Both the position numbers and the translations under genes were made by a program. A stretch of DNA of 64,000 nucleotides from an uncultured Candidatus Saccharibacteria bacterium (GTDB lineage Bacteria; Patescibacteriota; Minisyncoccia; Phycocordibacterales; DATDWN01). The notes below the pieces were generated by a model, which was not told the DNA's origin, ran no database searches, and saw nothing but the letters and a program-made list of their open reading frames with translations. How positions within the stretch are numbered: the stretch's first letter is position 1; every line of letters begins with the position of its first letter. Of the stretch, positions 1-64,000 are shown one piece after another. The stretch spans positions 147,587-211,586 of the forward strand of contig CAYXWL010000001.1 in NCBI GenBank assembly GCA_964468795.1, given 5' to 3'.

Positions 1-377
1 TTTAGAAGAACCGCCTCAGGCTCTGCATCTGCTCCAGCCTCGTCGGCTTTTAGGAACTTTGGTGATGTTGCAGAGACCTGAAGAGCTATGTCTTTGGCTA
101 GTTTCTTGAACTCTTCGTTGTTAGCAACGAAGTCAGTCTCACACAATAATTCTACCATAGCTCCGATAGTTCCAGTAGAGTGTACGTATGTTGCAATAGT
201 ACCTGCGCCTAGGGCTCGATCGCTCTTTTTGCCAGCAATTTCAGCACTTTTTGACTGTAGAAGCCCCTTTGCCTTTGAGATATCCCCACCTGCCTCATCT
301 AGTGCCTTTCGACACTGCATGATAGACACGCCAGTCTCGTCTCGCAATTGCTTTACAAGTTCCGTTGTGATTTCCAT
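1..377 (-). CDS. tsf: elongation factor Ts, N-terminal part (3' end cut by window edge)
   Basis: Minus-strand ATG at 375-377 translates MEITTELVKQLRDETGVSIMQCRKAL..., the UBA-like N-terminus of EF-Ts; it lies directly downstream of rpsB as in the conserved rpsB-tsf operon; absent from the ORF track because it runs off the window. Confidence 0.8.
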   Translation of the reverse strand, partial: MEITTELVKQLRDETGVSIMQCRKALDEAGGDISKAKGLLQSKSAEIAGKKSDRALGAGTIATYVHSTGTIGAMVELLCETDFVANNEEFKKLAKDIALQVSATSPKFLKADEAGADAEPEAVLL

Positions 378-406
378 ATTTTATTAAATTAAAAGTAGCC
401 TACTAA

Positions 407-1129
407 TTATACAGTAGCAGTTGGTTTCTTCAACTGTCCGGCCTTGTAAGCCTCAACCATTTTTGATAGGAAAAATTCGATGCTTGCTTTTGAAGAATCG
501 TTTCCTGGAATAGCATACTCTACTTCGTTTAGATTGTTGTCAGTTCCGCAAAGTGCAACGACTGGTATGCCCATTTTCTTTGCCTCTTTTACAGCGATAG
601 ACTCCTTCTTTGCATCAACTACGAATATTGCTTCTGGAAGCCTCTTCATTGCAGATAGTCCGAAGAAAAATTCTTTCAGCTTGTTTATCTCTCGATCAAT
701 AAGAAGCCTCTCTTTCTTTGTATACTTTACAAGCTCTCCCTTTTCTTTCTGTGATACCCAAGACTCAAGCTTTTCAACTCGCTTTCGGATCTCTGGGAAG
801 TTAGTCAAAGTTCCGCCGATAAATCTTCCGGCAACATATGGCTGATTTATGCTTTCTGCTGCAGATGTAACAGCTGACTTGGCTTCGTTCTTTCCGCTTA
901 TAAATAGGATTTGTCCGCCTCGAGATGCTACTGATTCTACGTACTCAATAGCTTTTTTTAGATTATCTACTGTCTTTTCTAGATCTAGTATTTCAATCTT
1001 GTTTTTAACACCATAAATAAATGGCTTTACTGAAGGGTGTCGTCTAGATTTTATAAAGCCAAAGTGCGCTCCTGCAGAAAAAAGAGCGTCTACCAAATTA
1101 TTTGAATTATTTGTATCAGTTTTATTCAT
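407..1129 (-). CDS. rpsB: 30S ribosomal protein S2
   Basis: 240-aa ORF with S2-family sequence, followed by tsf. Confidence 0.9.
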   Translation of the reverse strand: MNKTDTNNSNNLVDALFSAGAHFGFIKSRRHPSVKPFIYGVKNKIEILDLEKTVDNLKKAIEYVESVASRGGQILFISGKNEAKSAVTSAAESINQPYVAGRFIGGTLTNFPEIRKRVEKLESWVSQKEKGELVKYTKKERLLIDREINKLKEFFFGLSAMKRLPEAIFVVDAKKESIAVKEAKKMGIPVVALCGTDNNLNEVEYAIPGNDSSKASIEFFLSKMVEAYKAGQLKKPTATV

Positions 1130-1232
1130 TATTGTTTTAAATCAATCCCTATTGGGACAGGCAACTTTCTGTGCCTTGTGATTCCTAATTTTGTTATTTT
1201 TATTAATTATCGCACTTTCTTGCGAGGGTAAA

Positions 1233-1261
1233 AATATACCAAAATATTGGCTTTTTTGCAA
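1233..1261 (-). promoter_or_regulatory. sigma70-like promoter for rpsB (TTGCAA-17nt-TATATT on minus strand)
   Basis: Minus-strand -35 TTGCAA (1261..1256), 17-nt spacer, -10 TATATT (1238..1233), about 100 nt upstream of the rpsB ATG. Confidence 0.35.
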
Positions 1262-1264
1262 TAC

Positions 1265-2239
1265 TTACTCCTCGTCAGCACCTTCTTTTACCTCTCCGTT
1301 AAAATTCTCCATAGCCTCGATAATAGGATCTATTTCACCTGCTAGAATCTTTGTAATGTTATGCCACGACTGCTTTATCCTATGGTCTGTAATCCTGTCC
1401 TGAAGGATGTTGTATGTTCTTATTTTTTCTGACCTATCTGCCGTACCAATTTGCGACTTTCTATCAGCAGAATATTTTGCAGCCTCCTCCTCTTCTTTTT
1501 TTGCCTCAAGCTTTGCAATTAGGATACTCATGGCAGCTTCCCTGTTTTTAAGCTGGCTTCTCTGAGAGGTAGACCTCACATCTATACCAGTAGGTTTGTG
1601 TATGATTCGCACTGCAGTTTCCACCTTGTTTACGTTTTGACCTCCTGCTCCGCCTGAACGCGAGGTTTCAATCTCCAAATCTGATTGAGGTATTACAAGT
1701 TTAGTTTTCTTTCGCAATGGCAAAATAGCTACTGAGGCGGTAGAGGTGTGCACTCGTCCCATTTTCTCCGTAGCAGGAATTCTTTGTACTCTGTGAACTC
1801 CTGTTTCAAATCTAAGTTTTTTGTATACGTCTCTGCCGTGTATTTCAAAGGAAGCCTCTTTATATCCTCCGACAGGACTCAAAGATTCATCAACTTTTAG
1901 AACTGTCCAGCCGTGATCTTCTGCATACTTTGTATACATATGAGCAAGCTCTTCGGCAAAGAGCGAGGCCTCTTCGCCCCCAGCACCCGCACGAACTTCG
2001 AGGATAATCTCGTTGGGAAATTCATCTTCTTTTTCTTCTTGTGCAATAATTTCCTCCATTTGCTTGTATAAAGCATCTTTCTGAACCTTTATTGACTCAA
2101 GCTCTTCTTTAGCCAAATCAGCAAGAGACGGATCGCCAGCAATCATATCCTCTGTAGACTTTTCGTCGCTCAAAAGCTTCTTGTAGCTTTCTGCAAGGTA
2201 AGTAGTCTTTGGATTTTGTAGGAATTTATCTAAGTCCAT
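1265..2239 (-). CDS. prfA: peptide chain release factor 1
   Basis: GGQ motif ([17 protein letters not shown]) and RF1-type PAT tripeptide ([14 protein letters not shown]). Confidence 0.8.
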
Positions 2240-2259
2240 GATGTGTATTATAACAACAA

Positions 2260-2374
2260 AGTCTTGTCGTGGTCATATACATTTTAGAGACTTCGCAGGC
2301 GGGTAGCCGAGGCTTGAGGAAAATCGTACCAACGATTTATCCGTGCTCTAAAATGTATGTGACGAGACAAGACT
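2260..2374. repeat. Family-1 TIR element copy E1 (about 115 nt)
   Basis: About 29-bp terminal inverted repeat (agtcttgtcgtggtcatatacattttagag / ctctaaaatgtatgtgacgagacaagact) enclosing the core gagacttcgcaggcgggtagccgaggcttgagg plus a small hairpin (aaatcgt/acgattt); 82-93% identical to E2 over core and TIRs; starts 20 nt upstream of the prfA ATG. Confidence 0.6.
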
Positions 2375-2390
2375 CGTGAATGTGAAAACG

Positions 2391-2657
2391 TTATTTTGAA
2401 GCTTTTGCTTTGGCCTTTGCAACCTTTGCTCTAAACTTCTCAGCTCGTCCAGCTGTATCTAGAGACTTCTCGTTTCCAGTGTAGAATGGGTGACTTGCTG
2501 AAGAGATTTCTAGTCGAAATACTGGGTATTCCTTTCCATCCTTTGCTTTTGCCTTTTCTGTTGTGTGAACTGTAGACGCAATAATAAACTCGGCACCGTT
2601 TGAGTTGTCGATAAATAGAACTGGTCTGTAGTTTTCTGGGTGAATTTCCTTTTTCAT
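2391..2657 (-). CDS. rpmE: 50S ribosomal protein L31 (type B, no Zn cysteines)
   Basis: 88-aa MKKEIHPENYRP...HPFYTG pattern of L31. Confidence 0.85.
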   Translation of the reverse strand: MKKEIHPENYRPVLFIDNSNGAEFIIASTVHTTEKAKAKDGKEYPVFRLEISSASHPFYTGNEKSLDTAGRAEKFRAKVAKAKAKASK

Positions 2658-2728
2658 TGCCTATGTAAGATACCAAAAAGCCTCCATTTTGGCAAGATAT
2701 CTGCAAAATTCTGCAATTAATTTTGGCT

Positions 2729-4105
2729 TTATCTCCTTGATACTCCGTACTGCGTTAGGTAATCAATATCAGCCTGTATGCTATTTTTTAGATTCATCAC
2801 GCTTCTTCCATATGAACAGCTTGAGCCTCCACTACCGTAATATTTACATGCCGCCCTTATTTCTCCGCTATATGTTTGGCTAGATGCACCCAAGTCTCCT
2901 AGATACATTGCTGAAGCAGTAAAGGCATCTTCTGGAGACCATGGGTTTGGCTCGTGATTTAATGCGGATCTTAGCCTGTCTTCAAACAGCATCCAAGTTG
3001 AAGCGATGAACTGAGCAGGGCCCATGGCTCCTCCATATCCTCCAGCTCCTGCAATAGGACAAGAAACCACAGTTTTCATAGGATCAAAACCAAGTCTTGA
3101 AGTAATATCAAGAAACGGCTGTATATCCCTGCTTGGTTTCATTAGGTTAGGCCATGTCTTCCCAGATGAAACATTTACTCCCGCACCCGTTGTAGTGTCG
3201 GTTAAGTAACACTTGCCCACATTTGCTCCCAGATTAGACTCTTGTGTAAGTATCGCCAATACAAAAGCTGGTGCAACTCCTGTCCGATTGGAAGCCGAGT
3301 TTGCATAATTTAATGCCGTGCCAAAATCAATTGCCGCACTTCCTCCTGCAAGCTTGAAGAGTTTTGCTTTTATTTCCGCTGCTTTTTTTTGCCTTTCAGC
3401 CAGGATTTGAGAATATGTCTTTTCCTGAGTCTTGCTGACCTGGACCAAGTACTCCTTTTCTTTTTCGTTAGTTTGAACTTTTTTTTGTTCAGCTTCTGCA
3501 GAAGCTTTTGTATCCGCTTCCTTATCTTTTTGAAGGGCTAGAGCATTTTTTTCTTTTTCCGTGAGTTCCTTGTTTGCTCTAAGTTCGTTGAAAACTACCT
3601 TTAGCGAGGCATTAACAGACTTAAAAGTATCAATATCGCTGAAGAAATCTGAAATACTCTGATTGCCGAGCATTACTTCAGGCAGACTATAAGAGTCCAG
3701 ATCTTTTGTTTTTCTCAAGAGCTGTGACAGCGAATCCTGCCCAGCTTGTATTTTCTCCTCAAGAGTTGCAATGTGAGCATTCTTGTTTGCTATGTCCTTT
3801 TCGAGCTGAGCAATGGCTATGTTTTTTTGTTTTATAAATGCTTTAGCCTGGGCAATCTTTGCATTCAATTGCGCAACTTCGCTCTGTAGAGATTTAGTAT
3901 TTGCTTTTGTACTATCCAAAATCGCCTGCCACTTTGCTATGTCAGCCTCAGTCTGAGCCAGCTCTGCACGCCACTGAGCCTCCTGTTCAGCGTCAGTAAT
4001 GGCAGAAGCAGAGTTTGGAAGCAAAAGCCCAAGTGATAATGCGATAGAAATGGAAAGTGCTATGACGTAAGCCTTTTTCAAGCACAAAAATAACCGTATA
4101 GGCAT
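2729..4105 (-). CDS. secreted coiled-coil protein with C-terminal lytic transglycosylase (SLT)-like domain
   Basis: N-terminal signal/TM, long Ala/Gln/Lys coiled coil, C-terminal ...LTQESNLG...AMGPAQF motif pattern of SLT-type muramidases. Confidence 0.5.
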   Translation of the reverse strand: MPIRLFLCLKKAYVIALSISIALSLGLLLPNSASAITDAEQEAQWRAELAQTEADIAKWQAILDSTKANTKSLQSEVAQLNAKIAQAKAFIKQKNIAIAQLEKDIANKNAHIATLEEKIQAGQDSLSQLLRKTKDLDSYSLPEVMLGNQSISDFFSDIDTFKSVNASLKVVFNELRANKELTEKEKNALALQKDKEADTKASAEAEQKKVQTNEKEKEYLVQVSKTQEKTYSQILAERQKKAAEIKAKLFKLAGGSAAIDFGTALNYANSASNRTGVAPAFVLAILTQESNLGANVGKCYLTDTTTGAGVNVSSGKTWPNLMKPSRDIQPFLDITSRLGFDPMKTVVSCPIAGAGGYGGAMGPAQFIASTWMLFEDRLRSALNHEPNPWSPEDAFTASAMYLGDLGASSQTYSGEIRAACKYYGSGGSSCSYGRSVMNLKNSIQADIDYLTQYGVSRR

Positions 4106-4200
4106 GGTTGAATTATATCATCAAAAATATTTTCTGTAACTTATTAATAAAGACGGATGCGTGTATTCCATCTTACATTTTTATTACAATATTTAGCTAA

Positions 4201-4250
4201 AAAAATTACCACATGAGTTTGAAAGTCTTTCATGTGGTAATTTTTCTTTA
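4201..4250. terminator. bidirectional hairpin terminator downstream of rplY
   Basis: 13-bp perfect stem aattaccacatga / tcatgtggtaatt (4204..4216 / 4230..4242) flanked by an A-run and a T-run. Confidence 0.5.
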
Positions 4251-4880
4251 TTCTGCTGGGACTTCCTCTTCCTCCTTCTTGCCCTTCTTTTCAACTTCGA
4301 TAGCTGATAGATCAACTGGAACTTCCTCCTTCTCTTCTTGAGGAGCGGCAACTGAAGCCACAACCTCCTCAGCATTCTCGACTAGGTCAACTCCCTTTGG
4401 AAGCTCGATCTGAGAAGCTAGTATGACCATTCCAATCTCTTTTAGAGATGAAATATCTACTTTGATATCATGAGGCAAATTCTGTGGCTCTGCAGAAATC
4501 TTTAGCTCGTGCAAAGTCTTGATAAGGTTTCCTCCAAGATCCTTTACTGCAGCAGATACTCCGACGAAATCGAGCGGAACTGCCACTTCAACTTTCTTAC
4601 CCTTTTCGAATACATAAAAGTCTGCATGTCTTGGGGCGTCTGTAATAGGATCAATATCAACATCCTTTAGGAGAGTATCAAATGAACCGGCTGGAGTGAC
4701 TATAGTTATAACTCCTGACTCTCCAGCTTCTCTCCATGACTTCATAAAATCCTTTTGTGAGATAGAAATAGGTGTAGATTCTGTCTTTTTTCCGTAGAAA
4801 ACAGCAGGCATCTTACCCTCCTTTCTCAAGGCCTCTAGGCTTGCAGTCTTATCTCTTTTTTGTGCTTCTAATTTAATCAT
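4248..4880 (-). CDS. rplY: 50S ribosomal protein L25 / general stress protein Ctc
   Basis: MIKLEAQKRDKTASLEALRKEGKMPAVFYGK... L25 N-domain; start moved to ATG at 4880 (ORF track extends to 4964). Confidence 0.75.
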   Translation of the reverse strand: MIKLEAQKRDKTASLEALRKEGKMPAVFYGKKTESTPISISQKDFMKSWREAGESGVITIVTPAGSFDTLLKDVDIDPITDAPRHADFYVFEKGKKVEVAVPLDFVGVSAAVKDLGGNLIKTLHELKISAEPQNLPHDIKVDISSLKEIGMVILASQIELPKGVDLVENAEEVVASVAAPQEEKEEVPVDLSAIEVEKKGKKEEEEVPAE

Positions 4881-4967
4881 TCGGCCAGTATATCCAAAAT
4901 AATTCAATAAATCAAGCTTTTTATAACGAATTTGCCTGGCCGTCAAAGTGCGACTGCCAGGCAAAAA

Positions 4968-5180
4968 TCAATTCATGACTATATCCTGAAAACTGTCTCC
5001 CAGAAGCATGCTGAGCTCATCGAGGCCAATCGACAGCCTCCTTGCAAGCTCGACCGAGAAATTTCCATTGATGTAACACTGTAGGCGAATGTCCATGAGA
5101 TCGTCCCTGTCTACCGGATTGCCTGCATAAGCAGACTTTAGCACAGCAGTTGCATACTCTATGCAGAAAACACGACTCAT
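4968..5180 (-). CDS. hypothetical small protein (GC-rich, carries a GGAGG-type RBS)
   Basis: About 50% GC ORF (MSRVFCIEYATAVLK...) with AGGAGGGCTC-ATG ribosome-binding site, inserted between rplY and fba, whose genes lack SDs; no recognisable domain. Confidence 0.3.
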   Translation of the reverse strand: MSRVFCIEYATAVLKSAYAGNPVDRDDLMDIRLQCYINGNFSVELARRLSIGLDELSMLLGDSFQDIVMN

Positions 5181-5224
5181 GAGCCCTCCTCTACCACTAT
5201 TGCACAAATGTTACTTTTTTCAAA

Positions 5225-6091
5225 CTAGAAATTATTGAAGAACCTCAGCTTCTTATCTACAACTTCTTGAACTGACTTCACTGAAGTTTTTAGGAATTTG
5301 TATGGTGCTACCTCGTCTGGATTTTCAGACAGGCCTTTCATTAGGCCCTGTTTGTATGCTACTCGTATTTCTGTATTTATATGAACAATAGCTATGCCGT
5401 TTGCAATAGACTGCTTGAAATCATCTTCTGAATTTCCCGAACCTCCATGTAAAACAAGCGGAATACCAGTTATTTCTGCAATTTCCTTTACACGAACAAT
5501 ATTCAGCTTTGGATCAACTCCACCCTTGAGCATTCCATGAAAATTCCCTACTGCAGGCGCAAGCATGTCTATTCCGGTAAGCAAAACAAACTCCTTTGCT
5601 TTTTCTGGATTTGTTAGCGAGCTTTCATCAAGCATAACTCCTTCTGGTATTTCATCTAGCACTTTTGATGACTGGCCTATGTAGCCAAGCTCTGCTTCAA
5701 CCAAGACTTCTTTTCCGGAATTCCTAGCATACTCAACGCACTGCTTGGTCAATTTTACATTTTCCTCAAAGGAAAGCTTCGCACCATCAATGATCACCGA
5801 ATCAAATCCCGCATCAATCGCCTCTTTTACCCTGTCGAAGGAGTAAGTATGGTCAGCATTTAAGTAAATTGGATAATCAAACTCTTCTCTGATGCTTTTG
5901 ACCAAGGCCACTGCCTGCCTAACCCCAACAAAGTCCCTCTCGCCTTCCGAAACTCCAATTATTACTGGAACATTTAGGTTCTGTGCGGCCCTGAATATTC
6001 CCCATAAAGCTTCTAAGTTAGAAATATTAAAATGGCCTATTGCTACTTTTTTCTCTCGTGCTTCCTGCACAGATTGTTTCAGTGTTTTCAT
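5225..6091 (-). CDS. fba: class II fructose-bisphosphate aldolase
   Basis: 288 aa, class II ketose-bisphosphate aldolase pattern (…LHGGSGNSEDD…). Confidence 0.85.
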   Translation of the reverse strand: MKTLKQSVQEAREKKVAIGHFNISNLEALWGIFRAAQNLNVPVIIGVSEGERDFVGVRQAVALVKSIREEFDYPIYLNADHTYSFDRVKEAIDAGFDSVIIDGAKLSFEENVKLTKQCVEYARNSGKEVLVEAELGYIGQSSKVLDEIPEGVMLDESSLTNPEKAKEFVLLTGIDMLAPAVGNFHGMLKGGVDPKLNIVRVKEIAEITGIPLVLHGGSGNSEDDFKQSIANGIAIVHINTEIRVAYKQGLMKGLSENPDEVAPYKFLKTSVKSVQEVVDKKLRFFNNF

Positions 6092-6305
6092 GAAATTTAT
6101 TATAACATATCATTTTTAAGACACGCATATTTGTTTGATAACAAATTGCTACGCTCGGAAATCAAGAAAACAATCTTCTCGTTCCGGTGCCTTCTCGCAA
6201 ACTCGCTATCGCTCAAACAGTGCTCCAGGCACTCTTCCACTCGTCGTTGTTTTCTAATTTCCTGTGCGATGTCTAAAAAATGTTATGTTGTAAGCACTTC
6301 GTTGA

Positions 6306-6398
6306 CCCATATTATTTTAGGAGACTTCGCAAGGCGGGTAGCCGAGACTTGAGGAATTTTTCAGCAGAAAAATATCCGTGCTCCTAAAATGATATGGG
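6306..6398. repeat. Family-1 TIR element copy E2 (93 nt)
   Basis: 18-bp TIR cccatattattttaggag / ctcctaaaatgatatggg around the core gagacttcgcaaggcgggtagccgagacttgagg and an atttttc/gaaaaat hairpin; ends 47 nt upstream of the kinase ATG; flanked by tcgttga (left) and gagaaaga (right), as is E3. Confidence 0.6.
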
Positions 6399-6444
6399 GA
6401 GAAAGAAGTGCGGTAGTTGAGAACAATTTGTTATAATAAATTTT

Positions 6445-7437
6445 ATGAAAAATATTGATATGCTCGCTATCGGAGACGTGGTGATAGATGCTTTTATCAG
6501 ACTAGAAGATGCGGAAGTAAATTGCGATATAGACAAGCAGAACTGCAAGCTTTGCGTGAGATTTGGAGACAAGGTGCCATACGAATCAGTTGAGATCTGC
6601 AACGCGGTGGGAAACAGCGCAAACGCTGCCGTATCAGCATCACGACTTGGACTCAGCTCTGCTCTATTTACATATATTGGAGATGATCAAAACGGAAAAG
6701 ATTGCCTCGAGTCACTTAGAAAAGACGGAGTGCATGTTGATTACATACAGGCCCAAGCCGGAAAGAAGACAAATTATCACTATGTGCTTTGGTACGACGT
6801 TGATAGAACTATTTTAGTAAAGCACGAACATTTCAATTATGACTTTTCGAACGTTGAGCCTCCAAAATGGATATACCTCAGCTCTCTTTCAGAAAACTCT
6901 TTGGACTTCCACATGCAAATTGCAGATTTTTTGGAAAAAAACCCTGATGTAAAACTTGCTTTCCAGCCTGGAACTTTCCAAATGAGAATGGGCAAGGAAA
7001 AACTTTACAGAGTATATAACCGAACAGATATTTTCTTTTGCAATGTTGAAGAGGCACAGCTCATCTTGGGCGAAACGTCTCGAGAATTGCCTGTACTCAT
7101 GAAAGGTATTGCAGCGCTCGGCCCAAAGATCATCGTAATCACCGACGGATTTGCAGGAGCTTACGCAATGAGAGCAGAAAAAGAAGAAGAAATATTGTTC
7201 ATGCCGGTTTACCCACACACTCCATTTGAAAGGACAGGTGCAGGAGATGCTTATGCATCAACAGTTGTTTCAGCACTTGCTATGGGTGAGACTTTGGAGA
7301 CTGCACTAACATGGGCACCAATAAACTCTATGTCTGTAGTACAGCAAGTTGGCGCACAAAAAGGATTGCTTACACTAGAAAAATTAAAAGACTACCTAGC
7401 AAAAGCTCCCGAGGATTATAAACTCGGAAAGTTATAG
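6445..7437 (+). CDS. PfkB-family carbohydrate kinase (ribokinase-like)
   Basis: C-terminal GAGD motif (TGAGDAYASTVVSALAMG) and ribokinase-like N-terminal region; TATAAT 7 nt upstream of ATG (near-leaderless). Confidence 0.8.
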   Translation: MKNIDMLAIGDVVIDAFIRLEDAEVNCDIDKQNCKLCVRFGDKVPYESVEICNAVGNSANAAVSASRLGLSSALFTYIGDDQNGKDCLESLRKDGVHVDYIQAQAGKKTNYHYVLWYDVDRTILVKHEHFNYDFSNVEPPKWIYLSSLSENSLDFHMQIADFLEKNPDVKLAFQPGTFQMRMGKEKLYRVYNRTDIFFCNVEEAQLILGETSRELPVLMKGIAALGPKIIVITDGFAGAYAMRAEKEEEILFMPVYPHTPFERTGAGDAYASTVVSALAMGETLETALTWAPINSMSVVQQVGAQKGLLTLEKLKDYLAKAPEDYKLGKL

Positions 7438-7440
7438 ACG

Positions 7441-7467
7441 AAAGCGCGGGTTCCCCCGCGCTTTTTC
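7441..7467 (+). terminator. rho-independent terminator
   Basis: aaagcgcggg-ttcc-cccgcgcttt hairpin followed by a T-run. Confidence 0.6.
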
Positions 7468-7478
7468 ATTAAAATAAT

Positions 7479-8474
7479 TTATTTTCTTCCTATTACTTTC
7501 TTTACTGTTTTTACAATATCTTCCTCACCCATTCCGTAATGCTCGATAAGTTCATCCTGCGTACCAGACTGCCCGAACAAATCCCTTACACCGATTCTTT
7601 CCATCGGTACTGGCATATTTTCTACTAAAACTTCTGCAACAGCCCCGCCGAGTCCTCCATTTATCTGATGCTCCTCAACAGTTACTATCGCTCCGCAAGT
7701 TTCTGCGATTTTTATTATGCTCTCCTTATCAATAGGTTTTATTGTTGAAATATTTAAAACTTTTGCCGAGATTCCGTCTTTCTTTAGCATCTCTGCACTC
7801 TTTAAAGCTCTGTAAACTAAGGCTCCTGTAGCAATAATCCCAACCTCTGCTTTTCCATTTTCATCACCGTAATAAAGCTGTGCTTTTCCAACCTCGAATG
7901 GAGTTTCGTCTGTTGTGATGACTGGAGTTTTTTCTCGTGCCAGCCTTATATAAACAGGTTTGCCAAGTTTTGCAGAAGCTATTGTGGCTTTGCGTGCCTC
8001 AATATGATCGCACGGAGAAATTACTATCATGTTTGGTATGACACGAGTTATCGCAATGTCTTCTATGGCTTGGTGTGTTCCGCCATCTGGTCCCACCGAA
8101 ACTCCTGCATGGCTTCCAGCAATTATTACTGGCCTATCGTTGTAGCAAATTGTGGTTCGTATCTGCTCCCAGTTTCTTCCAGGAGAAAACATCGCATAGC
8201 TTGAGATAAATGGAATTTTACCCATGGCAGACATGCCACTAGCAACAGATGCCATGTTTTGTTCAGCTATTCCTATTTCAACAAATCGCTCAGGAAATTT
8301 TTCGGCAAACAAGTTCATCTTTGTTGATTCGGTAAGATCTGCGCAAAGACCAACGACTCTAGTGTCATTTTCTCCTGCAATCAAAAGCCCATCACCAAAA
8401 CCCTTTCGGATAGGCGCCTGCTCCACTTTTTTATGAAACAATTTCGAATTTAGTTTTTGATTTGAGTTTATCAT
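7479..8474 (-). CDS. tktB: transketolase, C-terminal subunit
   Basis: Pyrimidine-binding and C-terminal domains of a split transketolase. Confidence 0.85.
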   Translation of the reverse strand: MINSNQKLNSKLFHKKVEQAPIRKGFGDGLLIAGENDTRVVGLCADLTESTKMNLFAEKFPERFVEIGIAEQNMASVASGMSAMGKIPFISSYAMFSPGRNWEQIRTTICYNDRPVIIAGSHAGVSVGPDGGTHQAIEDIAITRVIPNMIVISPCDHIEARKATIASAKLGKPVYIRLAREKTPVITTDETPFEVGKAQLYYGDENGKAEVGIIATGALVYRALKSAEMLKKDGISAKVLNISTIKPIDKESIIKIAETCGAIVTVEEHQINGGLGGAVAEVLVENMPVPMERIGVRDLFGQSGTQDELIEHYGMGEEDIVKTVKKVIGRK

Positions 8475-8475
8475 T

Positions 8476-9378
8476 TTATTCGTGCTCGGAAACTATTTGT
8501 CCTCCCAATGTTCGAAGCTCTCGCAAAGCAATCTTCTCCTGTTCGTCTTTTGGGGGTTCGCCTGGAATCTCTGTGCCTGGAGGATTTCCATGCCACTTGT
8601 AGTCGCGTTCCATGAAAGAAACACCTTTGCCTGGAATAGTTCTCGCAACTATTACGCTTGGGCCATCAAAGACAGCCTGCGCCCTGCCGATAGCGGAAAC
8701 TATTTCTTCGAATGAGTGTCCATTTATTTCCTCTGCATGCCAGCCAAAGCTTTCAAACTTGTGCACCACAGAATCTAAGGGCATAACATCTTCTGTGTAA
8801 CCGTCTATCTGAATATTATTCCTATCCACTATTGCAATTAAATTTCCAAGTCTCTCTTTACCTGCAAGCATTATTGCTTCCCAATTTTGTCCCTCATCAA
8901 GCTCTCCATCGCCCAAAAGACAATAAAAAAATCTATCTGAAGATTTGCCGTTATCCATTCTATCAGCGATAGCCATGCCCACCGCCTGAGAAAGACCTGA
9001 ACCAAGAGGACCTGAAGATGTTTCAAGCATTGGCAAGTATTCCCTGTGCGGGTGACCCTGAAGTCTTGAACCAAATTTTCTCAGAGTTAATAGTTCTGAA
9101 ACAGGAAAATACCCAGCATGTGCCATAGTTGCATACAAAACTGGATTTATATGTCCGTTTGAAAGTATGAGCCTATCCCTATCTTTCCAAAAAGGGTCTT
9201 GAGGATTGTGGCGCATTATAAAAAAGTACAACGCTGTGAAAATATCTGCCATACCAAGGGGTCCTGCCGAGTGGCCTGAACCGGCAGAAACAAGCATTTC
9301 TATTATTGAAATCCTTATCTCGCGCGCTTTTTCTTCGAGGAATTTTATTTTCTCATCAGTGAGATTGTTTGCCATCAA
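8476..9378 (-). CDS. tktA: transketolase, N-terminal (TPP-binding) subunit
   Basis: GDG…E…N TPP-binding motif (CLLGDGELDEGQNWEAIM); adjacent to tktB. Confidence 0.85.
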   Translation of the reverse strand: MMANNLTDEKIKFLEEKAREIRISIIEMLVSAGSGHSAGPLGMADIFTALYFFIMRHNPQDPFWKDRDRLILSNGHINPVLYATMAHAGYFPVSELLTLRKFGSRLQGHPHREYLPMLETSSGPLGSGLSQAVGMAIADRMDNGKSSDRFFYCLLGDGELDEGQNWEAIMLAGKERLGNLIAIVDRNNIQIDGYTEDVMPLDSVVHKFESFGWHAEEINGHSFEEIVSAIGRAQAVFDGPSVIVARTIPGKGVSFMERDYKWHGNPPGTEIPGEPPKDEQEKIALRELRTLGGQIVSEHE

Positions 9379-9426
9379 AATAATTATACCCTACACGCAG
9401 GCAATAACAATATAATTGTTCAGATT

Positions 9427-10095
9427 TTAAAAAGAGAGTTCGTTATAAGCCTCTTCTGGGCTTTGAGATTCCAATATTGCTGATCCTGAAATAAGCTTGT
9501 TTGCCCCTGCTTCTACTAGAATGTCCTTGGTTTCCATGTTTACACCGATATCAATTGCAATTATTTTTTCTGGATATTTTTCTCTAAGAATTTTTATTTT
9601 TTCTATTGCAGATTCATCCAGCTCTACTCCATGGTTGCCCAACGCATTGCTTCCCATCACTTGTATGAAATTCGCTATTCCAGCGACTTCTTCCAGCCTT
9701 TCAACATCGGTCCCAGGTTTTATAGCTACCCCGATTGAAACTTCGTTTTTATCGCAAATTTCTTTTATTTTTCGAAAATCAGAAATTGTTTCAATGTGAC
9801 AGACAACTGCAGATATTCCAGTATGAACCCAATCAAGCAAAACTTCCTCTGGCTTTTCTACCATAAGGTGCAATTCTACATCCACATCCTCCCATTTTGG
9901 CCAGCCAACCTCTTCACTTTTGAGTTTTTCAAAATATTCCTTATCCTGTCCGTTGTATGGCCAAGTTTTTGTCCTTGTAAAAACTCCATCGGAAATATCT
10001 ACCTGAACAGTGTCGGCGAAAGCAGAAACCGTTGAAATCTCTTCTTCAAGCTGGGATTTGTTAAATGGAATGACAGCTGGTACTACTTTTATCAT
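9427..10095 (-). CDS. rpe: ribulose-phosphate 3-epimerase
   Basis: Rpe-like TIM barrel (…DVELHLMVEKPE…, …ISDGVF…). Confidence 0.75.
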   Translation of the reverse strand: MIKVVPAVIPFNKSQLEEEISTVSAFADTVQVDISDGVFTRTKTWPYNGQDKEYFEKLKSEEVGWPKWEDVDVELHLMVEKPEEVLLDWVHTGISAVVCHIETISDFRKIKEICDKNEVSIGVAIKPGTDVERLEEVAGIANFIQVMGSNALGNHGVELDESAIEKIKILREKYPEKIIAIDIGVNMETKDILVEAGANKLISGSAILESQSPEEAYNELSF

Positions 10096-10397
10096 TTTAT
10101 TTTTCTTATTTTAACAATTATGCCTCCTGTTATAGAGCCAATAATTGCATAAAAAACAAATGCTCCAAACAAAGCTCCCCAAAGATTTATAGGAAGGTGC
10201 GGAGCCACTGCTCGTACTAAAACTGAAAGCGCTCCCATTACATACAATGTCGGAAGCGACCAATATGGAAAACATATAAATTCACAATGAGTAGGCGCTC
10301 CGAACGGATAAAGAAATGAACTTATTGATATATAAAATAACACGCCGGCAACTGCTCCAATAAGCATATACTTTTTTACACCTGAAAGTTTAGTCAT
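10092..10397 (-). CDS. small hydrophobic membrane protein (hypothetical)
   Basis: 101-aa ORF with 3 predicted TM helices, overlapping ends with rpe and rpiB. Confidence 0.3.
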   Translation of the reverse strand: MTKLSGVKKYMLIGAVAGVLFYISISSFLYPFGAPTHCEFICFPYWSLPTLYVMGALSVLVRAVAPHLPINLWGALFGAFVFYAIIGSITGGIIVKIRKIK

Positions 10398-10836
10398 AGT
10401 TTTCTATTTTCTTAATTCTTCTTGCATGCCTTTCCTCTTCGGAAAAATTGGTTTTTAACCACAAGAGAACCGCATCTTTTGCTTCCATGGTAGTAATAAA
10501 ATGGGCAGCCAGAGAAAGTATATTTGCATCATTATGTTCTCGCGATAAAGTCAGTATATGCTTGTTCCCTCCATAAAAAACTGCACACCTGACATTTGAA
10601 AATCTGTTGCAAACAATAGCCTCGCCCTGTCCTGAAAATCCCAAGACAATACCCATGGATGCTGGGTCGTTGCTGACCTCCTTTGCTACTAGTGAAATGT
10701 AGTCAGGATAGTCATCATCATGATCATACTTTTTCGGACCGCAATCCTGTACATCGTATCCATTATCCAACAGAAAAGGAACCAAATCCTTTTTCAATAG
10801 ATACCCCGCATGATCTGAGCTAATATAGATTTTCAT
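10390..10836 (-). CDS. rpiB: ribose-5-phosphate isomerase B
   Basis: MKIYISSDHAGYLLKKDL… RpiB/LacAB family; start moved to ATG at 10836 because the longer ORF-track start would read through repeat E3. Confidence 0.8.
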   Translation of the reverse strand: MKIYISSDHAGYLLKKDLVPFLLDNGYDVQDCGPKKYDHDDDYPDYISLVAKEVSNDPASMGIVLGFSGQGEAIVCNRFSNVRCAVFYGGNKHILTLSREHNDANILSLAAHFITTMEAKDAVLLWLKTNFSEEERHARRIKKIENYD

Positions 10837-10879
10837 AAAAATATTATAGCAGAAATAATACGAAAAGAATCTCGTTGAG

Positions 10880-11077
10880 TCATAACTTTTTAGAGACCTC
10901 CGCAGACCTTGAGCTGGTTTAGTCAAGGTATTCTGCCTTGACTAAACCAGCTCAAGGTTGAGGTGAGAAGCGGAGCTTCGCAATACCTTGAGCAAAGTTT
11001 TGCGAAAGGTGTACGGCTCCTGTAAGGAGGAAGTGAGCGTAGCGCTGGCGGAGCGAACGGTCTCTAAAAAGTCATGA
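10880..11077. repeat. Family-1 TIR element copy E3 (198 nt, with a 23-bp internal perfect hairpin)
   Basis: Perfect 18-bp TIR tcataactttttagagac / gtctctaaaaagtcatga; internal perfect palindrome 10906..10958 (accttgagctggtttagtcaagg-tattctg-ccttgactaaaccagctcaaggt); begins 44 nt upstream of the rpiB ATG. Confidence 0.6.
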
Positions 11078-11110
11078 GGAGAAAGAGATTCCTTAGCAAA
11101 GAAAACAAAT

Positions 11111-12130
11111 TTATTTTATTGACTGACCTGTCTTTATCACATGATCGATGAGCATGTACGTATATCCCGCCTCGTTGTCATACCACGCCATAACTTTCAC
11201 AAGATTTCCTCCGACAACTCGCGTCATCTTGAGGTCTGCAATAGATCCATAGTGGCTTCCTAGTATGTCTGAAGAAACAAGCTCTTCATCAGTGGCAGAG
11301 AAAATATTTTTCCACCTATCAGAAGCAGCAGCCTTCCGCAACACGTCATTAACCTCCTCAGCATTAGTTTCTTTCTTTGAAATAAATGTAACATCTACTA
11401 TTGATCCTGCAGGTACTGGCACTCGGATAGAAATACCATCAAAGAGTCCCTCTAGTTTTGTAAAAGCTTTTGTTACAGCTATAGCTGCACCTGTAGATGA
11501 AGGCACAATGTTTTGTGCAGCAGCTCTTCCTTCTCGCAAATCCTTTTTAGATGGACCATCAACAAGAGCTTGTGAAGCTGTGTATCCATGAACAGTGTTC
11601 AAAATAGCTTTTTCAATGCCAAAGTTCTCATCAAGTATAGCGATGAGTGGCGAAGCGGCATTCGTAGTACATGACGCATTCGATGTTACATTGCATGTAC
11701 CAAACTTCTCCTCATTGACGCCCATGAGTATTGTCTCTCCCTTTTCTTCACCCCCTTTAGCTGGAGCAGAAATCACGACTTTCTTTGCACCTGCCTGCAG
11801 GTGTACGGATGCTTTTTCAAAATCCGTAAAAAGTCCTGTTGATTCAACTACGACATCAACTCCCAATTCGCCCCAAGGCAGTTTTGCCGGCTCTTTTTCA
11901 GAAACAAATTTTACTTTCCTACCATCAATTACCAAATCTCCATTATCTACCCTCACATCATGCTTCCATGTCTTGTAGACAGTGTCATACTTCAAAAGAT
12001 ACGCCATGTTATCTACGTTGCCCAAATCATTTACAGCAACAACTTCCATTTCCTCCCTGCCCCACGATTCCTTCAGAAACTGTCGTCCTATTCGTCCAAA
12101 TCCATTAATCGCAACTTTGATCTTCGCCAT
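11111..12130 (-). CDS. gap: glyceraldehyde-3-phosphate dehydrogenase
   Basis: NGFGRIGR NAD-binding motif and SCTTNA active-site motif. Confidence 0.9.
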   Translation of the reverse strand: MAKIKVAINGFGRIGRQFLKESWGREEMEVVAVNDLGNVDNMAYLLKYDTVYKTWKHDVRVDNGDLVIDGRKVKFVSEKEPAKLPWGELGVDVVVESTGLFTDFEKASVHLQAGAKKVVISAPAKGGEEKGETILMGVNEEKFGTCNVTSNASCTTNAASPLIAILDENFGIEKAILNTVHGYTASQALVDGPSKKDLREGRAAAQNIVPSSTGAAIAVTKAFTKLEGLFDGISIRVPVPAGSIVDVTFISKKETNAEEVNDVLRKAAASDRWKNIFSATDEELVSSDILGSHYGSIADLKMTRVVGGNLVKVMAWYDNEAGYTYMLIDHVIKTGQSIK

Positions 12131-12184
12131 TAGTTTGAAAATTTACAAAAGAATAATAAACAAATTATAACATAATATTACTAC

Positions 12185-12211
12185 AAAAAAACCGGTTTAT
12201 CCGGTTTTTTT
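12185..12211. terminator. bidirectional terminator between nrdB and gap
   Basis: A-run, accgg-tttat-ccggt hairpin, T-run. Confidence 0.6.
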
Positions 12212-12213
12212 GC

Positions 12214-13233
12214 TTATTCCATTGTTGGAGATTGTGGAGCTTCTTTTTTGTGTCCGCTGGCATTATTGTCCACTTCGTAGCTTGTGTTCTGAGACTCAAA
12301 GAAGTTTACCAGCTCAAACACATCGGTCGCTGTACTCATCCATTTTGCAGGGTTTGTCACGTTGTAATACTTTGGAAGTCCGAGCTCTGTAAGTCGTCTG
12401 TCAGCTACGTATTGCACGTATTGGTTTACATAGTCAGCATTGAGTCCCAAGATTCCATTTGGGAAAAGGTCTTTATTGTACTGGGTTTCAAGGTCAACAC
12501 CTTCAATGATGATGTTTCGGATCTCTGCTGCGAATTCTTCTGTCAAAAGCTCAGGATTCTCTTCCAAGATATTGTGGACCAAATTTATTCCGAACTTCAA
12601 GTGAAGAGACTCGTCTCGCAGAACCCAGTTTATCATGGATCCAAAGTTTCTTAGCTGATTTCTCTGCCTGAAGGAAAGCATAACCATGAATCCTGAATAG
12701 AACCAAGTTCCTTCCATCACGACATTATATGCAACAAGATTTCTAATGAATTCCTTCTTGCCTTCTACAGTGTCAATATCGAGCCTTTCATCAGTCATCC
12801 TCTTCAGATACCTCATGATATATGCCTCCTTTGCTTTCATTGAAGGCACCTCAAGGTGAGTGTTGTAAACCTTGTTTCTATCGAAAGGAAAAGTTTCAAG
12901 CACATACTCAAAAGCTACACAGTGGTTGGCTTCTTCCCACATCTGCTTTGCCAAGTATAGGTGAGCTTCCGGAGATTTTAGATACGGATATACTCCAAGA
13001 GCCAGAACCCTGTTTACGATAAGCTCGGCAGGGTTAAAGAATGACATGATGAACTCAACTGCGTGCCTTTCATCTTCTGTCATCTTTGAAAAATCCTCCA
13101 AATCCTCCTTTAGGGCGATTTCGTGAGGAAACCAAGTATTTCTTACAGCCTGATTATACAAATCATATGCCCATTGATATTTGATTGGGTGGAGATTAAC
13201 GTCCTCGGGTGAAGCTTTTCCTATAAGTGACAT
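12214..13233 (-). CDS. nrdB: ribonucleotide reductase class I beta subunit
   Basis: Ferritin-like R2 with di-iron ligand motifs (…EANHCVAFEY…). Confidence 0.85.
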   Translation of the reverse strand: MSLIGKASPEDVNLHPIKYQWAYDLYNQAVRNTWFPHEIALKEDLEDFSKMTEDERHAVEFIMSFFNPAELIVNRVLALGVYPYLKSPEAHLYLAKQMWEEANHCVAFEYVLETFPFDRNKVYNTHLEVPSMKAKEAYIMRYLKRMTDERLDIDTVEGKKEFIRNLVAYNVVMEGTWFYSGFMVMLSFRQRNQLRNFGSMINWVLRDESLHLKFGINLVHNILEENPELLTEEFAAEIRNIIIEGVDLETQYNKDLFPNGILGLNADYVNQYVQYVADRRLTELGLPKYYNVTNPAKWMSTATDVFELVNFFESQNTSYEVDNNASGHKKEAPQSPTME

Positions 13234-13406
13234 GTGATTAATTGTTTAGAACTTCCATATTTGGCCAATTTCTTTGTCGGAGTTTAAAAAATAATTCTCA
13301 TCTTATATTTATAAGCCTCGAATTATTTTTCTCCTCCTTCGCGAACTTGGCTCAAATCTGAAAGTTCGTGATTTTGTTATTAATAAATTTTCGACTATTG
13401 TAATTC

Positions 13407-16217
13407 TTACTGACAGCTTATGCAAACGAGTCCTTCATCTTCCGCCGGGTCCTCCGGTCCAACAACTGAACTGCTTGTTTTCTGAACAGGTACTTGTTCA
13501 TGCGAATGAGAAACAGCTTCTACTCTTACTTCTTCCTCCACTCTCTGATAAGCTGGCTCTTCTATCTTATTTGTTGGTGCAGGAGAACGTGTAGCAATAT
13601 TTTCAGCTACTGGGCTTGTAGAGATAATCATCTCCTCGCGAACCATTTCTGTAACCACAGTTGCAGGAGCGGGATCATTTGTGAGAGTTGGCTGGTTTAC
13701 TGTTACAGTTTCCGAAACAATAGTTTCAACCCGTGTCACAGTCTCAGGAGTAGTATGAGCAAAAGTCTGAGCTGGCATATCCATTGTAAGAGATTTTTGC
13801 AATGGAGCAGAAAATGCTGGAGAGTTTGAGAAATTCAAAGCTCCGAATCCAACCTTTCCTATCTTTGCCGCCTTGTTTACGTTTGTTGTCGACTGCTCTG
13901 CGGTATGCCTTGGCTTCATGTGGAGATAGTAAGTGGACTTAAGTCCTTTTTCCCATGCAGTATTGTATATCTTCATTGTCTCATCTATGTCTCTCGTCTC
14001 AAGATACATATTTCTAGACAAGGCTTGGTCAACCCACTTCTGAGCTCTGGCCGCTACTTCTATGTACGCATAAGGTGAAGTGGTAAATGAAGTCTTGTAA
14101 ATATCTTTTATGTGCTGAGGAATACCGGCAATACCGCTGATGTCTCCTTGATTTTCAATAATAGCTTCTTTGACATCATCCCAGATTCCCATGTTCTTTA
14201 GATCCTTTACGAGATTGTGGTTTATGTCTAGATACTTTCCTGAAATTTTATTTCGAGAAAATACTTGAGCAAATCGAGCGTCAATCCCCGGAGTCGTAGC
14301 GGCCACAAGTCCTATGTTTGCATTTGGAGCAACAGCCATGAGAGTAGCATTTCGCATTCCCTTTTTAACTTTTTCTCGCAAGATATCCCAATTAAGCCCC
14401 TTGTGCTTTGATACCTTTGAAACTGTCAGTTCTCTTCCTCTATCTGCCTCAAGTTTTGCGATTGAATCTACCGGAACTTTGCCTTTTGACCACTCAGAAC
14501 CTTGGAAATGAGTATATGAGCCTCTTTCCTGTGCCAAATTTGCCGATTCATCTATCGCCATATATGAAATAAATTCAAATATCCTGTCAGCAAAATCCCA
14601 AGCATGAGGAGAATCGTATGACATTCCAAGCTGTTCGATAGTATCTGAAAATCCCATAACTCCCAGTCCGATTGCGCGATTCTCTTTGTCTGACTTTGCA
14701 GCTTCCGGAATAGGAAGAACGTTTATATCAATGAGGTTATCAAGCTGTCTTATGGCAAGCCTTACAGACTCTTCTAGCTTTGCCCAATTTACTTCTCTGT
14801 TTTTAATATGAGCAGCGAGGTTTAGAGACGCGAGGTTACAAACGGCTACATTGTCCCTGTCCTGAGGCAAGCAGATCTCAGTACACAAGTTGGACATATG
14901 TATTGTTCCAGTGTTGTTGTTCAGAGCTCTTAGGTTTATGGTGTCTTTCCATGTAAGCCAAGGATGTGATGTAGCCTGCAGAGCAACCAAAATCTGCCTG
15001 AACTGTTCTGATGCTGGAACTTTTTTAAAAACTCTAAGTTTTCCAGCTTCCGCCATTTCAATGTACTCTGCATATCTTTTGGCAAAAGCTTGTCCGTAAA
15101 GCTCGTTTAGATCTGGTGTTTCGGCCGGATCGAACATGTACCATTCCTCGCCAGAATTAACTCTTCTCATGAACTCGTCAGACATGAATACAGCCGTGTT
15201 TGCCGTTCTCATTCTCATATAATCGTCGCCAGCATTGTGCTTCCAGTCAATGTATTCAGGAAAATCTATATGCCAGTTCTCCATGTAGAAACAAAGTGCG
15301 CCTTTTTTCTTTCCTCCTCGCTGAATAGCTCGTATAGCAGTATCAATGACTTTTGCGAATGGTGTCGGGCCAGTAGACGTTCCTCCTCCAGAAGTCTTTA
15401 GCGGAGAGCCTGATGCTCTGAGCTTTGTAACAGATGCCCCGATTCCTCCTGATCCTTTTGAAAGCATCATTACGTCTGCTACTGACTTTGCGATATGAGC
15501 CATGTCATCTTGGATTTCCAAAAGATAGCAGTTAGATAGTGCTGGGTTTATTTTTCCTGCAGCAAGATTGGTTGATCCTCCGGCCACATACTCGAGTTTT
15601 GACATCTTATTGTAGAACTTTTTAGCCATCTCTGTCGGATTCTTCTCATGGTAGGACAGTCCCATGGCGATTCGCATGAAAAAATACTGCGGAGTCTCGA
15701 GCGGTTTCTGATTTACATCCTTTATAAGATACCTATTTATCAGCCCATCAAGTCCGGCATACTGAAAAAGCTCATCTCTTTCAAGCTTTAACTCTTTTGA
15801 AAGAGCAGTTAGGTCATATTTTGCCTTCATGTTTGGATGAAGTTTTCCGTTCGCTACATTTTCTTCTATATAAGCGATAAAGCTTGATGCGTGCTTTGCA
15901 GAAAATGTTTCGAACTCGTCGTTTGTGTGGAAATCTTTTACAACCTGCCTGTAAACGGTCTTAAGGAGAAGCCTTTTGGCTACAATATCATATTCTATAT
16001 CCTCTTTTATGTTCTGGACTGCTGCGTTTATCGTAGCCTGATCCATTTCATCAGTAGTGATTCCATCATAAAGGGTAAGTTGAGTTTCAGTAGCAATCTG
16101 AGTCACCTTTGAAACCGGATCAAACAGGCCACGGCAAGCTCTTTCTATGGAGCGGTTAATTTTATCTGCATTAAATGGCTCTCTTTTGCCGTCATGGCGT
16201 GTGACCGTTAGACTCAT
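13407..16217 (-). CDS. nrdA: ribonucleotide reductase class I alpha subunit with long C-terminal tail
   Basis: N-terminal ATP-cone, NLCTEI active-site region, C-terminal CISCQ redox pair; about 170-aa Thr/Val/Pro-rich C-terminal extension. Confidence 0.9.
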   Translation of the reverse strand: MSLTVTRHDGKREPFNADKINRSIERACRGLFDPVSKVTQIATETQLTLYDGITTDEMDQATINAAVQNIKEDIEYDIVAKRLLLKTVYRQVVKDFHTNDEFETFSAKHASSFIAYIEENVANGKLHPNMKAKYDLTALSKELKLERDELFQYAGLDGLINRYLIKDVNQKPLETPQYFFMRIAMGLSYHEKNPTEMAKKFYNKMSKLEYVAGGSTNLAAGKINPALSNCYLLEIQDDMAHIAKSVADVMMLSKGSGGIGASVTKLRASGSPLKTSGGGTSTGPTPFAKVIDTAIRAIQRGGKKKGALCFYMENWHIDFPEYIDWKHNAGDDYMRMRTANTAVFMSDEFMRRVNSGEEWYMFDPAETPDLNELYGQAFAKRYAEYIEMAEAGKLRVFKKVPASEQFRQILVALQATSHPWLTWKDTINLRALNNNTGTIHMSNLCTEICLPQDRDNVAVCNLASLNLAAHIKNREVNWAKLEESVRLAIRQLDNLIDINVLPIPEAAKSDKENRAIGLGVMGFSDTIEQLGMSYDSPHAWDFADRIFEFISYMAIDESANLAQERGSYTHFQGSEWSKGKVPVDSIAKLEADRGRELTVSKVSKHKGLNWDILREKVKKGMRNATLMAVAPNANIGLVAATTPGIDARFAQVFSRNKISGKYLDINHNLVKDLKNMGIWDDVKEAIIENQGDISGIAGIPQHIKDIYKTSFTTSPYAYIEVAARAQKWVDQALSRNMYLETRDIDETMKIYNTAWEKGLKSTYYLHMKPRHTAEQSTTNVNKAAKIGKVGFGALNFSNSPAFSAPLQKSLTMDMPAQTFAHTTPETVTRVETIVSETVTVNQPTLTNDPAPATVVTEMVREEMIISTSPVAENIATRSPAPTNKIEEPAYQRVEEEVRVEAVSHSHEQVPVQKTSSSVVGPEDPAEDEGLVCISCQ

Positions 16218-16464
16218 TTTTTTAATTTATTAAAAAATTGCTAATAATTCCCTTTATTTCCCCACTTTTTAAAAAAATTTGACGATTTTTTCAAAAAAAT
16301 TAGAAAATTTTAAAAAAATCATCAAAAGTCTTAAAATTTGTTTAATCAATTATATGATAGCGAGTATGAAAGATTACTGTGGATAAATAGCAAAAAATCC
16401 ATCAAGAAATAAAAAAATTTTTATGTAAAGTGCGGTGCCAAAATAGGTTTAAAGTGAGGCGTTT

Positions 16465-16923
16465 TTATCGCCTGTTTCTGAAAAAGCTTACTTGGTCGCC
16501 AATTTTAAGTCCGAGATAGTCCGATACTCCAGCATTAACCTCTATAACGTACTTCGAAGGCAGAGTTGAAGAGTACTCCTTTGGATATGTCTCTGGCGCA
16601 AGCCATCTCTCTATATGAGTTATGCGCATATCTTCGCTGACCCATATTATGTCGAGAGGGAAATTCATGTCTTTCATCCAAAACTTGTATATGTCAGGCT
16701 TGTCGAATATAAAAATCATACCCTGATTTAAAGCTAGTGGATTGTGTTCAGATAAACCTTTTTCCCGCAAGAAATCCGTATCTGCAACTTCCATTTGAAA
16801 AACTTTTCCTCCCATTTTTACCGCAAAATCATATCTAAAGAGAGATAGTGCCAATATTATTAGAGCTGAAACTGCAAGGAACAGCCCTCCAATAATAAAA
16901 GGTTTTTTATACTTCATATACAT
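16465..16923 (-). CDS. DUF192 family protein (membrane-anchored)
   Basis: N-terminal TM, conserved DUF192-like M.F.FD...P.D..W core. Confidence 0.55.
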   Translation of the reverse strand: MYMKYKKPFIIGGLFLAVSALIILALSLFRYDFAVKMGGKVFQMEVADTDFLREKGLSEHNPLALNQGMIFIFDKPDIYKFWMKDMNFPLDIIWVSEDMRITHIERWLAPETYPKEYSSTLPSKYVIEVNAGVSDYLGLKIGDQVSFFRNRR

Positions 16924-16941
16924 ATTGTATCATTTCACAGC

Positions 16942-16972
16942 AAAAAACCACAGATTGCTCTGTGGTTTTTTG
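16942..16972. terminator. bidirectional terminator
   Basis: aaaaaaccacag-attgctc-tgtggtttttt. Confidence 0.6.
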
Positions 16973-16991
16973 CGAGATAACTCGGTGAGTA

Positions 16992-17303
16992 TTACCAAGT
17001 TCGGCCTCCTCGGTCGCCTCCATTGCTGAAACCGCCTGTTCGTGGAGCTCGAGGTTCCATAGGTCGTGCTTCATTTACTGTAAGCTTTCGTCCTTCTAGT
17101 TCCTGACCATTCCACATTGAGATTGCAGCATCAGCCTCTGCATCAGAAGACATTTCTACGAAACCGAATCCTTTTGATCGGCCTGTCATCTTGTCCATGA
17201 TGATAGTTGCAGAAACAACTGTTCCTGCCTTAGCGAATGCATCTCTTAGCGCATCCTGTGATGTCGCATAAGCAATTCCTCCAACGTACAACTTCTTTGC
17301 CAT
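16992..17303 (-). CDS. RRM-type RNA-binding protein
   Basis: RNP-2 LYVGGI and RNP-1 KGFGFVEM motifs with a Gly/Arg-rich tail. Confidence 0.8.
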   Translation of the reverse strand: MAKKLYVGGIAYATSQDALRDAFAKAGTVVSATIIMDKMTGRSKGFGFVEMSSDAEADAAISMWNGQELEGRKLTVNEARPMEPRAPRTGGFSNGGDRGGRTW

Positions 17304-17545
17304 TATATTTTACCTAGTCTTTATTTTAAAACTGTAAGGCGACTAGCTCTCTCCTTTTCCCCGCTTGCGCACGAAAACCTATGAGAAACTTACATTAGCA
17401 ATATTATATCACTAAAGTAGATGAGAAGTCAATGAAGATTTTAAGGAGCTCTACGTAGCCACAATTACAGCTAAAAGTGGATAAGTACCGCTATTTTATT
17501 TGATTCCCTAAAGTCTACAGGTGTAAAATTATGAAAGGAGGGTCC

Positions 17546-17752
17546 ATGACGGTTCACGACCTCGACCCCAGCGTTCTCCCCCCACTTCTCTACATCTGGA
17601 CCTCTATGGGCCAGGAAACAATGTGCCACCACGACTACTTCAGAGGCATGCGCACTGATGACAGTGGCAACATGTACCTGGGATCAGCAAAGGTCTACAG
17701 AATCGAGGAGGCTAACGGTTCCTCGAGATGCAGTTTCTGCCCTCGCCAGTAA
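17546..17752 (+). CDS. hypothetical small Cys-containing protein (GC-rich, GGAGG RBS)
   Basis: About 58% GC ORF preceded by AAAGGAGGGTCC-ATG; no homology recognised; followed by a GC-rich hairpin. Confidence 0.3.
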   Translation: MTVHDLDPSVLPPLLYIWTSMGQETMCHHDYFRGMRTDDSGNMYLGSAKVYRIEEANGSSRCSFCPRQ

Positions 17753-17757
17753 CAAAG

Positions 17758-17785
17758 AAGAGCCCCGGCTACAACCGGGGCTCTT
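17758..17785. terminator. GC-rich hairpin (terminator-like)
   Basis: aagagccccgg-ctacaa-ccggggctctt between convergent genes. Confidence 0.4.
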
Positions 17786-17788
17786 AAC

Positions 17789-18472
17789 TTATTTAACTGT
17801 AACTTTTTTCATTACTACAGGACTTACAGGCATATCGTTTGGCCCAGTCTTCACATTTGCAATTGTATCAACTACATCCTGGCCGGAGACGACCTTCCCA
17901 AAAATCGTGTAATTATGCGGAAGCTGGTTATCTTCATGCATTATGAAAAACTGGCTTCCGTTCGTGTTTGGTCCTGCGTTGGCCATTGCAACAACTCCCC
18001 GTTTGTATCCCTGAACATACGAAGGCGTATTTGGATCAAGCTCGTCAGCAAATGTGTAGCCTGGTCCACCTGTTCCATTGCCTTTTGGATCTCCGCCTTG
18101 AATCATAAAACCCTTTATAACCCTGTGAAATGTAAGACCGTTATAGAACCCTTTATTAGCCAAGGTAACAAAATTGCTTACTGTCTTTGGGGCATCATTG
18201 TCGTATGTCTCGATGACTATTTTCCCGTAATTGGTTTCGATGGTGATCATGTGTGATTTTTTATTGTTAGTTGTTGTTACTGTAGAAGTACTGTCTTGCG
18301 TAGTGTTGCCCAAAACATTTTCTGATTTTGTACTAGATGCAGTGCTTGTACTGTATGTATAGCTCGTATCTACCAAGGAGAAATCTTTGTTTGGAGCCTT
18401 GCCAGATAAAAAATAATATAAGCCGACTGAAGCAAGACCGACTAAGACAATGCTGATTATTATATTTTTCAT
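17789..18472 (-). CDS. cyclophilin-type peptidyl-prolyl cis-trans isomerase, membrane-anchored
   Basis: N-terminal TM, Ser/Thr-rich linker, cyclophilin core (HRVIKGFMIQGGDP…GTGG). Confidence 0.85.
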   Translation of the reverse strand: MKNIIISIVLVGLASVGLYYFLSGKAPNKDFSLVDTSYTYSTSTASSTKSENVLGNTTQDSTSTVTTTNNKKSHMITIETNYGKIVIETYDNDAPKTVSNFVTLANKGFYNGLTFHRVIKGFMIQGGDPKGNGTGGPGYTFADELDPNTPSYVQGYKRGVVAMANAGPNTNGSQFFIMHEDNQLPHNYTIFGKVVSGQDVVDTIANVKTGPNDMPVSPVVMKKVTVK

Positions 18473-18619
18473 AATTTAAATATTGTATAGAAACATTATG
18501 AAGCAGGCTTAAAATATTGTCTATTTTCTCAAATAATATTGAATATTGACTTTTTTTTAAAATAGGTTAGTATTGGCCTCTGTATCCCAGATTCCCTGGG
18601 AGGTTCTTTGGGAGGAAAG

Positions 18620-19483
18620 ATGAGACTCAAGTTTGTAATGAAAGTTCTCGCTCTGTTTTTGCTCGTTGTCCTCGTGGACATGAGCCGAGCTGAAGCGACC
18701 GGCATCGACGTGAACGTCTTCACTGCACTGGCACCCAACGCGTACGGCTCGCCGAGCTTTGCGGGCTGGCAGGCGAACGCCGTGACCTCGATGGAAAACG
18801 GCGGGGCCTCTCAGGGCACTGCCGGCACACCGACGTACTTCGAGACTGTCTCGAACATTACGTCGGATCAGGCCATCGTCACGGGCTTCCCGTCATGGAT
18901 GGGATCAGCTGACCCGGGCACGGTCTACGGCCCCGCGTTCGCAAGCGAACTCGGCAACCGCATGACGTTCCCTCTCTGGGTGAACGGCAATGGTAACCAG
19001 TTCGCAATTGGCGACCTCGGATTCGACGCAACCAGCACGGATCCGTTCAACGCACTTGCGTTCTCGTTCGCGCCTGGCGGGTACAACTACTCGTCGGCGT
19101 ACGTCGGACTCGATTACGGTGCTGACGGTGTGAAGGGCACGGCGGATGACAACTGGATCACGAGCGGCTCGAACACCCAACTCGTCAACGAGCTTTACGG
19201 CCGTGGCAGTGGCAATTCGTTTGCTGCCTACTGCCCGCTCTGCAGTCTCTCGAATCAGCAGACCGCAATCAACGATGCTGCGGCATATCCGGGAACGCCG
19301 TTCACGTTCACAGGTATGTACTACCTGTTGTCCGGGAACCAACGTCTCGGACAAGGATCAGCAACCTTCAATATCGGAGTTCCCGGTGGTGAAGGTACGG
19401 CGCCTGTTCCCGAACCGGCATCAATAGTGCTTCTGGGCACTGGCCTCCTCGGCACCTCGTTCCTTCGTCGCAAGAAAAGCTAA
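18620..19483 (+). CDS. PEP-CTERM sorting-signal protein (about 60% GC, compositionally foreign)
   Basis: Signal peptide, Gly/Ala/Thr/Asn-rich body, C-terminal VPEPASIVLLGTGLLGTSFLRRKKS (PEP motif + TM + basic tail); GGGAGGAAAG-ATG RBS; start taken at the second ATG (18620) because of the RBS. Confidence 0.7.
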   Translation: MRLKFVMKVLALFLLVVLVDMSRAEATGIDVNVFTALAPNAYGSPSFAGWQANAVTSMENGGASQGTAGTPTYFETVSNITSDQAIVTGFPSWMGSADPGTVYGPAFASELGNRMTFPLWVNGNGNQFAIGDLGFDATSTDPFNALAFSFAPGGYNYSSAYVGLDYGADGVKGTADDNWITSGSNTQLVNELYGRGSGNSFAAYCPLCSLSNQQTAINDAAAYPGTPFTFTGMYYLLSGNQRLGQGSATFNIGVPGGEGTAPVPEPASIVLLGTGLLGTSFLRRKKS

Positions 19484-19500
19484 GACGCAGGAACCACGCT

Positions 19501-19537
19501 ATGGCGTGCATCCCTCAGGGATGCACGCCATTTTTCA
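19501..19537 (+). terminator. rho-independent terminator of the PEP-CTERM gene
   Basis: 14-bp GC-rich stem atggcgtgcatccc-tca-gggatgcacgccat followed by TTTTT. Confidence 0.7.
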
Positions 19538-19592
19538 TATCCAGACAAAAAATTACAACTACGTTTTATATGTGCGGGATACTGGAATATTG

Positions 19593-19664
19593 TGCGATCG
19601 ATGGGAATCGAACCCATACCCTATGCTTGGGAAGCACAGATTCTACCACTAAACCACGATCGCA
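19593..19664 (-). tRNA. tRNA-Gly (anticodon CCC)
   Basis: Cloverleaf folded by hand: 7-bp acceptor stem, TTCGATT T-loop, anticodon loop TTCCCAA. Confidence 0.7.
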
Positions 19665-19846
19665 TGTGTCTCCTCCATACATTAGCAGTGCACTTTCTGG
19701 ATATAATATCGCCTGACTCAATTATATCTCAAAAAGTTCTTCGTTGGGTCCCAACCCAACTTCAGCCATGGGAAGGAGTATCATGCAACTCAAACAATCC
19801 CGCTTTGACGAATATCATACAACACTTTAATCTATGTATAAATAAC

Positions 19847-19933
19847 GGAGAGTTGGCAGAGTGGTCTAATGCGCCGCACTCGAAACGCGGTTGGGAGCAA
19901 TCCCTCACAGGTTCAAATCCTGTACTCTCCGCA
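19847..19933 (+). tRNA. tRNA-Ser (anticodon CGA), class II with long variable arm
   Basis: GGAGAGT acceptor stem, anticodon loop CTCGAAA, long variable arm, T-arm ACAGG-TTCAAAT-CCTGT, 3' ACTCTCC-G-CA. Confidence 0.7.
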
Positions 19934-19977
19934 GATTGAAACTTCGCGATTTGAAAGCCTTTGATATTTTTTAAATA

Positions 19978-20913
19978 TTACGCCCCGCACAATGACTTTA
20001 ATTCTTTCAAATCTGTTACAGTCGGCTTATCATTGTATCCGTTGTTAAGCCTATACATAATCGCCTTTGGATCATCAACGTGTTCAAGACCCAGTGCGTG
20101 TCCCAGCTCATGAGCCAAAACTCTGACCAGTTTTGATCTGTTATCAAACTGATAGACATCTATTTCCTCACCAGAAATATCGCTTTTGAACAGACCCTCA
20201 TCAAACTCATCACCCAAATTATCCCCGATGGCGTTGTAAACTCTGACGCTTTCATTCACATTTGTAGCCACTTTATTTATTTGCGAAGCTTGTGAATTTA
20301 ATTCCGAAATTTTTCTATTCAGGTCAGATTGCATAGAAGATAGCGAGGCCATTTCAGAATTCAGATAGCTTTTTTCATTGCTAAGCCTAGCATAGGTTGA
20401 CTTGTCGGCACCTCCTTGGGCATTTACTCTTTGAACTTCAGCATCGTATTCTGCTTTTCTTTGATTGAAAGAATTTAACCTAGATTGGAAAACAGCTTTG
20501 GCCGATACGTATTCGGAATTTAAAGAATTATATTTTGCTACAAGCTGGCTATACTCTGATTTTGAATCTTTTACAGCACTTCCGACCTGTTGCAATTGCT
20601 GAGTTGATGCCTGCCTACCATCGTATATTAGATTTATTTTAAGATGGCCTTTTGATGTAAGCTCGAAGAGATTTCTACCGGCAGGCTTTTCCCAAACTGC
20701 CTCGGCCTCTTTCAAAGCTGATGCAAATTCTTCCCGTGATAATCCAAATCTCGTATCAAATTTTTGAATGCTGTACTCTATTGGCGATCTGCAAGGCAAG
20801 TACCTGCTTTTCATTTGATAATAGACCACTGACAGAGGGTCCCAGAATACATACAATACAATGAAGAAAATAACCAAGCTTACGATGTTTCCAAAGTTTT
20901 TATTCATCAACAA
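19978..20913 (-). CDS. membrane-anchored coiled-coil metzincin (matrixin-like Zn metalloprotease)
   Basis: N-terminal TM, long coiled coil, C-terminal HELGHALGLEH zinc-binding motif. Confidence 0.7.
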   Translation of the reverse strand: MLMNKNFGNIVSLVIFFIVLYVFWDPLSVVYYQMKSRYLPCRSPIEYSIQKFDTRFGLSREEFASALKEAEAVWEKPAGRNLFELTSKGHLKINLIYDGRQASTQQLQQVGSAVKDSKSEYSQLVAKYNSLNSEYVSAKAVFQSRLNSFNQRKAEYDAEVQRVNAQGGADKSTYARLSNEKSYLNSEMASLSSMQSDLNRKISELNSQASQINKVATNVNESVRVYNAIGDNLGDEFDEGLFKSDISGEEIDVYQFDNRSKLVRVLAHELGHALGLEHVDDPKAIMYRLNNGYNDKPTVTDLKELKSLCGA

Positions 20914-21049
20914 ATATTATCTCATTAAATATGAATTTCTTACAAACAAGACCCGAAAGCATTTGAAATAAAAAATATTGACTTCTGGCTAAATAAATAA
21001 AGCTGTGCAATACTTTAATCAGAAAACGCATTGCCTAATGGAGGGTTCC

Positions 21050-21571
21050 ATGACTTGGTATGGCAAACTCTTGGCTGTAAATGAGCGTGTGACACTCAAT
21101 TTCTTCTACCTAGAGCTCGTTGAGGCGGCTAATAGACAAATTGACGAAGCTTGCGCGCTTTACGTTGCGAGCATTTTTGCCCATTATGCCCAGGTGTCAA
21201 CCTGCTCAAGCGATCAAATGCCAGCTCCTAATTCTCTTTCAGAAGTATTTGACCACTTTGTGGCAAATACTGATGTAAGGCGAGACGCAGAAATGATGGA
21301 AATAGCTGGCAGCTATTCTCTGCTTCTTACTGGCTTCTTTCGAAACCAAATGAAAAGCAGACATAACATCAATTGGCATTGCGATCGTGGTGCAGATTTC
21401 TTCCTAAAAGCGAGCTACCTACAGGAAACGTGCTCGCCTGGGAGGTCTCGCATGCTGAAAATAATTGGCAAAGATTTCAGACCTCTTTCAGAAATCTGTT
21501 TTGTTCTGGGCAAGAAGCTCATCCGAAACAGCGACGACCAGTATCTAATCAGGATCAGTAAAGAATCCTGA
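21050..21571 (+). CDS. hypothetical protein, possible HEPN-like (Rx6H motif)
   Basis: About 47% GC ORF with GGAGGGTTCC-ATG RBS (start taken at 21050); alpha-helical by composition, contains FFRNQMKSRH (R-x6-H); no confident family. Confidence 0.35.
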   Translation: MTWYGKLLAVNERVTLNFFYLELVEAANRQIDEACALYVASIFAHYAQVSTCSSDQMPAPNSLSEVFDHFVANTDVRRDAEMMEIAGSYSLLLTGFFRNQMKSRHNINWHCDRGADFFLKASYLQETCSPGRSRMLKIIGKDFRPLSEICFVLGKKLIRNSDDQYLIRISKES

Positions 21572-21584
21572 CTTCCAAAAAACA

Positions 21585-21620
21585 CGCTCCGAACATTTTG
21601 TTCGGAGCGTGAGTTTTATT
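21585..21620 (+). terminator. rho-independent terminator
   Basis: cgctccgaac-atttt-gttcggagcg followed by a T-rich tract. Confidence 0.65.
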
Positions 21621-21625
21621 CCTGT

Positions 21626-21650
21626 GGAGGATAGGAGAATTTCGATCCCT
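21626..21650 (+). other. att-like degenerate copy of the tRNA-Ser(GGA) 3' end (candidate attL)
   Basis: ggaggataggaga (13/13 identical to tRNA-Ser 35900..35912) then atttcgatccc vs ttcgaactcc in the tRNA; same orientation as the tRNA copy at the other end of the island. Confidence 0.4.
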
Positions 21651-21926
21651 ATTGGGTCAGTACCCCAGGATATAATATTTCACTTCGCTCATATTATATC
21701 TCAATCGGGCTTCGAATCTCACACAGAGCAATAACATTGCTCTGCTCTATCCTCCTTGTAAAAATTTCATTTTTTGCGGAGGGTATTAGACGAAGTTAGA
21801 ACCTCGTTAATGCTTTCAGATTACACTAAATTCAGCATTGTTAAAAGATGGTAAAAGAAAAATGGGCAAGCAACTTGATGCTCGCCCATCTAGGTTTTAG
21901 TCGAAGACTTTATTAAAGAAAGGGGT

Positions 21927-22739
21927 TCAGTGGTTAGCTGAACCCAGAACCATTTGAAATGCTCTCTTAAGATACAATCGAACCTTTTCGAGGTTAAGCT
22001 TGTCATTTTCGTCCCGGAGCTTTCCTTCGGCGTCAATCGATAGATTAGGAAATTCTTTGACCAACGGCTCGATTAAGCCCAGAGTTTCGCAACACAAACC
22101 GCCAGCGATGCCAATTCCCATTTCCGGGTAATCTCCTCTGACTTCACGCAGGTATTTTGTACCCTTGTTTTGGTCGAATGGTTGGCCTTTGCCACCGCTT
22201 GGGTCGATAAGAACCGCATCAACTAGCCAAGAGCAACAAGCTCTGTGGTCGTAAATCAAATGAATCAAACCTCCGAGATGACCAAGACCGTCAACCTCTG
22301 CGAGAACCCTTCCTCCCATTTGCACGACCAGAAACTTGTCGGGATGGGAGTCTTGGTAATTTCGCAATGCCGTTGCTTCTGGCCATCTAACATTGAGTTG
22401 AAAACCGTCAAAGTTCCCAGACCCAACCAGCTCGGTAATTTCGTAGAGTTCGTTTTGAAGTCGGTCGTGGTGGTCCGTGCTGTAATGAATCAGATTTAAT
22501 GCTCTTTCATTTTTCACGAATATTCCAGACACATCTTCCTTTTTCGGGTATCTGCCTGGATATTTATTGGTCATACCTGCCAGAGTTTTCGAACTCATCA
22601 GCACACCGACCATAAGACGATGTGTAGGTTTTTCTGGAACCATGTTCAACGCTTCAACCACCTCGGCGTTGGACATAAATCCAGTAATCCCTATGTACGG
22701 CCCCGTTTTGGCGACAACCCTGTTTCTTGTAAGGAACAT
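21927..22739 (-). CDS. TrpF-like phosphoribosylanthranilate-isomerase family protein (TIM barrel), orphan
   Basis: C-terminal half matches TrpF (VLIDPSGGKGQPFD…, IGIAGGL…, …IDAEGKLRDENDK…) and N-terminus has IGITGF; no other trp genes nearby; AGGAGG RBS; start taken at ATG 22739. Confidence 0.45.
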   Translation of the reverse strand: MFLTRNRVVAKTGPYIGITGFMSNAEVVEALNMVPEKPTHRLMVGVLMSSKTLAGMTNKYPGRYPKKEDVSGIFVKNERALNLIHYSTDHHDRLQNELYEITELVGSGNFDGFQLNVRWPEATALRNYQDSHPDKFLVVQMGGRVLAEVDGLGHLGGLIHLIYDHRACCSWLVDAVLIDPSGGKGQPFDQNKGTKYLREVRGDYPEMGIGIAGGLCCETLGLIEPLVKEFPNLSIDAEGKLRDENDKLNLEKVRLYLKRAFQMVLGSANH

Positions 22740-22809
22740 TAGAACCTCCTGAAAAGATACTGCAATATTTTCTGTAAAAAAGCAAAAAGAAAACCGAGTT
22801 GCCTCGGTC

Positions 22810-23346
22810 TTAATTTTTGAACAATTCTTCCATTTTATATAATGCCCGGACATTCGGCGGGTCGGTAACCAGCTCTCTGGCTTCGGCAATAGTCGCCCAT
22901 TTGGTGGTATGGAACTCTTTCGGGTCCACATTAAATTCCGAGCCATCAGTCGGAAACCGATACCACAAATCAAGGTGCTCCTTGCAAGGTTGGACCCGAT
23001 TGACGATTGGTGTAATGGTCAGAAGGAATGGTTTGATGTGGTTTTGAATGCGATTAGCCACCCCAAGCTCTTCTTCAATCTCTCGGTTTAAGGTCTGCAT
23101 CAAGGTCTCACCCCGGTCTATGTGACCGCCGGGTGAAAGCCATAGGCCAGATTTCTTGTGATGAACGATGAATACCTGCTTGGTATCTGGATTGTAAGGA
23201 AGAAAATAACAGCAGAAATGGCTCATGTTGCCGTCATCTCTGGTTAGCTGGCCTTGGGCCAGACGAGCTGACCAATAATCTGCAATAGCTTGATTGCAGA
23301 GCGATGGGTTGATTTCAGCCCCAATTTCAGTTTGTAAATTGTCCAT
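22810..23346 (-). CDS. Nudix hydrolase
   Basis: Nudix box GGHIDRGETLMQTLNREIEEELGV; start taken at ATG 23346 (GGAG RBS; the ORF-track start is TTG). Confidence 0.8.
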   Translation of the reverse strand: MDNLQTEIGAEINPSLCNQAIADYWSARLAQGQLTRDDGNMSHFCCYFLPYNPDTKQVFIVHHKKSGLWLSPGGHIDRGETLMQTLNREIEEELGVANRIQNHIKPFLLTITPIVNRVQPCKEHLDLWYRFPTDGSEFNVDPKEFHTTKWATIAEARELVTDPPNVRALYKMEELFKN

Positions 23347-23394
23347 GTTTTTCTCCAAAATTAAGATTACTCAAAATAATTTGTAATGCAACAT

Positions 23395-24375
23395 TTAAAA
23401 AAGAGAATTTCTAAACTCTTCAAAGTGTTCGGAAAGATTTTTAATGCGAGGGAAATCAGTTCCCAAAAACTTATCAACTCTGTGATTATCATTTAGATAA
23501 TGCTCACTTTCTGACCACAATCCGTGGATTGATTTGAGATAATATAACTTTAATCCTCTTGTTAACTCATCTTCGGATATGGGATAAGTTTTTCGGTATG
23601 AATCCATATATAATTTGGCACGGCTTATATTTTCTTCGCTCAAATCATCGCATAGAAAACTATACATCATACATTTAAATAATTCGTGTGTTCGTGGAGA
23701 ATAGCTGGTTTTTTCAAAGTCAAAAACCCACGAAATTTTATCGTTGCCACCAAAGAAAACATTATGGTCGGTGTAATCTCCGTGAATAAGATGGTCGCTT
23801 GATAAGTTCAAATCCTCATAAACAACTGTGTTCTCTTGAACCAGCTGTTTTTTCAGATTAAGGCTTTTCAAAGCCGATTCATCAAAATCGTCAAAATTTG
23901 TTTTCTTTTGAATTTCGTTTATGACCAGTTCTATTTTAGCCAAGCTTTTTTCCTTGTTCCATGGTTTAAATTTGCCTGAAACAGGCAACTTTGCATCTCT
24001 TCCTAACAAATGGATTTTGCCAAGCATTTCTCCAAGCGAGACAATAGCGGTTTCTGTTAATTCCTTTCCGCTCAACTGCTTATCCAACACAAAAGGAAAA
24101 AGTGCATAGCAACCATCTTCAAATGAAAAATATGTGCTTCCTTCTTTGTTGGTTATAGGAAGAATTACAGGAATATTACCGTCAGAAAAATATCTTTTTA
24201 CAGATTGAATTTCCTCCACCTTTTCTTTGGCATCTGGAGCGTATTGTTTGAGAAAATACCTCGTATCTCCATCAATGAGAATATGGTTTTCAGAAAGTGA
24301 ACCCTTCTTCACTTTTTCGTGATATTGAAGGTTTAGACCATATAAGTTGCTGGTATGTTTTAGCAGAGTATCCAT
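23395..24375 (-). CDS. APH/ChoK/FN3K-fold small-molecule kinase
   Basis: Brenner motif HGDYTDHNVFF and downstream VFDFE (DFG-like), 326 aa. Confidence 0.65.
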   Translation of the reverse strand: MDTLLKHTSNLYGLNLQYHEKVKKGSLSENHILIDGDTRYFLKQYAPDAKEKVEEIQSVKRYFSDGNIPVILPITNKEGSTYFSFEDGCYALFPFVLDKQLSGKELTETAIVSLGEMLGKIHLLGRDAKLPVSGKFKPWNKEKSLAKIELVINEIQKKTNFDDFDESALKSLNLKKQLVQENTVVYEDLNLSSDHLIHGDYTDHNVFFGGNDKISWVFDFEKTSYSPRTHELFKCMMYSFLCDDLSEENISRAKLYMDSYRKTYPISEDELTRGLKLYYLKSIHGLWSESEHYLNDNHRVDKFLGTDFPRIKNLSEHFEEFRNSLF

Positions 24376-24376
24376 A

Positions 24377-24778
24377 TTATTTCAAAATTTGAGGTATGAA
24401 ATCACGAGAAATTTTTCTGACTTGGGCCGAGGTTTTTCCTAAAATAGCAGATTTCATCAAGCGGTGTAAGCCATCTAAAATAAGCCAGCGACCTTTGTTT
24501 TCCATTATGTCTATGGGATGCACAAGGTCAGCTTTCATTGTTCTTTCGTATTCCTCCTTATGTGCTTCTGGATTATCTATAACTTCCTGTGGTTTGAGAT
24601 TATAAACCCCATTTTCCCAAAGGAAAGGAATATCAAAATGCCAAGTCAGCTCATCTGTACTGATTTCCTCTGGCCCCACTTCCAAAGCCCAGACTTTTTC
24701 TTCACTCCAGTCAAAATCAAAACCAACATCCTTGATGATTTGTGGAATTTCATTTGAATTGTTTTTTATTTCTTCCAT
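24377..24778 (-). CDS. hypothetical protein with ParB/Srx-like motif
   Basis: 133 aa; C-terminal …GRWLILDGLHRLMKSAILG… resembles the ParB/sulfiredoxin-fold DGxHR signature; translationally coupled to neighbours (TAATG overlap). Confidence 0.3.
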   Translation of the reverse strand: MEEIKNNSNEIPQIIKDVGFDFDWSEEKVWALEVGPEEISTDELTWHFDIPFLWENGVYNLKPQEVIDNPEAHKEEYERTMKADLVHPIDIMENKGRWLILDGLHRLMKSAILGKTSAQVRKISRDFIPQILK

Positions 24779-25311
24779 TATTTTTTATAAAATCCTGTAT
24801 CGGGGCAGGTTATCTGAATGAAAGCGTTTCGCAACGCCTCTTCCAAGCTGACTTCCCGTAGGATTGTTCCACCAGAATATGTGCCCCAAGTATCATTCGG
24901 CAGTTTTCCATATTCTTCTTCAATAATTGTCATCACATCGGAGTGTTCCATTTTGAGTTCGTCCATTTTCTTGAGAATAAAGTCTGGGACCTTTAATCCG
25001 CTTGAATAGCCGTAATACTCCTTGTCCTCAGTAATAATAACAGCCCAAGCTTCCTCATATATGTGCCCATATCGCTCTATAAGGCCACTTTCAAGACCTA
25101 TATAGTAATTTGCATCAGAGTGGCGAGATTTACTGTCCAACGCTCTGTTTTTTGCTCCATCAAAAGTTTGTTTGTCCCACGGAGTGTCTGGCATCAGCGA
25201 TTTGGCTCCGTAACTTTGTATTGAAACATCTTTATCGGCAAAAAACTGCTTGATGATTTTTTCAGCAATTTTTATTTTTCTATCACTTGATGAGCCGATT
25301 ACGAATTTCAT
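24778..25311 (-). CDS. YjjX/DUF84-like non-canonical NTP pyrophosphatase
   Basis: MKFVIGSSSDRKIKIAEKI…GAKNRALDS…YYIGLESGL pattern matching inosine/xanthosine triphosphatase (YjjX) family. Confidence 0.55.
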   Translation of the reverse strand: MKFVIGSSSDRKIKIAEKIIKQFFADKDVSIQSYGAKSLMPDTPWDKQTFDGAKNRALDSKSRHSDANYYIGLESGLIERYGHIYEEAWAVIITEDKEYYGYSSGLKVPDFILKKMDELKMEHSDVMTIIEEEYGKLPNDTWGTYSGGTILREVSLEEALRNAFIQITCPDTGFYKK

Positions 25312-25871
25312 TTTAGTGTCAAATGTTTTTTAAGTTTTTCCAATGCCAATTTTCTCATACTGAATGAGTTTTTTTCTTCGGCAGTCAGTTCACCAAAAGT
25401 TTTGGAATAGCCCTCTGGCTGGAATATAGGGTCCCAACCAAATCCAGTGCCTCTTGGTGATACAGTCGTTCCTTTTACTGCACCTTCAAAAAATTCAATG
25501 TTTCCGTCTAAATCAGAATGACCAATAATCGTTTTTGCTTCTGCGTTAAAATTTCCGAAAACAGTAATCATTTTATACAACCCATCGTTCCCGACAGTTT
25601 TCATAAACCATTTTATAAGAGGACCTGGCAAACCATTCATTGCTTCAAAATACAAAGATGTGTCCTCAACAATAAACTCACCCTTGTGATGTTTCTGGGC
25701 TTCTTCCAGCTTTGCCTTGATGATTTTGTGGGCATCAATTTCCTGTATTTCGGGAAGGTCAATATCCAATCCTTCTATAAAGTCGCCAAGAATTGCCTGA
25801 ACTTCTGCTAGCTTGCCTTTATTGCCAGTGAGAAAATAGAGTGGCGTCATATTAAGAATAATATAACACAA
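25308..25871 (-). CDS. RdgB/Ham1-family dITP/XTP pyrophosphatase
   Basis: LTGNKGKLAEV, EDTSL, NGLPGP, FGWDPIF motifs of Ham1/Maf-like ITPases; probable true start at the MTPLYF ATG (about 25850); 4-nt overlap with the downstream gene. Confidence 0.8.
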   Translation of the reverse strand: MCYIILNMTPLYFLTGNKGKLAEVQAILGDFIEGLDIDLPEIQEIDAHKIIKAKLEEAQKHHKGEFIVEDTSLYFEAMNGLPGPLIKWFMKTVGNDGLYKMITVFGNFNAEAKTIIGHSDLDGNIEFFEGAVKGTTVSPRGTGFGWDPIFQPEGYSKTFGELTAEEKNSFSMRKLALEKLKKHLTLK

Positions 25872-25903
25872 AAATTCATTTTACCCCATTATTCATATTT
25901 TGA

Positions 25904-26221
25904 TTAAGGTAAAAAATTTATTCTTATATAATCCCAAAAACTATATGCATAATCAATTATTTCTACACCAGTACTAGTAGGAGGTTGACCACATTTTGGA
26001 CATAGAAGTGCTTTATCGCTATCATATCTTATTCTACAAGGCTCACAGTAGCAGAGGTTGATACGAGTAGGCTTGTGTCGCATTTTTAAGTCTCTGAAAT
26101 GCTCATATGTATATTTAGACTCAAATTTTAGACCGCATACAGGGCAATTTTCTAGTTTCAATTTATTCTTGAACTCGTCTCTGCAACTAACACATGCTTG
26201 TATAAATCCGATTAGTTCCAT
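25904..26221 (-). CDS. double zinc-ribbon protein (four CxxC pairs), hypothetical
   Basis: C11xxC14, C26xxC29, C58xC60xxC63, C74xxC77. Confidence 0.4.
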   Translation of the reverse strand: MELIGFIQACVSCRDEFKNKLKLENCPVCGLKFESKYTYEHFRDLKMRHKPTRINLCYCEPCRIRYDSDKALLCPKCGQPPTSTGVEIIDYAYSFWDYIRINFLP

Positions 26222-26273
26222 ATTTTGCTATTATGCGTTTAATAATTGAAGGATAAGAAATGGTAGGGTTAAA

Positions 26274-26837
26274 TTATTTTGTAAACTTAAGTGAGGAAAT
26301 GATTATTCCTTCTTCTGTCATTGATTGGGTTCCATTCTCATCCCACATCAAAGAAATGACTATGCGATATTTATTATTTGGTGTATTTACGACAACCCAA
26401 GTACCGCCATCCATAGTAATCGCTTCTTGCCCGTCAATATTTAAAACATTGTAACCCTCTGAGAGGTCTTTCTTCGCATCATTTTTTAGCCATTCAAGAG
26501 GTGTAACACCTTTATTATTTTTAGACATCTCTATATGTATTCCACCATATGGGTCGCTTTTGCTTTCTAAAATTGATTTTGGCCAGATGTATAACTCAAC
26601 GGGTTCAAACTTATTTTCCACAAACATATGAGGCGGATACTGAAATGAAAAACCAACATCGCTTTTATAGGTCAGAAAACTTTTTTCATATTCATAATAT
26701 TCGTCTGAACCAACAATACTAGGTATGGGATTATGAGTTACTTCAGCGATTTTTGTCTCTTTATGTCTACTGTAGTAAAAAGTAAATGATATTACGCATA
26801 GAATGATAACAATTGATATAAGTATTTTTTTATTCAT
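26274..26837 (-). CDS. membrane-anchored secreted hypothetical protein
   Basis: N-terminal TM/signal anchor (MNKKILISIVIILCVISF); start moved to ATG at 26837 to avoid overlap with res. Confidence 0.4.
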   Translation of the reverse strand: MNKKILISIVIILCVISFTFYYSRHKETKIAEVTHNPIPSIVGSDEYYEYEKSFLTYKSDVGFSFQYPPHMFVENKFEPVELYIWPKSILESKSDPYGGIHIEMSKNNKGVTPLEWLKNDAKKDLSEGYNVLNIDGQEAITMDGGTWVVVNTPNNKYRIVISLMWDENGTQSMTEEGIIISSLKFTK

Positions 26838-26866
26838 ATTTTGATTCAGTATGCAACTTATTACTT

Positions 26867-29095
26867 CTACAACTCCAAATGTTCCCAGTCTGTCCAATCA
26901 TTCTCTTTCAAATTTTTACCATCGCCTTTGTAGACCATCCAACGGCCAGAAAAGTGGCTAGGGTCTGTATTAGCAACAATACCACCAAAGAGTTTCTGCT
27001 TCTTGCCAGCTCTGGCTGTGTAGGCCACCAAACCGCTTGATTTGGCTCCAAAATCGGCTAAATAGGCTCCGTGAGGGTCAAAAAGGCCGATACTGCCATC
27101 TTTCATCATTACCACGAAATCAACATAGAACGGAGCCATTTCATCGCCTAATTTATAAGGCACGGCAAAGAAGGTCCCGTCTCTTTCTCCGTTTTTAAAC
27201 CACCATTCCACCTTGTTATTTTTCTTATCCAAAAATTCAATAAACGCTTTTTCAGACTGCCAGCGTTTATCTGAAAAGAATGGCTCCATAACAGATTTAT
27301 TGACCTCCATTTCTTCGTAATTTTCGCCGAAGACCATTTTCTCTGGCACATCCCATTCACTTTGGACCAGCTCGTTGTTGCGTTTTTCCGTAGACGAGAT
27401 ATAGGTGATTTTGGCATCGTCAATGACTGCTTCAAAAAGAGATTTGTTATCCTCGCTCAAAACAGTGTTGATTATCTCTTGGAATTTTTCCAATTTCGGC
27501 ATACCAAGCTCTTTATCAAAAAACTGGTAGATTGACTCTTTGAGACGACCTACTGACCTATCTTCTGGATGAAATGGTGAAAGGTTTCGGTAAATGAAAT
27601 AGTCAAATAGTCTCTGTAAATCAGCATCACTTCCCATATCAACGAGCACCGTAGCTTTAATGTGTTCACCAGCGATAGTGTCTATGTTTTCTGTTCGCCA
27701 ATCGGAAATGAAAGCCGAATGGACTTTCTGATTTTTCAGTTTGATTTTATCCGCCAGTTTTGACTGTTTGGCTTTCTCCAAAAAGAGAGAAGTGAAAAGT
27801 GGGCTCAAGCGGGTCTGCTCACGATGGCGTTTGCTATGGACCGATGAAAGATTTATCGGCTCATATTTTGGCGACCTGTTGCTGATATGGATAACCACAT
27901 AATCCCGCCCGATGTCTTCCTTGATTTCAATGCCTTCAAGGTTGGTGTAAACATAAGCATAATTGAGCATATCGTCCTTGTAGTAGCCGATTTCTGGTTC
28001 TGGCACACGCATAATCCTGCCAATGGTTTGAATAGAGAAAATGGGACTGGACCATTCTCGGAAAAGGACCAAAATTTGAGCTCTTGGGCAATCCCAACCC
28101 AGAGCGATAGCTTGTTTGAAAATAAGGACTTCTACTTCGCTGTCGTTGCGTTTGATATTGTCGGAATTTTCTTTATTCTCTGCCAAGTAGAAAGCTAGCT
28201 TGCCATTTTTGGTGGTGATATTGTGTTTGTCTGCCAGTATCTTTACAAGCATTTCTTGTCTGTCATCATCACCTTGACCACGCCTGTCTGGAAGCTGGAT
28301 TAGGAGAAGTGGATTAACTGAAATTTTACCCGCTTTGTATTTCTTGGCTAGGTCTTCTCGTTTTTTTAAGGCAATGTCCAAAATAACTTCATCAGAGCTG
28401 TTAGCCAGTTCGCTTTTGACTATATCTGAATTGTTTTTCTGGACAACATTTTTGAAATTCTCATTGAGGACCACCGCTTTCTTTATCATCTCCTCGGCTT
28501 TGACCTCGGCAATGTCCACGCTAACAATCTTGTCTGGGTTAGCCATTACAGGAGTAGCGGAAACTTCAATAGTCAAATCCGGCTTGATAGCGGAAATAAG
28601 GTTTTGTGAGGTTTCTGCTTGAGCGTGGAAATGACTCTCGTCTATGATGAGAATAATTTTTCTGTCAGCTTCCCGTGTTCGGCTGATTATATTTGAAAGA
28701 TTGTTGTCTTGCTCGTTATCTCGTATGTAAATGTTGCCGTCCTGTCTGATACTTTCCCAGTTGAAAAAGAGAACCTCGTTTTCATCTATTTGCCTGTCGT
28801 TTAAGTCTTCAAAGAAAGAACATTCCATCGCCCGTGATTTTTCAAAATACAGCTCAATTTTTTCTTTGCTCTGCTCGTGGAGCTGACGAGGAGCGGTCCA
28901 GATGAATGAGCAAGGGGTATGTCTTTTGTCATCGGCAAATCTTGTTAGAAATTCAGCCACCATTATGGTCTTGCCCGAACCAGTAGGAGCTTTGAAAACT
29001 AGCTTTTTCCCATCACTAATTTTCAAAAGACGAACTGCATCATCTAGCAATTCTTGGGTATGTTCATCTTGATATGTTGTTAGCTTAAAAGCCAT
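26867..29095 (-). CDS. res: Type III restriction endonuclease Res subunit (SF2 helicase-like)
   Basis: Walker A KAPTGSGKT and DExH box IIDESH; immediately downstream of mod and translationally coupled (29097/29095). Confidence 0.7.
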   Translation of the reverse strand: MAFKLTTYQDEHTQELLDDAVRLLKISDGKKLVFKAPTGSGKTIMVAEFLTRFADDKRHTPCSFIWTAPRQLHEQSKEKIELYFEKSRAMECSFFEDLNDRQIDENEVLFFNWESIRQDGNIYIRDNEQDNNLSNIISRTREADRKIILIIDESHFHAQAETSQNLISAIKPDLTIEVSATPVMANPDKIVSVDIAEVKAEEMIKKAVVLNENFKNVVQKNNSDIVKSELANSSDEVILDIALKKREDLAKKYKAGKISVNPLLLIQLPDRRGQGDDDRQEMLVKILADKHNITTKNGKLAFYLAENKENSDNIKRNDSEVEVLIFKQAIALGWDCPRAQILVLFREWSSPIFSIQTIGRIMRVPEPEIGYYKDDMLNYAYVYTNLEGIEIKEDIGRDYVVIHISNRSPKYEPINLSSVHSKRHREQTRLSPLFTSLFLEKAKQSKLADKIKLKNQKVHSAFISDWRTENIDTIAGEHIKATVLVDMGSDADLQRLFDYFIYRNLSPFHPEDRSVGRLKESIYQFFDKELGMPKLEKFQEIINTVLSEDNKSLFEAVIDDAKITYISSTEKRNNELVQSEWDVPEKMVFGENYEEMEVNKSVMEPFFSDKRWQSEKAFIEFLDKKNNKVEWWFKNGERDGTFFAVPYKLGDEMAPFYVDFVVMMKDGSIGLFDPHGAYLADFGAKSSGLVAYTARAGKKQKLFGGIVANTDPSHFSGRWMVYKGDGKNLKENDWTDWEHLEL

Positions 29096-29096
29096 A

Positions 29097-30791
29097 TTAT
29101 TTTTTGAAAATACGCCTATATACCCGCAAAATAACTTCGGGTATCGGGGCTACTGTTACTTTTTCTTTGACATCTTCAAATTCTTCTTCAAAGGTGTCAT
29201 CGCCGAGAGAGAAAATGTAAACACTCCATTTTCCGCCAATTTTGGCGATGTCTTTTTTGAGAGACGAGATAGAACCTTCGTCAAAAAGAATGGCTGTATA
29301 TTGCTTTTCATTCTTGAAAATTTTTATGGCCATGGTTTCCTTCACTTCCTCAAAAGTGTTTTCTCTGACACAGAGCATCTCCGTAGCTTCTCTGGTTAGA
29401 GTCTCCTTGTTTTTATCGTTTGGCTCGGCTTCTACGAAAGCCGTGCGGAAGTATTTCAAATTGCTAGGTATGCCAGTTATATCTTTGTAATCTTTATGAC
29501 CAGCGATAACAGATTTAATTCGTGGATAGCATACTTCTGTTGCGATGCCATTTTCATTGTTGGTGCAGAGAATAAATTGGCGTAATCCGTTATCTCTTTT
29601 ATTTAGCAGTGAGACAGCGTGTCCAGTAGTTCCACTTCCAGCAAAAAAGTCCAAAATCACCGCATCCTTTTTATCTTTAGCTGTGGCTAATAGACATTCT
29701 TCAACCGCATATAATGACTTTGGGAAAGGAAACATTGTGCCAGTCAGCCCATTAACCATCTTTGAACCATACTCGTTTGCATCATATTTAGGTCCAACCC
29801 AAACAGTCTTATATGGAGCCTCATCTTTGGAGCGATATATTTCAAACCTGCCTTTAGAAGTCTTCTTTATGTGCAACTCTGAAATTATTTCTTCAACAGT
29901 ATTTCTTGAATAAGACCATTTCCTTTCAATACTGTTTATGTCTATAGGCCAAACCTCAAATACACCCTTTTTTATTTCAGTAGTTTGTTTTTTGGGATGA
30001 AATTTCTCATCTGCCACTTCGCCTACACCAATAATTTTTTCGCCAGATACTATAAATGGGTAAAAACAGGTTTTTGCTGTATGACGAGGGGAATTGCTTC
30101 CGTCAACTCTGAAATTTCTCACCAGAGTTTCTTCACGAAGTGCATTACTTATATATTTTTCCTTGGCATCTGGATAAACAAAAACAGCATACTCGTGATT
30201 ATATGAAAAATTTTTACCCTGAACTCCTCGGGGATTGTGAACCACTGAAATTGAATCAACTTTTTTGCCTACAAAAATTTGTTTAAGCAGGAGTACCAGA
30301 TTAGCGTGTTCGTTTTCATCAATGGCACAAATCAGACAACCATTCTTTTTCAAAAGATTTTTCGCAAGGACCAATCTTCTCTCCATCATGCTCAACCATT
30401 TGCTATGTCTGTATGAGTCATCTTTATCTACATAATTATTGTTATATTTCCAATTTTTTGCTCCCGTATTGTAAGGCGGGTCAATATAAATAACATCAAT
30501 CTTGCCTTTATGTGTGTAGTTTAATACAGAAAGAGCGTGGTAATTATCTCCTTCAATAAGTAGGTTTGTGGGGGTATTTTTATTTTTGAAAATATGCTTA
30601 TTTTTTACCTCTTTCAAAACAGGCAATTCAGTATTGCATTGCTCAACAACATCTTCTATCTTTTCCTCCCAAACCAATCCATATTTTTTGCGTTTTCGTA
30701 AACGCTCAATTTCTGCAACAAATTGCTCTTTGGTCCAATTACCATATTTATCTGTTTCCACCACAATAGGTGATTGTAATTTTTCAGGCAT
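29097..30791 (-). CDS. mod: Type III R-M Mod subunit (beta-class N6-adenine DNA methyltransferase)
   Basis: DPPY motif IV (IYIDPPYNTG) precedes motif I (LDFFAGSGTTGHA), the beta-class order typical of Type III Mod. Confidence 0.8.
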   Translation of the reverse strand: MPEKLQSPIVVETDKYGNWTKEQFVAEIERLRKRKKYGLVWEEKIEDVVEQCNTELPVLKEVKNKHIFKNKNTPTNLLIEGDNYHALSVLNYTHKGKIDVIYIDPPYNTGAKNWKYNNNYVDKDDSYRHSKWLSMMERRLVLAKNLLKKNGCLICAIDENEHANLVLLLKQIFVGKKVDSISVVHNPRGVQGKNFSYNHEYAVFVYPDAKEKYISNALREETLVRNFRVDGSNSPRHTAKTCFYPFIVSGEKIIGVGEVADEKFHPKKQTTEIKKGVFEVWPIDINSIERKWSYSRNTVEEIISELHIKKTSKGRFEIYRSKDEAPYKTVWVGPKYDANEYGSKMVNGLTGTMFPFPKSLYAVEECLLATAKDKKDAVILDFFAGSGTTGHAVSLLNKRDNGLRQFILCTNNENGIATEVCYPRIKSVIAGHKDYKDITGIPSNLKYFRTAFVEAEPNDKNKETLTREATEMLCVRENTFEEVKETMAIKIFKNEKQYTAILFDEGSISSLKKDIAKIGGKWSVYIFSLGDDTFEEEFEDVKEKVTVAPIPEVILRVYRRIFKK

Positions 30792-30794
30792 GAT

Positions 30795-30849
30795 GACTAT
30801 GAGTACCTACACCACATAATGTATCACAAAAATAGTGGTACTCATAGTC
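30795..30849. promoter_or_regulatory. C-box-like operator: perfect 13-bp inverted repeat GACTATGAGTACC…GGTACTCATAGTC
   Basis: Arms at 30795..30807 and 30837..30849 separated by 29 nt, in the mod / C-gene divergent region; GACT…AGTC symmetry as in known controller-protein operators; ends 38 nt upstream of the HTH gene. Confidence 0.45.
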
Positions 30850-30886
30850 CGTCGCCTTATAGACATCAGACCTCTAGGCTTAAGGC

Positions 30887-31108
30887 ATGAGCAAGAGTAG
30901 CCCCATTTTAAAGAAATTTGGAAAGCGAGTAATAGAACTCCGCTTACAAAAAGGCTTCACTTCCCAAATTGCTTTAGCTAATAAAGCCAATATGGACCGA
31001 ACCTATATTGGTGGCATTGAGCGAGGTGAAAGGAATATCTCCTTGGTTAATATTGAAAAGCTGGCAAAGACGCTTGGTATCAGTTTGGAAGAATTGTTCA
31101 GACTCTAA
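30887..31108 (+). CDS. XRE-family HTH protein, controller (C-protein)-like
   Basis: 73 aa, Cro/C1-type HTH (…QIALANKANMDRTYIGGIERGERNISLVNIEKLAKTLGISLEELF). Confidence 0.75.
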   Translation: MSKSSPILKKFGKRVIELRLQKGFTSQIALANKANMDRTYIGGIERGERNISLVNIEKLAKTLGISLEELFRL

Positions 31109-31139
31109 ACAAGGTGTATTCTTAAGTGAAAAGAACGCC

Positions 31140-32354
31140 ATGATTTCTAGCAATCTAGAACGCCATTTTCATAGCTTTATTGAGGAGACAAATCTTCTTA
31201 ATTTTTCTAAAGGTTTAGCCGAATATTTGGAGTATGTATTCAGTGTGCCAGAACTAAAAAATGTTTTTTCACAACAGCTCGGGGAAAGAAATGCTGATTA
31301 TGCAAAATTGAATGAGCTTGCTGAAAAAAATCTTGCTGAAATTAAGGAGGCAAAAACAAAACTTATTAAATGTTTAAAAAAGAGAAAAATTTATATTGAT
31401 GACTTGAATCGTATTTTTACTCACCCCCACAACACAGGAAGGAATTTTTTTGAAGAGCTGGATGCTTTTGAAAAAGGAGATGGTTTGTATTCTAGTATGT
31501 CATTGGCTGATGTAATTGATAATTATCTTTTTGATATGGCAGTAAATTTACTCAATGCTGGTTATCAAGAAGATGTTGAGGAATTTTTAGCTAGACCGGA
31601 CGATTATACTGTGAATAAGGTATGTCGTAATGATTATATTATGATTGATGGTCATCCAGGGTCTTTTGTGTTCTCTAGGGCATATTTTGAGCGTCAAAAT
31701 ATGAAAAAGTTTATTGAACAAGGTAGAGTATTAAAAACTTGGGGAGAATTTGAAAAACTTTATCAATTTAGACAAGGATATAAAGAAAGCTTGGGTATAC
31801 ATGACCCTATGAAAGATTGGGAGCATGGCCCGGGAGAATTTGGTATTGATGAGGATTTGATATATATAGCCAGAATCCATAATGAATTGAATAACTTGGT
31901 AAAAAAACATGGACCATTTCCGCGAGAAGATAACCCCTTGGAATATTTGTCGCAGAGTAAATTTGTCCAACCAGTCAAAACGGTTCACAATATTTTGATG
32001 CTTGTCGCATCAAGTAACAAAAAGGAAGAAAAAAATGAATCCGGTCTTTGGATTTCTAAAAATAAGACCACAGGTGAGTATTATTTTGATGATAACAAAA
32101 TCCATTTTCCTAGCCCAAATGCAAAATATGTAAAAATTTTTGAAACCGTGTATGAAATTATCCCGAAAGGTGGTCGCATTTCTTATTCCCAAATTACTAA
32201 ATATAAGAAGTCAGAAGTGCAGAGGGCGTTGACTGGAGAAAATGCCAACTTTTTTCATTATGTTAAATCGGCAAGACGTACTCCCCAGAAAGGCATCCCA
32301 CTTTTTCATGCATCAAGCGACGGAAAAGAGCTGATTTTCAATAATCAGCGTTAA
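31140..32354 (+). CDS. hypothetical 404-aa protein downstream of the C-protein gene (candidate restriction/abortive-infection effector)
   Basis: No recognisable motifs; start taken at ATG 31140 (the longer ORF-track start overlaps the HTH gene); followed by terminator 32384..32412. Confidence 0.5.
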   Translation: MISSNLERHFHSFIEETNLLNFSKGLAEYLEYVFSVPELKNVFSQQLGERNADYAKLNELAEKNLAEIKEAKTKLIKCLKKRKIYIDDLNRIFTHPHNTGRNFFEELDAFEKGDGLYSSMSLADVIDNYLFDMAVNLLNAGYQEDVEEFLARPDDYTVNKVCRNDYIMIDGHPGSFVFSRAYFERQNMKKFIEQGRVLKTWGEFEKLYQFRQGYKESLGIHDPMKDWEHGPGEFGIDEDLIYIARIHNELNNLVKKHGPFPREDNPLEYLSQSKFVQPVKTVHNILMLVASSNKKEEKNESGLWISKNKTTGEYYFDDNKIHFPSPNAKYVKIFETVYEIIPKGGRISYSQITKYKKSEVQRALTGENANFFHYVKSARRTPQKGIPLFHASSDGKELIFNNQR

Positions 32355-32383
32355 CTCATCTCATCTCGTTTGTGGATTATCTG

Positions 32384-32412
32384 AAAAATCACCGCTCCAG
32401 TGGTGATTTTTT
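32384..32412 (+). terminator. rho-independent terminator
   Basis: aaaatcacc-gctccagt-ggtgatttt followed by a T-run. Confidence 0.6.
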
Positions 32413-32603
32413 GGCTACGAATAAAGAAAAAATATTTAAACAGAAGAATCCAGAGAAGTACAGACGACCTATCAGACTTGAAATAATGGCTTTAAGCCAA
32501 GCTTTTCCTTGTACGACTTGGAACGCCCAAAACATGCAAGCCAATTTTTTGCTTGACCTGTCCCAGGCGTTCGGGATGGTTCAAGCAAAAAGCGGGCTTC
32601 ACT

Positions 32604-32780
32604 ATGTTACCAGAAGAAGCCATTAAAGAATTTAAAATTCTTTACAAAAAAGTTTTTGGTATAGAGCTCACAGATAGTGAGGCAATTTTTCGTGCCAATA
32701 ATCTTTTGAGACTCTACAAAGTCATTTACAAGGCATCTCCTGCGAACATGGTCAAAGGAACGCAAAATGGCCAGGTATGA
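32604..32780 (+). CDS. small hypothetical ORF
   Basis: 58-aa ORF (MLPEEAIKEFKILYKK…) in the island; weak support. Confidence 0.2.
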   Translation: MLPEEAIKEFKILYKKVFGIELTDSEAIFRANNLLRLYKVIYKASPANMVKGTQNGQV

Positions 32781-33177
32781 CCCACGAAAAATTTCTCAAC
32801 ACAAAAGTTACACAATCAAAGAATTGTCAGAGCTTTTGGAAATGAGTGAAAAAACCTGCGGTCGGTGGATTGAGCAGGGGTTGCCGACTGTTCCAGGTAG
32901 CCACAAGCCGATTCTCATACTAGGTGATGATGCAAAAATTTTTATTAGAAACAGGAATATTAAGGTCGTAATTAAGTTAAAACGCCATGAGTTTAATTGT
33001 TTTAAATGTAAGTGCCCGAGACGGGCCAAGAAGGGTTCAATAGGTGTATCCGGGAACATAAAAAGGGGGTTGTGCAGTGTTTGCAACTCAAAAATGTGCA
33101 AGACAATTCACCCTACCAAAAAGGACTATAAGATACCGCCTACTCCTACACAAATGTCCATGTTTAACAATATTTAA
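32767..33177 (+). CDS. HTH + zinc-ribbon DNA-binding protein (excisionase/regulator-like)
   Basis: YTIKELSELLEMSEKTCGRWIEQGLP helix-turn-helix, then CxxC…CxxC; immediately upstream of the recombinase genes. Confidence 0.45.
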   Translation: MARYDPRKISQHKSYTIKELSELLEMSEKTCGRWIEQGLPTVPGSHKPILILGDDAKIFIRNRNIKVVIKLKRHEFNCFKCKCPRRAKKGSIGVSGNIKRGLCSVCNSKMCKTIHPTKKDYKIPPTPTQMSMFNNI

Positions 33178-33190
33178 TCTTATCACTATA

Positions 33191-34288
33191 ATGACAAATT
33201 TCAGCTACAAAAATGAGCAAATTAAGAGGCAGTTTTTTGAGCATCTAAAAGGGGCCGCTGGCTTCGCCGATGAGTCCATAGATAAGTTTGCGGAAGCGGT
33301 TTATCAATGGCAGATTTTCAGCGGAGATGAGGATTTTGAAACTTTCAATAAAGAGAAGGCATCTAAATTCTGTGAATGGCTCAAAACAAAAGAGGCAAAG
33401 ACCAGTTCTGGCAAGCTGTCTTTGCCAACCCAATATAATTATCTCCGTAGAGTTAAGAAGTTTTTCACTTGGCTTACTGAACAACCAGATTACAGAAAAA
33501 GTATTCGTAAAACAGATGTGGATTTTTTGAGATTATCCAAAAAGGATGCTCGTATTGCTACTTCCGGCACAACAAAAAGGATACCGACTTTTGACGAAGC
33601 TAGAAAGGTAATAGAAAGCATAGAAATTGAAAATGAAATTGACCAACGAGATAGGGCCATCCTTTCCTTTGCCCTTATTACTGGTATGCGTATTTCAGCC
33701 ATTTCAACTTTGAGAATGAAGAATTTTGACAGAGAAAGCGAATTGATTGACCAAAATCCTGGCGATGGAGTGCAGACCAAATATTCAAAAAAGATACTCA
33801 CTACTTTTTTCCCGATAGGATGGGATGGACCAAAAAAATACTTTCTTGAATGGTACGACTATCAACTTGCTCGAGGAGCAAAACCAAATGAACCGATTTT
33901 TCCTTCAACTAAAAAAGGATTTTCAGAAAAAAGTTTTAGCAAGACGCTTGTGAGCGAGGATTTTTGGAGCAGTTCCGGTGGTGCAAGAAAAATCTTTGAG
34001 AAAAGGTGTATAGATGCTGAAGTGCCATATTTTCATCCTCACTCTTTCAGACATTTGATTGTGTCTGTAATGAGCAAGACCAGGTTGACGGAAGAAGAAA
34101 AGAAAGCAGTCAGTATGAATCTTGGCCATGACAATGTGGGCACCACTTTCGGCTCGTATGGCTATGGTGGTATGAGTTTGCATGATGCTGTAAATATCGT
34201 TAAAAAAATCACTTTAAACCAAAATGACGATATTCAGATTTCATCGGACGAAAGAGATGTTTTGCTAAAACTATTGAAGAAATTATGA
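33191..34288 (+). CDS. tyrosine-type site-specific recombinase / integrase
   Basis: C-terminal catalytic region with HPHSFRHL (HxxR) and LGH…Y; SAM-like N-domain. Confidence 0.8.
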   Translation: MTNFSYKNEQIKRQFFEHLKGAAGFADESIDKFAEAVYQWQIFSGDEDFETFNKEKASKFCEWLKTKEAKTSSGKLSLPTQYNYLRRVKKFFTWLTEQPDYRKSIRKTDVDFLRLSKKDARIATSGTTKRIPTFDEARKVIESIEIENEIDQRDRAILSFALITGMRISAISTLRMKNFDRESELIDQNPGDGVQTKYSKKILTTFFPIGWDGPKKYFLEWYDYQLARGAKPNEPIFPSTKKGFSEKSFSKTLVSEDFWSSSGGARKIFEKRCIDAEVPYFHPHSFRHLIVSVMSKTRLTEEEKKAVSMNLGHDNVGTTFGSYGYGGMSLHDAVNIVKKITLNQNDDIQISSDERDVLLKLLKKL

Positions 34289-34305
34289 TATAATTAAGTA
34301 TCACT

Positions 34306-35925
34306 ATGAACGCCACACCAAAACTCATTTATGGTAATTATTGCAGAAAATCCACGGAGTCGGAAGACCGTCAGATGCTTTCTATTGATTCACAAATTGA
34401 TGAAGGGAAAAAGATTGCTGATACGCTGGGCATAAAAATTGCTCCAAATCATCTCCTCACTGAATCTAAATCAGCTAAAACCACAGGAAAGAGGGCTAAA
34501 TTTGAGGAGATGTTGAGAATGATTGAAAAAGGTGAAATAAACGCCATCATCGCCTGGCATCCAGACAGACTTTCAAGAAATTCCATTGATGCCGCTCGGC
34601 TTATTGAACAGATGGATAAAGGCAACCTTATAGAAATAGTAACTCCCGGCCAGGCCTACAAAAATACTCCGATTGATAAGTTTATGCTCATGCTCCAATG
34701 CAGTCAGGCCAAAATGGAAAATGACAAAAAGGGCGTTGATGTAAGAAGAGGATTGCATAAAAAAGCCAGTCTTGGAAAGTATCCAGGACCGGCCCCTATC
34801 GGCTATAAAAATGATAAATATGCAGAAAAGGGAGATAAGGTTCCTCTGCCGGACGAAGAAAGATTTCCACTTGTCCGAAAAATGGTAGACCTTATTCTCA
34901 CGGGAAATTACACAGTTGCCCAAGTCTGGAGGATGGCAAAAGATGAATGGGGTGTAACTATGCCAAGCGGAAAGAAAATCGGCAGGGCTACTGTTTACAG
35001 AATTTTTTCAAATCCTTTTTATTACGGAAAATATGAGTACCCTCTAAAAAGCGGAAATTGGTATGACGGAGTTCACACCAAATTGATGGAGCCAGAAGAA
35101 TACGACAAAATCCAGTTTCTCCTTGGTAAAAAAGGAAAACCTCGCCCAAAATCTCACATCTTTGATTTTACTGGCATGATGCGATGCGGAGAATGCGGAG
35201 CGGCTATCACTGCCGAGTTGAAAATTAAAAAACAGAAAAACGGCAATATTCATTCCTATATCTATTACCACTGCACCAAACGGGTAAATCCAAATTGCTC
35301 GCAAGGGTCCATAGAAGAAACGGAGTTGAAGAAACAAATCATTAAGGAAATTCAAAGCATAGAAATTCCGTCTGAATTTCACAGCTTTGCTATGAAGTGG
35401 TTCAAAAAAGAAAACGAAAAAGAATCCAAGGAGCAAAACTCAATCGTTGATAGCCAGCAAAGATCATATAAAGCTTGTCTTGCGAAGATTAGTGGTCTTA
35501 CCGATATGAGAGCCGGTGGAGAAATTTCAGCAGACGAATTTGCTGAAAAACGGTCCGTACTTTTGTCTGAAAAGAAAAAACTAGAGGACTTGTTTGCCCA
35601 GACCGGTAAGCGAGTAGACAAATGGGTTGAGACTGGAGACAGGATGTTTGATTTTATTGAGAACGCCAAATTCAAATTTGAAAATGGTCCGATTGAAACA
35701 AGACGGGAGATTCTTTCTACATTAGGTTCGGACCTCATCTTGAAAGACAAAATATTGAGTATTGATATAGACAATTCACTCTTTACATTAAAAAGAGTCT
35801 CAAAAACCTTGCACGGCATAAAGAAACGGTTAGAACCTGTAAAAAATGGCGATAAACAAAAAGAATTTGACCGTTTGTGCAGTCAAAATCTCGTAATGCG
35901 GAGGATAGGAGATTCGAACTCCTGA
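34306..35925 (+). CDS. large serine recombinase
   Basis: N-terminal resolvase domain (YCRKSTESEDRQ…), recombinase domain and zinc ribbon (CGECGAAIT…YYHCTKR); its last 27 nt overlap tRNA-Ser. Confidence 0.8.
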   Translation: MNATPKLIYGNYCRKSTESEDRQMLSIDSQIDEGKKIADTLGIKIAPNHLLTESKSAKTTGKRAKFEEMLRMIEKGEINAIIAWHPDRLSRNSIDAARLIEQMDKGNLIEIVTPGQAYKNTPIDKFMLMLQCSQAKMENDKKGVDVRRGLHKKASLGKYPGPAPIGYKNDKYAEKGDKVPLPDEERFPLVRKMVDLILTGNYTVAQVWRMAKDEWGVTMPSGKKIGRATVYRIFSNPFYYGKYEYPLKSGNWYDGVHTKLMEPEEYDKIQFLLGKKGKPRPKSHIFDFTGMMRCGECGAAITAELKIKKQKNGNIHSYIYYHCTKRVNPNCSQGSIEETELKKQIIKEIQSIEIPSEFHSFAMKWFKKENEKESKEQNSIVDSQQRSYKACLAKISGLTDMRAGGEISADEFAEKRSVLLSEKKKLEDLFAQTGKRVDKWVETGDRMFDFIENAKFKFENGPIETRREILSTLGSDLILKDKILSIDIDNSLFTLKRVSKTLHGIKKRLEPVKNGDKQKEFDRLCSQNLVMRRIGDSNS

Positions 35926-35985
35926 AGGGATTGCTCCCTTACCCGCTTTCCAAGCGAGCGCACTAGACCACTATGCGAACCCTCC
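35899..35985 (-). tRNA. tRNA-Ser (anticodon GGA), class II
   Basis: GGAGGGT/ATCCTCC acceptor stem, anticodon loop TTGGAAA, long variable arm, T-arm AGGAG-TTCGAAT-CTCCT. Confidence 0.7.
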
Positions 35986-36027
35986 GTTTCTATATCATGT
36001 TATAGAAATACAAAATTATTTCAAATA

Positions 36028-36474
36028 CTAATACTCGTCTATCACTATCTTCTTTTGTTTCATCATTACATTCCAACCATTTGGTTTTGCCAAAAGCTCA
36101 CCTAAATTTTTTGGAATTACCTGCCATCTTAGACCGTATTTATCTATACACCATCCGCACTGAACCTCCTTCCCTTCCTTTGTAAAATAATTCCAATAAT
36201 TATCAATCTCATTCTGATCATCGCATTCTATAGTCAAAGCAAAAGCATCGTTAAAGCTGTCATGCGGAATTTCAGTATTCATTATTGAATACTTTTGGCT
36301 AAATATGTGTGCTTCGCATATTTGTGTTTTACCGCTAGGAGTTTCTCCTATATTCTGAACATTTCCTGCAGTAAAAACTTCCCCAAAAACTTCTTTATAA
36401 TACTCAAGAATATTTGAAATATCTCCTCCGTCCACAGAAAACCACAATGATGGAACGATTTTATTTTGATTCAT
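36028..36474 (-). CDS. PhnB-like VOC (glyoxalase-fold) protein
   Basis: IVPSLWFSVDGG… and DKYGLRWQV signatures of the PhnB/3-demethylubiquinone-MT-like family. Confidence 0.55.
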   Translation of the reverse strand: MNQNKIVPSLWFSVDGGDISNILEYYKEVFGEVFTAGNVQNIGETPSGKTQICEAHIFSQKYSIMNTEIPHDSFNDAFALTIECDDQNEIDNYWNYFTKEGKEVQCGWCIDKYGLRWQVIPKNLGELLAKPNGWNVMMKQKKIVIDEY

Positions 36475-36504
36475 ATTGATATTATATTATCACTGATCAT
36501 ACCT

Positions 36505-36542
36505 CAGACAAAACAAAAGGAGAGTGGCTGTCCCACTCTCCT
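36505..36542 (-). terminator. terminator of the GC-rich Nudix gene
   Basis: aggagagtgg-ctgtc-ccactctcct stem followed on the minus strand by a U-rich tract. Confidence 0.55.
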
Positions 36543-36555
36543 ACTAAATCTATTT

Positions 36556-37071
36556 CTACTGCGCCAAGATGCCGATCTTCACCTTCCCAACAAGTTCTCT
36601 CTGCCCTGGCCCATATGTAGCCTGAATACTCATTGGATAGACCGAGTAGTATTCGATACTCGAAAGGATCTTTGGCAACCATTCCTTATCTCCAGGCAAA
36701 AGAAGCTCTGGAGGAAATTTGGGAATGTCGCTCCATGAGTACTGCTTGGGATTTGTCATGGTGCTGGTTGGCCTTATCTTGCCGAACCATGCCAATGCAA
36801 GAAGGATGTGAACCTTCCAGGCAGAAGTCGTACCGTCCTGCTCTTGGTTATTGAAAATTCCGCGAGCAACGTACAGAAGATCGTTTGGACGCACTTCTGC
36901 CCCAGCCGTTTCCTCTTTGAACTCTCGACATGTGGCACTAATCGGATTTTCTCCGACCTCCATCTTGCCACCATAGCCGTTGAGCCTACCACTTCCCACC
37001 TTGCCAACTTTCTTGGCAAGCCAGATCTTTTTCTTTACTTTGTCTATCGGAAAAACCAGAACTGCTTCCAT
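36556..37071 (-). CDS. Nudix hydrolase (about 50% GC cassette with its own RBS and terminator)
   Basis: Nudix box GGKMEVGENPISATCREFKEETA; GGAGGAGG RBS. Confidence 0.75.
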   Translation of the reverse strand: MEAVLVFPIDKVKKKIWLAKKVGKVGSGRLNGYGGKMEVGENPISATCREFKEETAGAEVRPNDLLYVARGIFNNQEQDGTTSAWKVHILLALAWFGKIRPTSTMTNPKQYSWSDIPKFPPELLLPGDKEWLPKILSSIEYYSVYPMSIQATYGPGQRELVGKVKIGILAQ

Positions 37072-37097
37072 ATCTGCCTCCTCCGTAAGATAGACTA

Positions 37098-37694
37098 CTA
37101 TACTAAAATTGAAAATGCTACAACCTTGTTTCTGCCGGAGTTTTTTGCCCTGTACATGGACTCATCTGCATTTTTTATCAATTCATCGTATGAAATATCG
37201 GAGTTAGAGCAGGCCACACCACAGCTCAGAGTAACACGAAGTTCCGGATCAAAATCAAAACTTAGCTCTCCTACTTTTGAGCGGATCTGCTCTGCTTTTT
37301 CTATGGCATCCTTTTCAGTTGCCCCTACAAGCGAAACCACCATCTCCTCTCCTCCCCAGCGAGCAACCGTGTCTCCGTCCCTCACAGAATCTTTTATTGT
37401 TTTTGCAATAGACTTTAATACCAAGTCGCCATTGTCATGGCCGTACGTATCATTTATCTTTTTGAAATGATCTATGTCAATAAATAAAATACTCAAGTTT
37501 ATGAATCCAAACCAGTTCTGCCTGTTGCCCTTTTTTACGCCTTCAATAGCTGAAATGTACGTCTTTGTTTCTTCCTCGAAAAAAGCCCGAGTCTTGAGAT
37601 TTGTCAGCGAATCGTGCACCAAATCTCTTTCAAGTTCTCTGACTCTCTTTTCCAGTTCTGCTATTTTTTCTAAATAAGCTTTTTCGTCTTCCAT
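37098..37694 (-). CDS. coiled-coil GGDEF-domain protein (diguanylate cyclase-like, GGEEM variant)
   Basis: GGDEF domain with RWGGEEM active-site variant preceded by a short coiled coil. Confidence 0.75.
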   Translation of the reverse strand: MEDEKAYLEKIAELEKRVRELERDLVHDSLTNLKTRAFFEEETKTYISAIEGVKKGNRQNWFGFINLSILFIDIDHFKKINDTYGHDNGDLVLKSIAKTIKDSVRDGDTVARWGGEEMVVSLVGATEKDAIEKAEQIRSKVGELSFDFDPELRVTLSCGVACSNSDISYDELIKNADESMYRAKNSGRNKVVAFSILV

Positions 37695-37748
37695 TAAATT
37701 ATATTACCACGAAAGTTAAACACTGCAGATAAATCAATTTTGCTTGTT

Positions 37749-38618
37749 TTACCAACTCCCAGATGACCCGCCTCCACCAGAAGAACCACCGCCAAATCCG
37801 CCGAATCCCCCTCCACCTCCGAACCCTCCGCCTCCGCCTCTCATCCACCAAGGATAACTACCAGTAGATCGCATGCGACTGTAAGATTTTGAAACTACAT
37901 AGTCGAGGAATAATCCGAAAACAATCAAGGCAATAATTACAGGAATAGCCAATGCTATGGTAGCAATGAAAAAATGCCAAAGTACGAGACCGAACACTCC
38001 TCCCACCACCCCACCACCCCACCATGATTTAGATTGGGCAAGAATAGTGGTAATAACCTGAATTCCAAAAATAAACATTACAAACAAGACATCCCACGGG
38101 ATACTTTTCCCACTTGTAGAATAGTTTTCAGGCACTATGTCTGTTCCTCCAAGTGCCTCAATCATTTTATCCAGTGCACCGCTTATTCCTCCATAGTAAT
38201 CACCATTTCGAAAAGCTGGTGTTATAACCTCGCTTTGAATGTAAGAAGTTCCAATATCAGTTAGTTTGTCTTCAACTCCATATCCAGTATGAATTCTAGT
38301 TTTTCTGTCTTGCAGAGAAATAAGTAGAAGCGCACCGTTGTCTTTCCCTTTTTTTCCAATACCCCACTGTGTAAATATTTCCTGCGCTACATTTTCTATC
38401 GTATCACCATCGAGCGATGGAATGGTGACTATCGCGATCTCGTTTGTCGTATTTCGCTCATAATTCTCGAGCTTTGTCTCAAGAGATTGCCTTTGCTCTG
38501 CCGTGAGTATTTGAGCATAGTCCTGCACAAAACCTGTCGGACGTGTAGGCACAGTAAAAGCTCCGGCTATTGCTGGAAGAAAGAGGAATGCACTTAAAAT
38601 TGCTAGGAGTTTTTTCAT
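37749..38618 (-). CDS. TPM-domain protein (TM + Gly-rich tail)
   Basis: Signal peptide, TPM/DUF477 phosphatase-like domain, 2 TM, GGGFGGGG tail; ATG at 38618 preferred over the ORF-track GTG at 38642. Confidence 0.65.
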   Translation of the reverse strand: MKKLLAILSAFLFLPAIAGAFTVPTRPTGFVQDYAQILTAEQRQSLETKLENYERNTTNEIAIVTIPSLDGDTIENVAQEIFTQWGIGKKGKDNGALLLISLQDRKTRIHTGYGVEDKLTDIGTSYIQSEVITPAFRNGDYYGGISGALDKMIEALGGTDIVPENYSTSGKSIPWDVLFVMFIFGIQVITTILAQSKSWWGGGVVGGVFGLVLWHFFIATIALAIPVIIALIVFGLFLDYVVSKSYSRMRSTGSYPWWMRGGGGGFGGGGGFGGFGGGSSGGGGSSGSW

Positions 38619-38649
38619 ATGACTATGAATGTAAACTTTCACAATTTGA

Positions 38650-38745
38650 GTGAAATTCGACGTGAGAATTTGAAAATGTGAGAAGCTTTATTTAAAATAA
38701 AGTGACGAACATTTTCAAATTGGGAACGAGAAGTTCACCAAATTT
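38650..38745 (+). repeat. Family-2 intergenic hairpin repeat, copy A
   Basis: About 85% identical to the reverse complement of 41898..41994; internal perfect 13-bp stem aatttgaaaatgt/acattttcaaatt (38667..38679 / 38709..38721). Confidence 0.6.
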
Positions 38746-38751
38746 GGAAGT

Positions 38752-39330
38752 TTAGAAGTTAACTTTAGGAGCCTCTTGGTTCGCCTGTGGCACATTAAAG
38801 TAAGCATGCTCTCCAAAACCTGAAAGTTTTGCAATCAGAGCTGATGGAAATCTTTTTACTCCAGTATTGTATGTTTGTACAAGTTGATTATATTTCATTC
38901 TTTCAACAGAAATCCTGTTCTCCGTTCCTTCTAGAGAAACCATTAGATCTTTAAAGTTTTGGCTAGACTGTAGCTGAGGGTAATTTTCCGTAATTACAAG
39001 CAATCTTCCTAGAGCTGATTCAACTTGTGATGCAGCAGCCGCCTTTTCGTCAGCTGTTCTTGCTCCGGAATATCTCGTCCTAGCTTCAGCTATCTGACCA
39101 AATACTGTCTGCTCTTGAGTAGCAAATCCCTTCACTGTGTTTACAAGGTTAGGAATGAGATCGAATCGCCTCTGATATTGGTTTTCAACCTGAGCCCACT
39201 GACCTGTAATAGCCTCGTTCTGAGATACAAATGAATTGTATTGTCCAAAACCCCAAATAAACAATAGACCTAAAACCGCAAGTACAACCACCCACTTCAT
39301 ATTCCTTTGAAAAAAGTTCTGTTCTTCCAT
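38752..39330 (-). CDS. lemA: LemA family protein
   Basis: N-terminal TM + LemA domain; TPM partner gene adjacent. Confidence 0.8.
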   Translation of the reverse strand: MEEQNFFQRNMKWVVVLAVLGLLFIWGFGQYNSFVSQNEAITGQWAQVENQYQRRFDLIPNLVNTVKGFATQEQTVFGQIAEARTRYSGARTADEKAAAASQVESALGRLLVITENYPQLQSSQNFKDLMVSLEGTENRISVERMKYNQLVQTYNTGVKRFPSALIAKLSGFGEHAYFNVPQANQEAPKVNF

Positions 39331-39416
39331 GTTTTCAGATTAAGCTTTATAACTACAGTATTATACCAGAAAAAAGCGCTTAGTACATAAGACTACATGC
39401 CTTTGGTAATTAAATT

Positions 39417-41081
<1,665 letters not shown>

Positions 41082-41147
41082 TTATCTAGTACTTAGTAAG
41101 TTAAAATTTTTGATTTACTTGGTACTAGTTACTCGGTACTATCAAGT

Positions 41148-41516
41148 TTATTTTAATATTGCTAATATATTTTCCTCCTTAATCAAAAACAATTCTTCTC
41201 CATCAACTGTGATTTCTTCGTACCCGTATTTAGAGAAAGCCACCTTGTCGCCCACATTCAATCTAATGGAAACAAGCTTTCCATCCTTATATTCGCCAGG
41301 GCCAACAGCTAAAACTACGCCTTGCTCTGATTTATCTTTTGATCCAGAGTCTGGCAGGATGATCCCAAAATTATTTTTAGGCATAAGCTCTTCTTTAGTA
41401 AAAGGTCTTATCAAAACCCGGCTACCTAGAGGTAGTACTTTAGAAGAATCATTTTCTGCCACTTCTTTCCTTACAGAACCAGTTTTTTTAGAAACCTTTT
41501 TTGCAGTTTTCTTCAT
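41148..41516 (-). CDS. groS: co-chaperonin GroES (with about 25-aa Lys-rich N-terminal extension)
   Basis: GroES fold (…LPLGSRVLIRP…AVGPG…). Confidence 0.8.
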   Translation of the reverse strand: MKKTAKKVSKKTGSVRKEVAENDSSKVLPLGSRVLIRPFTKEELMPKNNFGIILPDSGSKDKSEQGVVLAVGPGEYKDGKLVSIRLNVGDKVAFSKYGYEEITVDGEELFLIKEENILAILK

Positions 41517-41622
41517 ATATATGTATTACCTTAACCAATAATATGTACTCGGATATTACAATATATTTAGCTTGCCGGTCAATTATATTTAAGCCTGATT
41601 ATAGCCGTCTTTTGGCATAATA

Positions 41623-41650
41623 TTGCAAAATCAGGCATTTCTGATATGAT
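41623..41650 (+). promoter_or_regulatory. sigma70-like promoter of secG (TTGCAA-16-TATGAT), near-leaderless
   Basis: -10 box ends about 10 nt before the secG ATG. Confidence 0.35.
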
Positions 41651-41660
41651 ATAGCCCAAC

Positions 41661-41891
41661 ATGAGTATGACTGAAATGATTCCGTATATTCAGATTGTAT
41701 TGGCAGTCCTCCTTATCGGAGGCATTCTCCTACAAAGATCAGAAGCTGCTCTAGGTAGCGCTTTTGGTGGCGGAGACGCATTCTCTACTGGATATCATAC
41801 AAAGCGAGGCGCAGAGAAGACGCTATTTGTAGCGACAATTGTTGTTGCTGTTTTATTCGTCTCTACCTCTTTCGCCCTCCTACTCATCTAA
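41661..41891 (+). CDS. secG: preprotein translocase subunit SecG
   Basis: 76 aa, two TM helices with Gly-rich loop (LGSAFGGGDAFSTGY). Confidence 0.7.
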   Translation: MSMTEMIPYIQIVLAVLLIGGILLQRSEAALGSAFGGGDAFSTGYHTKRGAEKTLFVATIVVAVLFVSTSFALLLI

Positions 41892-41897
41892 ATCTTT

Positions 41898-41994
41898 AAA
41901 TTTGGCGAACTTCTCGTTCCCAGTTTAGAAATGCTCGTTAACTTATATCTAAATAAGGCTCCTCGCATTTCTAAACTCTCACGTCGAATTTCGC
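41898..41994 (-). repeat. Family-2 intergenic hairpin repeat, copy B (inverted)
   Basis: Reverse complement aligns to 38650..38745; internal 11-bp stem gtttagaaatg/catttctaaac with compensatory changes relative to copy A. Confidence 0.6.
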
Positions 41995-42035
41995 ACAAAT
42001 TAAAAGATTTCACATATTAAGATAAACCTAATCTC

Positions 42036-43784
42036 GTGAAAGAATTTTTCAAAAATCTAGCTAAGAAAGAATGGAGAGTTCCATATTCTGAAAAGCTTTT
42101 AAATATAATCAAATCTTTTTCACTGACAGAAAAAGCCATCTTTTCCGTATTCTCATTTATTTTCATAGTGACTGGCCTCACTCTGCTTTTCCAAGTAAAC
42201 AAGCTTTTCTTGGTGCAAGTGCCAGAGTACGGCGGAAGCCTGACAGAAGGTATAGTGGGTTCTCCTAGGTTCGTAAACCCTCTGCTCGCATCAAGCGACA
42301 TAGACAAGGATCTAACTTCTCTCATTTACTCGGGACTAATAAAAGTAAACTCGAGCGGAGAGCTAGTGCCTGATCTTGCAGAAAGCTACAGCATATCGGA
42401 TGACGGGCTTACATATACATTTGTACTCAAGGACAATATTTATTTTCACGACGGCGTAAAAGTTACAGTTGATGATGTTATTTTTACAATAGAAAAAGCT
42501 CAGGATCCTTCACTGAAAAGCCCAAGAGAATCGAACTGGAGCGGAGTTAGGGTAAACAGGATTAATGACAAGACAGTTTCGTTTACGCTAAAACAGCCCT
42601 ATTCGCCTTTTATACAAAATGCAACATTAGGAATTCTTCCTAAGCACATATGGAAAACGGCAAGCATAGAAGAGTTTCCTTTTAGCCAATATAATACAAA
42701 ACCGATTGGCTCCGGACCATACAAAGTAAATTCAATCGCATATACCGGAAGCGGGCTTCCTTCTGAATATGAGCTCAAGTCTTTTAAAAAATACAGCCTC
42801 GGCCAGCCTTATATAACCACCCTTACGATTAAGTCGTATCAAAATGAAAACGACCTTATTCAGGCTTATAAAAATGGCGACATAGAAAGCGTCGGTGGTG
42901 TCAGTCCAAAACAAATGACTGAATTAAAATCAAAGAAGAACCAAGAAACTGTCTTGTCTCCTTTGCCAAGAATATTCGGGGTATTCTTTAATCAAAATAC
43001 CGCTCAGGTATTTGTTAATAAGGAAGTAAGACAGGCTCTCGATACAGCCATAGACAAGCAAAAGATAGTAGAGACCATACTCGGAGGATACGGCATGGTT
43101 ATAGACGGACCAGTTCCTGTGAAAACTCTTTCGCAGAAAACCAGCACGACAACCGAAGAAGCAAGAATAGATGCCGCCAAAAAAATCCTTGAAAAGAATG
43201 GCTGGAAGCTAAACTCTAGCGGTATCATGGAAAAAAGAGACAAGAAATCAGCTACCACCCTTTCCTTCTCGATTTCAACCGGAAATGCACCTGAATTGAA
43301 AGAGACGGCTTATATGCTTCAGAAAGAATGGCAGAAAATCGGAGCTCTGGTTGAAGTCAAGATATTTGAGATTGGAGACTTGAACCAGAATATAATAAAG
43401 CCTAGAAAGTATGACGCTCTGCTATTCGGAGAGGTCGTGGGAAGAGACATGGACCTTTATCCGTTCTGGCACTCATCTGAAAGAACTAATCCTGGACTCA
43501 ATATCGCCCTTTACACAAACCTAAAGACAGACAAAATTCTTGAGAGCATCAGAAAAACATCTGACCCAGACGATCAAAAACAGCTATTCGAAAATTTCAG
43601 CAAAGAAGTAAAAAATGACATGCCTGCTGTATTTACATACTCTCCTTACTACATCTATCTTGTTCCTTCGAAAGTTGAAAACCTCAAGGTGGGAACAATA
43701 GATACGCCTTCGGAAAGGTTCAGCGACATAAGTTCCTGGTACATAGAGACAAATAATGTATGGAGCGTATTTGCAAGAAAATAA
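42036..43784 (+). CDS. ABC transporter substrate-binding protein, family 5 (oligopeptide/nickel type), membrane-anchored
   Basis: 582 aa, SBP_bac_5-like with N-terminal TM. Confidence 0.7.
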   Translation: MKEFFKNLAKKEWRVPYSEKLLNIIKSFSLTEKAIFSVFSFIFIVTGLTLLFQVNKLFLVQVPEYGGSLTEGIVGSPRFVNPLLASSDIDKDLTSLIYSGLIKVNSSGELVPDLAESYSISDDGLTYTFVLKDNIYFHDGVKVTVDDVIFTIEKAQDPSLKSPRESNWSGVRVNRINDKTVSFTLKQPYSPFIQNATLGILPKHIWKTASIEEFPFSQYNTKPIGSGPYKVNSIAYTGSGLPSEYELKSFKKYSLGQPYITTLTIKSYQNENDLIQAYKNGDIESVGGVSPKQMTELKSKKNQETVLSPLPRIFGVFFNQNTAQVFVNKEVRQALDTAIDKQKIVETILGGYGMVIDGPVPVKTLSQKTSTTTEEARIDAAKKILEKNGWKLNSSGIMEKRDKKSATTLSFSISTGNAPELKETAYMLQKEWQKIGALVEVKIFEIGDLNQNIIKPRKYDALLFGEVVGRDMDLYPFWHSSERTNPGLNIALYTNLKTDKILESIRKTSDPDDQKQLFENFSKEVKNDMPAVFTYSPYYIYLVPSKVENLKVGTIDTPSERFSDISSWYIETNNVWSVFARK

Positions 43785-43812
43785 TTAAAAATTAAAAGAA
43801 ATAAAAATAATC

Positions 43813-45639
43813 ATGGATACAGAACACAAATCAGAACACAGAAGCGAGACGAAAAGATCTCCTCTGCACAGAAGAAGAGATACCGGAAAGAGATCTTATT
43901 CTCGACGAGACATTCCTTTGAAGATGACCAAAAAAGTAGATGACGTCATCCCTCCTATCGGAGACAATATTAGAATCATACCTCTTGGAGGAGTAGAGGA
44001 AATCGGAAAAAACATGACAGCAGTAGAATTCGGAAACGATATAATAGTTCTCGATATGGGTTTTGCGTTCAAGGACGACGATACTCCAGGAATAGATTAT
44101 ATTCTGCCGAATACCAAATATCTCGAAGACAGGAAAGACAAGATACGAGGAGTTATCATAACTCACGGACACTTGGATCACATTGGCGGAATTCCATACA
44201 TCATGGACAGAATAGGCAATCCTCCAATGTATACGAGGGCGCTTTCTAGTATCATGATCAAGAAAAGGCAGGATGAGTTCCCTCACCTCCCAGCTCTAGA
44301 CATAAGGGTTGTTGAAAAAGACGACACAATTACTTTAGGAAACCTGAAGGTAAGATTCTTCAACGTAACTCACACGATTCCTGATTCAATGGGAGTTATT
44401 ATCGATACGCCATACGGTTCAGTCGTTACTCCTGGAGACATCAAACTTGATCACGTTGACGGAGTGCCAACAGAAGCTGAAGAAAAAGAATTCAATAAAT
44501 TCAAGAAAGAAAATGTGCTTCTTCTTATGATGGATTCAACGAACGTTGATAACCCAGGCTTCTCTACGCCAGAAAGGATAGTTCATGATAACTTGGACAA
44601 TATTATAAAAAATACAAAAGGCAGGCTTGTCATCGGTACTTTCGCATCACAGCTCGAGCGAGTAATGAAAATTATTCAAATTGCTGAAAAGTACGGAAAG
44701 AAAGTGGTAGTCGAAGGCCGAAGCATGAAGAACAACATAGAAATAGTGCTTCACATGGGAATGCTAAAAGTGAAAGATGATACTATCATCACAAATGCTG
44801 AAATGGAGAACTACCCTCCAGATAGGATAATTGTTCTCGCAACTGGAGCTCAGGGAGATGAGTTCGCAGCTTTGATGAGAATGTCTAACAAGACGCACAA
44901 ATACTTCAGGCTTACACCTAGGGACACAGTCCTGCTTTCATCATCTATTATTCCCGGAAATGAAAAAGCTGTGCAGAAGCTGAAAGACAATCTCGCAAGG
45001 CAGGGAGCAAAGATTATCCACTACAGAACTTCTGATGTTTACATCCACTCGACAGGACACGGAAACAGAGGTGAATTGGAATGGATACACAAGAAAGTCG
45101 GGGCAAAATTCTTTATGCCGATTCACGGAACTCACTATATGCTTAGAGTGCATGAGGACTTGGCTGAAAATATTATAGGAATGCCAAAAGACCACATCAT
45201 CGTTCCGGATAACGGATCAATACTTGAAATTCAGGATCATGGAAACAAGTTTGTACGGCTAAAGGAGTCTGCACCTGGTGCGGGCATGATGGTTGACGGC
45301 TTCTCTATCGGAGACGTGCAGGAAATGGTTATGCGAGACCGAAAAATGCTTGCTCAGGACGGAATATTCCTCATCGTAGTGTCTATAAACACTAAAACGG
45401 GAAAGTTAAAAAAATCTCCTGACATCATTTCCAGAGGATTCGTCTACTTGCGAGAATCTCAAGAACTCCTAAACCAGGCCAGAATGATAATAAAGAAGAC
45501 AGTCGAAGAAACTACAAAGGGCATGAACCCGATAAACTTCGATTTCGTAAAATCACAGCTTTCAGACGATATCGGCAGATTCCTATTCCAAAAAACAGCA
45601 AAGAAGCCTATCGTTATCCCAGTTATACTTGGAGTTTAA
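43813..45639 (+). CDS. rnj: ribonuclease J
   Basis: Metallo-beta-lactamase HxHxDH (ITHGHLDHIGG), beta-CASP and RNase J C-domain; basic N-terminal extension. Confidence 0.85.
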   Translation: MDTEHKSEHRSETKRSPLHRRRDTGKRSYSRRDIPLKMTKKVDDVIPPIGDNIRIIPLGGVEEIGKNMTAVEFGNDIIVLDMGFAFKDDDTPGIDYILPNTKYLEDRKDKIRGVIITHGHLDHIGGIPYIMDRIGNPPMYTRALSSIMIKKRQDEFPHLPALDIRVVEKDDTITLGNLKVRFFNVTHTIPDSMGVIIDTPYGSVVTPGDIKLDHVDGVPTEAEEKEFNKFKKENVLLLMMDSTNVDNPGFSTPERIVHDNLDNIIKNTKGRLVIGTFASQLERVMKIIQIAEKYGKKVVVEGRSMKNNIEIVLHMGMLKVKDDTIITNAEMENYPPDRIIVLATGAQGDEFAALMRMSNKTHKYFRLTPRDTVLLSSSIIPGNEKAVQKLKDNLARQGAKIIHYRTSDVYIHSTGHGNRGELEWIHKKVGAKFFMPIHGTHYMLRVHEDLAENIIGMPKDHIIVPDNGSILEIQDHGNKFVRLKESAPGAGMMVDGFSIGDVQEMVMRDRKMLAQDGIFLIVVSINTKTGKLKKSPDIISRGFVYLRESQELLNQARMIIKKTVEETTKGMNPINFDFVKSQLSDDIGRFLFQKTAKKPIVIPVILGV

Positions 45640-45675
45640 AATTACAAAAAGTTTTTTTAGGGTATAATATTTAGC

Positions 45676-46851
45676 ATGGATAGATTGCTAATACCCTTTA
45701 AACAAAATGTTCTTTTGAACACTCTGTTTTTTTCGAACTTCTTTCTCTCTCTACATTACGCTCTTATCATATACATAAACTCCTCTTTCCTTTCTGTGTT
45801 TTTCAAGGAAACACAGGTTTCTGCCCTATTCATGATAGGGTCTATTGTGGGAACTGCTGTGCTGATAATCGCTTCGCGAATTCTAGACGGAGTCGGAGTG
45901 TACAGATTTACCCGTGGCACGATAGTTATAGAGGCTTTAGCCACTTTGGGCATGGCAGTATCAACATCAGCTTCGCTATCAGCGATATTCTTTGTCATAC
46001 ACATGGCAAATATCGGGTTGGTTCTGTTCAATATGGATGTCTTGGTTGAAAGCATACCTCTTGATGGCAATATTATGGGAGAAATAAGGGCAACTTACCT
46101 TACAATAACAAACTTAACTATAGTTCTGGCCCCACTCCTAATTTCACTTATTCTGACGGACAGCATGTATGGCTACATTTACCTTTTATCATCACTCTCC
46201 CTTTTGCCCATGTATTTACTTACAAAGAGATTTAGAGACATAAAAGAAGACAAAATACAGCACATAAGCGTTAGAGATACTGTATCGGCATACACAAAAA
46301 ACGCTGACCTATTTAATATTTATATATGCCATCAGTTGCTCCAGCTTTTCTATGCTTTCATGACTGTTTATACCCCGATTTACCTGCACAAATATATGGG
46401 CTTTAGTTGGACAGAAATCGGAGGAATATTTACCATCATGCTTCTGCCTTTCGTCCTTTTCGAGCTTCCCTTAGGCGAACTGTCAGATGAAAAGTACGGA
46501 GAATCTGAGTTTCTTACAATCGGATTTATAATCATGGGAATATCCACCCTCTTTATGAGCTTTGTAACCATTAAGTCCTTTTGGATCTGGGCCACTATAC
46601 TTTTTATAACCAGAACAGGCGCGAGCTTCGTCGAAATAAGTAGCGAAAGCTACTTCTTCAAGAAAGTTAAACGTGAAGAAACGGATGTAATTAGCTTTTT
46701 TAGAATCAGCAGACCTCTTTCATTTATAATAGCTCCTATACTTGCAACTATTGCGTTAGAGTTCGTGCCATTTGAGTATATTTTTATAGCAATTGGTTCA
46801 ATAATGATCGTTGGAACCCACTACAGCATGACGCTTAAAGATACTAAGTAG
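45676..46851 (+). CDS. MFS-type transporter (about 12 TM)
   Basis: Hydropathy pattern and length; TATAAT 9 nt upstream of ATG. Confidence 0.6.
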   Translation: MDRLLIPFKQNVLLNTLFFSNFFLSLHYALIIYINSSFLSVFFKETQVSALFMIGSIVGTAVLIIASRILDGVGVYRFTRGTIVIEALATLGMAVSTSASLSAIFFVIHMANIGLVLFNMDVLVESIPLDGNIMGEIRATYLTITNLTIVLAPLLISLILTDSMYGYIYLLSSLSLLPMYLLTKRFRDIKEDKIQHISVRDTVSAYTKNADLFNIYICHQLLQLFYAFMTVYTPIYLHKYMGFSWTEIGGIFTIMLLPFVLFELPLGELSDEKYGESEFLTIGFIIMGISTLFMSFVTIKSFWIWATILFITRTGASFVEISSESYFFKKVKREETDVISFFRISRPLSFIIAPILATIALEFVPFEYIFIAIGSIMIVGTHYSMTLKDTK

Positions 46852-47239
46852 TCTTCTTTTTTGCTCTTCTTTTAGGCTTATCTTCCAGCCCCTTCTCAGA
46901 TTTTTCTTTTCTCGCATCAATATATTTTTTTATGTTACCCCAATGTTTTCTTAAATCTTTGACCAAGTCTTCGACATCTGCCCTGTCTATATTTTTAAGG
47001 CTTGAATACTTCTTGAGAACTTTATCTATGATCTCATTGTATCTTTGCTCGTCTATATCCCTTAGAGTTTCAATTTTTTCCAGAACTTCTCCTTTTGCCC
47101 TCAGCATCCATCCTCGGACTTTTGCTCTATTTTTAGGACCTTCTTTTGATCCATACAAGTAATATGCACCAGCAATGCCAGCCACTATCATCCCAATTCC
47201 CAAACCAACTGGAATCTTTCCATTTTTATTTTTGTCCAT
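46844..47239 (-). CDS. YtxH-like membrane protein
   Basis: N-terminal TM followed by a charged helical region. Confidence 0.4.
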   Translation of the reverse strand: MDKNKNGKIPVGLGIGMIVAGIAGAYYLYGSKEGPKNRAKVRGWMLRAKGEVLEKIETLRDIDEQRYNEIIDKVLKKYSSLKNIDRADVEDLVKDLRKHWGNIKKYIDARKEKSEKGLEDKPKRRAKKKTT

Positions 47240-47256
47240 AATATTAAAAAATTAGA

Positions 47257-47544
47257 TTATAATTCCTCTTCCTTTTTTCGGCTCCTAGGCTTTGTCTTTC
47301 TCTGAACAAAGCTCGATATAAGGTTCAAAACAAACAATCCTCTATTTTTGGTTTCTTGCCTCATGTATTCGATATCATCTAGTAGGAGCTCGCCCTCTTT
47401 TTTTGCTTTTTCCATTAAATCTCTCACATCTCTCAGTATCAAAATCACATAGTACACAACAATTATAATTCCAATTGATATAATTGTGATGAAAACCGTG
47501 GTTACTACAAAAAATATGTCTGCTTTTAGTATGCTTGTGTCCAT
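47257..47544 (-). CDS. small membrane protein (hypothetical)
   Basis: TM helix + charged tail. Confidence 0.3.
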   Translation of the reverse strand: MDTSILKADIFFVVTTVFITIISIGIIIVVYYVILILRDVRDLMEKAKKEGELLLDDIEYMRQETKNRGLFVLNLISSFVQRKTKPRSRKKEEEL

Positions 47545-47562
47545 ACCTGCATACTACCACAC

Positions 47563-49467
47563 CTAGATTAAGCTTTCGAGTAGTTTTTTTAATGAAATAG
47601 AGGCAACGCTGATAACTGAGTCTGCTCCGCCGTAATAAATAATCAATTCATCCTTGTTTAGCACCGCTCCGCACGGGAATACAACATAGTTCACCTGTCC
47701 TTCAATTTCGTACGCATCCTTTGGCTCAAACAAAGCATCTGTTGTCCTGGCTATAACTTTTGTAGGGTCATTCAAGTCAAGAAGTGCGGCTCCAACCCTG
47801 TATCTAGATCTGTTTGATACTCCGTGATAAATAAGTAACCAGCCTTTTGAAGTTTTTATTGGCTGAGTTGAAATTCCTACTTTTACTGAATCCCACATGC
47901 CTTTTCTCGGCCTAAGGATCGGGATATTCTGAAAATTATTCTTCTCTCTAAACTCAGGGGTAGAGCCGAAATCTCCGCAAATATAATTATTGACTCTGTG
48001 GTACAAAAAGTATTTTCCATTTATCTTTTCTGGGTGCAAACATCCGTCTTTATCATCTACTCCGTCTCGAGTAACCAAAACAGGCTTTTTCCATATCCAT
48101 TTTTTAGCAATAAAATTCTTTTCTGATATGGAAGTAATGGCGACTGCGGGAGGAGTGATGCCGTTGTAAGCCGTATAGCACATATATATCGTGTCTCCTA
48201 TCTGAGTGAGGCGAGGATCTTCGCATCCAGAATTTCCTCCAGGCACTCTCTTTTCCTCAAATGATTCTCTCGGAACATAAATCGGCTTGTCGTACCTCGC
48301 GGAAATATTATATCCGTCATTGCTCTCTGCCAATCCCAGAGTAGAAGTATTGTCATCCGACATAGCACGATAGACGATATAAGTTGTATTGCCTAATTTT
48401 ATCGAGGCAGGGTTAAATATAGCCTTTGATTCCCAGGAAAATTCTTTTCGTGGCAAAAGTATCGGATTCAAATGGATTCTCTTGAAGCCGTCCTCTATTC
48501 TTGGCTCTTTCATGCTAGTTAAAAGAGCATCAAGGTTAACTTCTGCAACAGCACAAGTGGTATCGGTAGCTCCATAGTAAATCATGAGCTTGTCTTTTTT
48601 TATCAAAGCTCCGCTTGGAAAAACAATATTTTCTGCTTGGCCGAATTTCTCATATGATTCCTCGGGTACAAGCAAAGATCCTCTTGTGCTTCCAATTACT
48701 TTCTTTGGATTTTTAGAATCTAGGAGCAATGCTCTTACGCCAAATATCTTATTATTCGAGAAATAATCGTTTATATGTGAGTAAACAAGAAGCCATCCAT
48801 CCTTTGTCTTTACTGGCGTTGCGCCTACCTCCACCTGATCACCTGAAACCACTAGAGGAACCTCGAGTATATGCTTGCCCAGTTCCTTATACCATTTGTT
48901 CCAATACTTCTCATCCCACATTTGTTCAATATCTGAAAATTCTGCAATGGCAATTTTTGACGGAGGTCTGTCAGTATTGACTGCAAGTATAGCTACAAAT
49001 TTTCCGTTAATTTTTTCAGGAAAAAGTGTCATGGCTTTGGCATTGAAAGGGGTGATAAGGTGCTTTTCAGAAATTGTTTTCATGTCCTTGCTTATGGCAA
49101 GACCTACTTTTATTCCATCCCCGCTAAATGGAAACGTTGAAAGCGCAGTATAGAAAATATAATATTTACCACCAATCTTCGTTACTCTGGGGTCCTCGCA
49201 CCCGAATCTTTCCCAAAAATGCTCTGGGTAAATAAATTTTTCTCGCTTGTTAAAATTTATGCCGTCCTTGCTTGTCGCCTTTCCGACAACCGACATTGAA
49301 AAGCTCCCGCCTTCAAATTTTTCAGGCATAGACTGTGCACGGTAAACTATATCTATATTATTCCCCACTTCTATAGGATTCGGATTGAAAGCAGAATAGC
49401 TTTCGAAAGCGTGTTCTTTGATTGGAGATAATATTGGATTCTTGGGAGATCTTTTTACAACAAACAT
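47563..49467 (-). CDS. tandem-duplicated GH130-like (DUF377) glycoside phosphorylase
   Basis: Two repeats of a GH130/beta-propeller-like domain (…CEDPR…, …GATDT…); 634 aa. Confidence 0.55.
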   Translation of the reverse strand: MFVVKRSPKNPILSPIKEHAFESYSAFNPNPIEVGNNIDIVYRAQSMPEKFEGGSFSMSVVGKATSKDGINFNKREKFIYPEHFWERFGCEDPRVTKIGGKYYIFYTALSTFPFSGDGIKVGLAISKDMKTISEKHLITPFNAKAMTLFPEKINGKFVAILAVNTDRPPSKIAIAEFSDIEQMWDEKYWNKWYKELGKHILEVPLVVSGDQVEVGATPVKTKDGWLLVYSHINDYFSNNKIFGVRALLLDSKNPKKVIGSTRGSLLVPEESYEKFGQAENIVFPSGALIKKDKLMIYYGATDTTCAVAEVNLDALLTSMKEPRIEDGFKRIHLNPILLPRKEFSWESKAIFNPASIKLGNTTYIVYRAMSDDNTSTLGLAESNDGYNISARYDKPIYVPRESFEEKRVPGGNSGCEDPRLTQIGDTIYMCYTAYNGITPPAVAITSISEKNFIAKKWIWKKPVLVTRDGVDDKDGCLHPEKINGKYFLYHRVNNYICGDFGSTPEFREKNNFQNIPILRPRKGMWDSVKVGISTQPIKTSKGWLLIYHGVSNRSRYRVGAALLDLNDPTKVIARTTDALFEPKDAYEIEGQVNYVVFPCGAVLNKDELIIYYGGADSVISVASISLKKLLESLI

Positions 49468-49469
49468 GA

Positions 49470-51395
49470 TTATGCCTTATTTAAATGAAAGTCCTTAGCA
49501 CTTCCGGTAACCAAATAATTTAGGAATTTTTCTAGCGGAGTTGTGGCAACACACACAACCTTGTCTGCTCCTCCATAATATATGTACAAATCTTCTCCGC
49601 GTATAATAGCTCCTGACGCATATATCACGCCCGGCTTGCCATTATTTTCATAATCCATATCTGGAGAAAGAATCGGATGCTTTGATCTATACAAAACTTT
49701 TGTTGGATCCTTGCTGTCCAAGATCATTGCCCCAAGCTTGTACCTGCCGTGATCATTTTTTTCGAGAGCGTGATATAGAAGCAGCCACCCAATCTGTGTT
49801 TTTATTGGAGGAGGGCCTCCTCCTCGGAGAAACTCGTCCCAGGCATTTTTTCGCCCTGGCTGAGGTCCCCACTTTCTTGGGCTGTCTATGTACTCATTTA
49901 TATTATCCAGATCATTTATGTAATCAACCGATATCTTTGGAACAATGCTGTGAAGCACTGCATACTTGCCATTGATTTTTTCAGGAAATAGAAGCCAGTT
50001 CTTATGTACTTCGCCCGGAGGAGAAAGATGTACTGGTTTTTTCCATTTCCAATTGCCTTTTTTAAAATCTTCTAGGGTGATAGAGGTGAGGGCTATGCGA
50101 ATCGAATTCCAGCCTTCAAAAGCAACATATGTCATATAAATTTTCTTTCCTATTTTTACCGTTCGCGGATCTTCTGATCCGGCCCATCCTCCGCCAGAAG
50201 TATAAATTGCAGGATGATATCCTACTGGTCCAGTTATTTTTGCTGGGTCAGGCATGCCAAAACCCATACCCGGCTCAAATACTGGATATGTAGTTCGGTA
50301 ATCAAACTTTTTTCCATCTTTGCTTTTTGCATGGCCAACTCTTGAAACTCCGTCTCTTCCGACTGCTCTATATAAAACATGGATTACACCCTCATCGTCT
50401 TCTATTACTGCCGGATTAAATGTCCCTTCAGCTTCCCAATCGTGATGATGTATTGGCTCCAATATCGGGTTGCCATGGAATCTTGTCAGAACTTTTGGAT
50501 GATATTTTGCATCCTCAAGCTCCCTGAACATTAACGGCACGACTGAAACCACGATGTCTCCGTCGTTTGTCAGCCAATATATGTAATGATGATTATTTAA
50601 AGGAACAAAGCCTAACGGAGATAAAGGCAATGATTGGCTTTTCGCATGTACGACTCCTTGCCATATAGGCCCTGGACTTCTCCAAATAATATGCCTATGA
50701 TTTTTCTTATCTACCAAAACTGCTCCTACTTGCAACAATACTTTTGACTCGTGCTCAACTGAAGCGTCATACATTACTAAAGTACCATCCTCAACCGTTG
50801 CCGATCCGATAAGAGATATTTTTTCGGAATCAAAGTGATTGTTTCTTGAAGTAAACAAAAGTCCAGGACTATTTCTCCAGACTGAAAGAGTCTTTGAGGT
50901 GTGCTGTCTCACAAACAAACCGCAGGTATAAAGATCGAAGTCATCAGTCTCATTTCTATAAGCCACAGTTGTCCTACCTATATCATCAGTTTGGATTTCA
51001 CCCTTCTCTGTCCATGAATATAGATCGCTGGATTTTGATACCACCAGCTTTCTTTCTTTCTTTTTTCCTAGCTCTCTAAAATAAGTTAAAACATAGCTGG
51101 ACTTTGTTCGAGAAAGGCTGAAATCTGAACACTCGGCTAATTTCACAGGCTTACCTTTACCATCAAAAAGGTTTACCTCCTTACTGTCAGTTATGAACTC
51201 CAAGCCATCAATACTCCAAGATAGAAACAATTTCTTGTCTTTCTTCGACTTTGACATTTCTAGCATGCATATTCCTCCGCTTACTGAAACAACAGCGAGC
51301 GGAATACCGCTAGTTTTTTTTATTTTCTTAGCCTTTGGAGCTGAAACCTTTTTAGATTTTGACTTGGCTGCTTTTTTAGGAACTTTCTTTTTCAT
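49470..51395 (-). CDS. GH130-like (DUF377) paralog with Lys-rich N-terminus
   Basis: C-terminal half aligns with the GH130-like domain of the neighbouring gene (GSEDPR…, YYGGADK…). Confidence 0.5.
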   Translation of the reverse strand: MKKKVPKKAAKSKSKKVSAPKAKKIKKTSGIPLAVVSVSGGICMLEMSKSKKDKKLFLSWSIDGLEFITDSKEVNLFDGKGKPVKLAECSDFSLSRTKSSYVLTYFRELGKKKERKLVVSKSSDLYSWTEKGEIQTDDIGRTTVAYRNETDDFDLYTCGLFVRQHTSKTLSVWRNSPGLLFTSRNNHFDSEKISLIGSATVEDGTLVMYDASVEHESKVLLQVGAVLVDKKNHRHIIWRSPGPIWQGVVHAKSQSLPLSPLGFVPLNNHHYIYWLTNDGDIVVSVVPLMFRELEDAKYHPKVLTRFHGNPILEPIHHHDWEAEGTFNPAVIEDDEGVIHVLYRAVGRDGVSRVGHAKSKDGKKFDYRTTYPVFEPGMGFGMPDPAKITGPVGYHPAIYTSGGGWAGSEDPRTVKIGKKIYMTYVAFEGWNSIRIALTSITLEDFKKGNWKWKKPVHLSPPGEVHKNWLLFPEKINGKYAVLHSIVPKISVDYINDLDNINEYIDSPRKWGPQPGRKNAWDEFLRGGGPPPIKTQIGWLLLYHALEKNDHGRYKLGAMILDSKDPTKVLYRSKHPILSPDMDYENNGKPGVIYASGAIIRGEDLYIYYGGADKVVCVATTPLEKFLNYLVTGSAKDFHLNKA

Positions 51396-51736
51396 TAGAC
51401 TCGGTTGTATTTGTCTTCCAACCTGACAATATCGTTTTCGTCGAATTCGCCCGTAGAAACTTCTAAGATTATGACATCATCATCTGGAGCAGATACTCTG
51501 TGGTTTGTTCCTCTCTCGACAAAAAACTCATCTCCCTCATGAGCAGACTCGACCTTATCTCCTATTGTTACATCAGGATTGCCTTTCATCACTTTCCAAA
51601 ATTCATCCCGATTATCGTGGTACTGAAGACTAAATTCTTCTCCCTGACTCACATATAAAAGCTTTACTGTACATTTTTCATTTTCAGCAAATGTAGTAAA
51701 CGACCCCCAAGGCCTTTTTACAGTGGTAGGATTCAT
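51395..51736 (-). CDS. cupin protein (phosphomannose isomerase type II C-terminal-like)
   Basis: KRPWGSF…SLQYHDNRDEFWKVMKG… cupin_2/PMI-like. Confidence 0.55.
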   Translation of the reverse strand: MNPTTVKRPWGSFTTFAENEKCTVKLLYVSQGEEFSLQYHDNRDEFWKVMKGNPDVTIGDKVESAHEGDEFFVERGTNHRVSAPDDDVIILEVSTGEFDENDIVRLEDKYNRV

Positions 51737-51779
51737 ACTTAAATATTAACACAGATTTCATATAAGCAAGCTCGGAAAT

Positions 51780-52529
51780 TCACATATACCGGCTTAAAAA
51801 CTCGAGGGTTTGATTGGGGTTATCCTCTTGGATAAAGTCTATTCCGGTTGTTTTTACGGATTCGTCATTTCCACCTTTATACAGAGCGTCTCCGACGAAA
51901 ATCATATCTGGCTCCTTAACTTTTAAAATCTCCTTTATTTTCCTAATAGCAAAGGCTTTGTTTATGCCTTTTTGGGTAATATCTATAGAAGAAATACCGC
52001 CTAGATTCGCGTCGAACTCTGGAATTTTCTTTTTTAGTATCTGAATTATCTTTTTTCTTTTGCTCTGATCTGGATCCCATTTTTCCTTTACGCTATAAGG
52101 CGCCTCCTGACCCTTTCCTGAAAAGGTAACCTGACTTCCCCTTTTTTCAATTATTTCTCCATAATTACCAGACAGATCAATTTTGAGCTCGCTAACTGCT
52201 TCGCCGAGTGCCTTGATAATTTTATTCATTTCTTTGTCTGAAAGCCTTTCCTCGTACAAAACCTTCCAACCTTTCTTTTCCGCATCGTAAACGTAACAAG
52301 CACCGCCCATTGTCGGGAAAAGTATTAAATTCTTGAGCCTTTCAGGACTATTATCCAGCTTTGCAATAAGCTGTTTTTGGAATTGAGGAAATGCCCCTCC
52401 GGATATGACTGCCACATATTGTCTTGCCAAGACATGATTCAGCACTTCTGCCATATCAGGAGAGATAGAAGCCTTGCTTGGCGCAAGTGTCCCATCGAGG
52501 TCGCAGACAATAACTTTTTTAGAGTTCAT
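51780..52529 (-). CDS. HAD-IIB family hydrolase (phosphomannomutase-like)
   Basis: DLDGTL motif I, about 250 aa cap-type IIB. Confidence 0.55.
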   Translation of the reverse strand: MNSKKVIVCDLDGTLAPSKASISPDMAEVLNHVLARQYVAVISGGAFPQFQKQLIAKLDNSPERLKNLILFPTMGGACYVYDAEKKGWKVLYEERLSDKEMNKIIKALGEAVSELKIDLSGNYGEIIEKRGSQVTFSGKGQEAPYSVKEKWDPDQSKRKKIIQILKKKIPEFDANLGGISSIDITQKGINKAFAIRKIKEILKVKEPDMIFVGDALYKGGNDESVKTTGIDFIQEDNPNQTLEFLSRYM

Positions 52530-52578
52530 AATATGGTAATATTATATTATCACTAATTTCAAATTAAGATAATCGCAC

Positions 52579-52965
52579 ATGAGGAAAAGTATTATTGGAT
52601 TTTTCGATAAAATGGAAGACAAGATACGAGGCAAGCTTAGCCGGCTCCCTATTCTCTATGCTTTAATCGGAGGGGTAGGTGTGGTTCTATTTTGGAGAGG
52701 AGTTTGGCATATTGCAGACGACCTTAACCTGCACTCTGCACTTTCCTTAATTTTAGGAACGATAATACTTCTCTCAACCGGAGTTTTTGTTTCAGCCTTT
52801 GTAGGAAATCGTCTCATTATCACTGGATTAAGCGGAGAAAAAAAGCTTTCTGATAAAACCGTAGAAGAAATAGAAACAGAAGAAGCTCAGCTGGCAAAAC
52901 TGCAAAAGACAGTCGAAAAAATAGAGAGTGAAATTAGCATTCTCGAATCGGAGTTGAAAAAATAA
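52579..52965 (+). CDS. membrane protein with C-terminal coiled coil (hypothetical)
   Basis: 2 TM + EIETEEAQLAKLQKTVEKIESEISILESELKK. Confidence 0.35.
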   Translation: MRKSIIGFFDKMEDKIRGKLSRLPILYALIGGVGVVLFWRGVWHIADDLNLHSALSLILGTIILLSTGVFVSAFVGNRLIITGLSGEKKLSDKTVEEIETEEAQLAKLQKTVEKIESEISILESELKK

Positions 52966-53406
52966 TTACTTTATTTTTTCCATTATCTGCCTCATCATCT
53001 CATCCTGATTTTCTAGGTGTATTAGGATTGATTCAATTTCCTCCTCAGCTTTCATGTTTACCTCAAAATCTGCCTCCGCCCGAGCTTCGGCGTGCTTGCC
53101 CTGAAGATTTTGACCGATCAAAAGCAACGGCATCAGGAATATCTGAATCATATTGGATATAAATAGCCACAAGACAAAAGCAGGATAGGGATCAAAATGA
53201 TACTCTTGAGGACCTAGCATATTCCAGCCAAGCCATACAATAGTCCAAAAGAATATTATTAGGAAAAAACCCATAGTGCCGACATGCTCGGTTATCCACA
53301 TGGCAAAAATATCAAGCGAGCTCAAATTTTCTCTTCTTAGATCATTTACATTTCTTATCGGCTTTCTGCTTCTAAGCTCTCCTGAATTAAGAGGTACTTT
53401 TTTCAT
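52966..53406 (-). CDS. DUF1003 membrane protein
   Basis: FGSW…2 TM…QNLQ pattern typical of DUF1003. Confidence 0.5.
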   Translation of the reverse strand: MKKVPLNSGELRSRKPIRNVNDLRRENLSSLDIFAMWITEHVGTMGFFLIIFFWTIVWLGWNMLGPQEYHFDPYPAFVLWLFISNMIQIFLMPLLLIGQNLQGKHAEARAEADFEVNMKAEEEIESILIHLENQDEMMRQIMEKIK

Positions 53407-53428
53407 AGCTTTATTATAAACAATTCAA

Positions 53429-53983
53429 TTACAAAGCTCTAGCCACTAGTCCTATTAGATAGATTCCGATAAAGTTAAAAATAAAAGAGATCGGAACAAA
53501 AAGTCTTGTTTTCATTTTAGATGCTCCCAAAAGGCCGATGCCGAGCTCGTCTGGAAGTGGAGAGGCAATTATTGCTCCTCCGATAAGGAAAGTTATCCAT
53601 CTGAAATATTTTAATTTAAAAAGAACTTTCATTCTTTTCCAAACGCTGTTGTGAGTCATCAATTCAGCAAAATGAACTGACAGCTGATCTTTTACAAACT
53701 GAAAAATAATTAAGTCTCCTATCACTGCCCCTACGGCTCCAAAAAAAGAAACCTCGATAATATTGGCCGAGGTTGCGATTTGTCCCAATGTCACTATGGC
53801 AGGAGCAGTAGTAAAAAGTGAAGTAAAAAATAATCCTGCGATAAAACTGCCGATAAACTTTAGATTTGAAGTGGAAGAAAGCAGGTCTGAAAGGACATTG
53901 GACTTTACAAGAAGAACTGCAACTATGATGCTGAGAGCAATGAGGGAAATATCGTGTTGTATGCCATACTTTGCTTTGGTCAT
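53429..53983 (-). CDS. polytopic membrane protein (DedA/small-export-like), hypothetical
   Basis: 4-5 TM, PLPDELG loop. Confidence 0.35.
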   Translation of the reverse strand: MTKAKYGIQHDISLIALSIIVAVLLVKSNVLSDLLSSTSNLKFIGSFIAGLFFTSLFTTAPAIVTLGQIATSANIIEVSFFGAVGAVIGDLIIFQFVKDQLSVHFAELMTHNSVWKRMKVLFKLKYFRWITFLIGGAIIASPLPDELGIGLLGASKMKTRLFVPISFIFNFIGIYLIGLVARAL

Positions 53984-53985
53984 AT

Positions 53986-54525
53986 TTAAACTTTTCTGCA
54001 GATATAAAAGAAAGCCGGTGGCGTGTTAAGAAAAGTAAATCTCATCTTTACGGATCCAAAAAAAGTTCTAAGCAGGCTGAGAGACTCAGGCAGATATTGG
54101 AACTGCAAGAATATTCCTCCAAAACGCAAATTTTCTACAGCTCCGCTTATAATGCCTTCTTTTACTCTGTCATTAAGGTTAGATAATGGTATGCCGGAAA
54201 TAATGTAATCAGAATTTCGATTTACATATTTTGAGACATTTTCAGCGGAATCCTTTATGAGAATCATTCTTTCATCCCTTATTTTGGACAACCTCCTGTA
54301 AAAAACCTCATCAATTTCAAATACATATAAAACAGCATCCTTCCTCATTTTTTTTAGAATCTCTTTTGTAAAAGATCCGCTACCTGCGCCCAATTCCACT
54401 ATTATTTTTGCTGTCTGAAAATCAACTTCGTCGAGCATATCCTCGACTAAAAAAATAGAGCTGGGCGATATAGCACCAACCTGTTTCCACTTTTTTATGA
54501 ATTGAACGATAAAAGAGTCACCCAT
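53986..54525 (-). CDS. class I SAM-dependent methyltransferase
   Basis: Motif I VELGAGSGSFT. Confidence 0.7.
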   Translation of the reverse strand: MGDSFIVQFIKKWKQVGAISPSSIFLVEDMLDEVDFQTAKIIVELGAGSGSFTKEILKKMRKDAVLYVFEIDEVFYRRLSKIRDERMILIKDSAENVSKYVNRNSDYIISGIPLSNLNDRVKEGIISGAVENLRFGGIFLQFQYLPESLSLLRTFFGSVKMRFTFLNTPPAFFYICRKV

Positions 54526-54550
54526 TTACTTGTATAATAACATTTTTTTG

Positions 54551-54925
54551 AATAAGAAAAAAGCCCGACGGACCGACGGCGAACGACATACGCGACGACG
54601 ACTGTTGACGAGCTTTTCCGGGCAAACGCCCGCTAAAACCAGTATAGAATGAACTAGTGAGGCCGTGGGCTGGGAAAACCACGGCGGTCGAAAAGGTGGG
54701 ACTAACGAGCCTGACTTGCTCCGTATCTTACGCCAGTCTTTGCGACTGGCATTGCCTGAAGTTGCCTTTCTGGGAGCGGTTTCCCGCAAATGCTGGTGCA
54801 GTTCCTCTGACCCCTGTCAGGTTGCTTCATGTGGCAATGCGGGCAAACGATCTCGCTGGTGGGACGTGCACTCGCCTTGTGGGGACCTGCCTCATGAATC
54901 TTGACCATACTAGCCTCCGAGTAAA
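54551..54925 (-). ncRNA. unclassified GC-rich structured RNA candidate (RNase P RNA-like?)
   Basis: About 375 nt at about 57% GC with no ORF in any frame; perfect hairpins GCAUUGCC…GGCAAUGC and GCCAGUC-GCAAAGA-GACUGGC; ends in a U-run on the minus strand; weak resemblance to RNase P CR-I (UCAUGAGGCAGG) and CGGAGCAAG; no tRNA-like T-arm. Confidence 0.4.
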
Positions 54926-55006
54926 ATAATACACCGAAAATAAATTTTTAGTCAAGTTTGGGGATTATGGCAATTAATAAAGCTTGCTATCTGATAAAAT
55001 GTCATT

Positions 55007-56659
55007 ATGGATTCAAACATTTTGAACGACTTGCGAAAAACTTTTCAAGGAGAAATAGATTATTCAGAAGATACTTTAAAAACATACTCCAGAGACGCCA
55101 GTCTTTTTGAAGTGAAGCCTTCGGTAGTCATATTCCCTCGCGATGTCGAAGACGTAAAATGCGCAGTGAGATGGGTAAACGAAAACAAAAAACAATTTCC
55201 TCATCTTTCTATAACCGCAAGGTCCGCAGGAACAGACATGAGCGGAGGCCCATTATCGCAGTCTGTAGTAATGGATTTTACAAGGTACATGAATAAAGTT
55301 GTGTCAGTAAATGACGAATATTCAGTTGTACAGCCAGGTTGCTATTACAGAGATTTCGACAAAGAGACACGAAAAAAAAGCAGGATAATGCCAGCATACA
55401 CTGCTTCTAGAGAAATTTGCGCTGTCGGTGGCATGGTTTCCAATAACAGCGGAGGCGAAAAAAGCGTAAAATACGGAAAAGTAGAAAACTATATAAAGAA
55501 GCTGAAGGTTGTTTTTTCCGATGGAAATGAATATGAAGTCATCCCCATGACTTTAGCGGAAATCGAAGAAAAAATTCCCAAGGGAGGCTTTGAGGCAAAC
55601 CTCTATTCAAAAATATACGATCTTGTTAAAGACAACTACAAGGATCTTGCAGATGCCAAGCCTGATGTTTCAAAAAATTCCTCTGGCTATTATCTATGGA
55701 ACGTATATGACAAGGATAAAAAAACTTTTGATCTCTGCCAACTGATAGTTGGCTCCCAAGGAACTCTCGGCATAGTGACGGAGATAACATTCAAGCTGGT
55801 GCCAATTCCAAAATACTCAAATCTTCTTGTAGTTTTTCTTCCCTCCCTAGATAAGGTCAGCGAACTGGTAAACAGGATACTGCCGTACAAGCCCGAAAGC
55901 TTGGAAACGTATGACGACAAGAGCATGATCTTGGCTGTAAGGTTCTTTTTTGATTTCTTTAAACAGCTTGGATTTTTTGGAGCACTTAGACTTGGCCTTC
56001 AGTTCATACCGGAGACGTTCATGATAATGACTGGCGGAGTGCCAAAACTCATCTTGATGGTGGAATTTACTGGAAACACCGAAGAAGAAGTATTTAAAAA
56101 GCTTGTCGAAGTAAAAGATCACATAACCGACTTTCATTTTAAAATGCACATTGCAAAAAATAGCGAGGAAGCTGAAAAATATTGGGACATAAGGCACGAA
56201 AGCTTCAATCTCTTGAGAAAACATGTTCACGGCAAGAGAACTGCGCCATTCATTGACGATATAATTGTTAAGCCTCAATACCTGCCGGAATTTTTACCAC
56301 AGCTAAAAGCCCTGCTTGATGAATACAAGCTCGACTACACAGTTCAAGGGCATTTGGGCAATGGCAATTTTCATATTATTCCGCTTATGGACCTTAACTC
56401 CCCTTTTTCTGCAGATGTAATCCTAGAGCTTGGCGGAAAAGTGTATTCGCTGGTTAAAAAATACAAGGGTTCCAACAGTGCGGAACATAACGATGGAATA
56501 ATCAGGACGCCATATCTTCTCGAGCAGTTCGGTCCGAAGATTAACGGATTATTTGAAGAGACAAAAAAGATTTTTGATCCGCAAAATATCTTTAACCCAG
56601 GCAAGAAAGTTGGCGGAAGCTTTGAAGACATAAAAAAGTGGCTGATGAAAAAGAACTAG
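55007..56659 (+). CDS. FAD-linked oxidase (GlcD/D-lactate dehydrogenase family)
   Basis: PCMH-type FAD-binding domain (…ITARSAGTDMSGG…) plus C-terminal oxidase domain. Confidence 0.8.
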   Translation: MDSNILNDLRKTFQGEIDYSEDTLKTYSRDASLFEVKPSVVIFPRDVEDVKCAVRWVNENKKQFPHLSITARSAGTDMSGGPLSQSVVMDFTRYMNKVVSVNDEYSVVQPGCYYRDFDKETRKKSRIMPAYTASREICAVGGMVSNNSGGEKSVKYGKVENYIKKLKVVFSDGNEYEVIPMTLAEIEEKIPKGGFEANLYSKIYDLVKDNYKDLADAKPDVSKNSSGYYLWNVYDKDKKTFDLCQLIVGSQGTLGIVTEITFKLVPIPKYSNLLVVFLPSLDKVSELVNRILPYKPESLETYDDKSMILAVRFFFDFFKQLGFFGALRLGLQFIPETFMIMTGGVPKLILMVEFTGNTEEEVFKKLVEVKDHITDFHFKMHIAKNSEEAEKYWDIRHESFNLLRKHVHGKRTAPFIDDIIVKPQYLPEFLPQLKALLDEYKLDYTVQGHLGNGNFHIIPLMDLNSPFSADVILELGGKVYSLVKKYKGSNSAEHNDGIIRTPYLLEQFGPKINGLFEETKKIFDPQNIFNPGKKVGGSFEDIKKWLMKKN

Positions 56660-57823
56660 ATGAAAAAGAATCCAAAAAATTTCAACATTAAAGCTCTAGT
56701 ATTATCTTCGTTGGTTACCATAGGCATGATTTCCTATCTAAGCTGGGGCGGAGAGGAAAAAACCCTAGCAACAAAAGAAAGCCGAGAACCCGCCTTTTAT
56801 CCTAAGCAATATTCCGACGATCACATAACTGCAAATGCCATTGTCACTGATCCGAAATATAAAAACCTAGCTACTGTAAGAAGCGACGCTATGCTCGCTA
56901 ATGTTGTCAGTTCGTTTCAGACTAGCAGTGGTGGTGTAGCATCAAGCGAGATGGAGAAAGGGACATGGCTTTGGACACCAATTTTGGACCAAACAAGTGC
57001 ATATCAGCAAAAAATAATTGCCCAGTCGAAAAGAAATGGTATAAAGAACATTTATCTTTCCATAGACTCGTATCTTGATATATACATAATGGCGGACGGA
57101 GAGGAAAAAGCTTCAAGAAAAAAGCAGTTTGATCAAAAAGTTTCTGATTTTATATCACTGGCAGAAAAAAATGGAATGACTGTAGATGCAGAGGCTGGAT
57201 GGCGAAACTGGTCTGAACCAGGCAATTCATACAAGGCATTTGCCATTTTGGATTATGCAATAAAATTTAACAGGTCACATACGGAGAAACTCAGAGGGTT
57301 GCAACTCGATGTAGAGCCATACTTATTGCCTGCCTACAAGGATAACAAGGCAAAAGTTTTATTCAACTTCGTTAATTTTATAGACGAGACAGTTGCCAGA
57401 CTTGATAAAAGCGACCTTAGCCTTTCAGTTGTCATACCAGAATTTTATGACGGAGAAAACGATATGACTCCAAAGTTTACATACAATGGCCAGAAAAATT
57501 ATGCGATCAGCCACTTATTAAGAGTGCTGGACAAGAGAGAGGGTAGCAAAATTATTGTGATGTCTTATAGGAACAAAAGCGAAGGAAAAGATGGAGCAAT
57601 AGAAATATCAAAAGGAGAAATAAGTGTAGCAGAAAAATTTAAGACTAAAATCGTACTAGCAGAGGAAACTGGCGATGTAGAACCACCATATATAACTTTT
57701 CACAATACCAGCAAATCATACTACTTGAAGCAAGTCTCTCTCCTTGAAAAAGCATTTTCTAAAAACAAAAGTTACAACGGTATTGCCATTCATTATGTAA
57801 ATTCTTTTTTGGATCTTAAATAG
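56660..57823 (+). CDS. membrane-anchored secreted hypothetical protein
   Basis: N-terminal TM; no family recognised. Confidence 0.4.
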   Translation: MKKNPKNFNIKALVLSSLVTIGMISYLSWGGEEKTLATKESREPAFYPKQYSDDHITANAIVTDPKYKNLATVRSDAMLANVVSSFQTSSGGVASSEMEKGTWLWTPILDQTSAYQQKIIAQSKRNGIKNIYLSIDSYLDIYIMADGEEKASRKKQFDQKVSDFISLAEKNGMTVDAEAGWRNWSEPGNSYKAFAILDYAIKFNRSHTEKLRGLQLDVEPYLLPAYKDNKAKVLFNFVNFIDETVARLDKSDLSLSVVIPEFYDGENDMTPKFTYNGQKNYAISHLLRVLDKREGSKIIVMSYRNKSEGKDGAIEISKGEISVAEKFKTKIVLAEETGDVEPPYITFHNTSKSYYLKQVSLLEKAFSKNKSYNGIAIHYVNSFLDLK

Positions 57824-57831
57824 CCAATGAC

Positions 57832-57857
57832 AAGATGATGAATAATCATCTTTTTTC
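57832..57857 (+). terminator. rho-independent terminator
   Basis: aagatgat-gaata-atcatctt followed by TTTTTT. Confidence 0.6.
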
Positions 57858-58025
57858 TTGCATTTTTAAGGCAAGGTAAGTACATATTTCACCAGTAGTT
57901 TATATCTACTGTGATAGGCTAGTGTGTCTTCTAGCACACAGCCTTATTCGGCTAGAAGAAATTTGAGAATTATTCATTAAAAGAAAGTCATTATTACTAG
58001 CATTTATTAAATAATATAATTATTC

Positions 58026-59360
58026 ATGAATATTAAAAATAATAAGATAATGCCAGCAACTGGAGTTATTGTTGGGTTGGCGCTCGCGATAGCAAGCTTT
58101 GCTCCTATCGCCTTCGCACAAACTTCAGGAACTGGAACAACTGGAAGTGGCGCCACAACTTCTGGCACCACAGGCACAACCGGTAACACCGGCACTGGAA
58201 CAGGCACCTCTGGTACCGGAAGCACAAATAATACAGGATCAGGTACTAGTACAGGCACAACAAATAGTGGATCAAGTGGATCAGTAACAGGAGGAACAGA
58301 CAATACTGGCTCAGGAAGTAGTACGACAAGCTCTGGCACTACAGGTACAACTGGCACAACCGGTAACACTGGTACTGGAACAGGTACTGGAAGCACAGGA
58401 AACACGTCTGGAACTGGAACCAATACTTCTACTTCGACAGGAACAGGTACTGGAAGCAATACAAATGAAAATTCTTCAGGATCTACTCAGGCTTCAACTT
58501 CGCCAGTACAGATAAGAGTGATGAACCATCTATGTAATACAAACATAAGAAACATGGATGATTTCAGAAATATGCAGCAAGGAAAGGGTTCTGTTCAAGC
58601 CTTTGCTGAAGCAGAGGCAAACTGTCCTAACTCAGTTTTGCCAGGAAATCAGCCTGTTTCCGGAACAGTTTCTGCTCCAAAGACAGTGTTCGATTATTCC
58701 CTAATGGCTCCTAACGGAAGCGTTAGCACCCTGAATAATGCTACGTTTATGAACAAGTCAGTATGTGAAAACGAATTCAATACAGACTTTAATCATAGTG
58801 GCAACATATCATCAAGTACATGTTTAGATGCATCGGAATACGTATTTCCTGCTATCGCATCAAGCAGTGCTGGATGGAATGTAACATTGACTGAGACATC
58901 AGCACCTGCAGGATACCACTTCGGTACTGTACTGTTTACCCCAAGAGAGTTAGATCAGAACAATGACGCAAGCTCACTAGTGTCATCGTCTACAAATTCA
59001 AGCAATGGACAGTCAACGATAACATTGAATGTTTCAGGAGACAATGACAGAGTTGTAACTCTTCACGTCTTCAATTTCCTAAACGGAACGACAGGAACAA
59101 CAACAAACAATGGAGGTAACAACAATGGTGGCAACACAGGTGGAAACAATAACAATAATGGTGGTAATACTGGAAATAACAACGGAGGAAACACAGGAAC
59201 TACTACAAATGCAACTACAACACCATTTATGGATAGAGAGATAACTTTAGCTAGACTAAATGCAATAGTTAACATATTGCAGAGAGTACAGGATATACAG
59301 TCAAGAATTGTAGATATAGTAGCGTCTTTAGCATCTACAAACTGGATGATGGGAAGATAA
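58026..59360 (+). CDS. secreted Thr/Gly/Ser/Asn-repeat surface protein
   Basis: Signal peptide, (T/S)G(T/N) low-complexity repeats, NNGGN repeats near the C-terminus. Confidence 0.6.
   Translation: MNIKNNKIMPATGVIVGLALAIASFAPIAFAQTSGTGTTGSGATTSGTTGTTGNTGTGTGTSGTGSTNNTGSGTSTGTTNSGSSGSVTGGTDNTGSGSSTTSSGTTGTTGTTGNTGTGTGTGSTGNTSGTGTNTSTSTGTGTGSNTNENSSGSTQASTSPVQIRVMNHLCNTNIRNMDDFRNMQQGKGSVQAFAEAEANCPNSVLPGNQPVSGTVSAPKTVFDYSLMAPNGSVSTLNNATFMNKSVCENEFNTDFNHSGNISSSTCLDASEYVFPAIASSSAGWNVTLTETSAPAGYHFGTVLFTPRELDQNNDASSLVSSSTNSSNGQSTITLNVSGDNDRVVTLHVFNFLNGTTGTTTNNGGNNNGGNTGGNNNNNGGNTGNNNGGNTGTTTNATTTPFMDREITLARLNAIVNILQRVQDIQSRIVDIVASLASTNWMMGR
58120..58460 (+). repeat. in-frame tandem repeat (about 170-nt period) encoding TGTTGNTGTGTG units
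   Basis: Near-duplicate blocks at about 58161..58215 and about 58331..58400. Confidence 0.6.
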
Positions 59361-59393
59361 TCTACTCAGTAAAAAGTATATTATGCTAAGTAT

Positions 59394-59418
59394 AAAAGAC
59401 CGCACATGCGGTCTTTTA
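59394..59418. terminator. bidirectional terminator
   Basis: aaaagaccgca-ca-tgcggtctttt. Confidence 0.65.
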
Positions 59419-60297
59419 TACTGACATTCTTTTCAATTCGGCTATTCTCTGCTCGATAGGTGGATGGGTCATAAATAAGCCTTTCCAAGAAGTCCCTTTG
59501 AAGGGGTTCTCAATCCACATATGTGCAGTTGATGATTTTGCCGATAGCATAGGCGTATTATCATTTTTAATTTTTTCCAAAGCAGAAATAAGCCCTGCAT
59601 TGTTATGTGCCAGTTCCACTCCAGAGACATCGGCCAGAGATTCTCTTTTGCGAGATATTGCTAGTTGAATAAGCATTGTTCCGATGGGAGCTAAAATAGA
59701 CAAAATGATTCCAAATATAAAAATCATTCCTCCATTTTCATCTCTTCTGTTACCACCAAACATTTGAGATCTCAAAAATATATCAGCAACCAATGTAACC
59801 ACCCCAGCAAGCACTGCTGCTACTGTTGATACCAATATGTCTCTGTTTTTAACATGAGAAAGTTCATGGGCCAAAACACCCTCGAGCTCTTTTTCTCCCA
59901 GCTTTTGCAAAGCACCTTCTGTAACTGCGACCGCTGCATTGTTGGGATTCCTTCCTGTAGCAAAAGCATTTATCTGCATTTCTGGTGTTATGTATAGCCG
60001 TGGCATTGGCATTTTTGCCACTTGAGAAAGCCTGGAAACCATATCAAAAAGCATGGCATTATCTTCCCTTTTTATTTGCTTTGCCTTAGCCATGCTTAGA
60101 GCTATGCTGGCAGACATGAAATAGCTTATGAAAGAATAGGCTATGCTGAATATAACTGCATACAAAAGAAAGCTAGGATCTCCGTAAACCTGCGAAATTA
60201 TCCACCCTAAACCGCATACGATGAGAAAAAATATTCCGAACAGCACCCATGTATGCCTGATATTCTGCTTTCCGTAATCTCCTGGTCTTATTGCCAT
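59416..60297 (-). CDS. htpX: M48 zinc metalloprotease HtpX
   Basis: HELSHV zinc motif, 4 TM topology. Confidence 0.85.
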   Translation of the reverse strand: MAIRPGDYGKQNIRHTWVLFGIFFLIVCGLGWIISQVYGDPSFLLYAVIFSIAYSFISYFMSASIALSMAKAKQIKREDNAMLFDMVSRLSQVAKMPMPRLYITPEMQINAFATGRNPNNAAVAVTEGALQKLGEKELEGVLAHELSHVKNRDILVSTVAAVLAGVVTLVADIFLRSQMFGGNRRDENGGMIFIFGIILSILAPIGTMLIQLAISRKRESLADVSGVELAHNNAGLISALEKIKNDNTPMLSAKSSTAHMWIENPFKGTSWKGLFMTHPPIEQRIAELKRMSV

Positions 60298-60334
60298 AAT
60301 ATTTACTTATATTACATACGAGATGAATATTTAA

Positions 60335-60835
60335 TTACATTTTCCTTGAGTCGTATGCCCAGTGGAGCAGAGCTTGTCTTTGTTTTGTATGGCAGGAATA
60401 ATCGCCAACTCTACAGTTTTTATGGATTTGAGCAATATGCCTTGTCATAGCTTTCCATCTTTTTATCTGCCTTTTATCTTCTTCCGGCAACCTTCTACCC
60501 ATGTAGTACCGACAATACCACTGAAACCATCCTCTAGGATCATCCTTGTATATCCACCCTTTTTTCCTCCAGACAGATAAGGGTTGTGAGGCATTGACGC
60601 CAAAAAAATTCAATTTTGGATCATGCTTTTCCTTGCACAGTTTCGCCTCTTTATACCAATCCTTTGGAAATTCTTTATCGCAGTCAGTCATATATTTTCC
60701 TCCAAACGCTCCGAGCTTTAGTATTTCTTTTGGGGTTAAATCCGGCTTGAATTCTGGATCAAAATTTTTTCCCACAGGCTCAGTACATTCATACGTATAG
60801 CCCTTCTGCATTTTATCGTTTACCACTATTTTCAT
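60335..60835 (-). CDS. hypothetical aromatic-rich protein (unclassified)
   Basis: 166 aa with W/Y/R-rich core (…GWFQWYCRYYMGRR…); no family recognised. Confidence 0.4.
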   Translation of the reverse strand: MKIVVNDKMQKGYTYECTEPVGKNFDPEFKPDLTPKEILKLGAFGGKYMTDCDKEFPKDWYKEAKLCKEKHDPKLNFFGVNASQPLSVWRKKGWIYKDDPRGWFQWYCRYYMGRRLPEEDKRQIKRWKAMTRHIAQIHKNCRVGDYSCHTKQRQALLHWAYDSRKM

Positions 60836-60850
60836 AACATTATTAGTATA

Positions 60851-60872
60851 GCAAAAAACCGCTTTCGCGGTT
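60851..60872 (-). terminator. terminator hairpin
   Basis: aaaccgc-tttc-gcggttt with a U-run on the minus strand. Confidence 0.45.
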
Positions 60873-60922
60873 TAAGCATTTTACGTCATAAGGACATTAT
60901 AATGTGACCAAAAAATTTAAAA

Positions 60923-61411
60923 TTAATTAGATGGCGGATAGCCTGCAAAGCTAGTTATAAGCCAAGCGTTGTTTCTGCTTTCAAGAACGATATTTACCGG
61001 ATAAGAACCGGAATTGGATCCGGGCTGATCAGTGCTAGAAGTTTCTATCACCCTGCCATTTACTGCATACTCATCATTATTTTTTTTAACAACGGAATAT
61101 ATTTCTATTCTGTCTGGCGACGGACTCGATGTAAGTCTGCCTGGTGAATGCATAGGATCATTTTTCCACTTTGCAAGGAGTTCCGGAGCCACAAAAGAAG
61201 CATAGCTCTCATCCATAGTCTTTGAAACTGTTGTTGTTGGCGCAAGGATAGAAACCATCTTGAGACTCTCGCCAAATTGAGTGACTTGATTTCTAACAAT
61301 TGATTCTGTCTGGATATCTGACACCGGAGAATTATGTCTTGTCATGATTAACCCGGATATGCCGAGTAAGATGATAATTCCAAGAATAATATTTGATATT
61401 TTTGGATGCAT
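60923..61411 (-). CDS. secreted hypothetical protein
   Basis: N-terminal signal anchor. Confidence 0.4.
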   Translation of the reverse strand: MHPKISNIILGIIILLGISGLIMTRHNSPVSDIQTESIVRNQVTQFGESLKMVSILAPTTTVSKTMDESYASFVAPELLAKWKNDPMHSPGRLTSSPSPDRIEIYSVVKKNNDEYAVNGRVIETSSTDQPGSNSGSYPVNIVLESRNNAWLITSFAGYPPSN

Positions 61412-61450
61412 CTCTTTATTTTATTTAGTAGGCTGTGAAGCACAAGTGAA

Positions 61451-61822
61451 TTACTTTCTCCTGTGCAAGCCTATTACATTGCCTTCGCTGTCAGTTATCC
61501 ATGCTATATAGCCGTATGCTCCGAGATCTTTTTTCGGCAACACGATCTTGTTTCCCATTGTCTCTGCCTGAGATATTGTTTTGTCTATATCTGGACAAGT
61601 AAAATATATTATATTGCCCGTCTCACCAGGCTTATACCCTTGACCTTTCATAAGAGCACCTGAAATTCCTTTTACACTTGGATCATTGGGAAACCAAACC
61701 GTGTTATATCCTTCAAGATCCTCTCTTCTCATTTCAAAACCGAATAGCGATTCATAAAAAACTTTTGCTCTATCTATATCTTCAACTGGGATCTCGAACC
61801 ATCCTACTGGGTTATTGTTCAT
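61451..61822 (-). CDS. VOC/glyoxalase-family protein
   Basis: WFEIPVEDIDRAKVFY… glyoxalase-fold. Confidence 0.65.
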   Translation of the reverse strand: MNNNPVGWFEIPVEDIDRAKVFYESLFGFEMRREDLEGYNTVWFPNDPSVKGISGALMKGQGYKPGETGNIIYFTCPDIDKTISQAETMGNKIVLPKKDLGAYGYIAWITDSEGNVIGLHRRK

Positions 61823-61867
61823 GTTTATGCGGATTAACTTTCAAATAATATTAACACTGTCTTATAT

Positions 61868-62416
61868 TTATCCCGAAATTACTATTGTTTTTACAATCTT
61901 ATCAATCAGCAAATCCGGATTAAATTTTGCCTGCTCCTGCTTGCAAAGAGATTGCTCCGGCTCCTCATAATTTAGGCATTGGCTTTTGTGAACACTGAAC
62001 GCAAGGGTCACACCTTGCCCGCCGACTACTGTTTGGTAACGGTAATCTGTATATATATTTCCTGCCGCCCCTTGGGTTTGAGAAGTGATGCAATATGCCT
62101 GACCACCTATTACCCGAGCTTCCGTTACTGTAGGCAACCCAGAGGTACTAGTTGCCTCTGTTTTACACAATAGTGGTGCCCTGAAGATAGAAAGCTTTGG
62201 GGGCCAATCAACGAATCCCATGTATTTCATAGAATTTTCGTCAGAATACTTATATGAGATACCTGTTTTCTGATCTGAAAATGTAAGTTCTGTGCTGGTA
62301 GCACTAGTAGTGCCTGTCGGAATGTTTCCAACATTTTTCCGCTTACTTAGTCCGACAAGCAAAATAATAACTAATATTATAAGCAATATGATTATCCATG
62401 CGTTTTTTGATTTCAT
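61868..62416 (-). CDS. membrane-anchored hypothetical protein
   Basis: Start taken at MKSKNAWIIILLII. Confidence 0.35.
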   Translation of the reverse strand: MKSKNAWIIILLIILVIILLVGLSKRKNVGNIPTGTTSATSTELTFSDQKTGISYKYSDENSMKYMGFVDWPPKLSIFRAPLLCKTEATSTSGLPTVTEARVIGGQAYCITSQTQGAAGNIYTDYRYQTVVGGQGVTLAFSVHKSQCLNYEEPEQSLCKQEQAKFNPDLLIDKIVKTIVISG

Positions 62417-62461
62417 GGTATAAATATATACCAATTGGCGTGAGGAAGATATTAAAAACAA

Positions 62462-62833
62462 TCAACTCTCGTTTTTTCTACTGCGAAAAAGATGAAATCC
62501 TAAAATTATTGCAATTACAAGCTCAGCTCCAAAATCTGCCCAGAAAGGCACAGTTGTACCGCCATTTACAAGATAATAATAATCAACTATTGCCAAAAGA
62601 AGAGCAGTTGAACATCCGAAGATTATAATTGGACCATCAATTCTTTTTGCATACCAAGAATATAAAAGGTATGCTCCAATAGTAAAAAACAGGACACCAT
62701 TAGCCTCAGTTTTAAATGGACTTTCGAAGTTTCTTGTAAAAGCCATGAAACTAGATACATGGATAATTGCCCAAGCCCCAGTTACTGAATACAAAAGGCT
62801 TTGAACCAAGACGACTGCACGAATGATTTTCAT
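62462..62833 (-). CDS. 4-TM membrane protein (hypothetical)
   Basis: Hydropathy. Confidence 0.35.
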   Translation of the reverse strand: MKIIRAVVLVQSLLYSVTGAWAIIHVSSFMAFTRNFESPFKTEANGVLFFTIGAYLLYSWYAKRIDGPIIIFGCSTALLLAIVDYYYLVNGGTTVPFWADFGAELVIAIILGFHLFRSRKNES

Positions 62834-62881
62834 GTCTTAAATTTTATCAGCCTATCTTATGATTTATATGAACAAAACTTC

Positions 62882-63256
62882 CTATTTTTTTGCTTTTTCC
62901 TCTTTGACTCTGAATTTAATTATCTTTGTTATAAGAGGTATCGGAAGACGTGCCTCATAAGGAAACCTGATGCACCCCTTTGAAAAACTGATGCCTTTCT
63001 TGAGTAGCTCGCTTTCATATGCTTGTACTCCCGAAGGCGTCGGATAAAAGCCAAGATGCCCCTTCATTGCTGCAAAATGAATGAGATTCTTCCCTCTCAG
63101 AGTAATTGTAGGCATTCCATACGCTATTGCCTCTTCTCCTTTCGGTACAAGCTTTTTTGCAAGAGCTCTCATTTCTTTTAAATGAGGTACGTATTCCTTT
63201 GCTATATGCTTGATGTATTCGTCTATAGTCTTATATTGTTTCATATATTTCTTCAC
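62882..63256 (-). CDS. DUF1801 (YdhG-like) protein
   Basis: …YGMPTITLRGKNLIHFAAMKGHLGFYP…. Confidence 0.5.
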   Translation of the reverse strand: MKKYMKQYKTIDEYIKHIAKEYVPHLKEMRALAKKLVPKGEEAIAYGMPTITLRGKNLIHFAAMKGHLGFYPTPSGVQAYESELLKKGISFSKGCIRFPYEARLPIPLITKIIKFRVKEEKAKK

Positions 63257-63389
63257 TAGAAAGTATTAGTTACCTATTTCATTGCAGACACACACCCTCT
63301 GTTTTCGATTGGACCCCATCACAAACGATGGCTTGCTTATTTTGGAACTGATAGACATAATTATTGTGTATATAAATTATACACATAAT

Positions 63390-63965
63390 ATGAAATATTA
63401 CCTGCTTGATTTTTCTATGTGTGAAGCAAAATATTGTTTTGTTAGAGGAAATTTCAGTTTCGACACGACACTTATGAGAGGTGGTAAAGAAATTTTACCG
63501 GAAATGAAAGCAGATGGAATCGAGGTTCTTGATTACCACATAGACGAAGCCGAGGGTGGATTGGTATCTGGTGATTATTTCACCACCACTGAGAATCATC
63601 TCACGGTAAGCTCTAGGTTCGCTGACATGGTCCGCACACAATACAATACGGGAAGGTGTGAATACTTGCCCGCTCAAGTGTTAGACTCTAAGGGTAATGT
63701 GATTGTCCCTGACATGGTCGTTATAAATCCGATAGATCCAATAGAATGCTTAGACAGACAGAATTCTGAAATGGACAATGACTCAGACGATCCGATGGTA
63801 CAAGTATTTGGAAAATTTTTTCTACTCAAAAATCATATTCCTGAGGACCTAGATGTATTTCGAGTCCCCGGCTTGTTGTACTATATATTTAGTGAACGCT
63901 TAGTAAGGTCAATTAATGAACGAGGATACACCAATTTCCATTTTAAGGAAGTCCTCCTGCACTAA
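63390..63965 (+). CDS. hypothetical protein
   Basis: Start at MKYYLLDF (TATAAAT just upstream); no family recognised. Confidence 0.35.
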   Translation: MKYYLLDFSMCEAKYCFVRGNFSFDTTLMRGGKEILPEMKADGIEVLDYHIDEAEGGLVSGDYFTTTENHLTVSSRFADMVRTQYNTGRCEYLPAQVLDSKGNVIVPDMVVINPIDPIECLDRQNSEMDNDSDDPMVQVFGKFFLLKNHIPEDLDVFRVPGLLYYIFSERLVRSINERGYTNFHFKEVLLH

Positions 63966-64000
63966 AACTGTAGTGCTTCCCCTATTGACTCTATCTCATT

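Follow-up and report, generated by a model that had tools for sequence, protein, structure and literature searches.

A candidate MITE-like family of structured intergenic repeats in Parcubacteria-group bacteria

Three palindromic elements (E1, E2 and E3) and one decayed copy were located in the window, the whole 64,000-nucleotide stretch of DNA analysed here from an uncultured Candidatus Saccharibacteria bacterium. All four probably represent a family of non-autonomous, MITE-like DNA transposons of Parcubacteria-group bacteria (probability of about 0.68). Judged from sequence, this family is a new MITE-like structured repeat, previously undescribed, and its members are probably DNA transposons whose fold is also selected in single-stranded form, most likely as RNA. 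The genomes of this group are very small, and mobile DNA is generally described as scarce in them. The features in the window are the following:

2260..2374, + strand: E1, short-form copy (96 bits, E 5.5e-25 against the family model, which was built from E1, E2 and 26 copies found in other genomes)
6101..6182, - strand: decayed, inverted fourth copy (model R1, 28.5 bits, E 1.2e-5)
6294..6411, + strand: E2, short-form copy (109 bits, E 1e-28 against the same family model, E1 and E2 included)
10867..11091, + strand: E3, long-form relative with a strong fold and arms resembling those of the short copy L004
10906..10958, + strand: perfect 23-bp hairpin inside E3, in the place of the short-form P2 hairpin
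10963..11030, + strand: module M inside E3, common to the long-form copies L019, L023 and L025:6489-6652 and, inverted, to L011:2761-2918

An earlier note on this DNA had described E1, E2 and E3 as three copies with terminal inverted repeats and a shared core. Their strong folding is evident from the predicted RNA energies (-54 kcal/mol, z -7.6 for E1; -40.3, z -6.0 for E2; -106.3, z -10.5 for E3), and the limits of E2 and E3 had to be moved, as the pairing extends to 6294-6411 and 10867-11091. E1 and E2 have the near-identical core that had been noticed, GAGACTTCGCA(A)GGCGGGTAGCCGAG(A/G)CTTGAGG, with one indel and one substitution between them. E1 is located between the L31 stop codon (2391) and the prfA start codon (2239), antisense to both. 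Within its core (2287-2348), the P2 hairpin occupies 2298-2308 and the P3 hairpin 2318-2342. Its arms (AGTCTTGTCGTGGTCATATACATTTTAGAG / CTCTAAAATGTATGTGACGAGACAAGACT) are found nearly identical at L031:3614-3710 and in related form at L068:2197-2296. E2 sits between the divergent FBA and PfkB genes; its outer stem GCACTTC/GAAGTGC is followed by the internal loop GTTGA / GAGAAA, and its core occupies 6320-6384. The fourth copy is an addition to the original set. This relic adjoins the FBA promoter and start codon and has retained P3 and the right arm; its P2 domain is deleted and its left arm is unpaired. An intact copy is present at the same position and in the same orientation in L010. L010 was considered as a clean empty site for E2 and rejected, because the right-end motif GAGAAAGAGGTGC is still present; it is thus a deletion remnant.

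E3 is a diverged long-form relative rather than a third equal copy, because neither family model (R1, R2) matches it as a whole, its arms are L004-like and its "cttcgca..cttgag" stretch is part of module M, not of the 5' core of E1 and E2. It lies between the GAPDH stop codon (11111) and the rpiB start codon (10836), antisense to both, and is closed by the outer stem GAATCTC/GAGATTC with the same GTTGA / GAGAAA loop as in E2. The perfect 23-bp hairpin reported earlier is indeed present, and the flanks TCGTTGA (left) and GAGAAAGA (right) bracket E2 and E3 as described. The right terminus that had been assigned to all three, GTCTCTAAAA, is found only in E3; E1 and E2 end in GTGCTC(C)TAAAA. The extra module in E3 adds about 85 nt, and the layout of module M is UGAGAAG-hairpin-CUUCGCAAUA-hairpin(CCUUGAGC..GCGAAAGG)-UGUAC-hairpin(CUCC UGUAA GGAG). 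Insertion of the core into an older REP-like hairpin family was also considered and rejected, as TCGTTGA and GAGAAAGA occur in the window about as often as expected by chance, and nowhere but at E2 and E3 do they form a pair.

The element is an imperfect palindrome of 115-225 bp without an open reading frame. From the outside in, it consists of variable terminal arms (15-45 bp, pairing in every intact copy), an asymmetric internal loop that is conserved (CTCGTTGA in the left strand, GAGAAAGAG in the right), a middle stem that varies and a U/A-rich stem closing with GGAG/CUCC. A U-run precedes the stem and an A-run follows it. The innermost part, a core of about 60 nt, is predicted to form a three-way junction with two hairpins: P2, with a GUAG or GACG loop, then GAG, and P3, with an AGCA loop and a bulged A, then GUG. 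This core is near-invariant across MAGs filed under different candidate phyla, including its unpaired junction nucleotides, while the arms drift. The loops of P2 and P3 are exactly where additional hairpins are tolerated, and the order and orientation in which the short form, module M and further hairpins are joined vary.

Evidence for mobility comes from the relatives, where the search for further copies and target-site duplications proposed in the earlier note yielded both. Perfect 7-bp direct repeats (TATTATA, TATTTTA and TAACTTA) flank three young paralogues with common 18-bp termini, in L015, L018 and L027. A further copy, L031:8504-8641, lies between TGTTATT and TATTATT (a 6/7 repeat), and the syntenic empty site in L022 has a single TGTTATT. 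Filled and empty pairs were also found for L053 against L052 and L060, and for L037 against L056. Occupancy is patchy at syntenic intergenic sites, and the orientation of the copy at one and the same site can differ from genome to genome. Some copies are relics, truncations or chimeras, and one of these contains module M in inverted form. The family combines terminal inverted repeats, an AT-rich 7-bp target-site duplication, small size, multiple copies, presence/absence differences and no transposase ORF, in keeping with the MITE-like assignment first proposed. Such duplications are seen in only four of about 55 copies; none is detectable at the window copies, and a scan for decayed duplications at older copies did no better than offset controls. 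Among the loci searched, no transposase or autonomous element with matching ends was found, and in these 110 loci the terminus TTTGAATTNNGAAAC is confined to the elements. A 3.2-kb segment between long inverted repeats (38.6 and 42.0 kb) was rejected as the autonomous partner, as it encodes GroES, GroEL and LemA.

The copies insert as DNA, duplicating 7 bp of AT-rich target, are gained and lost at syntenic sites between genes, and decay. Under this transposon reading, a transposase supplied in trans presumably moves them. An inserted copy would form a compact rod, tolerated and sometimes used by the neighbouring genes; possible uses are a terminator stand-in between convergent genes and -35-like hexamers for the prfA and rpiB promoters. 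The fold would be selected in transcripts, and the invariant core may be recognised by a factor required for propagation or persistence of the element. Two features fit this scheme less well. The core is far better conserved than the terminal repeats, which is unusual for a MITE-like element; arms that vary between subfamilies around an invariant core are the opposite of what terminal-repeat recognition by a transposase predicts, and this counts against the MITE reading. In addition, arms of the E1 type have been kept in genomes that share only 55-68% identity in their PfkB proteins, which looks more like long-term retention or function than pure selfishness.

The fold itself is strongly supported by covariation, the check on aligned copies that had been suggested. 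Over 49 copies, 95.8% of the pairs hold, and each of the 33 pairs has changes on both sides; compensatory cells number 323, compared with 73±7 after shuffling, and pairing in slid controls drops to about 50%. A·G and G·A replace each other at the top of P1. Both core hairpins covary. A folding-predicted outer P2 helix (CAAG/CUUG) was rejected, being lost in divergent subtypes; only the P2 hairpin itself covaries. On the core-sense strand, G·U outnumbers A·C by 46:10 in model-aligned pairs and by 14:3 in an independent arm test, which argues that the fold is most likely selected in single-stranded form, with RNA favoured. Of the proposal that the element acts at the DNA level rather than as RNA, DNA transposition is therefore retained, but not the exclusion of RNA, as the compensated fold carries a strand-specific G·U excess. 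This excess comes mainly from copies that are co-directional with their neighbours (19:2 vs 7:5, Fisher p 0.07), a caveat on its interpretation.

A rival reading is a stand-alone small RNA gene in many copies, a protein-binding or catalytic junction RNA closed by a long stem and spread by duplication or on transposon arms. Such a gene, which we consider unlikely, would account for the core being so much better conserved than the arms, the invariant unpaired junction nucleotides, the one-strand G·U excess, the extra hairpins placed exactly at the P2 and P3 loops and the persistence of E1-type copies across deep divergence. However, the copies bring along no conserved promoter or terminator, since paralogues have unrelated upstream flanks, and the arms contain outward-facing -10-like hexamers no more often than inward-facing ones. 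The many relics, truncations and chimeras, including the inverted module M, also speak against it, as do the weakness of the G·U excess in copies antisense to their neighbours and the target-site duplications, which show spread by DNA transposition. A sense-strand promoter carried by the element was rejected on the unrelated paralogue flanks; the stem boundaries are too uncertain for a formal test of it. It is a rather doubtful but related idea that the core is an active RNA, either a transposition cofactor or guide, a self-cleaving ribozyme or a trans-acting RNA gene riding interchangeable transposon arms. If true, it would explain why the core is conserved instead of the terminal repeats.

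A single-strand fold could also be read as DNA, by an HUH/RAYT-type or attC-type enzyme mobilising one-strand hairpins. The strand-specific mismatch tolerance agrees with this, and so do the core hairpins, whose covariation leaves their sequence free while the structure holds. The P2 loop GUAG/GACG also corresponds to the REP-tagging tetranucleotides GTAG and, on the other strand, CGTC (PMC3733652). Here, however, the tetranucleotide is in the loop and not at the foot of the stem, there is no strand preference among neighbouring copies, and the copies neither form an array nor contain attC R'/R'' core sites. HUH and tyrosine-recombinase mechanisms (IS200/IS605, IS91, integrons) are not known to make 7-bp target duplications. 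Those found here speak against them, and we regard this DNA-based reading as improbable.

The genomic context was examined for a role in neighbouring genes. The distances from the ends of E1, E2 and E3 to the start codons of prfA, PfkB and rpiB are 20, 46 and 43 nt, respectively, with both orientations represented, in agreement with the first description. Among 46 copies with two callable neighbours, 13 are (+,+), 16 (-,-), 10 convergent and 7 divergent: orientation relative to the flanking genes is random. The convergent PfkB/TktC gap holds a copy in six relatives, while the window (7441-7466) and L056 have an ordinary terminator hairpin there. This substitution, together with the position of E1 and E3 between a stop codon and the promoter of the next gene, would suit a host-selected transcript end or insulator (REP- or SPRITE-like), acting as a bidirectional terminator or RNA stabiliser, with incidental mobility. 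Yet about 15% of the copies, E2 included, lie between divergent genes where there is nothing to terminate, the U-run comes before the stem and the A-run after it, and termination needs no invariant 60-nt junction core, so that this role is slightly more improbable still than the single-stranded DNA reading.

A cis-regulatory leader (riboswitch or attenuator), to which the distance of 20-47 nt upstream of all three start codons would point, can be dismissed as highly improbable, as the earlier note had argued, because orientation is random to both neighbours, the functions of the neighbouring genes are unrelated, and these genes have TATAAT 6-7 nt before ATG and are thus leaderless, with the elements upstream of the promoter; chance similarity is excluded by E-values of 1e-25 against the model and by the dozens of further copies in other genomes.

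The transposon family was compared with known intergenic repeats. It is comparable to bcr1 and to the Correia elements. The first (Group A bcr repeats, Bacillus cereus group) is a repeat of about 155 bp without ORF, with short flanking direct repeats, a strain-variable distribution and a branched fold kept by compensatory changes at the RNA level (PMC3184786). Both are interspersed, intergenic and ORF-less, with direct repeats and a compensated branched fold. However, bcr1 makes a 5-bp duplication and is confined to one species group, whereas the present family makes a 7-bp duplication and has a core near-identical across MAGs filed under different candidate phyla; its closing stem is also much longer and sequence-variable. 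Correia elements (CREE/nemis) of Neisseria are MITEs of 100-160 bp that form a long hairpin in transcripts, lie beside promoters and the ends of genes, are able to provide promoter hexamers and have no known transposase (PMC2649163, PMC2229807). They differ in their conserved 26-bp terminal repeats, TA duplication and IHF site in the core; the present family has variable arms, a conserved three-way-junction core and a 7-bp duplication.

Modular build is a likeness to BOX of pneumococcus, whose repeats are modular (PMC3049150, PMC3184786), and to BIME of enterobacteria. Those repeats string short units together as tandem mosaics and duplicate no target, whereas the modules here are nested in a single closing hairpin. 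REP elements, which go with RAYT transposases, are many-copy intergenic palindromes, probably acting as RNA hairpins, in which GTAG and CGTC recur (PMC3733652). At 20-40 bp, they are GC-rich, with an unpaired tag at one end and no duplication, in contrast to 115-225 bp, GUAG/GACG in the P2 loop and a 7-bp duplication in the present family. Three other systems were rejected. IS200/IS605-derived PATEs have subterminal hairpins at both ends and no terminal repeats or duplication, unlike the single closing hairpin and 7-bp duplications found here. Integron attC sites (R''/R' RYYYAAC / GTTRRRY) form one-orientation arrays beside an integrase; the flanks GTTGA/GAGAAAG are not complementary, and the copies are dispersed in both orientations. 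The likeness to TIGR-Tas stem arrays (tandem, with a Tas gene and box C/D flanking two spacers) is superficial only, the copies being dispersed singletons with no box C/D consensus by eye.

The family had gone unrecognised in the earlier note, and the searches agree. At Rfam gathering thresholds only tRNAs pass in the window, and a permissive scan (E<=10, also of short stretches) of E2, E3 and four loci gave only noise. Clostridiales-1 was rejected for E3 (15-19 bits vs a threshold of 48), as it matched E3 only and was not repeated on other long forms. No family match was found in the viral contigs, phage records and plasmid records searched, nor any account of such elements in the literature on Patescibacteria. 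A 22-nt core pattern recovers 30 loci in MAGs of the Parcubacteria group, with several hits per genome, and model searches add copies. With more than 50 natural variants and heavy covariation, the family is a good candidate in which to look for a so far undescribed RNA fold or for a transposition partnership between RNA and protein, and its model can be used to annotate MAG copies that might otherwise be mistaken for regulatory RNAs. Over 80 syntenic metagenome loci, 17 copies were counted in 748 kb, a minority of the loci being occupied. Locally, the density reaches four copies in 9 kb in the window and five in 8 kb in L011, which affects how intergenic DNA, promoters and transcript ends are read.

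Three intergenic hairpin elements of one family (Family-1) lie in the window, and all three share the orientation of the + strand. Neighbouring genes are those given by Pfam.

Family-1 copies in the window
2260-2374, + strand: E1, between L31 and prfA, both on the - strand (Pfam)
6294-6411, + strand: E2, between the divergent FBA (-) and PfkB (+) (Pfam)
10867-11091, + strand: E3, between GAPDH and rpiB, both on the - strand (Pfam)

The RNA fold of E1 (2260-2374) reaches -54 kcal/mol (z -7.6 versus shuffled sequence), that of E2 -40.3 kcal/mol (z -6.0) and that of E3 -106.3 kcal/mol (z -10.5). In each of them, the + strand fold is the more stable one. The earlier note had placed three elements here, and strongly folding elements are indeed found; the pairing of E2 and E3 reaches further than it had proposed, to 6294-6411 and 10867-11091. 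Over 34 nt, the cores of E1 and E2 are identical apart from one indel and one substitution, and compensatory changes distinguish their apical hairpins. The 'cttcgca...cttgag' stretch by which E3 had been matched to E1 and E2 belongs instead to module M, an addition carried by the long forms of the family. E3 can be aligned with these long forms, and its arms are those of the short copy L004 (L numbers denote loci from other genomes and metagenomes), so it is a long-form relative.

The element is built from the outside inwards of arms of 5-19 bp with variable sequence (element termini are, for example, CTTTGAATTAC...GTAATTCAAAG), followed by an internal loop that is asymmetric, usually with CTC-GTTGA as its left side and GAGAAA-GAG as its right side, and with ACGGTGA / GAGCCAAG as a variant. 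A middle stem, often RTCATATC yet variable, leads to a U-run/A-run stem ending in GGAG/CUCC, after which comes an A·G, G·A or C-G pair. The core, a three-way junction with hairpins P2 and P3, has the consensus (R)C-UUC-GNA-(P2 hairpin)-GAG-NN-UGAG-(P3 hairpin)-GUG. The P2 stem occurs as GGC/GCC, GCGC/GCGC, GCUC/GAGC, GGCC/GGCC, GGCU/AGCC, GGGC/GCCC or GGAC/GUCC, its loop is GUAG or GACG (window 2302-2305 and 6337-6340), and P3 combines an AGCA loop with a bulged A. The P2-loop tetranucleotides (GTAG; CGTC on the other strand) also tag the two REP superfamilies, a likeness that may be a coincidence.

Some copies (L015:1210-1372, L027) have additional hairpins inserted precisely into the P2 or P3 loop. 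Module M, 85 nt with three covarying hairpins, is located at P3 in L019 and L023 and at P2 in L025:6489-6652, and is inverted in L011:2761-2918, where it replaces the 3' half. In E3 (window 10963-11048) it resembles Rfam Clostridiales-1 weakly (15-19 bits, threshold 48), a match that is driven by a UGAGC/GCGAA tandem-GA hairpin and is absent from the other long forms. A second hairpin-element family forms an inverted pair around groES-groEL-lemA (window 38629-38756 and 41887-42015); its frame is loosely similar to the Family-1 internal loop, and its apex has UGAGAAG and then a hairpin, as at the module M start. Beside GAPDH, L002:3100-3210 is another hairpin element, combining a GTTGA / GAAAC internal loop with an unrelated apical core, so the outer frame may be common to several families with different cores.

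The earlier note did not recognise the family, and neither does Rfam 15: at gathering thresholds its only hits in the window are three tRNAs, and at E<=10 there is no credible match, including searches restricted to the elements. Among GTDB representative genomes, a 22-nt core pattern matched 30 loci, each of them in a Parcubacteria-group/Patescibacteria MAG, with record titles naming Zambryskiibacteriota, Paceibacterota or Minisyncoccia and several Saccharibacteria. Some MAGs hold several matches; the core was not found in viral contigs, phage records or plasmids. A covariance model built from 28 copies scores E2 at 109 bits and E1 at 96 bits in the window. It also detects a decayed copy in inverted orientation at 6101-6182 (28.5 bits, E 1e-5), but not E3 as a whole. 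The model also finds more divergent copies in the fetched loci, five of them inside 8 kb of L011. At L001:5358-5620, two copies of different subtypes stand tail to tail, 12 nt apart, within a larger palindrome. A sample unselected for the core, made up of 748 kb from 80 metagenome loci that are syntenic with the window and were retrieved via PfkB (45-68% identity), contains only 14-17 copies, all in a minority of these loci. The distribution is therefore uneven, with high density restricted to some genomes.

Comparison of loci indicates that the family moves as DNA, and the mobile element proposed by the earlier note is borne out by target duplications, an empty site and uneven presence at syntenic sites in relatives. 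L015, L018 and L027, paralogues of one MAG with common 18-bp termini CTTTGAATTAYRAAACTC...GAGTTTCGTAATTCAAAG, each lie between perfect 7-bp direct repeats, the sequence of which is different for each copy (TATTATA, TATTTTA and TAACTTA). Taken as inverted repeats, these flanks would show 5 mismatches in 21 positions, so they are duplications rather than arm extensions. L031 supplies a fourth case: its filled site reads CA-TGTTATT-[element]-TATTATT-CATG and the syntenic empty site of L022 CATA-TGTTATT-CATG; other filled versus empty pairs are L053 versus L052 and L060, and L037 versus L056. Orientation also varies within single gaps: prfA-L31 (+ in the window and L068, - in L074), FBA-PfkB (E2 and the L010 copy opposed), TktN-o9427 (+ in L002, - in L022, empty in the window) and PfkB/TktC (+ in four loci, - in L086/L087). 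L031 holds an E1-type copy, with arms nearly identical to those of E1, at a different locus. Decay is visible in relics, in the truncated copy of L019 and in what a deletion has left at L010. A recognisable target duplication is absent at the window copies, and a general scan for decayed duplications performed no better than controls.

Pairing was analysed first on 28 copies and then on 49. In the 49-copy alignment, 95.8% of cells are paired, two-sided changes occur in 33/33 modelled pairs and 323 cells are compensatory, versus 73±7 after shuffling. When the partner is shifted by 1-3 columns, pairing falls to about 50%. Fitting this alignment to the model biases it towards the structure, but its arms align nearly gap-free. 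A neutral DNA palindrome is expected to contain G·U and A·C equally. On the core-sense strand, on which the core is written, the ratio is 46:10 in model-aligned pairs (binomial p 1e-6) and 14:3 for isolated mismatches in an independent arm-against-arm alignment. This strand-specific excess suggests that the fold is selected while one strand is single-stranded, most simply as RNA. The excess comes mainly from copies that run in the direction of both neighbours (19:2) and is weak in antisense contexts (7:5), a difference that is suggestive only (Fisher p 0.07).

The best-supported reading is that of a MITE-like non-autonomous transposon, the fold of which would be selected at the RNA level. The family resembles Correia elements (PMC2649163). 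A like combination is described for the bcr1 element of the Bacillus cereus group, which is transcribed, has a short direct repeat and preserves a branched fold through compensatory changes (PMC3184786). What sets the present family apart is its 60-nt junction core, which hardly varies between MAGs recorded under different candidate phyla, while the arms at the ends, the part normally recognised by a transposase, change from one subfamily to another. The core RNA, or a factor binding the core, may therefore have an active role.

A cis-regulatory leader, already disfavoured by the earlier note, is contradicted by random orientation over 46 copies and by the position of the elements upstream of core promoters. 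Those copies, each with two callable neighbours, divide into 13 co-directional, 16 antisense, 10 convergent and 7 divergent, roughly as random intergenic insertion gives. In the window, a (TG-)TATAAT box ends 6-7 nt before the ATG of four neighbouring genes.

(TG-)TATAAT boxes in the window
2247-2252: prfA
about 6099-6105: FBA
about 6429-6437: PfkB
about 10844-10852: rpiB

These genes would thus be leaderless, with the elements lying upstream of their core promoters, and the organism appears to use leaderless mRNAs widely. On the - strand, ATGACC in the E1 left arm (window 2271-2276) and ATGACT in the E3 left arm (10878-10883) lie 17-18 nt upstream of the -10 boxes of prfA and rpiB, respectively, with which they may form hybrid promoters. 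L031 and L068 keep the E1-type arm GTCGTGGTCAT. Between the convergent PfkB and TktC, the window has a GC-rich terminator-like hairpin with a T-run (7441-7466, AAAGCGCGGG-TTCC-CCCGCGCTTTTT). L056 also has an ordinary terminator hairpin at this position; in six related loci, this exact place is taken by a Family-1 element. The promoter-like hexamers and the copies at this terminator site may be side effects that the host experiences, and they leave the core unexplained. Another hairpin, between SLT and the next gene (window 4195-4251), resembles a bidirectional terminator with its A-run/stem/T-run, and the family model scores it merely as a generic hairpin.

Follow-up and report, generated by a model that had tools for sequence, protein, structure and literature searches.

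Ribosomes that largely disregard the Shine–Dalgarno sequence (SD) are known as the "SD-blind" ribosomes of Bacteroidia, where nearly all genes lack an SD and a small minority carry a strong conserved one, as in the autoregulation of rpsU in Flavobacterium johnsoniae, and where bS21, bS18 and bS6 sequester an anti-SD that is still present (PMC7797042, PMC9976891, PMC13000453). In Actinobacteria and Deinococcus (GeneMarkS-2 "group C"), many first-in-operon genes have a –10 box about 7 nt before the start, while other genes form a second set with leaders and SDs; irrespective of composition, leadered genes and those inside operons often carry an SD (PMC3160421, PMC6028130). For a subgroup of Parcubacteria the loss of the anti-SD has been described from the rRNA alone, the motif being reported in just 48% of Parcubacteria (Tsurumaki et al., 2022; PMC9297842), with neither a residual class of SD-led genes nor its composition reported.

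The DNA studied here, a 64,000-nt stretch (hereafter, the window), belongs to the same phylum-level group as the latter and shares traits with all three systems. As in Bacteroidia, almost every gene is SD-less, a few have strong conserved SDs, and native genes show no sign of the ribosome engaging SD-like motifs; but in Bacteroidia the SD marks a core ribosomal gene, the anti-SD is retained and native initiation is Kozak-like, whereas here the SD genes are GC-rich and accessory or imported, the anti-SD is missing from the 16S rRNA of one relative (L070), and native initiation is, by prediction, largely leaderless. The –10 boxes near starts and the second, leadered set of genes recall Actinobacteria and Deinococcus, yet in the window operon-internal and leadered native genes are SD-less, and the SD coincides perfectly with atypical GC3.

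By sequence similarity, the window is assigned to a Paceibacteria/Parcubacteria (Patescibacteria/CPR) genome; its NrdA is 66–81% identical to those of many Parcubacteria, Zambryskibacteria and Paceibacteria MAGs. The genome had been described in a first-pass annotation as AT-rich, which at 39.9% GC it is only moderately. The same annotation held that native genes lack SDs, and indeed neither GGAG nor GAGG is found in the last 22 nt upstream of the start in any of 60 native or island genes. Its further claim of a –10 box close to the ATG applies to 15 of these 60, with the hexamer ending 6–7 nt upstream, but not to the RRM gene, which is leadered and still initiates without an SD. Native translation is predicted to be SD-less and to proceed largely from leaderless mRNAs. 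The GC3 of 49 native genes is 0.354 ± 0.044, the lowest values (0.29–0.34) belonging to rpsB, rplY, rpmE, groEL and gap, none of which has an SD.

Eight ORFs form a separate class. Seven were reported earlier, all with the coordinates and starts confirmed here, and the source annotation had independently called exactly the same proteins; the eighth, at 54702–54908, is new. In seven of them GGAGG lies 4–5 nt before the ATG, and one has GGAG. Of the 2222 ATGs of the window 1.1% have a GGAGG ending 3–8 nt upstream, but of the 68 gene starts 7 do (9e-6 by a binomial test), and chance origin of the SD motifs at gene starts is excluded. GC3 in the class ranges from 0.46 to 0.70, every member exceeding all 49 native genes (Mann–Whitney p = 6e-10), and synonymous-codon likelihood z-scores are –1.8 to –6.4; the suspected compositional peculiarity shows as a complete separation of all eight from native genes in GC3, with deviant codon usage besides. 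All GC3-rich genes of the window are preceded by an SD. In relatives, too, SD-led ORFs are GC3-rich (odds ratio 8, p = 9e-8; GC z-score p = 7e-6). Each of the eight has its own sequence-predicted promoter, and the top five hairpin terminators in the 4–24 kb region, plus the top one in 36–56 kb, belong to class ORFs; the attribution of GC-rich terminators to these genes holds in this sense, except that the hairpin of 4968 has no clear T-run.

Strong predicted promoters and terminators, together with the conserved position of some members in relatives, could fit ordinary native genes whose SDs and GC-ending codons reflect very high expression. This is highly improbable: the presumed high expressers rpsB, rplY, rpmE, groEL and gap are the very genes with the lowest GC3 and no SD, the eight ORFs favor the codons that these genes avoid, the nearest relatives of two members lie outside CPR, and at most cassette sites the majority of relatives have no cassette at the syntenic position, the flanking native genes being conserved.

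Three members encode small proteins. Cassette 1 (4930..5223, minus strand), between fba and rplY, comprises a promoter-like TTGAAA-16-AATAGT (5223–5196), GGAGG (5189–5185; SD and spacing GAGGAGGgctcATG), an ORF for 70 aa with no family (4968–5180) and the hairpin at about 4962–4930; its junctions are identical in L088, and relative L010 has a syntenic, SD-led, GC-rich homolog at 20654–20872. Cassette 2 (17500..17795, plus strand) is antisense to the adjoining RRM and PPIase genes and has a promoter-like TTGATT-18-TAAAAT (17500–17529), GGAGG (17537–17541; AAGGAGGgtccATG), an ORF for 68 aa with a Cys/His motif (17546–17752) and a bidirectional terminator (17758–17785). At its site, about 20 relatives have a spacer of 135–175 bp, and L009 and L107 have an SD-led ORF of 68–71 aa in the same orientation, with weak sequence homology to 17546 (E = 0.05). 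Cassette 8 (54552..54955, minus strand), outside the range first reported, has a promoter TTGACT-18-TATTAT (54955–54926), GGAGG (54918–54914; CGGAGGctagtATG), an ORF for 68 aa (54702–54908, GC 0.56) with a zinc-ribbon-like CPHC...C..IC pattern and, after a GC-rich 3' region, a terminator (54574–54562); it has the same neighbors on 15 contigs from at least six samples. An antisense ORF overlaps the 54702 ORF.

These three could alternatively be GC-rich structured RNAs or mobile-element remnants with chance ORFs: none matches Pfam or NCBIfam, stop codons are few in GC-rich DNA, and the antisense ORF at 54702 might be cited as well. We consider this improbable, as an Rfam search of the three yielded no hit, and their counterparts keep the ORF length, the SD–ATG arrangement and the Cys/His positions. 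Transcript folding z-scores are just –1.0 to –2.1, much of the signal being due to terminators, and therefore the SD-led transcripts do not look like disguised ncRNAs. In relatives a comparable family, fam91, diverges in step with NrdA while keeping the SD and high GC3, and a vertical inheritance with SD and high GC3 retained likewise seems to apply to 4968, to 17546 and to families of this kind in relatives. The persistently high GC3 of such members is not explained by transfer.

Two other genes point to donors outside the phylum. Cassette 3 (18546..19541, plus strand) consists of a promoter-like TTGACT-16-TAGTAT (18546–18573), GGGAGG (18610–18615; GGGAGGaaagATG), an ORF for 287 aa with a signal peptide and a PEP-CTERM motif (18620–19483; GC 0.59, GC3 0.69) and a terminator (19501–19531), directly followed by tRNA-Gly(CCC) (19592–19663, minus strand) and then by tRNA-Ser(CGA) (19847–19932, plus strand). 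The nearest homologs are a gene of a 67%-GC Acidobacteria MAG, 63% identical, and one on a proteobacterial-type contig of 62% GC, and in the NJ tree the window copy clusters with Acidobacteria and proteobacterial-type copies, not with other CPR ones. Cassette 4 (21040..21621, plus strand) carries GGAGG (21040–21044; TGGAGGgttccATG), an ORF for an all-helical 173-aa protein of no family (21050–21571) and a bidirectional terminator (21583–21611); its AF2 model has no fold match in PDB. The PPIase–M10 spacer is an insertion hot spot in relatives. Homologs of 21050, at 44–49% identity, are found in 63–67%-GC Vicinamibacterales-type contigs with the same short-spaced SD (GGAGG 4 nt upstream of the ATG), and the family has a high-GC-type amino-acid composition. 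The GC3 of 21050 has ameliorated to 0.46, from about 0.8–0.9 in the family, with the SD unchanged. These sequence comparisons lend good support to an import of both genes from SD-using donors of high GC, the identity of the donors being judged from 44–66% identical homologs and a few named MAGs.

Cassettes 5 and 6 lie on an integrative island of 14,122 bp (21783..35904), missing from contig L002 of a sister strain and flanked by 8-bp direct repeats TGCGGAGG (21775–21782 and 35897–35904), the att repeat; the integration site is the 3' end of tRNA-Ser(GGA) (35898..35985, minus strand; attR side). The island encodes type III res (26867–29095) and mod (29097–30791), a tyrosine integrase (33077–34288), a large serine recombinase (34306–35925), an APH-type kinase, a DUF84 NTPase and a Ham1 ITPase. 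Apart from the two cassettes, its genes are native-like in composition, so that the earlier treatment of the recombinases and mod as native is right for composition but not for location. Cassette 5 (21850..22790, minus strand), at the left edge, has AGGAGG (22750–22745; CAGGAGGttctaATG), an ORF for a 270-aa TIM barrel of TrpF-like fold (21927–22739) and a terminator (21891–21860); its AF2 model (pLDDT 90.8) best matches TrpF 1nsj and 4wui in PDB, and the family has 1708 representatives. Beside it, cassette 6 (22780..23390, minus strand) has the weak SD GGAG (23356–23353; merely GGAGaaaaacATG), an ORF for a 178-aa Nudix protein (22810–23346) and a terminator (22811–22790). The comparison of strains supports a strain-variable, mobile island with these two genes as its cargo. 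Cassette 7 (36508..37110, minus strand), with –10 TATAGT, the SD GGAGGAGG (37084–37077; with spacing, GGAGGAGGcagatATG), an ORF for a 171-aa Nudix protein (36556–37071) and a terminator (36542–36518), has a positional Nudix homolog in L010, 33% identical, which lacks a leader and has the GC of native genes; a word-based search found no other.

The first-pass annotation had proposed repeated acquisition from a high-GC, SD-using donor or, alternatively, a chimeric assembly. Acquisition agrees with the data for the PEP-CTERM and 21050 genes (homologs in 62–67%-GC contigs), and mobility with those for the two cargo genes, whereas a recent foreign origin does not suit 4968 with its syntenic homolog, 17546 with its positional counterparts, or the vertical fam91. 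The chimera was not borne out. Sudden local GC shifts, up to 0.59 against a background of 0.40, might indicate high-GC reads joined into a CPR contig during assembly or binning, but the cassette–native junctions recur in L001–L007, L088 and L160–L166, which were assembled independently, by different assemblers and from different samples. Since identical junctions are seen in at least 4–8 independent assemblies, on contigs from at least eight samples and three pipelines, chimeric assembly is excluded; moreover, the cassettes mesh with the adjoining native genes through their promoters and bidirectional terminators, and a 3.1-kb contig with one mismatch covers PEP-CTERM, both tRNAs, M10 and 21050. 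The artifact explanation is effectively refuted, its probability being negligible.

Atypical GC3 and codon use, patchy syntenic presence and nearest homologs in distant phyla are features of horizontally acquired genes and genomic islets, and tRNA adjacency is one of tRNA-linked integrative islands, of which one clear case with integrases and an att repeat is present here. Unlike such islets, six of the eight units are single genes without a mobility gene or recognizable repeats, and some members are position-conserved across relatives with no amelioration. With one ORF close to a promoter and an inverted-repeat element behind it, the units also resemble integron gene cassettes, but we find no intI, attI, attC-type site or array, every unit is driven by a promoter of its own, and its inverted repeat is an ordinary terminator with a T-run (unclear for the 4968 hairpin).

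Whether the ribosome uses these SDs is a separate matter. The 16S rRNA of L070 ends with ...GCUCGUGGAAUAAUUCAAUUU and has no CCUCC. Internal GGAGG in native coding sequences has an observed-to-expected ratio of 0.98, vs 0.69 in SD-using control loci, and this lack of avoidance suggests that the ribosome normally ignores SDs. In 80 related loci, GGAGG at –14 to –4 precedes 29 of 1590 ORFs vs 10 of 1097 internal controls, that is, near background. Together with the anti-SD loss reported in about half of Parcubacteria (PMC9297842) and SD-less initiation on leadered native genes such as RRM, these data speak for the possibility that the SDs are non-functional, undecayed relics in a lineage whose ribosome lost or hid the anti-SD, the imported or odd genes being passengers whose translation is poor or does not rely on the SD. 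We regard this as possible but rather unlikely. Of the 12 non-index members that the families have in relatives, 11 retain GGAGG or AGGAG at –15 to –4, with GGAGG and the 4–6 nt spacing kept in orthologs at 33–67% protein identity whose flanks and 5' surroundings have diverged; 21050 has kept its SD through the drop in GC3; and every GC3-rich gene of the window has one. Because the motif and spacing are conserved while other non-coding positions have diverged, the 30S subunit would be able to pair with GGAGG at least sometimes, and we infer SD-dependent initiation on cassette mRNAs.

Taken as a whole, the data, with cassette anatomy, composition, synteny and homolog distribution observed directly, are probably best explained by eight real single-gene units of mixed origins in an SD-less CPR genome. 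These would be autonomous expression units scattered among SD-less, largely leaderless native genes, each with a sigma-70-type promoter, a short leader, GGAGG, an ATG 4–6 nt further on, an ORF with many GC-ending codons and a strong intrinsic terminator. The leader would begin at or near GGAGG and be about 10–20 nt in most units, longer for PEP-CTERM and probably for 21050. The units would occupy intergenic spacers that hold other accessory genes in relatives, a tRNA neighborhood or the edge of the tRNA-Ser island. At least the PEP-CTERM and 173-aa genes would have been transferred horizontally, SDs included, from Gram-negative (Acidobacteria-like) bacteria that have a high GC and use SDs, and the TrpF-like and 178-aa Nudix genes would be carried by the mobile island, while the small Cys-rich proteins are apparently older, fast-evolving residents of the clade. 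The leadered cassette mRNAs would then rely on the SD, with the 30S subunit pairing with GGAGG at least sometimes.

Eight open reading frames in the window are preceded by a Shine-Dalgarno (SD) sequence: 4968 (4968–5180, minus strand), 17546 (17546–17752, plus), the PEP-CTERM protein gene (18620–19483, plus), 21050 (21050–21571, plus), the TrpF-like gene (21927–22739, minus), two Nudix genes, Nudix178 (22810–23346, minus) and Nudix171 (36556–37071, minus), and 54702 (54702–54908, minus). The first-pass annotation had described the first seven as GC-rich SD-bearing genes; this observation is confirmed, and extended both by 54702 and by genes of relatives. The seven ORFs exist with the starts proposed for them, and the source annotation called identical proteins. 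The eighth, beyond the range covered previously, was found by scanning every GGAGG in the window; its 68-aa product has a CPHC...C..IC motif. GGAGG stands 4–5 nt before ATG in all six ORFs for which it had been claimed, and the shorter SD ascribed to Nudix178 is indeed only GGAG, 6 nt before ATG; over all eight genes, seven have GGAGG with a 4–5 nt spacer and one has GGAG with 6 nt. This is the canonical position of a purine-rich motif complementary to CCUCC, the anti-SD of the 16S rRNA 3' tail, that is, 4–9 nt upstream of the start. Duplex energies at the five starts scored range from –9.8 to –12.5 kcal/mol, with the E. coli tail as the pairing partner.

GGAGG ends 3–8 nt before 1.1% of all ATGs in the window, compared to 7 of 68 gene starts (binomial 9e-6). 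Native genes, as had been stated, have no GGAGG-type ribosome-binding site, GGAG or GAGG being found in the last 22 nt upstream of none of the 60 other genes. A –10 box just before the native ATG, also proposed earlier, is observed as a TATAAT-like hexamer ending 6–7 nt upstream in 15 of these 60 genes, and 5–9 nt upstream in 22; a –10 hexamer that close to ATG is the expected signature of leaderless mRNAs. Further pairs of GGAGG and ATG occur in rplY, nrdB, gap, DUF192, SLT, GGDEF and other genes, but inside the reading frame, downstream of where the Pfam domain starts, and were therefore not accepted as gene starts.

The foreign composition suggested for the SD-led ORFs was checked on 68 curated genes, with 49 native ones as the reference for the eight. 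Their GC3 is 0.46–0.70 versus 0.354 ± 0.044 in native genes, and each of the eight is above all 49, with zero overlap (Mann–Whitney p=6e-10). Synonymous codons are atypical in all eight as well (likelihood z from –1.8 to –6.4). Presumably highly expressed native genes (rpsB, rplY, groEL) occupy the low-GC3 end of the range.

The SD-led ORFs also have terminators of their own, as had been proposed: the strongest intrinsic-terminator hairpins in 4–24 kb and 36–56 kb all belong to them. Moreover, several of the best promoter-like sites stand upstream of these ORFs. Their –10 elements, where recognisable, are 14–25 nt before ATG, and thus the predicted transcripts would begin at GGAGG or just ahead of it. 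Taken together, promoter-like sites, SDs and terminators therefore make each ORF, as read from the sequence, a self-contained promoter–SD–ORF–terminator unit (cassette). A structured-RNA reading of the small ORFs is disfavoured, and was rejected, on the basis of folding z-scores and zero Rfam hits. Neither are these integron gene cassettes, with an attC site and an integron integrase with attI platform: the recombinases present are a tyrosine integrase and a serine recombinase of a genomic island, the inverted repeats are terminators with T-tails, and the cassettes are dispersed, each with its own promoter.

The GC content of the window is 39.9%. The organism is placed as a Paceibacteria-type member of Patescibacteria (CPR) because its NrdA (class I ribonucleotide reductase) is 66–81% identical to MAG proteins labelled Parcubacteria, Zambryskibacteria, Taylorbacteria or Paceibacterota; a metagenome scan with this NrdA, made for dating of the insertions, yielded no relative above 81% identity. 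The window contains the core genes rpsB, prfA, rpmE, rplY, fba, tkt, rpe, rpiB, gap, nrdAB, groEL, RNase J and htpX, and three tRNA genes. An operon-like run at 47563–52529 (minus) comprises genes for two GH130 (mannoside phosphorylase) proteins, a mannose-6-phosphate isomerase-type cupin and a phosphomannomutase-like HAD hydrolase, and suggests that this CPR bacterium salvages mannan or mannosides. A gene for an Imm11-family immunity protein, a family associated with polymorphic toxin systems, is located at the window's right end (63282–63965, plus).

Two explanations had been offered for the GC-rich genes. The first, a chimeric assembly, is refuted: gene order and junctions are repeated in contigs of different samples and assemblers. 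The order RRM/17546/PPIase/PEP-CTERM/M10/21050 is found again in contigs L001–L004, and fba/4968/rplY in L088; the neighbours of 54702 are identical on 15 contigs from at least six samples, and a 3.1-kb Logan contig of a strain (L160) differs from the window by one base.

The second explanation, repeated acquisition from a high-GC SD-using donor, holds for a part of the class: it is supported for PEP-CTERM and 21050 by the distribution of homologues, and for TrpF-like and Nudix178 by island mobility, and falls short for the small members with conserved positions. The PEP-CTERM protein has 275 homologues, the nearest ones outside the species being 63–66% identical. The 63%-identical homologue is encoded on a 299-kb Acidobacteria MAG contig of 67% GC, among citrate synthase, biotin synthesis and OmpA genes, and another near homologue is on a 2.4-Mb contig of 62% GC. 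In the NJ tree the window copy clusters with the Acidobacteria copy. Two Minisyncoccota MAGs of 55% GC have copies on other branches of the tree, which implies that the transfers were separate; these copies are SD-led too (AAGGAG), with neighbours mostly lacking an SD. Residues 262–286, at the C-terminus, comprise the PEP motif, a transmembrane helix and a basic tail, and the protein scores 29.1 bits with PF07589 (cut-off 20.7) and 28.5 bits with TIGR02595 (cut-off 16). Pfam scans of window proteins yielded no cognate exosortase.

The 21050 protein has 59 homologues with 39–55% identity, and those with genomic context come from Vicinamibacterales-type contigs of 63–67% GC, with GGAGG 4 nt before ATG. 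The amino-acid composition of this family is of the high-GC type, and the window copy is shifted toward the low-GC type. Its AF2 model is all-helical (pLDDT 82), with no significant match to PDB folds. For PEP-CTERM and 21050, transfer from high-GC donors that use SDs is well supported. In the Vicinamibacterales-type contigs L099 (5163–6513), L100 (5161–6513) and L101 (3837–5123) the 21050 homologue is always downstream of a Nudix gene of 212–219 aa, and in the island-free state of the window organism 21050 is approximately 1.4 kb from Nudix171; no relation is detectable between Nudix171 and the Nudix proteins of these three loci.

The island is present in the window and L001, and absent from the strain contig L002, which runs from the 21050 gene directly into tRNA-Ser(GGA) and Nudix171. 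L002 joins window position 21782 straight to 35905, so the inserted segment is the 14,122 bp at 21783–35904. It is flanked by 8-bp att direct repeats TGCGGAGG at 21775–21782 and 35897–35904, the right copy being the 3' end of tRNA-Ser(GGA). The exact-boundary polymorphism, the tRNA 3'-end repeat at both junctions and the recombinases together identify a tRNA-targeted integrative island. A tyrosine integrase and a large serine recombinase adjoin attR; other genes encode a type III restriction-modification pair, an APH-type kinase, a DUF84 NTPase and a Ham1 ITPase. In composition all of these resemble native genes, and none has an SD, the only SD-led island genes being the two at the left edge, TrpF-like and Nudix178. 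The serine recombinase ORF (34306–35925, plus) extends approximately 20 nt beyond the island boundary into the tRNA-Ser gene (35898–35985, minus), and therefore its last codons come from the attachment site. The island holds a run of nucleotide “house-cleaning” genes (Nudix, APH-type kinase, DUF84 NTPase, Ham1 ITPase, TrpF-like barrel). Just left of it, a tRNA-like structured element at 21626–21755 (minus) has a 9-bp closing stem GGAGGAUAG/CUAUCCUCC and two long hairpins (MFE z=–4.85), and is common to island-plus and island-free strains. Its 3' part resembles the tRNA-Ser 3' end, and the element may be what is left of an earlier att site; neither ARAGORN nor Rfam calls it.

The TrpF-like protein belongs to a broad family of mixed composition. 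It is confidently predicted to form a TIM barrel (pLDDT 90.8), and the best PDB fold matches are TrpF structures 1nsj and 4wui (TM 0.73–0.75 on target, 12–13% identity). The protein itself has no Pfam or NCBIfam match, its homologues reach E=0.005 at best with PF00697, below the cut-off for TrpF membership, and a PDB sequence search gives no match; hence the model points to a TrpF-like fold, not to a demonstrated TrpF. Nudix171 has no homologues in a word-indexed search. Scans of viral contigs yielded no relative of the TrpF-like protein or Nudix171, and a single weak partial match of 28 residues for 17546, and 72,556 plasmids searched by tblastn contain no match to the TrpF-like or 4968 protein.

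In 80 related loci GGAGG is found at –14 to –4 before 1.8% of ORFs, compared to 0.9% of internal controls, and hence the clade overall is SD-poor. The SD-led ORFs of relatives are GC-rich outliers (p=7e-6), concentrated in the closest relatives, where the odds ratio for high GC3 is 8. Synteny of the PPIase, RRM, DUF192, M10, nrdB and GGDEF genes is conserved, and most window cassettes are missing from these spacers: PEP-CTERM, 21050, TrpF-like and Nudix178 are absent from the orthologous sites with the flanks conserved, in a synteny comparison that covers the cassettes from 4968 to Nudix171. Still, a homologue of 4968 is present between fba and rplY in the relative L010 (33% identical, SD-led, 50% GC), where Nudix171 also has a positional homologue, 33% identical and SD-less. 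The RRM–PPIase spacer is 135–175 bp in approximately 20 relatives, and in the window, L009 and L107 it contains an SD-led ORF of 68–71 aa in the same orientation. The three products align collinearly with Cys/His positions in common, and given these counterparts 17546 is probably not absent from the orthologous site of relatives. In the PPIase–M10 spacer the GC-rich SD-led genes differ from lineage to lineage.

A Cys-rich family of 89–92 aa with multiple CxxC (fam91), with no copy in the window, is encoded downstream of nrdB in five relatives (L014 6789–7064, L011 14187–14462, L015 15531–15806, L137 4997–5275 and L104 6480–6749). Its genes are SD-led (GGAGG), with GC3 0.48–0.64 and a conserved GC-rich terminator. 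Identity within fam91 tracks that of NrdA (67% at NrdA 96%, 35–45% at NrdA 80%), and because of this divergence in step with NrdA the family appears to be vertically inherited. As judged from these patterns, recent, not yet ameliorated foreign DNA cannot explain the fam91-like and positionally conserved subset. Over all families of this kind, 11 of 12 non-index members have GGAGG or AGGAG at the right distance, with the flanking non-coding bases being different.

Insertion hot spots of relatives contain more SD-led GC-rich genes (GC 0.47–0.59 vs 0.38–0.40), namely those for a secreted protein of 147–148 aa (L009 1393–1839 and L045 4627–5070) and a 448-aa protein (L015 5878–7224 and L109 3472–4818). 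Upstream of L009_148 and L012_122 the promoter and SD regions are nearly identical and the proteins are different, a hint that one cassette may replace another while the promoter stays. At 17304–17432 (minus), and in the corresponding region of L009–L023 and L107–L109, the gene for an RRM-type RNA-binding protein is preceded by a strong promoter, TTGACT-18-TATAAT, and by a leader of approximately 95 nt that is highly conserved across relatives (…AATGTAAGTTTCTCATAGGTTTTCG…GGAAAAGGAGAGAG…TAGTCGCCTTACAGTTT…) and is probably a cis-regulatory RNA; this is a native leadered mRNA without an SD beside ATG.

The conserved 16S 3' motif, sought in the window and all 166 fetched loci, was found only in the relative L070 and on none of the same-species contigs, and the 9 kb left of the window contain no rRNA. 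In L070, a Paceibacterium relative (NrdA 65% identical), a 16S rRNA gene has its 3' end at positions 1–260, approximately 1.2 kb upstream of DUF192-nrdA. After helix 45 it has GGAAUAAUUCAAUUU in place of GGAUCACCUCCUUA, without the CCUCC anti-SD, in agreement with a report that only 48% of Parcubacteria have a detectable anti-SD motif (PMC9297842). Internal SD avoidance was assessed by synonymous-shuffle tests on native genes, with SD-using loci as controls. Native genes do not avoid internal GGAGG (observed/expected 0.98 in the window, 0.95 in close relatives), unlike the controls, where avoidance is clear (GGAGG 0.69, z –3.8; GGAG 0.68, z –7), and for this reason the ribosome seems to be normally indifferent to SDs, while the SDs of the GC-rich class are conserved. 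Among documented systems Bacteroidia come closest; there the anti-SD is sequestered and a strong SD is kept on rpsU for autoregulation (PMC7797042, PMC9976891, PMC13000453). The likeness lies in the sequence pattern, SD-blind native genes with a conserved SD minority. In the Bacteroidia regulon the anti-SD is present but occluded by bS21/bS18/bS6, and the SD genes are read by a sub-population of ribosomes.

Our best estimate is that the cassettes are autonomous SD-led accessory units of mixed age. We lean towards their SDs being still in use; that the SDs are relics, as the indifference of the ribosome would allow and their conservation in families would disfavour, is possible but doubtful. 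Less likely, and much more interesting, is that SDs are reserved: we consider it improbable that the Paceibacteria clade has two translation-initiation channels, the second one SD-dependent and kept by selection. The default channel would then be SD-blind, mostly leaderless, and serve all core genes, and the SD channel would be restricted to a small set of GC3-rich accessory genes, its clients being acquired genes for surface proteins or enzymes, and small zinc-ribbon proteins that evolve fast. Reading solely by ribosomes with an exposed anti-SD would make this set a regulon of specialised ribosomes, resembling the bS21 switch of Bacteroidia, yet independent of it, and the SD with odd codon usage would be an insulation or regulatory device, not a leftover of transfer.

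HGT islets and mixed initiation modes are already known in principle. Full-text literature searches yielded no description of SD-led genes in Parcubacteria; loss of the anti-SD in that group is on record. Translation initiation in CPR is almost unstudied, and the contrast between leaderless or SD-free core genes and SD-led GC3-rich accessory genes can be checked in a single genome. For gene calling in CPR MAGs, start models trained on ribosome-binding sites would misplace native starts and favour SD-led genes. Genes that passed from Acidobacteria-like neighbours or hosts to an episymbiont lineage can be recognised, and may give a clue to the host. The finding also bears on why anti-SD sequences persist or vanish where SDs are unused: if the SDs of the cassettes are functional, they would constitute a second, independent case of a reserved SD channel, and if not, they would show how long dead initiation signals survive.

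Follow-up and report, generated by a model that had tools for sequence, protein, structure and literature searches.

The open reading frame at 18620..19483 on the plus strand of the 64-kb stretch of DNA analysed here (the window) starts with an ATG and encodes a PEP-CTERM protein of 287 aa with the C-terminal end VPEPASIVLLGTGLLGTSFLRRKKS. A Shine-Dalgarno sequence, GGAGG (18611..18615, plus strand), lies 4 nt upstream of the start codon, and a sigma-70-like promoter candidate, TTGACT-16-TAGTAT, is found as a consensus match only at 18546..18573 on the same strand. Downstream, a GC-rich intrinsic terminator (19501..19531, plus strand) is formed by a 14-bp stem with 9 GC pairs, a 3-nt loop and a T-run. 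All three elements that a previous, sequence-only reading of this locus had ascribed to the gene, i.e., its own promoter-like region, a ribosome binding site and a GC-rich terminator, could be located. The upstream intergenic region is AT-rich (30% GC) and harbors a plus-strand cluster of AATATTGnnTAT-like motifs at 18479..18553, with 5 of the 26 matches in the window falling inside these 75 bp.

The gene occupies a slot whose content varies among relatives (see below) and whose left and right backbone genes encode a membrane-anchored cyclophilin PPIase (17789..18472, minus strand) and an M10 metallopeptidase (19978..20907, minus strand), respectively. Between the PEP-CTERM gene and the peptidase gene lie a tRNA-Gly(ccc) at 19592..19663 on the minus strand, 108 bp from the PEP-CTERM gene, and a tRNA-Ser(cga) at 19847..19932 on the plus strand. 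Both were called by ARAGORN as well as Rfam, in agreement with the two tRNAs reported earlier beside the gene.

The signal peptide of the protein (aa 1-26, MRLKFVMKVLALFLLVVLVDMSRAEA; 18620..18697, plus strand) is predicted from hydropathy and an AF2 helix spanning residues 2-21, and comprises a basic n-region, a hydrophobic core and a putative SPase I site between AEA and TG; the alignment of the protein family begins directly after it, at T27. The mature, presumably extracellular domain (aa 27-262; 18698..19405, plus strand) is a conserved module of ~230 aa with a predicted Ig-like beta-sandwich core, in which 19 of 19 invariant family residues are kept, and a short Gly/Pro linker connects it to the PEP-CTERM tag (aa 263-287; 19406..19480, plus strand). 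The tag is tripartite and located at the extreme C-terminus, with V-P264-E-P266 followed by a transmembrane helix (A267-L282), a basic cluster RRKK (R283-K286) and the terminal S287, and an AF2 helix at 268-286 covers its transmembrane segment. It passes the cut-offs of the curated models PF07589 (Pfam; 29.1 bits, cut-off 20.7) and TIGR02595 (28.5 bits, cut-off 16), which bears out its initial description as a textbook PEP-CTERM sorting signal. Judged by its sequence, the protein belongs to the PEP-CTERM class, with all features of the tag present, and the intact reading frame with its 19 invariant residues, Shine-Dalgarno sequence, promoter-like site and terminator suggests that the gene is probably functional.

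A gene foreign to its host

With a GC content of 0.588 and a GC3 of 0.694, the PEP-CTERM gene differs strongly from the window (GC 0.399) and from the host (GC3 0.37), and the difference of about 20 GC points to its neighbours that had been noticed before is thus reproduced by measurement. The deviation in GC corresponds to z = 7.7 against all same-length windows outside the gene and that in GC3 to z = 6.8 against the 47 other window genes of at least 150 aa; no other real gene in the window exceeds 50% GC. The GC-rich segment consists of this one gene and its terminator, the latter (19501..19531) marking the right boundary. Within the gene, the signal-peptide region has a GC content of 0.45 vs 60% in the mature part. 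A host-derived 5' end, or a replacement of the signal peptide, was considered for this region and rejected, since a lower GC in this region is also seen in several non-CPR copies and is not diagnostic.

The sharpness of the GC step, ~19 points from about 18640 to 19535 and confined to one gene, is what would be expected if a high-GC read or contig had been wrongly joined to a CPR contig. But the identical gene with its flanks, and with identical junctions, was recovered from at least six independent assemblies (megahit, SPAdes and Logan; ENA and Logan data) of different runs, with 100% nucleotide identity across assemblies and 0-2 mismatches over up to 12.8 kb, and the same pattern recurs in other, long CPR contigs (55-245 kb) carrying the family. 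An assembly or binning artefact is therefore so improbable that it can practically be dismissed, and the mis-assembled contaminant which the earlier reading had named as its own possible refutation is excluded, because the same sequence and flanks were assembled in at least six samples. The several datasets show one clonal population that carries the PEP-CTERM gene.

The neighbouring genes are typical of a low-GC CPR bacterium of the Parcubacteria type and suggest such a host. The PPIase has hundreds of homologs at 60-72% identity, the named ones of which are called Parcubacteria, Zambryskibacteria, Minisyncoccia and Patescibacteria, and outside the clone no closer PPIase than 72% was found among 5.8 billion protein clusters. 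A relative close enough to date the acquisition was looked for and did not turn up, the nearest non-clonal PPIase being 72% identical.

A search for empty sites, anchored on the lineage-specific M10 peptidase and on the PPIase, identified three syntenic relatives (L078, L091, and L159) that keep the arrangement M10 ... PPIase-RRM-DUF192-RNR(-GAPDH) without the PEP-CTERM gene, although they are distant, with PPIases 62-70% identical to that of the window. In L078 the slot contains tRNA-Gly and tRNA-Ser only, with ~70 bp to the PPIase gene; in L091 the tRNAs are accompanied by a different, GC-richer insert of ~600 bp with a 159-aa lipoprotein-like open reading frame; and in L159 a DUF2914 gene is present and tRNAs are missing. 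Since these slots differ from each other and all lack the gene, we regard the slot between the M10 and PPIase genes as variable and the PEP-CTERM gene as specific to the window lineage. The comparison of tRNA loci in relatives that had been proposed as a check thus returned slots empty of the gene.

The affinities of the mature domain point in the same direction. It is 70% identical to P0003 and to L010 (an Acidobacteria MAG), whereas no other CPR copy exceeds 58%, and in none of 100 bootstrapped neighbor-joining (NJ) trees did the window copy group with a copy from another CPR genome. Its nearest homologs (63-70% identical) reside in contigs of 62-68% GC, and the GC content of the gene equals that of its flanks at these homologs as well as in all 60 non-CPR genome loci examined. 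Composition, empty sites and NJ phylogeny together show, at the level of sequence comparison, that the PEP-CTERM gene is foreign to its host. The most likely reading is that the donor was a high-GC, outer-membrane-bearing bacterium whose nearest relatives are of the Acidobacteria type; it is counted as unsampled because even the closest match on the donor side reaches no more than 63-70% identity.

Neither an integrase nor a transposase was found in the GC-rich segment, and no att repeat derived from a tRNA 3' end flanks the insert. The tyrosine integrase and serine recombinase at 33-36 kb of the window belong to a separate island of 14.1 kb (21783-35896), which abuts a tRNA-Ser(gga), 12 kb away, is missing from the same-clone assemblies L001 and L003 and shows an 8-bp overlap at its junction. 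None of the other CPR copies described below adjoins a tRNA, the nearest being a tRNA-Phe ~950 bp from the copy of L029. The proposal that the gene had entered through a tRNA integration hotspot consequently finds no support as a mechanism, as integrase and att repeat are missing and the other CPR insertions are not beside tRNAs; it survives as a description of the neighbourhood. A co-transfer of tRNA-Gly with the gene was also discarded: the three tRNAs of the window are about equally diverged from those of relatives (62-69%) and no closer non-CPR tRNA-Gly was found. The tRNA-Gly(ccc), as diverged from its counterparts in relatives as both tRNA-Ser genes, is thus probably native.

The insert is flanked by a direct repeat, ATTTTTCATA, whose left copy (18464..18473) overlaps the start codon of the minus-strand PPIase gene and whose right copy (19530..19539) is also the T-tail of the terminator. 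The two copies are identical in 10 of 10 positions, spaced by 1066 bp, AT-rich and unrelated to tRNA sequence. A repeat of this length was reached in 14 of 500 shuffles; it is weak evidence, and possibly represents a microhomology scar or a target duplication. Most CPR MAGs are reported to encode ComEC, and nearly all of them type IV pili (PMC13293708), which makes the uptake of free DNA plausible. The route of transfer was probably such an uptake followed by illegitimate recombination and not the action of an integrase.

Recurrence of the family in CPR genomes

The PEP-CTERM gene had been described as not expected in a reduced, CPR-like genome. That it is foreign agrees with this expectation, but seven other CPR genomes carry the same family: L007 and L009 (Minisyncoccota), L033, L034, and L041 (Candidatus Taylorbacteria), and L015 and L029 (labelled Saccharibacteria). 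The CPR labels of five loci are those given by their submitters. The seven copies are located at six different sites, flanking genes being common to L007 and L009 only. In the AT-rich CPR hosts the copies again form a GC-rich bump without mobility genes (GC of copy and host 0.58/0.42, 0.55/0.41, 0.54/0.41, 0.57/0.50, and 0.50/0.44), which is gene-sized in L015, L033, and L034. The copies of L007 and L009 blend into hosts of 55% GC.

In NJ trees the CPR copies were monophyletic in 0 of 100 bootstraps, and 99 of the 100 placed those of L007 and L009 with a copy from a gammaproteobacterium. The family has thus been acquired repeatedly, and the distribution of the copies indicates at least four independent acquisitions by CPR lineages. 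Between L007 and L009 the gene has a dN/dS of 0.126, and its dS of 0.52 does not depart from that of housekeeping genes nearby (0.29-0.58), from which we conclude that in this lineage it was vertically inherited under purifying selection.

One could alternatively envisage a single entry into a CPR ancestor, with the GC-richness of the gene kept intrinsically through amino-acid composition or mRNA selection. The vertical inheritance in L007 and L009 would fit such an old resident, as would the copies of L033 and L034, which pair in 62 of 100 NJ bootstraps with 55% identity and both have a GC content of 0.54-0.55 in hosts of 0.41. This is contradicted, however, by the failure of the CPR copies to form one group and of the window copy to join any of them, by the six different insertion sites, by the absence of the gene from the three syntenic relatives of the window, and by GC3, which is raised as well and not only GC1/2. 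We therefore consider a single ancient entry very improbable.

If L033 and L034 go back to one acquisition, their gene would have remained ~14 GC points above its host despite much divergence, which simple amelioration would not lead one to expect.

The tags of the CPR copies differ in status. Four of them (window, L015, L007, and L009) pass TIGR02595, and that of L029 passes VPDSG-CTERM; the tags of L033, L034, and L041 match no curated model, with the transmembrane helix and the basic tail kept. Five copies, those of the window, L015, L007, L009, and L034, have an intact PEP motif. Non-canonical tag motifs occur in 2 of 9 CPR copies vs 7 of 140 others (Fisher p = 0.09), a difference that is not significant and at best suggests that the PEP motif is less constrained in CPR.

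The domain family and the search for an exosortase

AF2 predicts an elaborated Ig-like beta-sandwich for the mature domain (pLDDT 94.1). No Pfam or NCBIfam model covers the ~230 aa, and a profile of the domain found no match among PDB sequences. A word-indexed search gave 275 matches, and 646 representatives at 50% identity (E ≤ 1e-10) were found among 1.84 billion. The members carry interchangeable tags (PEP-CTERM, PEPxxWA, VPLPA-like and VPDSG), and forms of 565-577 aa from Verrucomicrobia have no tag. In giant proteins (1,724-2,964 aa) the domain is repeated 2-4 times together with Big_9, bacterial cadherin-like and He_PIG domains, and in other proteins it is accompanied by Ig-set, DUF11 or beta-helix domains. 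By association, i.e., from its predicted fold class and these co-occurrences, the domain might be an extracellular adhesion or matrix module. In 60 non-CPR loci no gene neighbours were conserved in the native hosts beyond the gene itself. With its 646 representatives, a confident predicted fold and no curated model, the family is unannotated and could be described.

The flocculation protein PepA ties exopolysaccharide to cells (PMC9850573). PepA of Zoogloea/Aquincola (NF033554) is comparable to the window protein in size and in its PEP-CTERM tag, but the window protein reaches 17.4 bits with this model against a cut-off of 80, and 42 of 62 family members likewise match it below the cut-off. 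A homology to PepA was rejected, as eight N-domains stripped of the tag gave no match to NF033554. The resemblance lies in the tag, and the window protein is not a member of the PepA family.

No exosortase is encoded in the 64-kb window, as had been remarked before; its only protein with at least eight transmembrane segments is an MFS transporter, and one with four is HtpX. The polytopic proteins within 10 kb of the seven other CPR copies (MFS, DoxX-like, VTT/DedA-like, PMT, MurJ, PrsW, MatE and an amino-acid permease) did not include an exosortase either. An exosortase gene may also lie apart from those of its substrates. The window contains exactly one PEP-CTERM-like open reading frame, and so does each of the CPR loci (~20 kb around each copy); among the part of the window genes that was scanned against family libraries no EPS locus was noticed. 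None of the papers searched links PEP-CTERM or exosortase with CPR.

In the PEP-CTERM/EpsH system as described by Haft et al. (2006, PMC1569441), the tagged proteins number eight per genome at the median and strictly co-occur with EpsH, and every species concerned possesses an outer membrane as well as EPS genes. Like the substrates of the exosortases EpsH and XrtA in diderm bacteria (PMC1569441), the window protein has a signal peptide, a novel domain without known homology and a tag recognised by curated models, and its gene stands alone as a unit, with an upstream region and a terminator of its own. Unlike these, it is found in a CPR host, in one copy instead of many, is compositionally foreign and has no exosortase or EPS locus in view. 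Given the partner enzyme, the number of paralogs and the type of envelope, it is doubtful whether it can be assigned to a PEP-CTERM/exosortase system.

A canonical system, with a perhaps divergent exosortase and further PEP-CTERM substrates encoded beyond the window and the protein being cleaved and then attached or released as in diderms, could nevertheless be envisaged. The search covered 64 kb of the source genome and ~20 kb around each of the other CPR copies, the window tag passes the curated cut-offs, and the conservation of the L007/L009 tag under purifying selection, together with the intact motif of five CPR copies, fits such a system; a perfect PEP motif could mean that an enzyme still reads the tag, and not that the transfer is recent. 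Such a system is nevertheless rather unlikely in view of the single PEP-CTERM-like open reading frame per locus, as opposed to a median of eight per genome (PMC1569441), the lack of an exosortase in the 64 kb and within 10 kb of the seven other copies, the three CPR tags that retain helix and basic tail but match no curated model, and the silence of the papers searched. Patescibacteria are, in addition, thought to be without an outer membrane (PMC12102498).

The nearest precedent for a tag without its enzyme is Chlorobium tepidum, which has two PEP-CTERM proteins and no EpsH and was read by Haft et al. as a case of system remnants (PMC1569441). Both cases share one or two tagged proteins and no detected exosortase, for the window protein within the stretches searched. 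The window protein differs in representing a gain and not a remnant, in the repetition of this gain in CPR and in the purifying selection seen in one lineage.

A probable surface protein captured by a CPR cell

The best overall explanation, which we consider somewhat probable, is that of a captured adhesin-type protein held at the surface of a monoderm CPR cell by its uncleaved C-terminal helix. Taken up as DNA from an Acidobacteria-like donor, a single gene of ~0.9 kb would have been inserted by illegitimate recombination into the slot that has the M10 peptidase/tRNA pair on one side and the PPIase gene on the other, and would be expressed from the AT-rich, host-like upstream region with its strong Shine-Dalgarno sequence. 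The product would be exported by Sec, and its mature part would be a beta-sandwich module such as bacterial adhesins contain. An exosortase of the donor would cut the tag, after which the protein would move on toward the outer membrane and the exopolysaccharide layer. In the CPR cell, the tag would remain uncleaved, and the C-terminal helix with RRKK would tether the domain outside the cytoplasmic membrane. An uncleaved PEP-CTERM protein stays in the inner membrane via its C-terminal helix and basic cluster (PMC1569441), and Patescibacteria have been proposed to have no outer membrane (PMC12102498). As the cytoplasmic membrane would then be the only membrane of the CPR cell, an uncleaved tag would result in surface display.

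Another reading is that the gene is a neutral passenger, i.e., a recent accidental insertion that is unexpressed or useless and will decay. It is known from one clonal population only, its GC content is unameliorated, and it is a lone gene without a partner whose processing enzyme is apparently missing. But the reading frame is intact with all invariant residues present, the gene has a strong Shine-Dalgarno sequence, a promoter-like site and a terminator, and the family was captured by at least four CPR lineages, in one of which dN/dS is 0.13; streamlined CPR genomes should, moreover, quickly lose useless DNA. We therefore regard a passenger as unlikely.

Under the favoured explanation of a captured and surface-held protein, the closest functional analogy would be a C-terminally anchored surface adhesin of monoderm bacteria. 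With such proteins (LPXTG/sortase substrates and adhesins anchored by a transmembrane helix) the window protein would have in common the proposed Sec export and the display of a beta-sandwich via a hydrophobic helix and a positively charged tail. It contains no LPXTG, however, and its anchoring would be by a membrane helix and not, as in sortase substrates, by transpeptidation to peptidoglycan.

A transfer of T4SS from monoderm hosts to CPR/Patescibacteria has been proposed (PMC12102498). Our case is similar to this host-to-symbiont transfer in that envelope or surface functions would be acquired from other bacteria (PMC12102498), by recipients in which competence genes are widespread (PMC13293708). 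It differs in involving a single small gene, diderm donors, a repeated independent uptake and a tag for a machinery that the recipient seemingly does not have.

So far, the presence of PEP-CTERM has been taken to indicate bacteria equipped with an outer membrane, an exosortase and genes for exopolysaccharide. The repeated capture of the family by CPR is a new result and the part of this work that is worth following up. It leaves two options: CPR might have an unrecognised processing enzyme, or the tag might serve as a simple anchor in a monoderm envelope. Carrying the second option further, it is tempting, though speculative, to propose that one particular matrix or adhesin protein with a PEP-CTERM tag is captured time and again by CPR episymbionts from the diderms on or among which they live. 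Without an exosortase, the orphaned tag would be used as a plain membrane anchor displaying a host-type module at the symbiont surface, so that the symbiont binds to the exopolysaccharide layer of its host or passes as a part of it.

Apart from type IV pili, little is known about how most CPR attach to their hosts. A surface protein of the adhesin type that was derived from hosts and captured repeatedly would be a concrete and testable candidate for CPR-host attachment, and the clade of the nearest donors might indicate on which host an uncultured CPR population lives. If the capture reading is true, the gene would mark host range, here an Acidobacteria-like host, and a sorting signal would have gained a new role on crossing envelope types.

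Rearrangement and foreign cargo at the M10/tRNA slot

The slot between tRNA-Ser(cga) and the gene for the peptidyl-prolyl isomerase (PPIase), which in the window holds the PEP-CTERM gene, is occupied by another GC-richer insert in the syntenic relative L091 (L091 3428-4028; GC 0.46-0.50 vs. 0.39), which carries an ORF for a lipoprotein-like product of 159 aa and a hairpin of its own. The slot takes up differing foreign cargo from lineage to lineage. The window (19592-19932) also differs from the relatives (L078 6877-7053, L091 3252-3427) in how tRNA-Gly(ccc) and tRNA-Ser(cga) are ordered and oriented: reading from the M10 peptidase gene, the relatives carry tRNA-Gly (-) and then tRNA-Ser (-), whereas the window has tRNA-Ser (-) followed by tRNA-Gly (+). 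In addition, tRNA-Ser(gga) adjoins the M10 gene in the relatives, while in the window's lineage a gene for a 173-aa protein and an island lie in between. The M10/tRNA region is a hotspot of local rearrangement.

On the other side of the PPIase gene, the spacer that separates it from the RRM gene (window 17304-17788) measures 485 bp, compared to 145-168 bp in the three syntenic relatives (L078, L091, L159), and has a GC content of 49%. It contains an ORF of 68-73 aa on the plus strand (17531-17752) that is accepted by gene callers, and a search of the spacer against Rfam returned sub-threshold noise only. The spacer may represent a second small insertion alongside the PEP-CTERM gene.

AATATTGnnTAT-like motifs cluster in the divergent intergenic region between the PPIase and PEP-CTERM genes, where 75 bp (window 18479-18553) contain five of them, each overlapping or adjoining the next. 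These five are among 26 occurrences in the whole window, where 10.3 would be expected, and none exists in the corresponding region of L078. The cluster is possibly an operator array.

A polymorphic island and a GC-rich non-coding stretch

The island beside tRNA-Ser(gga) comprises 14.1 kb (window 21783-35896) and is missing from two assemblies of the window's own clone (L001 and L003) but present in a third (L002), the junction in the assemblies lacking it being 21782|35897 with an 8-bp overlap. It carries two recombinase genes, one for a tyrosine integrase (33077-34288) and the other for a large serine recombinase (34306-35925); the 3' end of the latter overlaps tRNA-Ser(gga) (35898-35985, minus strand). 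The island appears to be an integrative element for which the population is polymorphic.

Elsewhere in the window, a non-coding stretch (54560-54920) within another divergent intergenic region has a GC content of ∼55% in a genome of 40% GC. It yielded no match in Rfam even at E-values up to 1, and RNA folding gave z-scores of -1.9 for the plus and -1.3 for the minus strand. This stretch could be a structured RNA not yet described or a further foreign fragment.

Relatives of the PEP-CTERM protein in CPR and Verrucomicrobiota genomes

Two Taylorbacteria copies (L033 9971-10825 and L034 9902-10828) are paired in 62 of 100 bootstraps, share only 55% identity and reside at different loci, both still at 0.54-0.55 GC in hosts of 0.41 GC. 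This points either to separate acquisitions from related donors or to a GC amelioration that departs from expectation. At a locus labelled Saccharibacteria, a gene for a 215-aa, VTT/DedA-like protein with six transmembrane segments (L015 8977-9624) begins at the stop codon of the PEP-CTERM copy; it was not co-transferred, because its GC content is host-like. The donor-side contig L162 likewise carries a VTT-domain gene 2.7 kb from the homolog, with a second PEP-CTERM protein adjoining, and the proximity in both cases is probably coincidental. In one Minisyncoccota MAG, genes for a cohesin, a dockerin-like protein and a 1,629-aa Big/PKD/fn3 surface protein are inserted (L007 3480-9786) between the PEP-CTERM gene and a gene whose product is a membrane protein of 355 aa. 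They are missing in the close relative L009, and therefore represent a further gain of surface proteins at the same spot.

The Verrucomicrobiota members (L039-L060, e.g., L039 9959-11689) are 565-577 aa long and carry no PEP-CTERM tag; in its place they have a conserved C-terminal extension of ∼300 aa, without a match in Pfam, that ends in ...GSLFFRLKH. They represent another mode of deploying the ∼230-aa domain of the PEP-CTERM protein.
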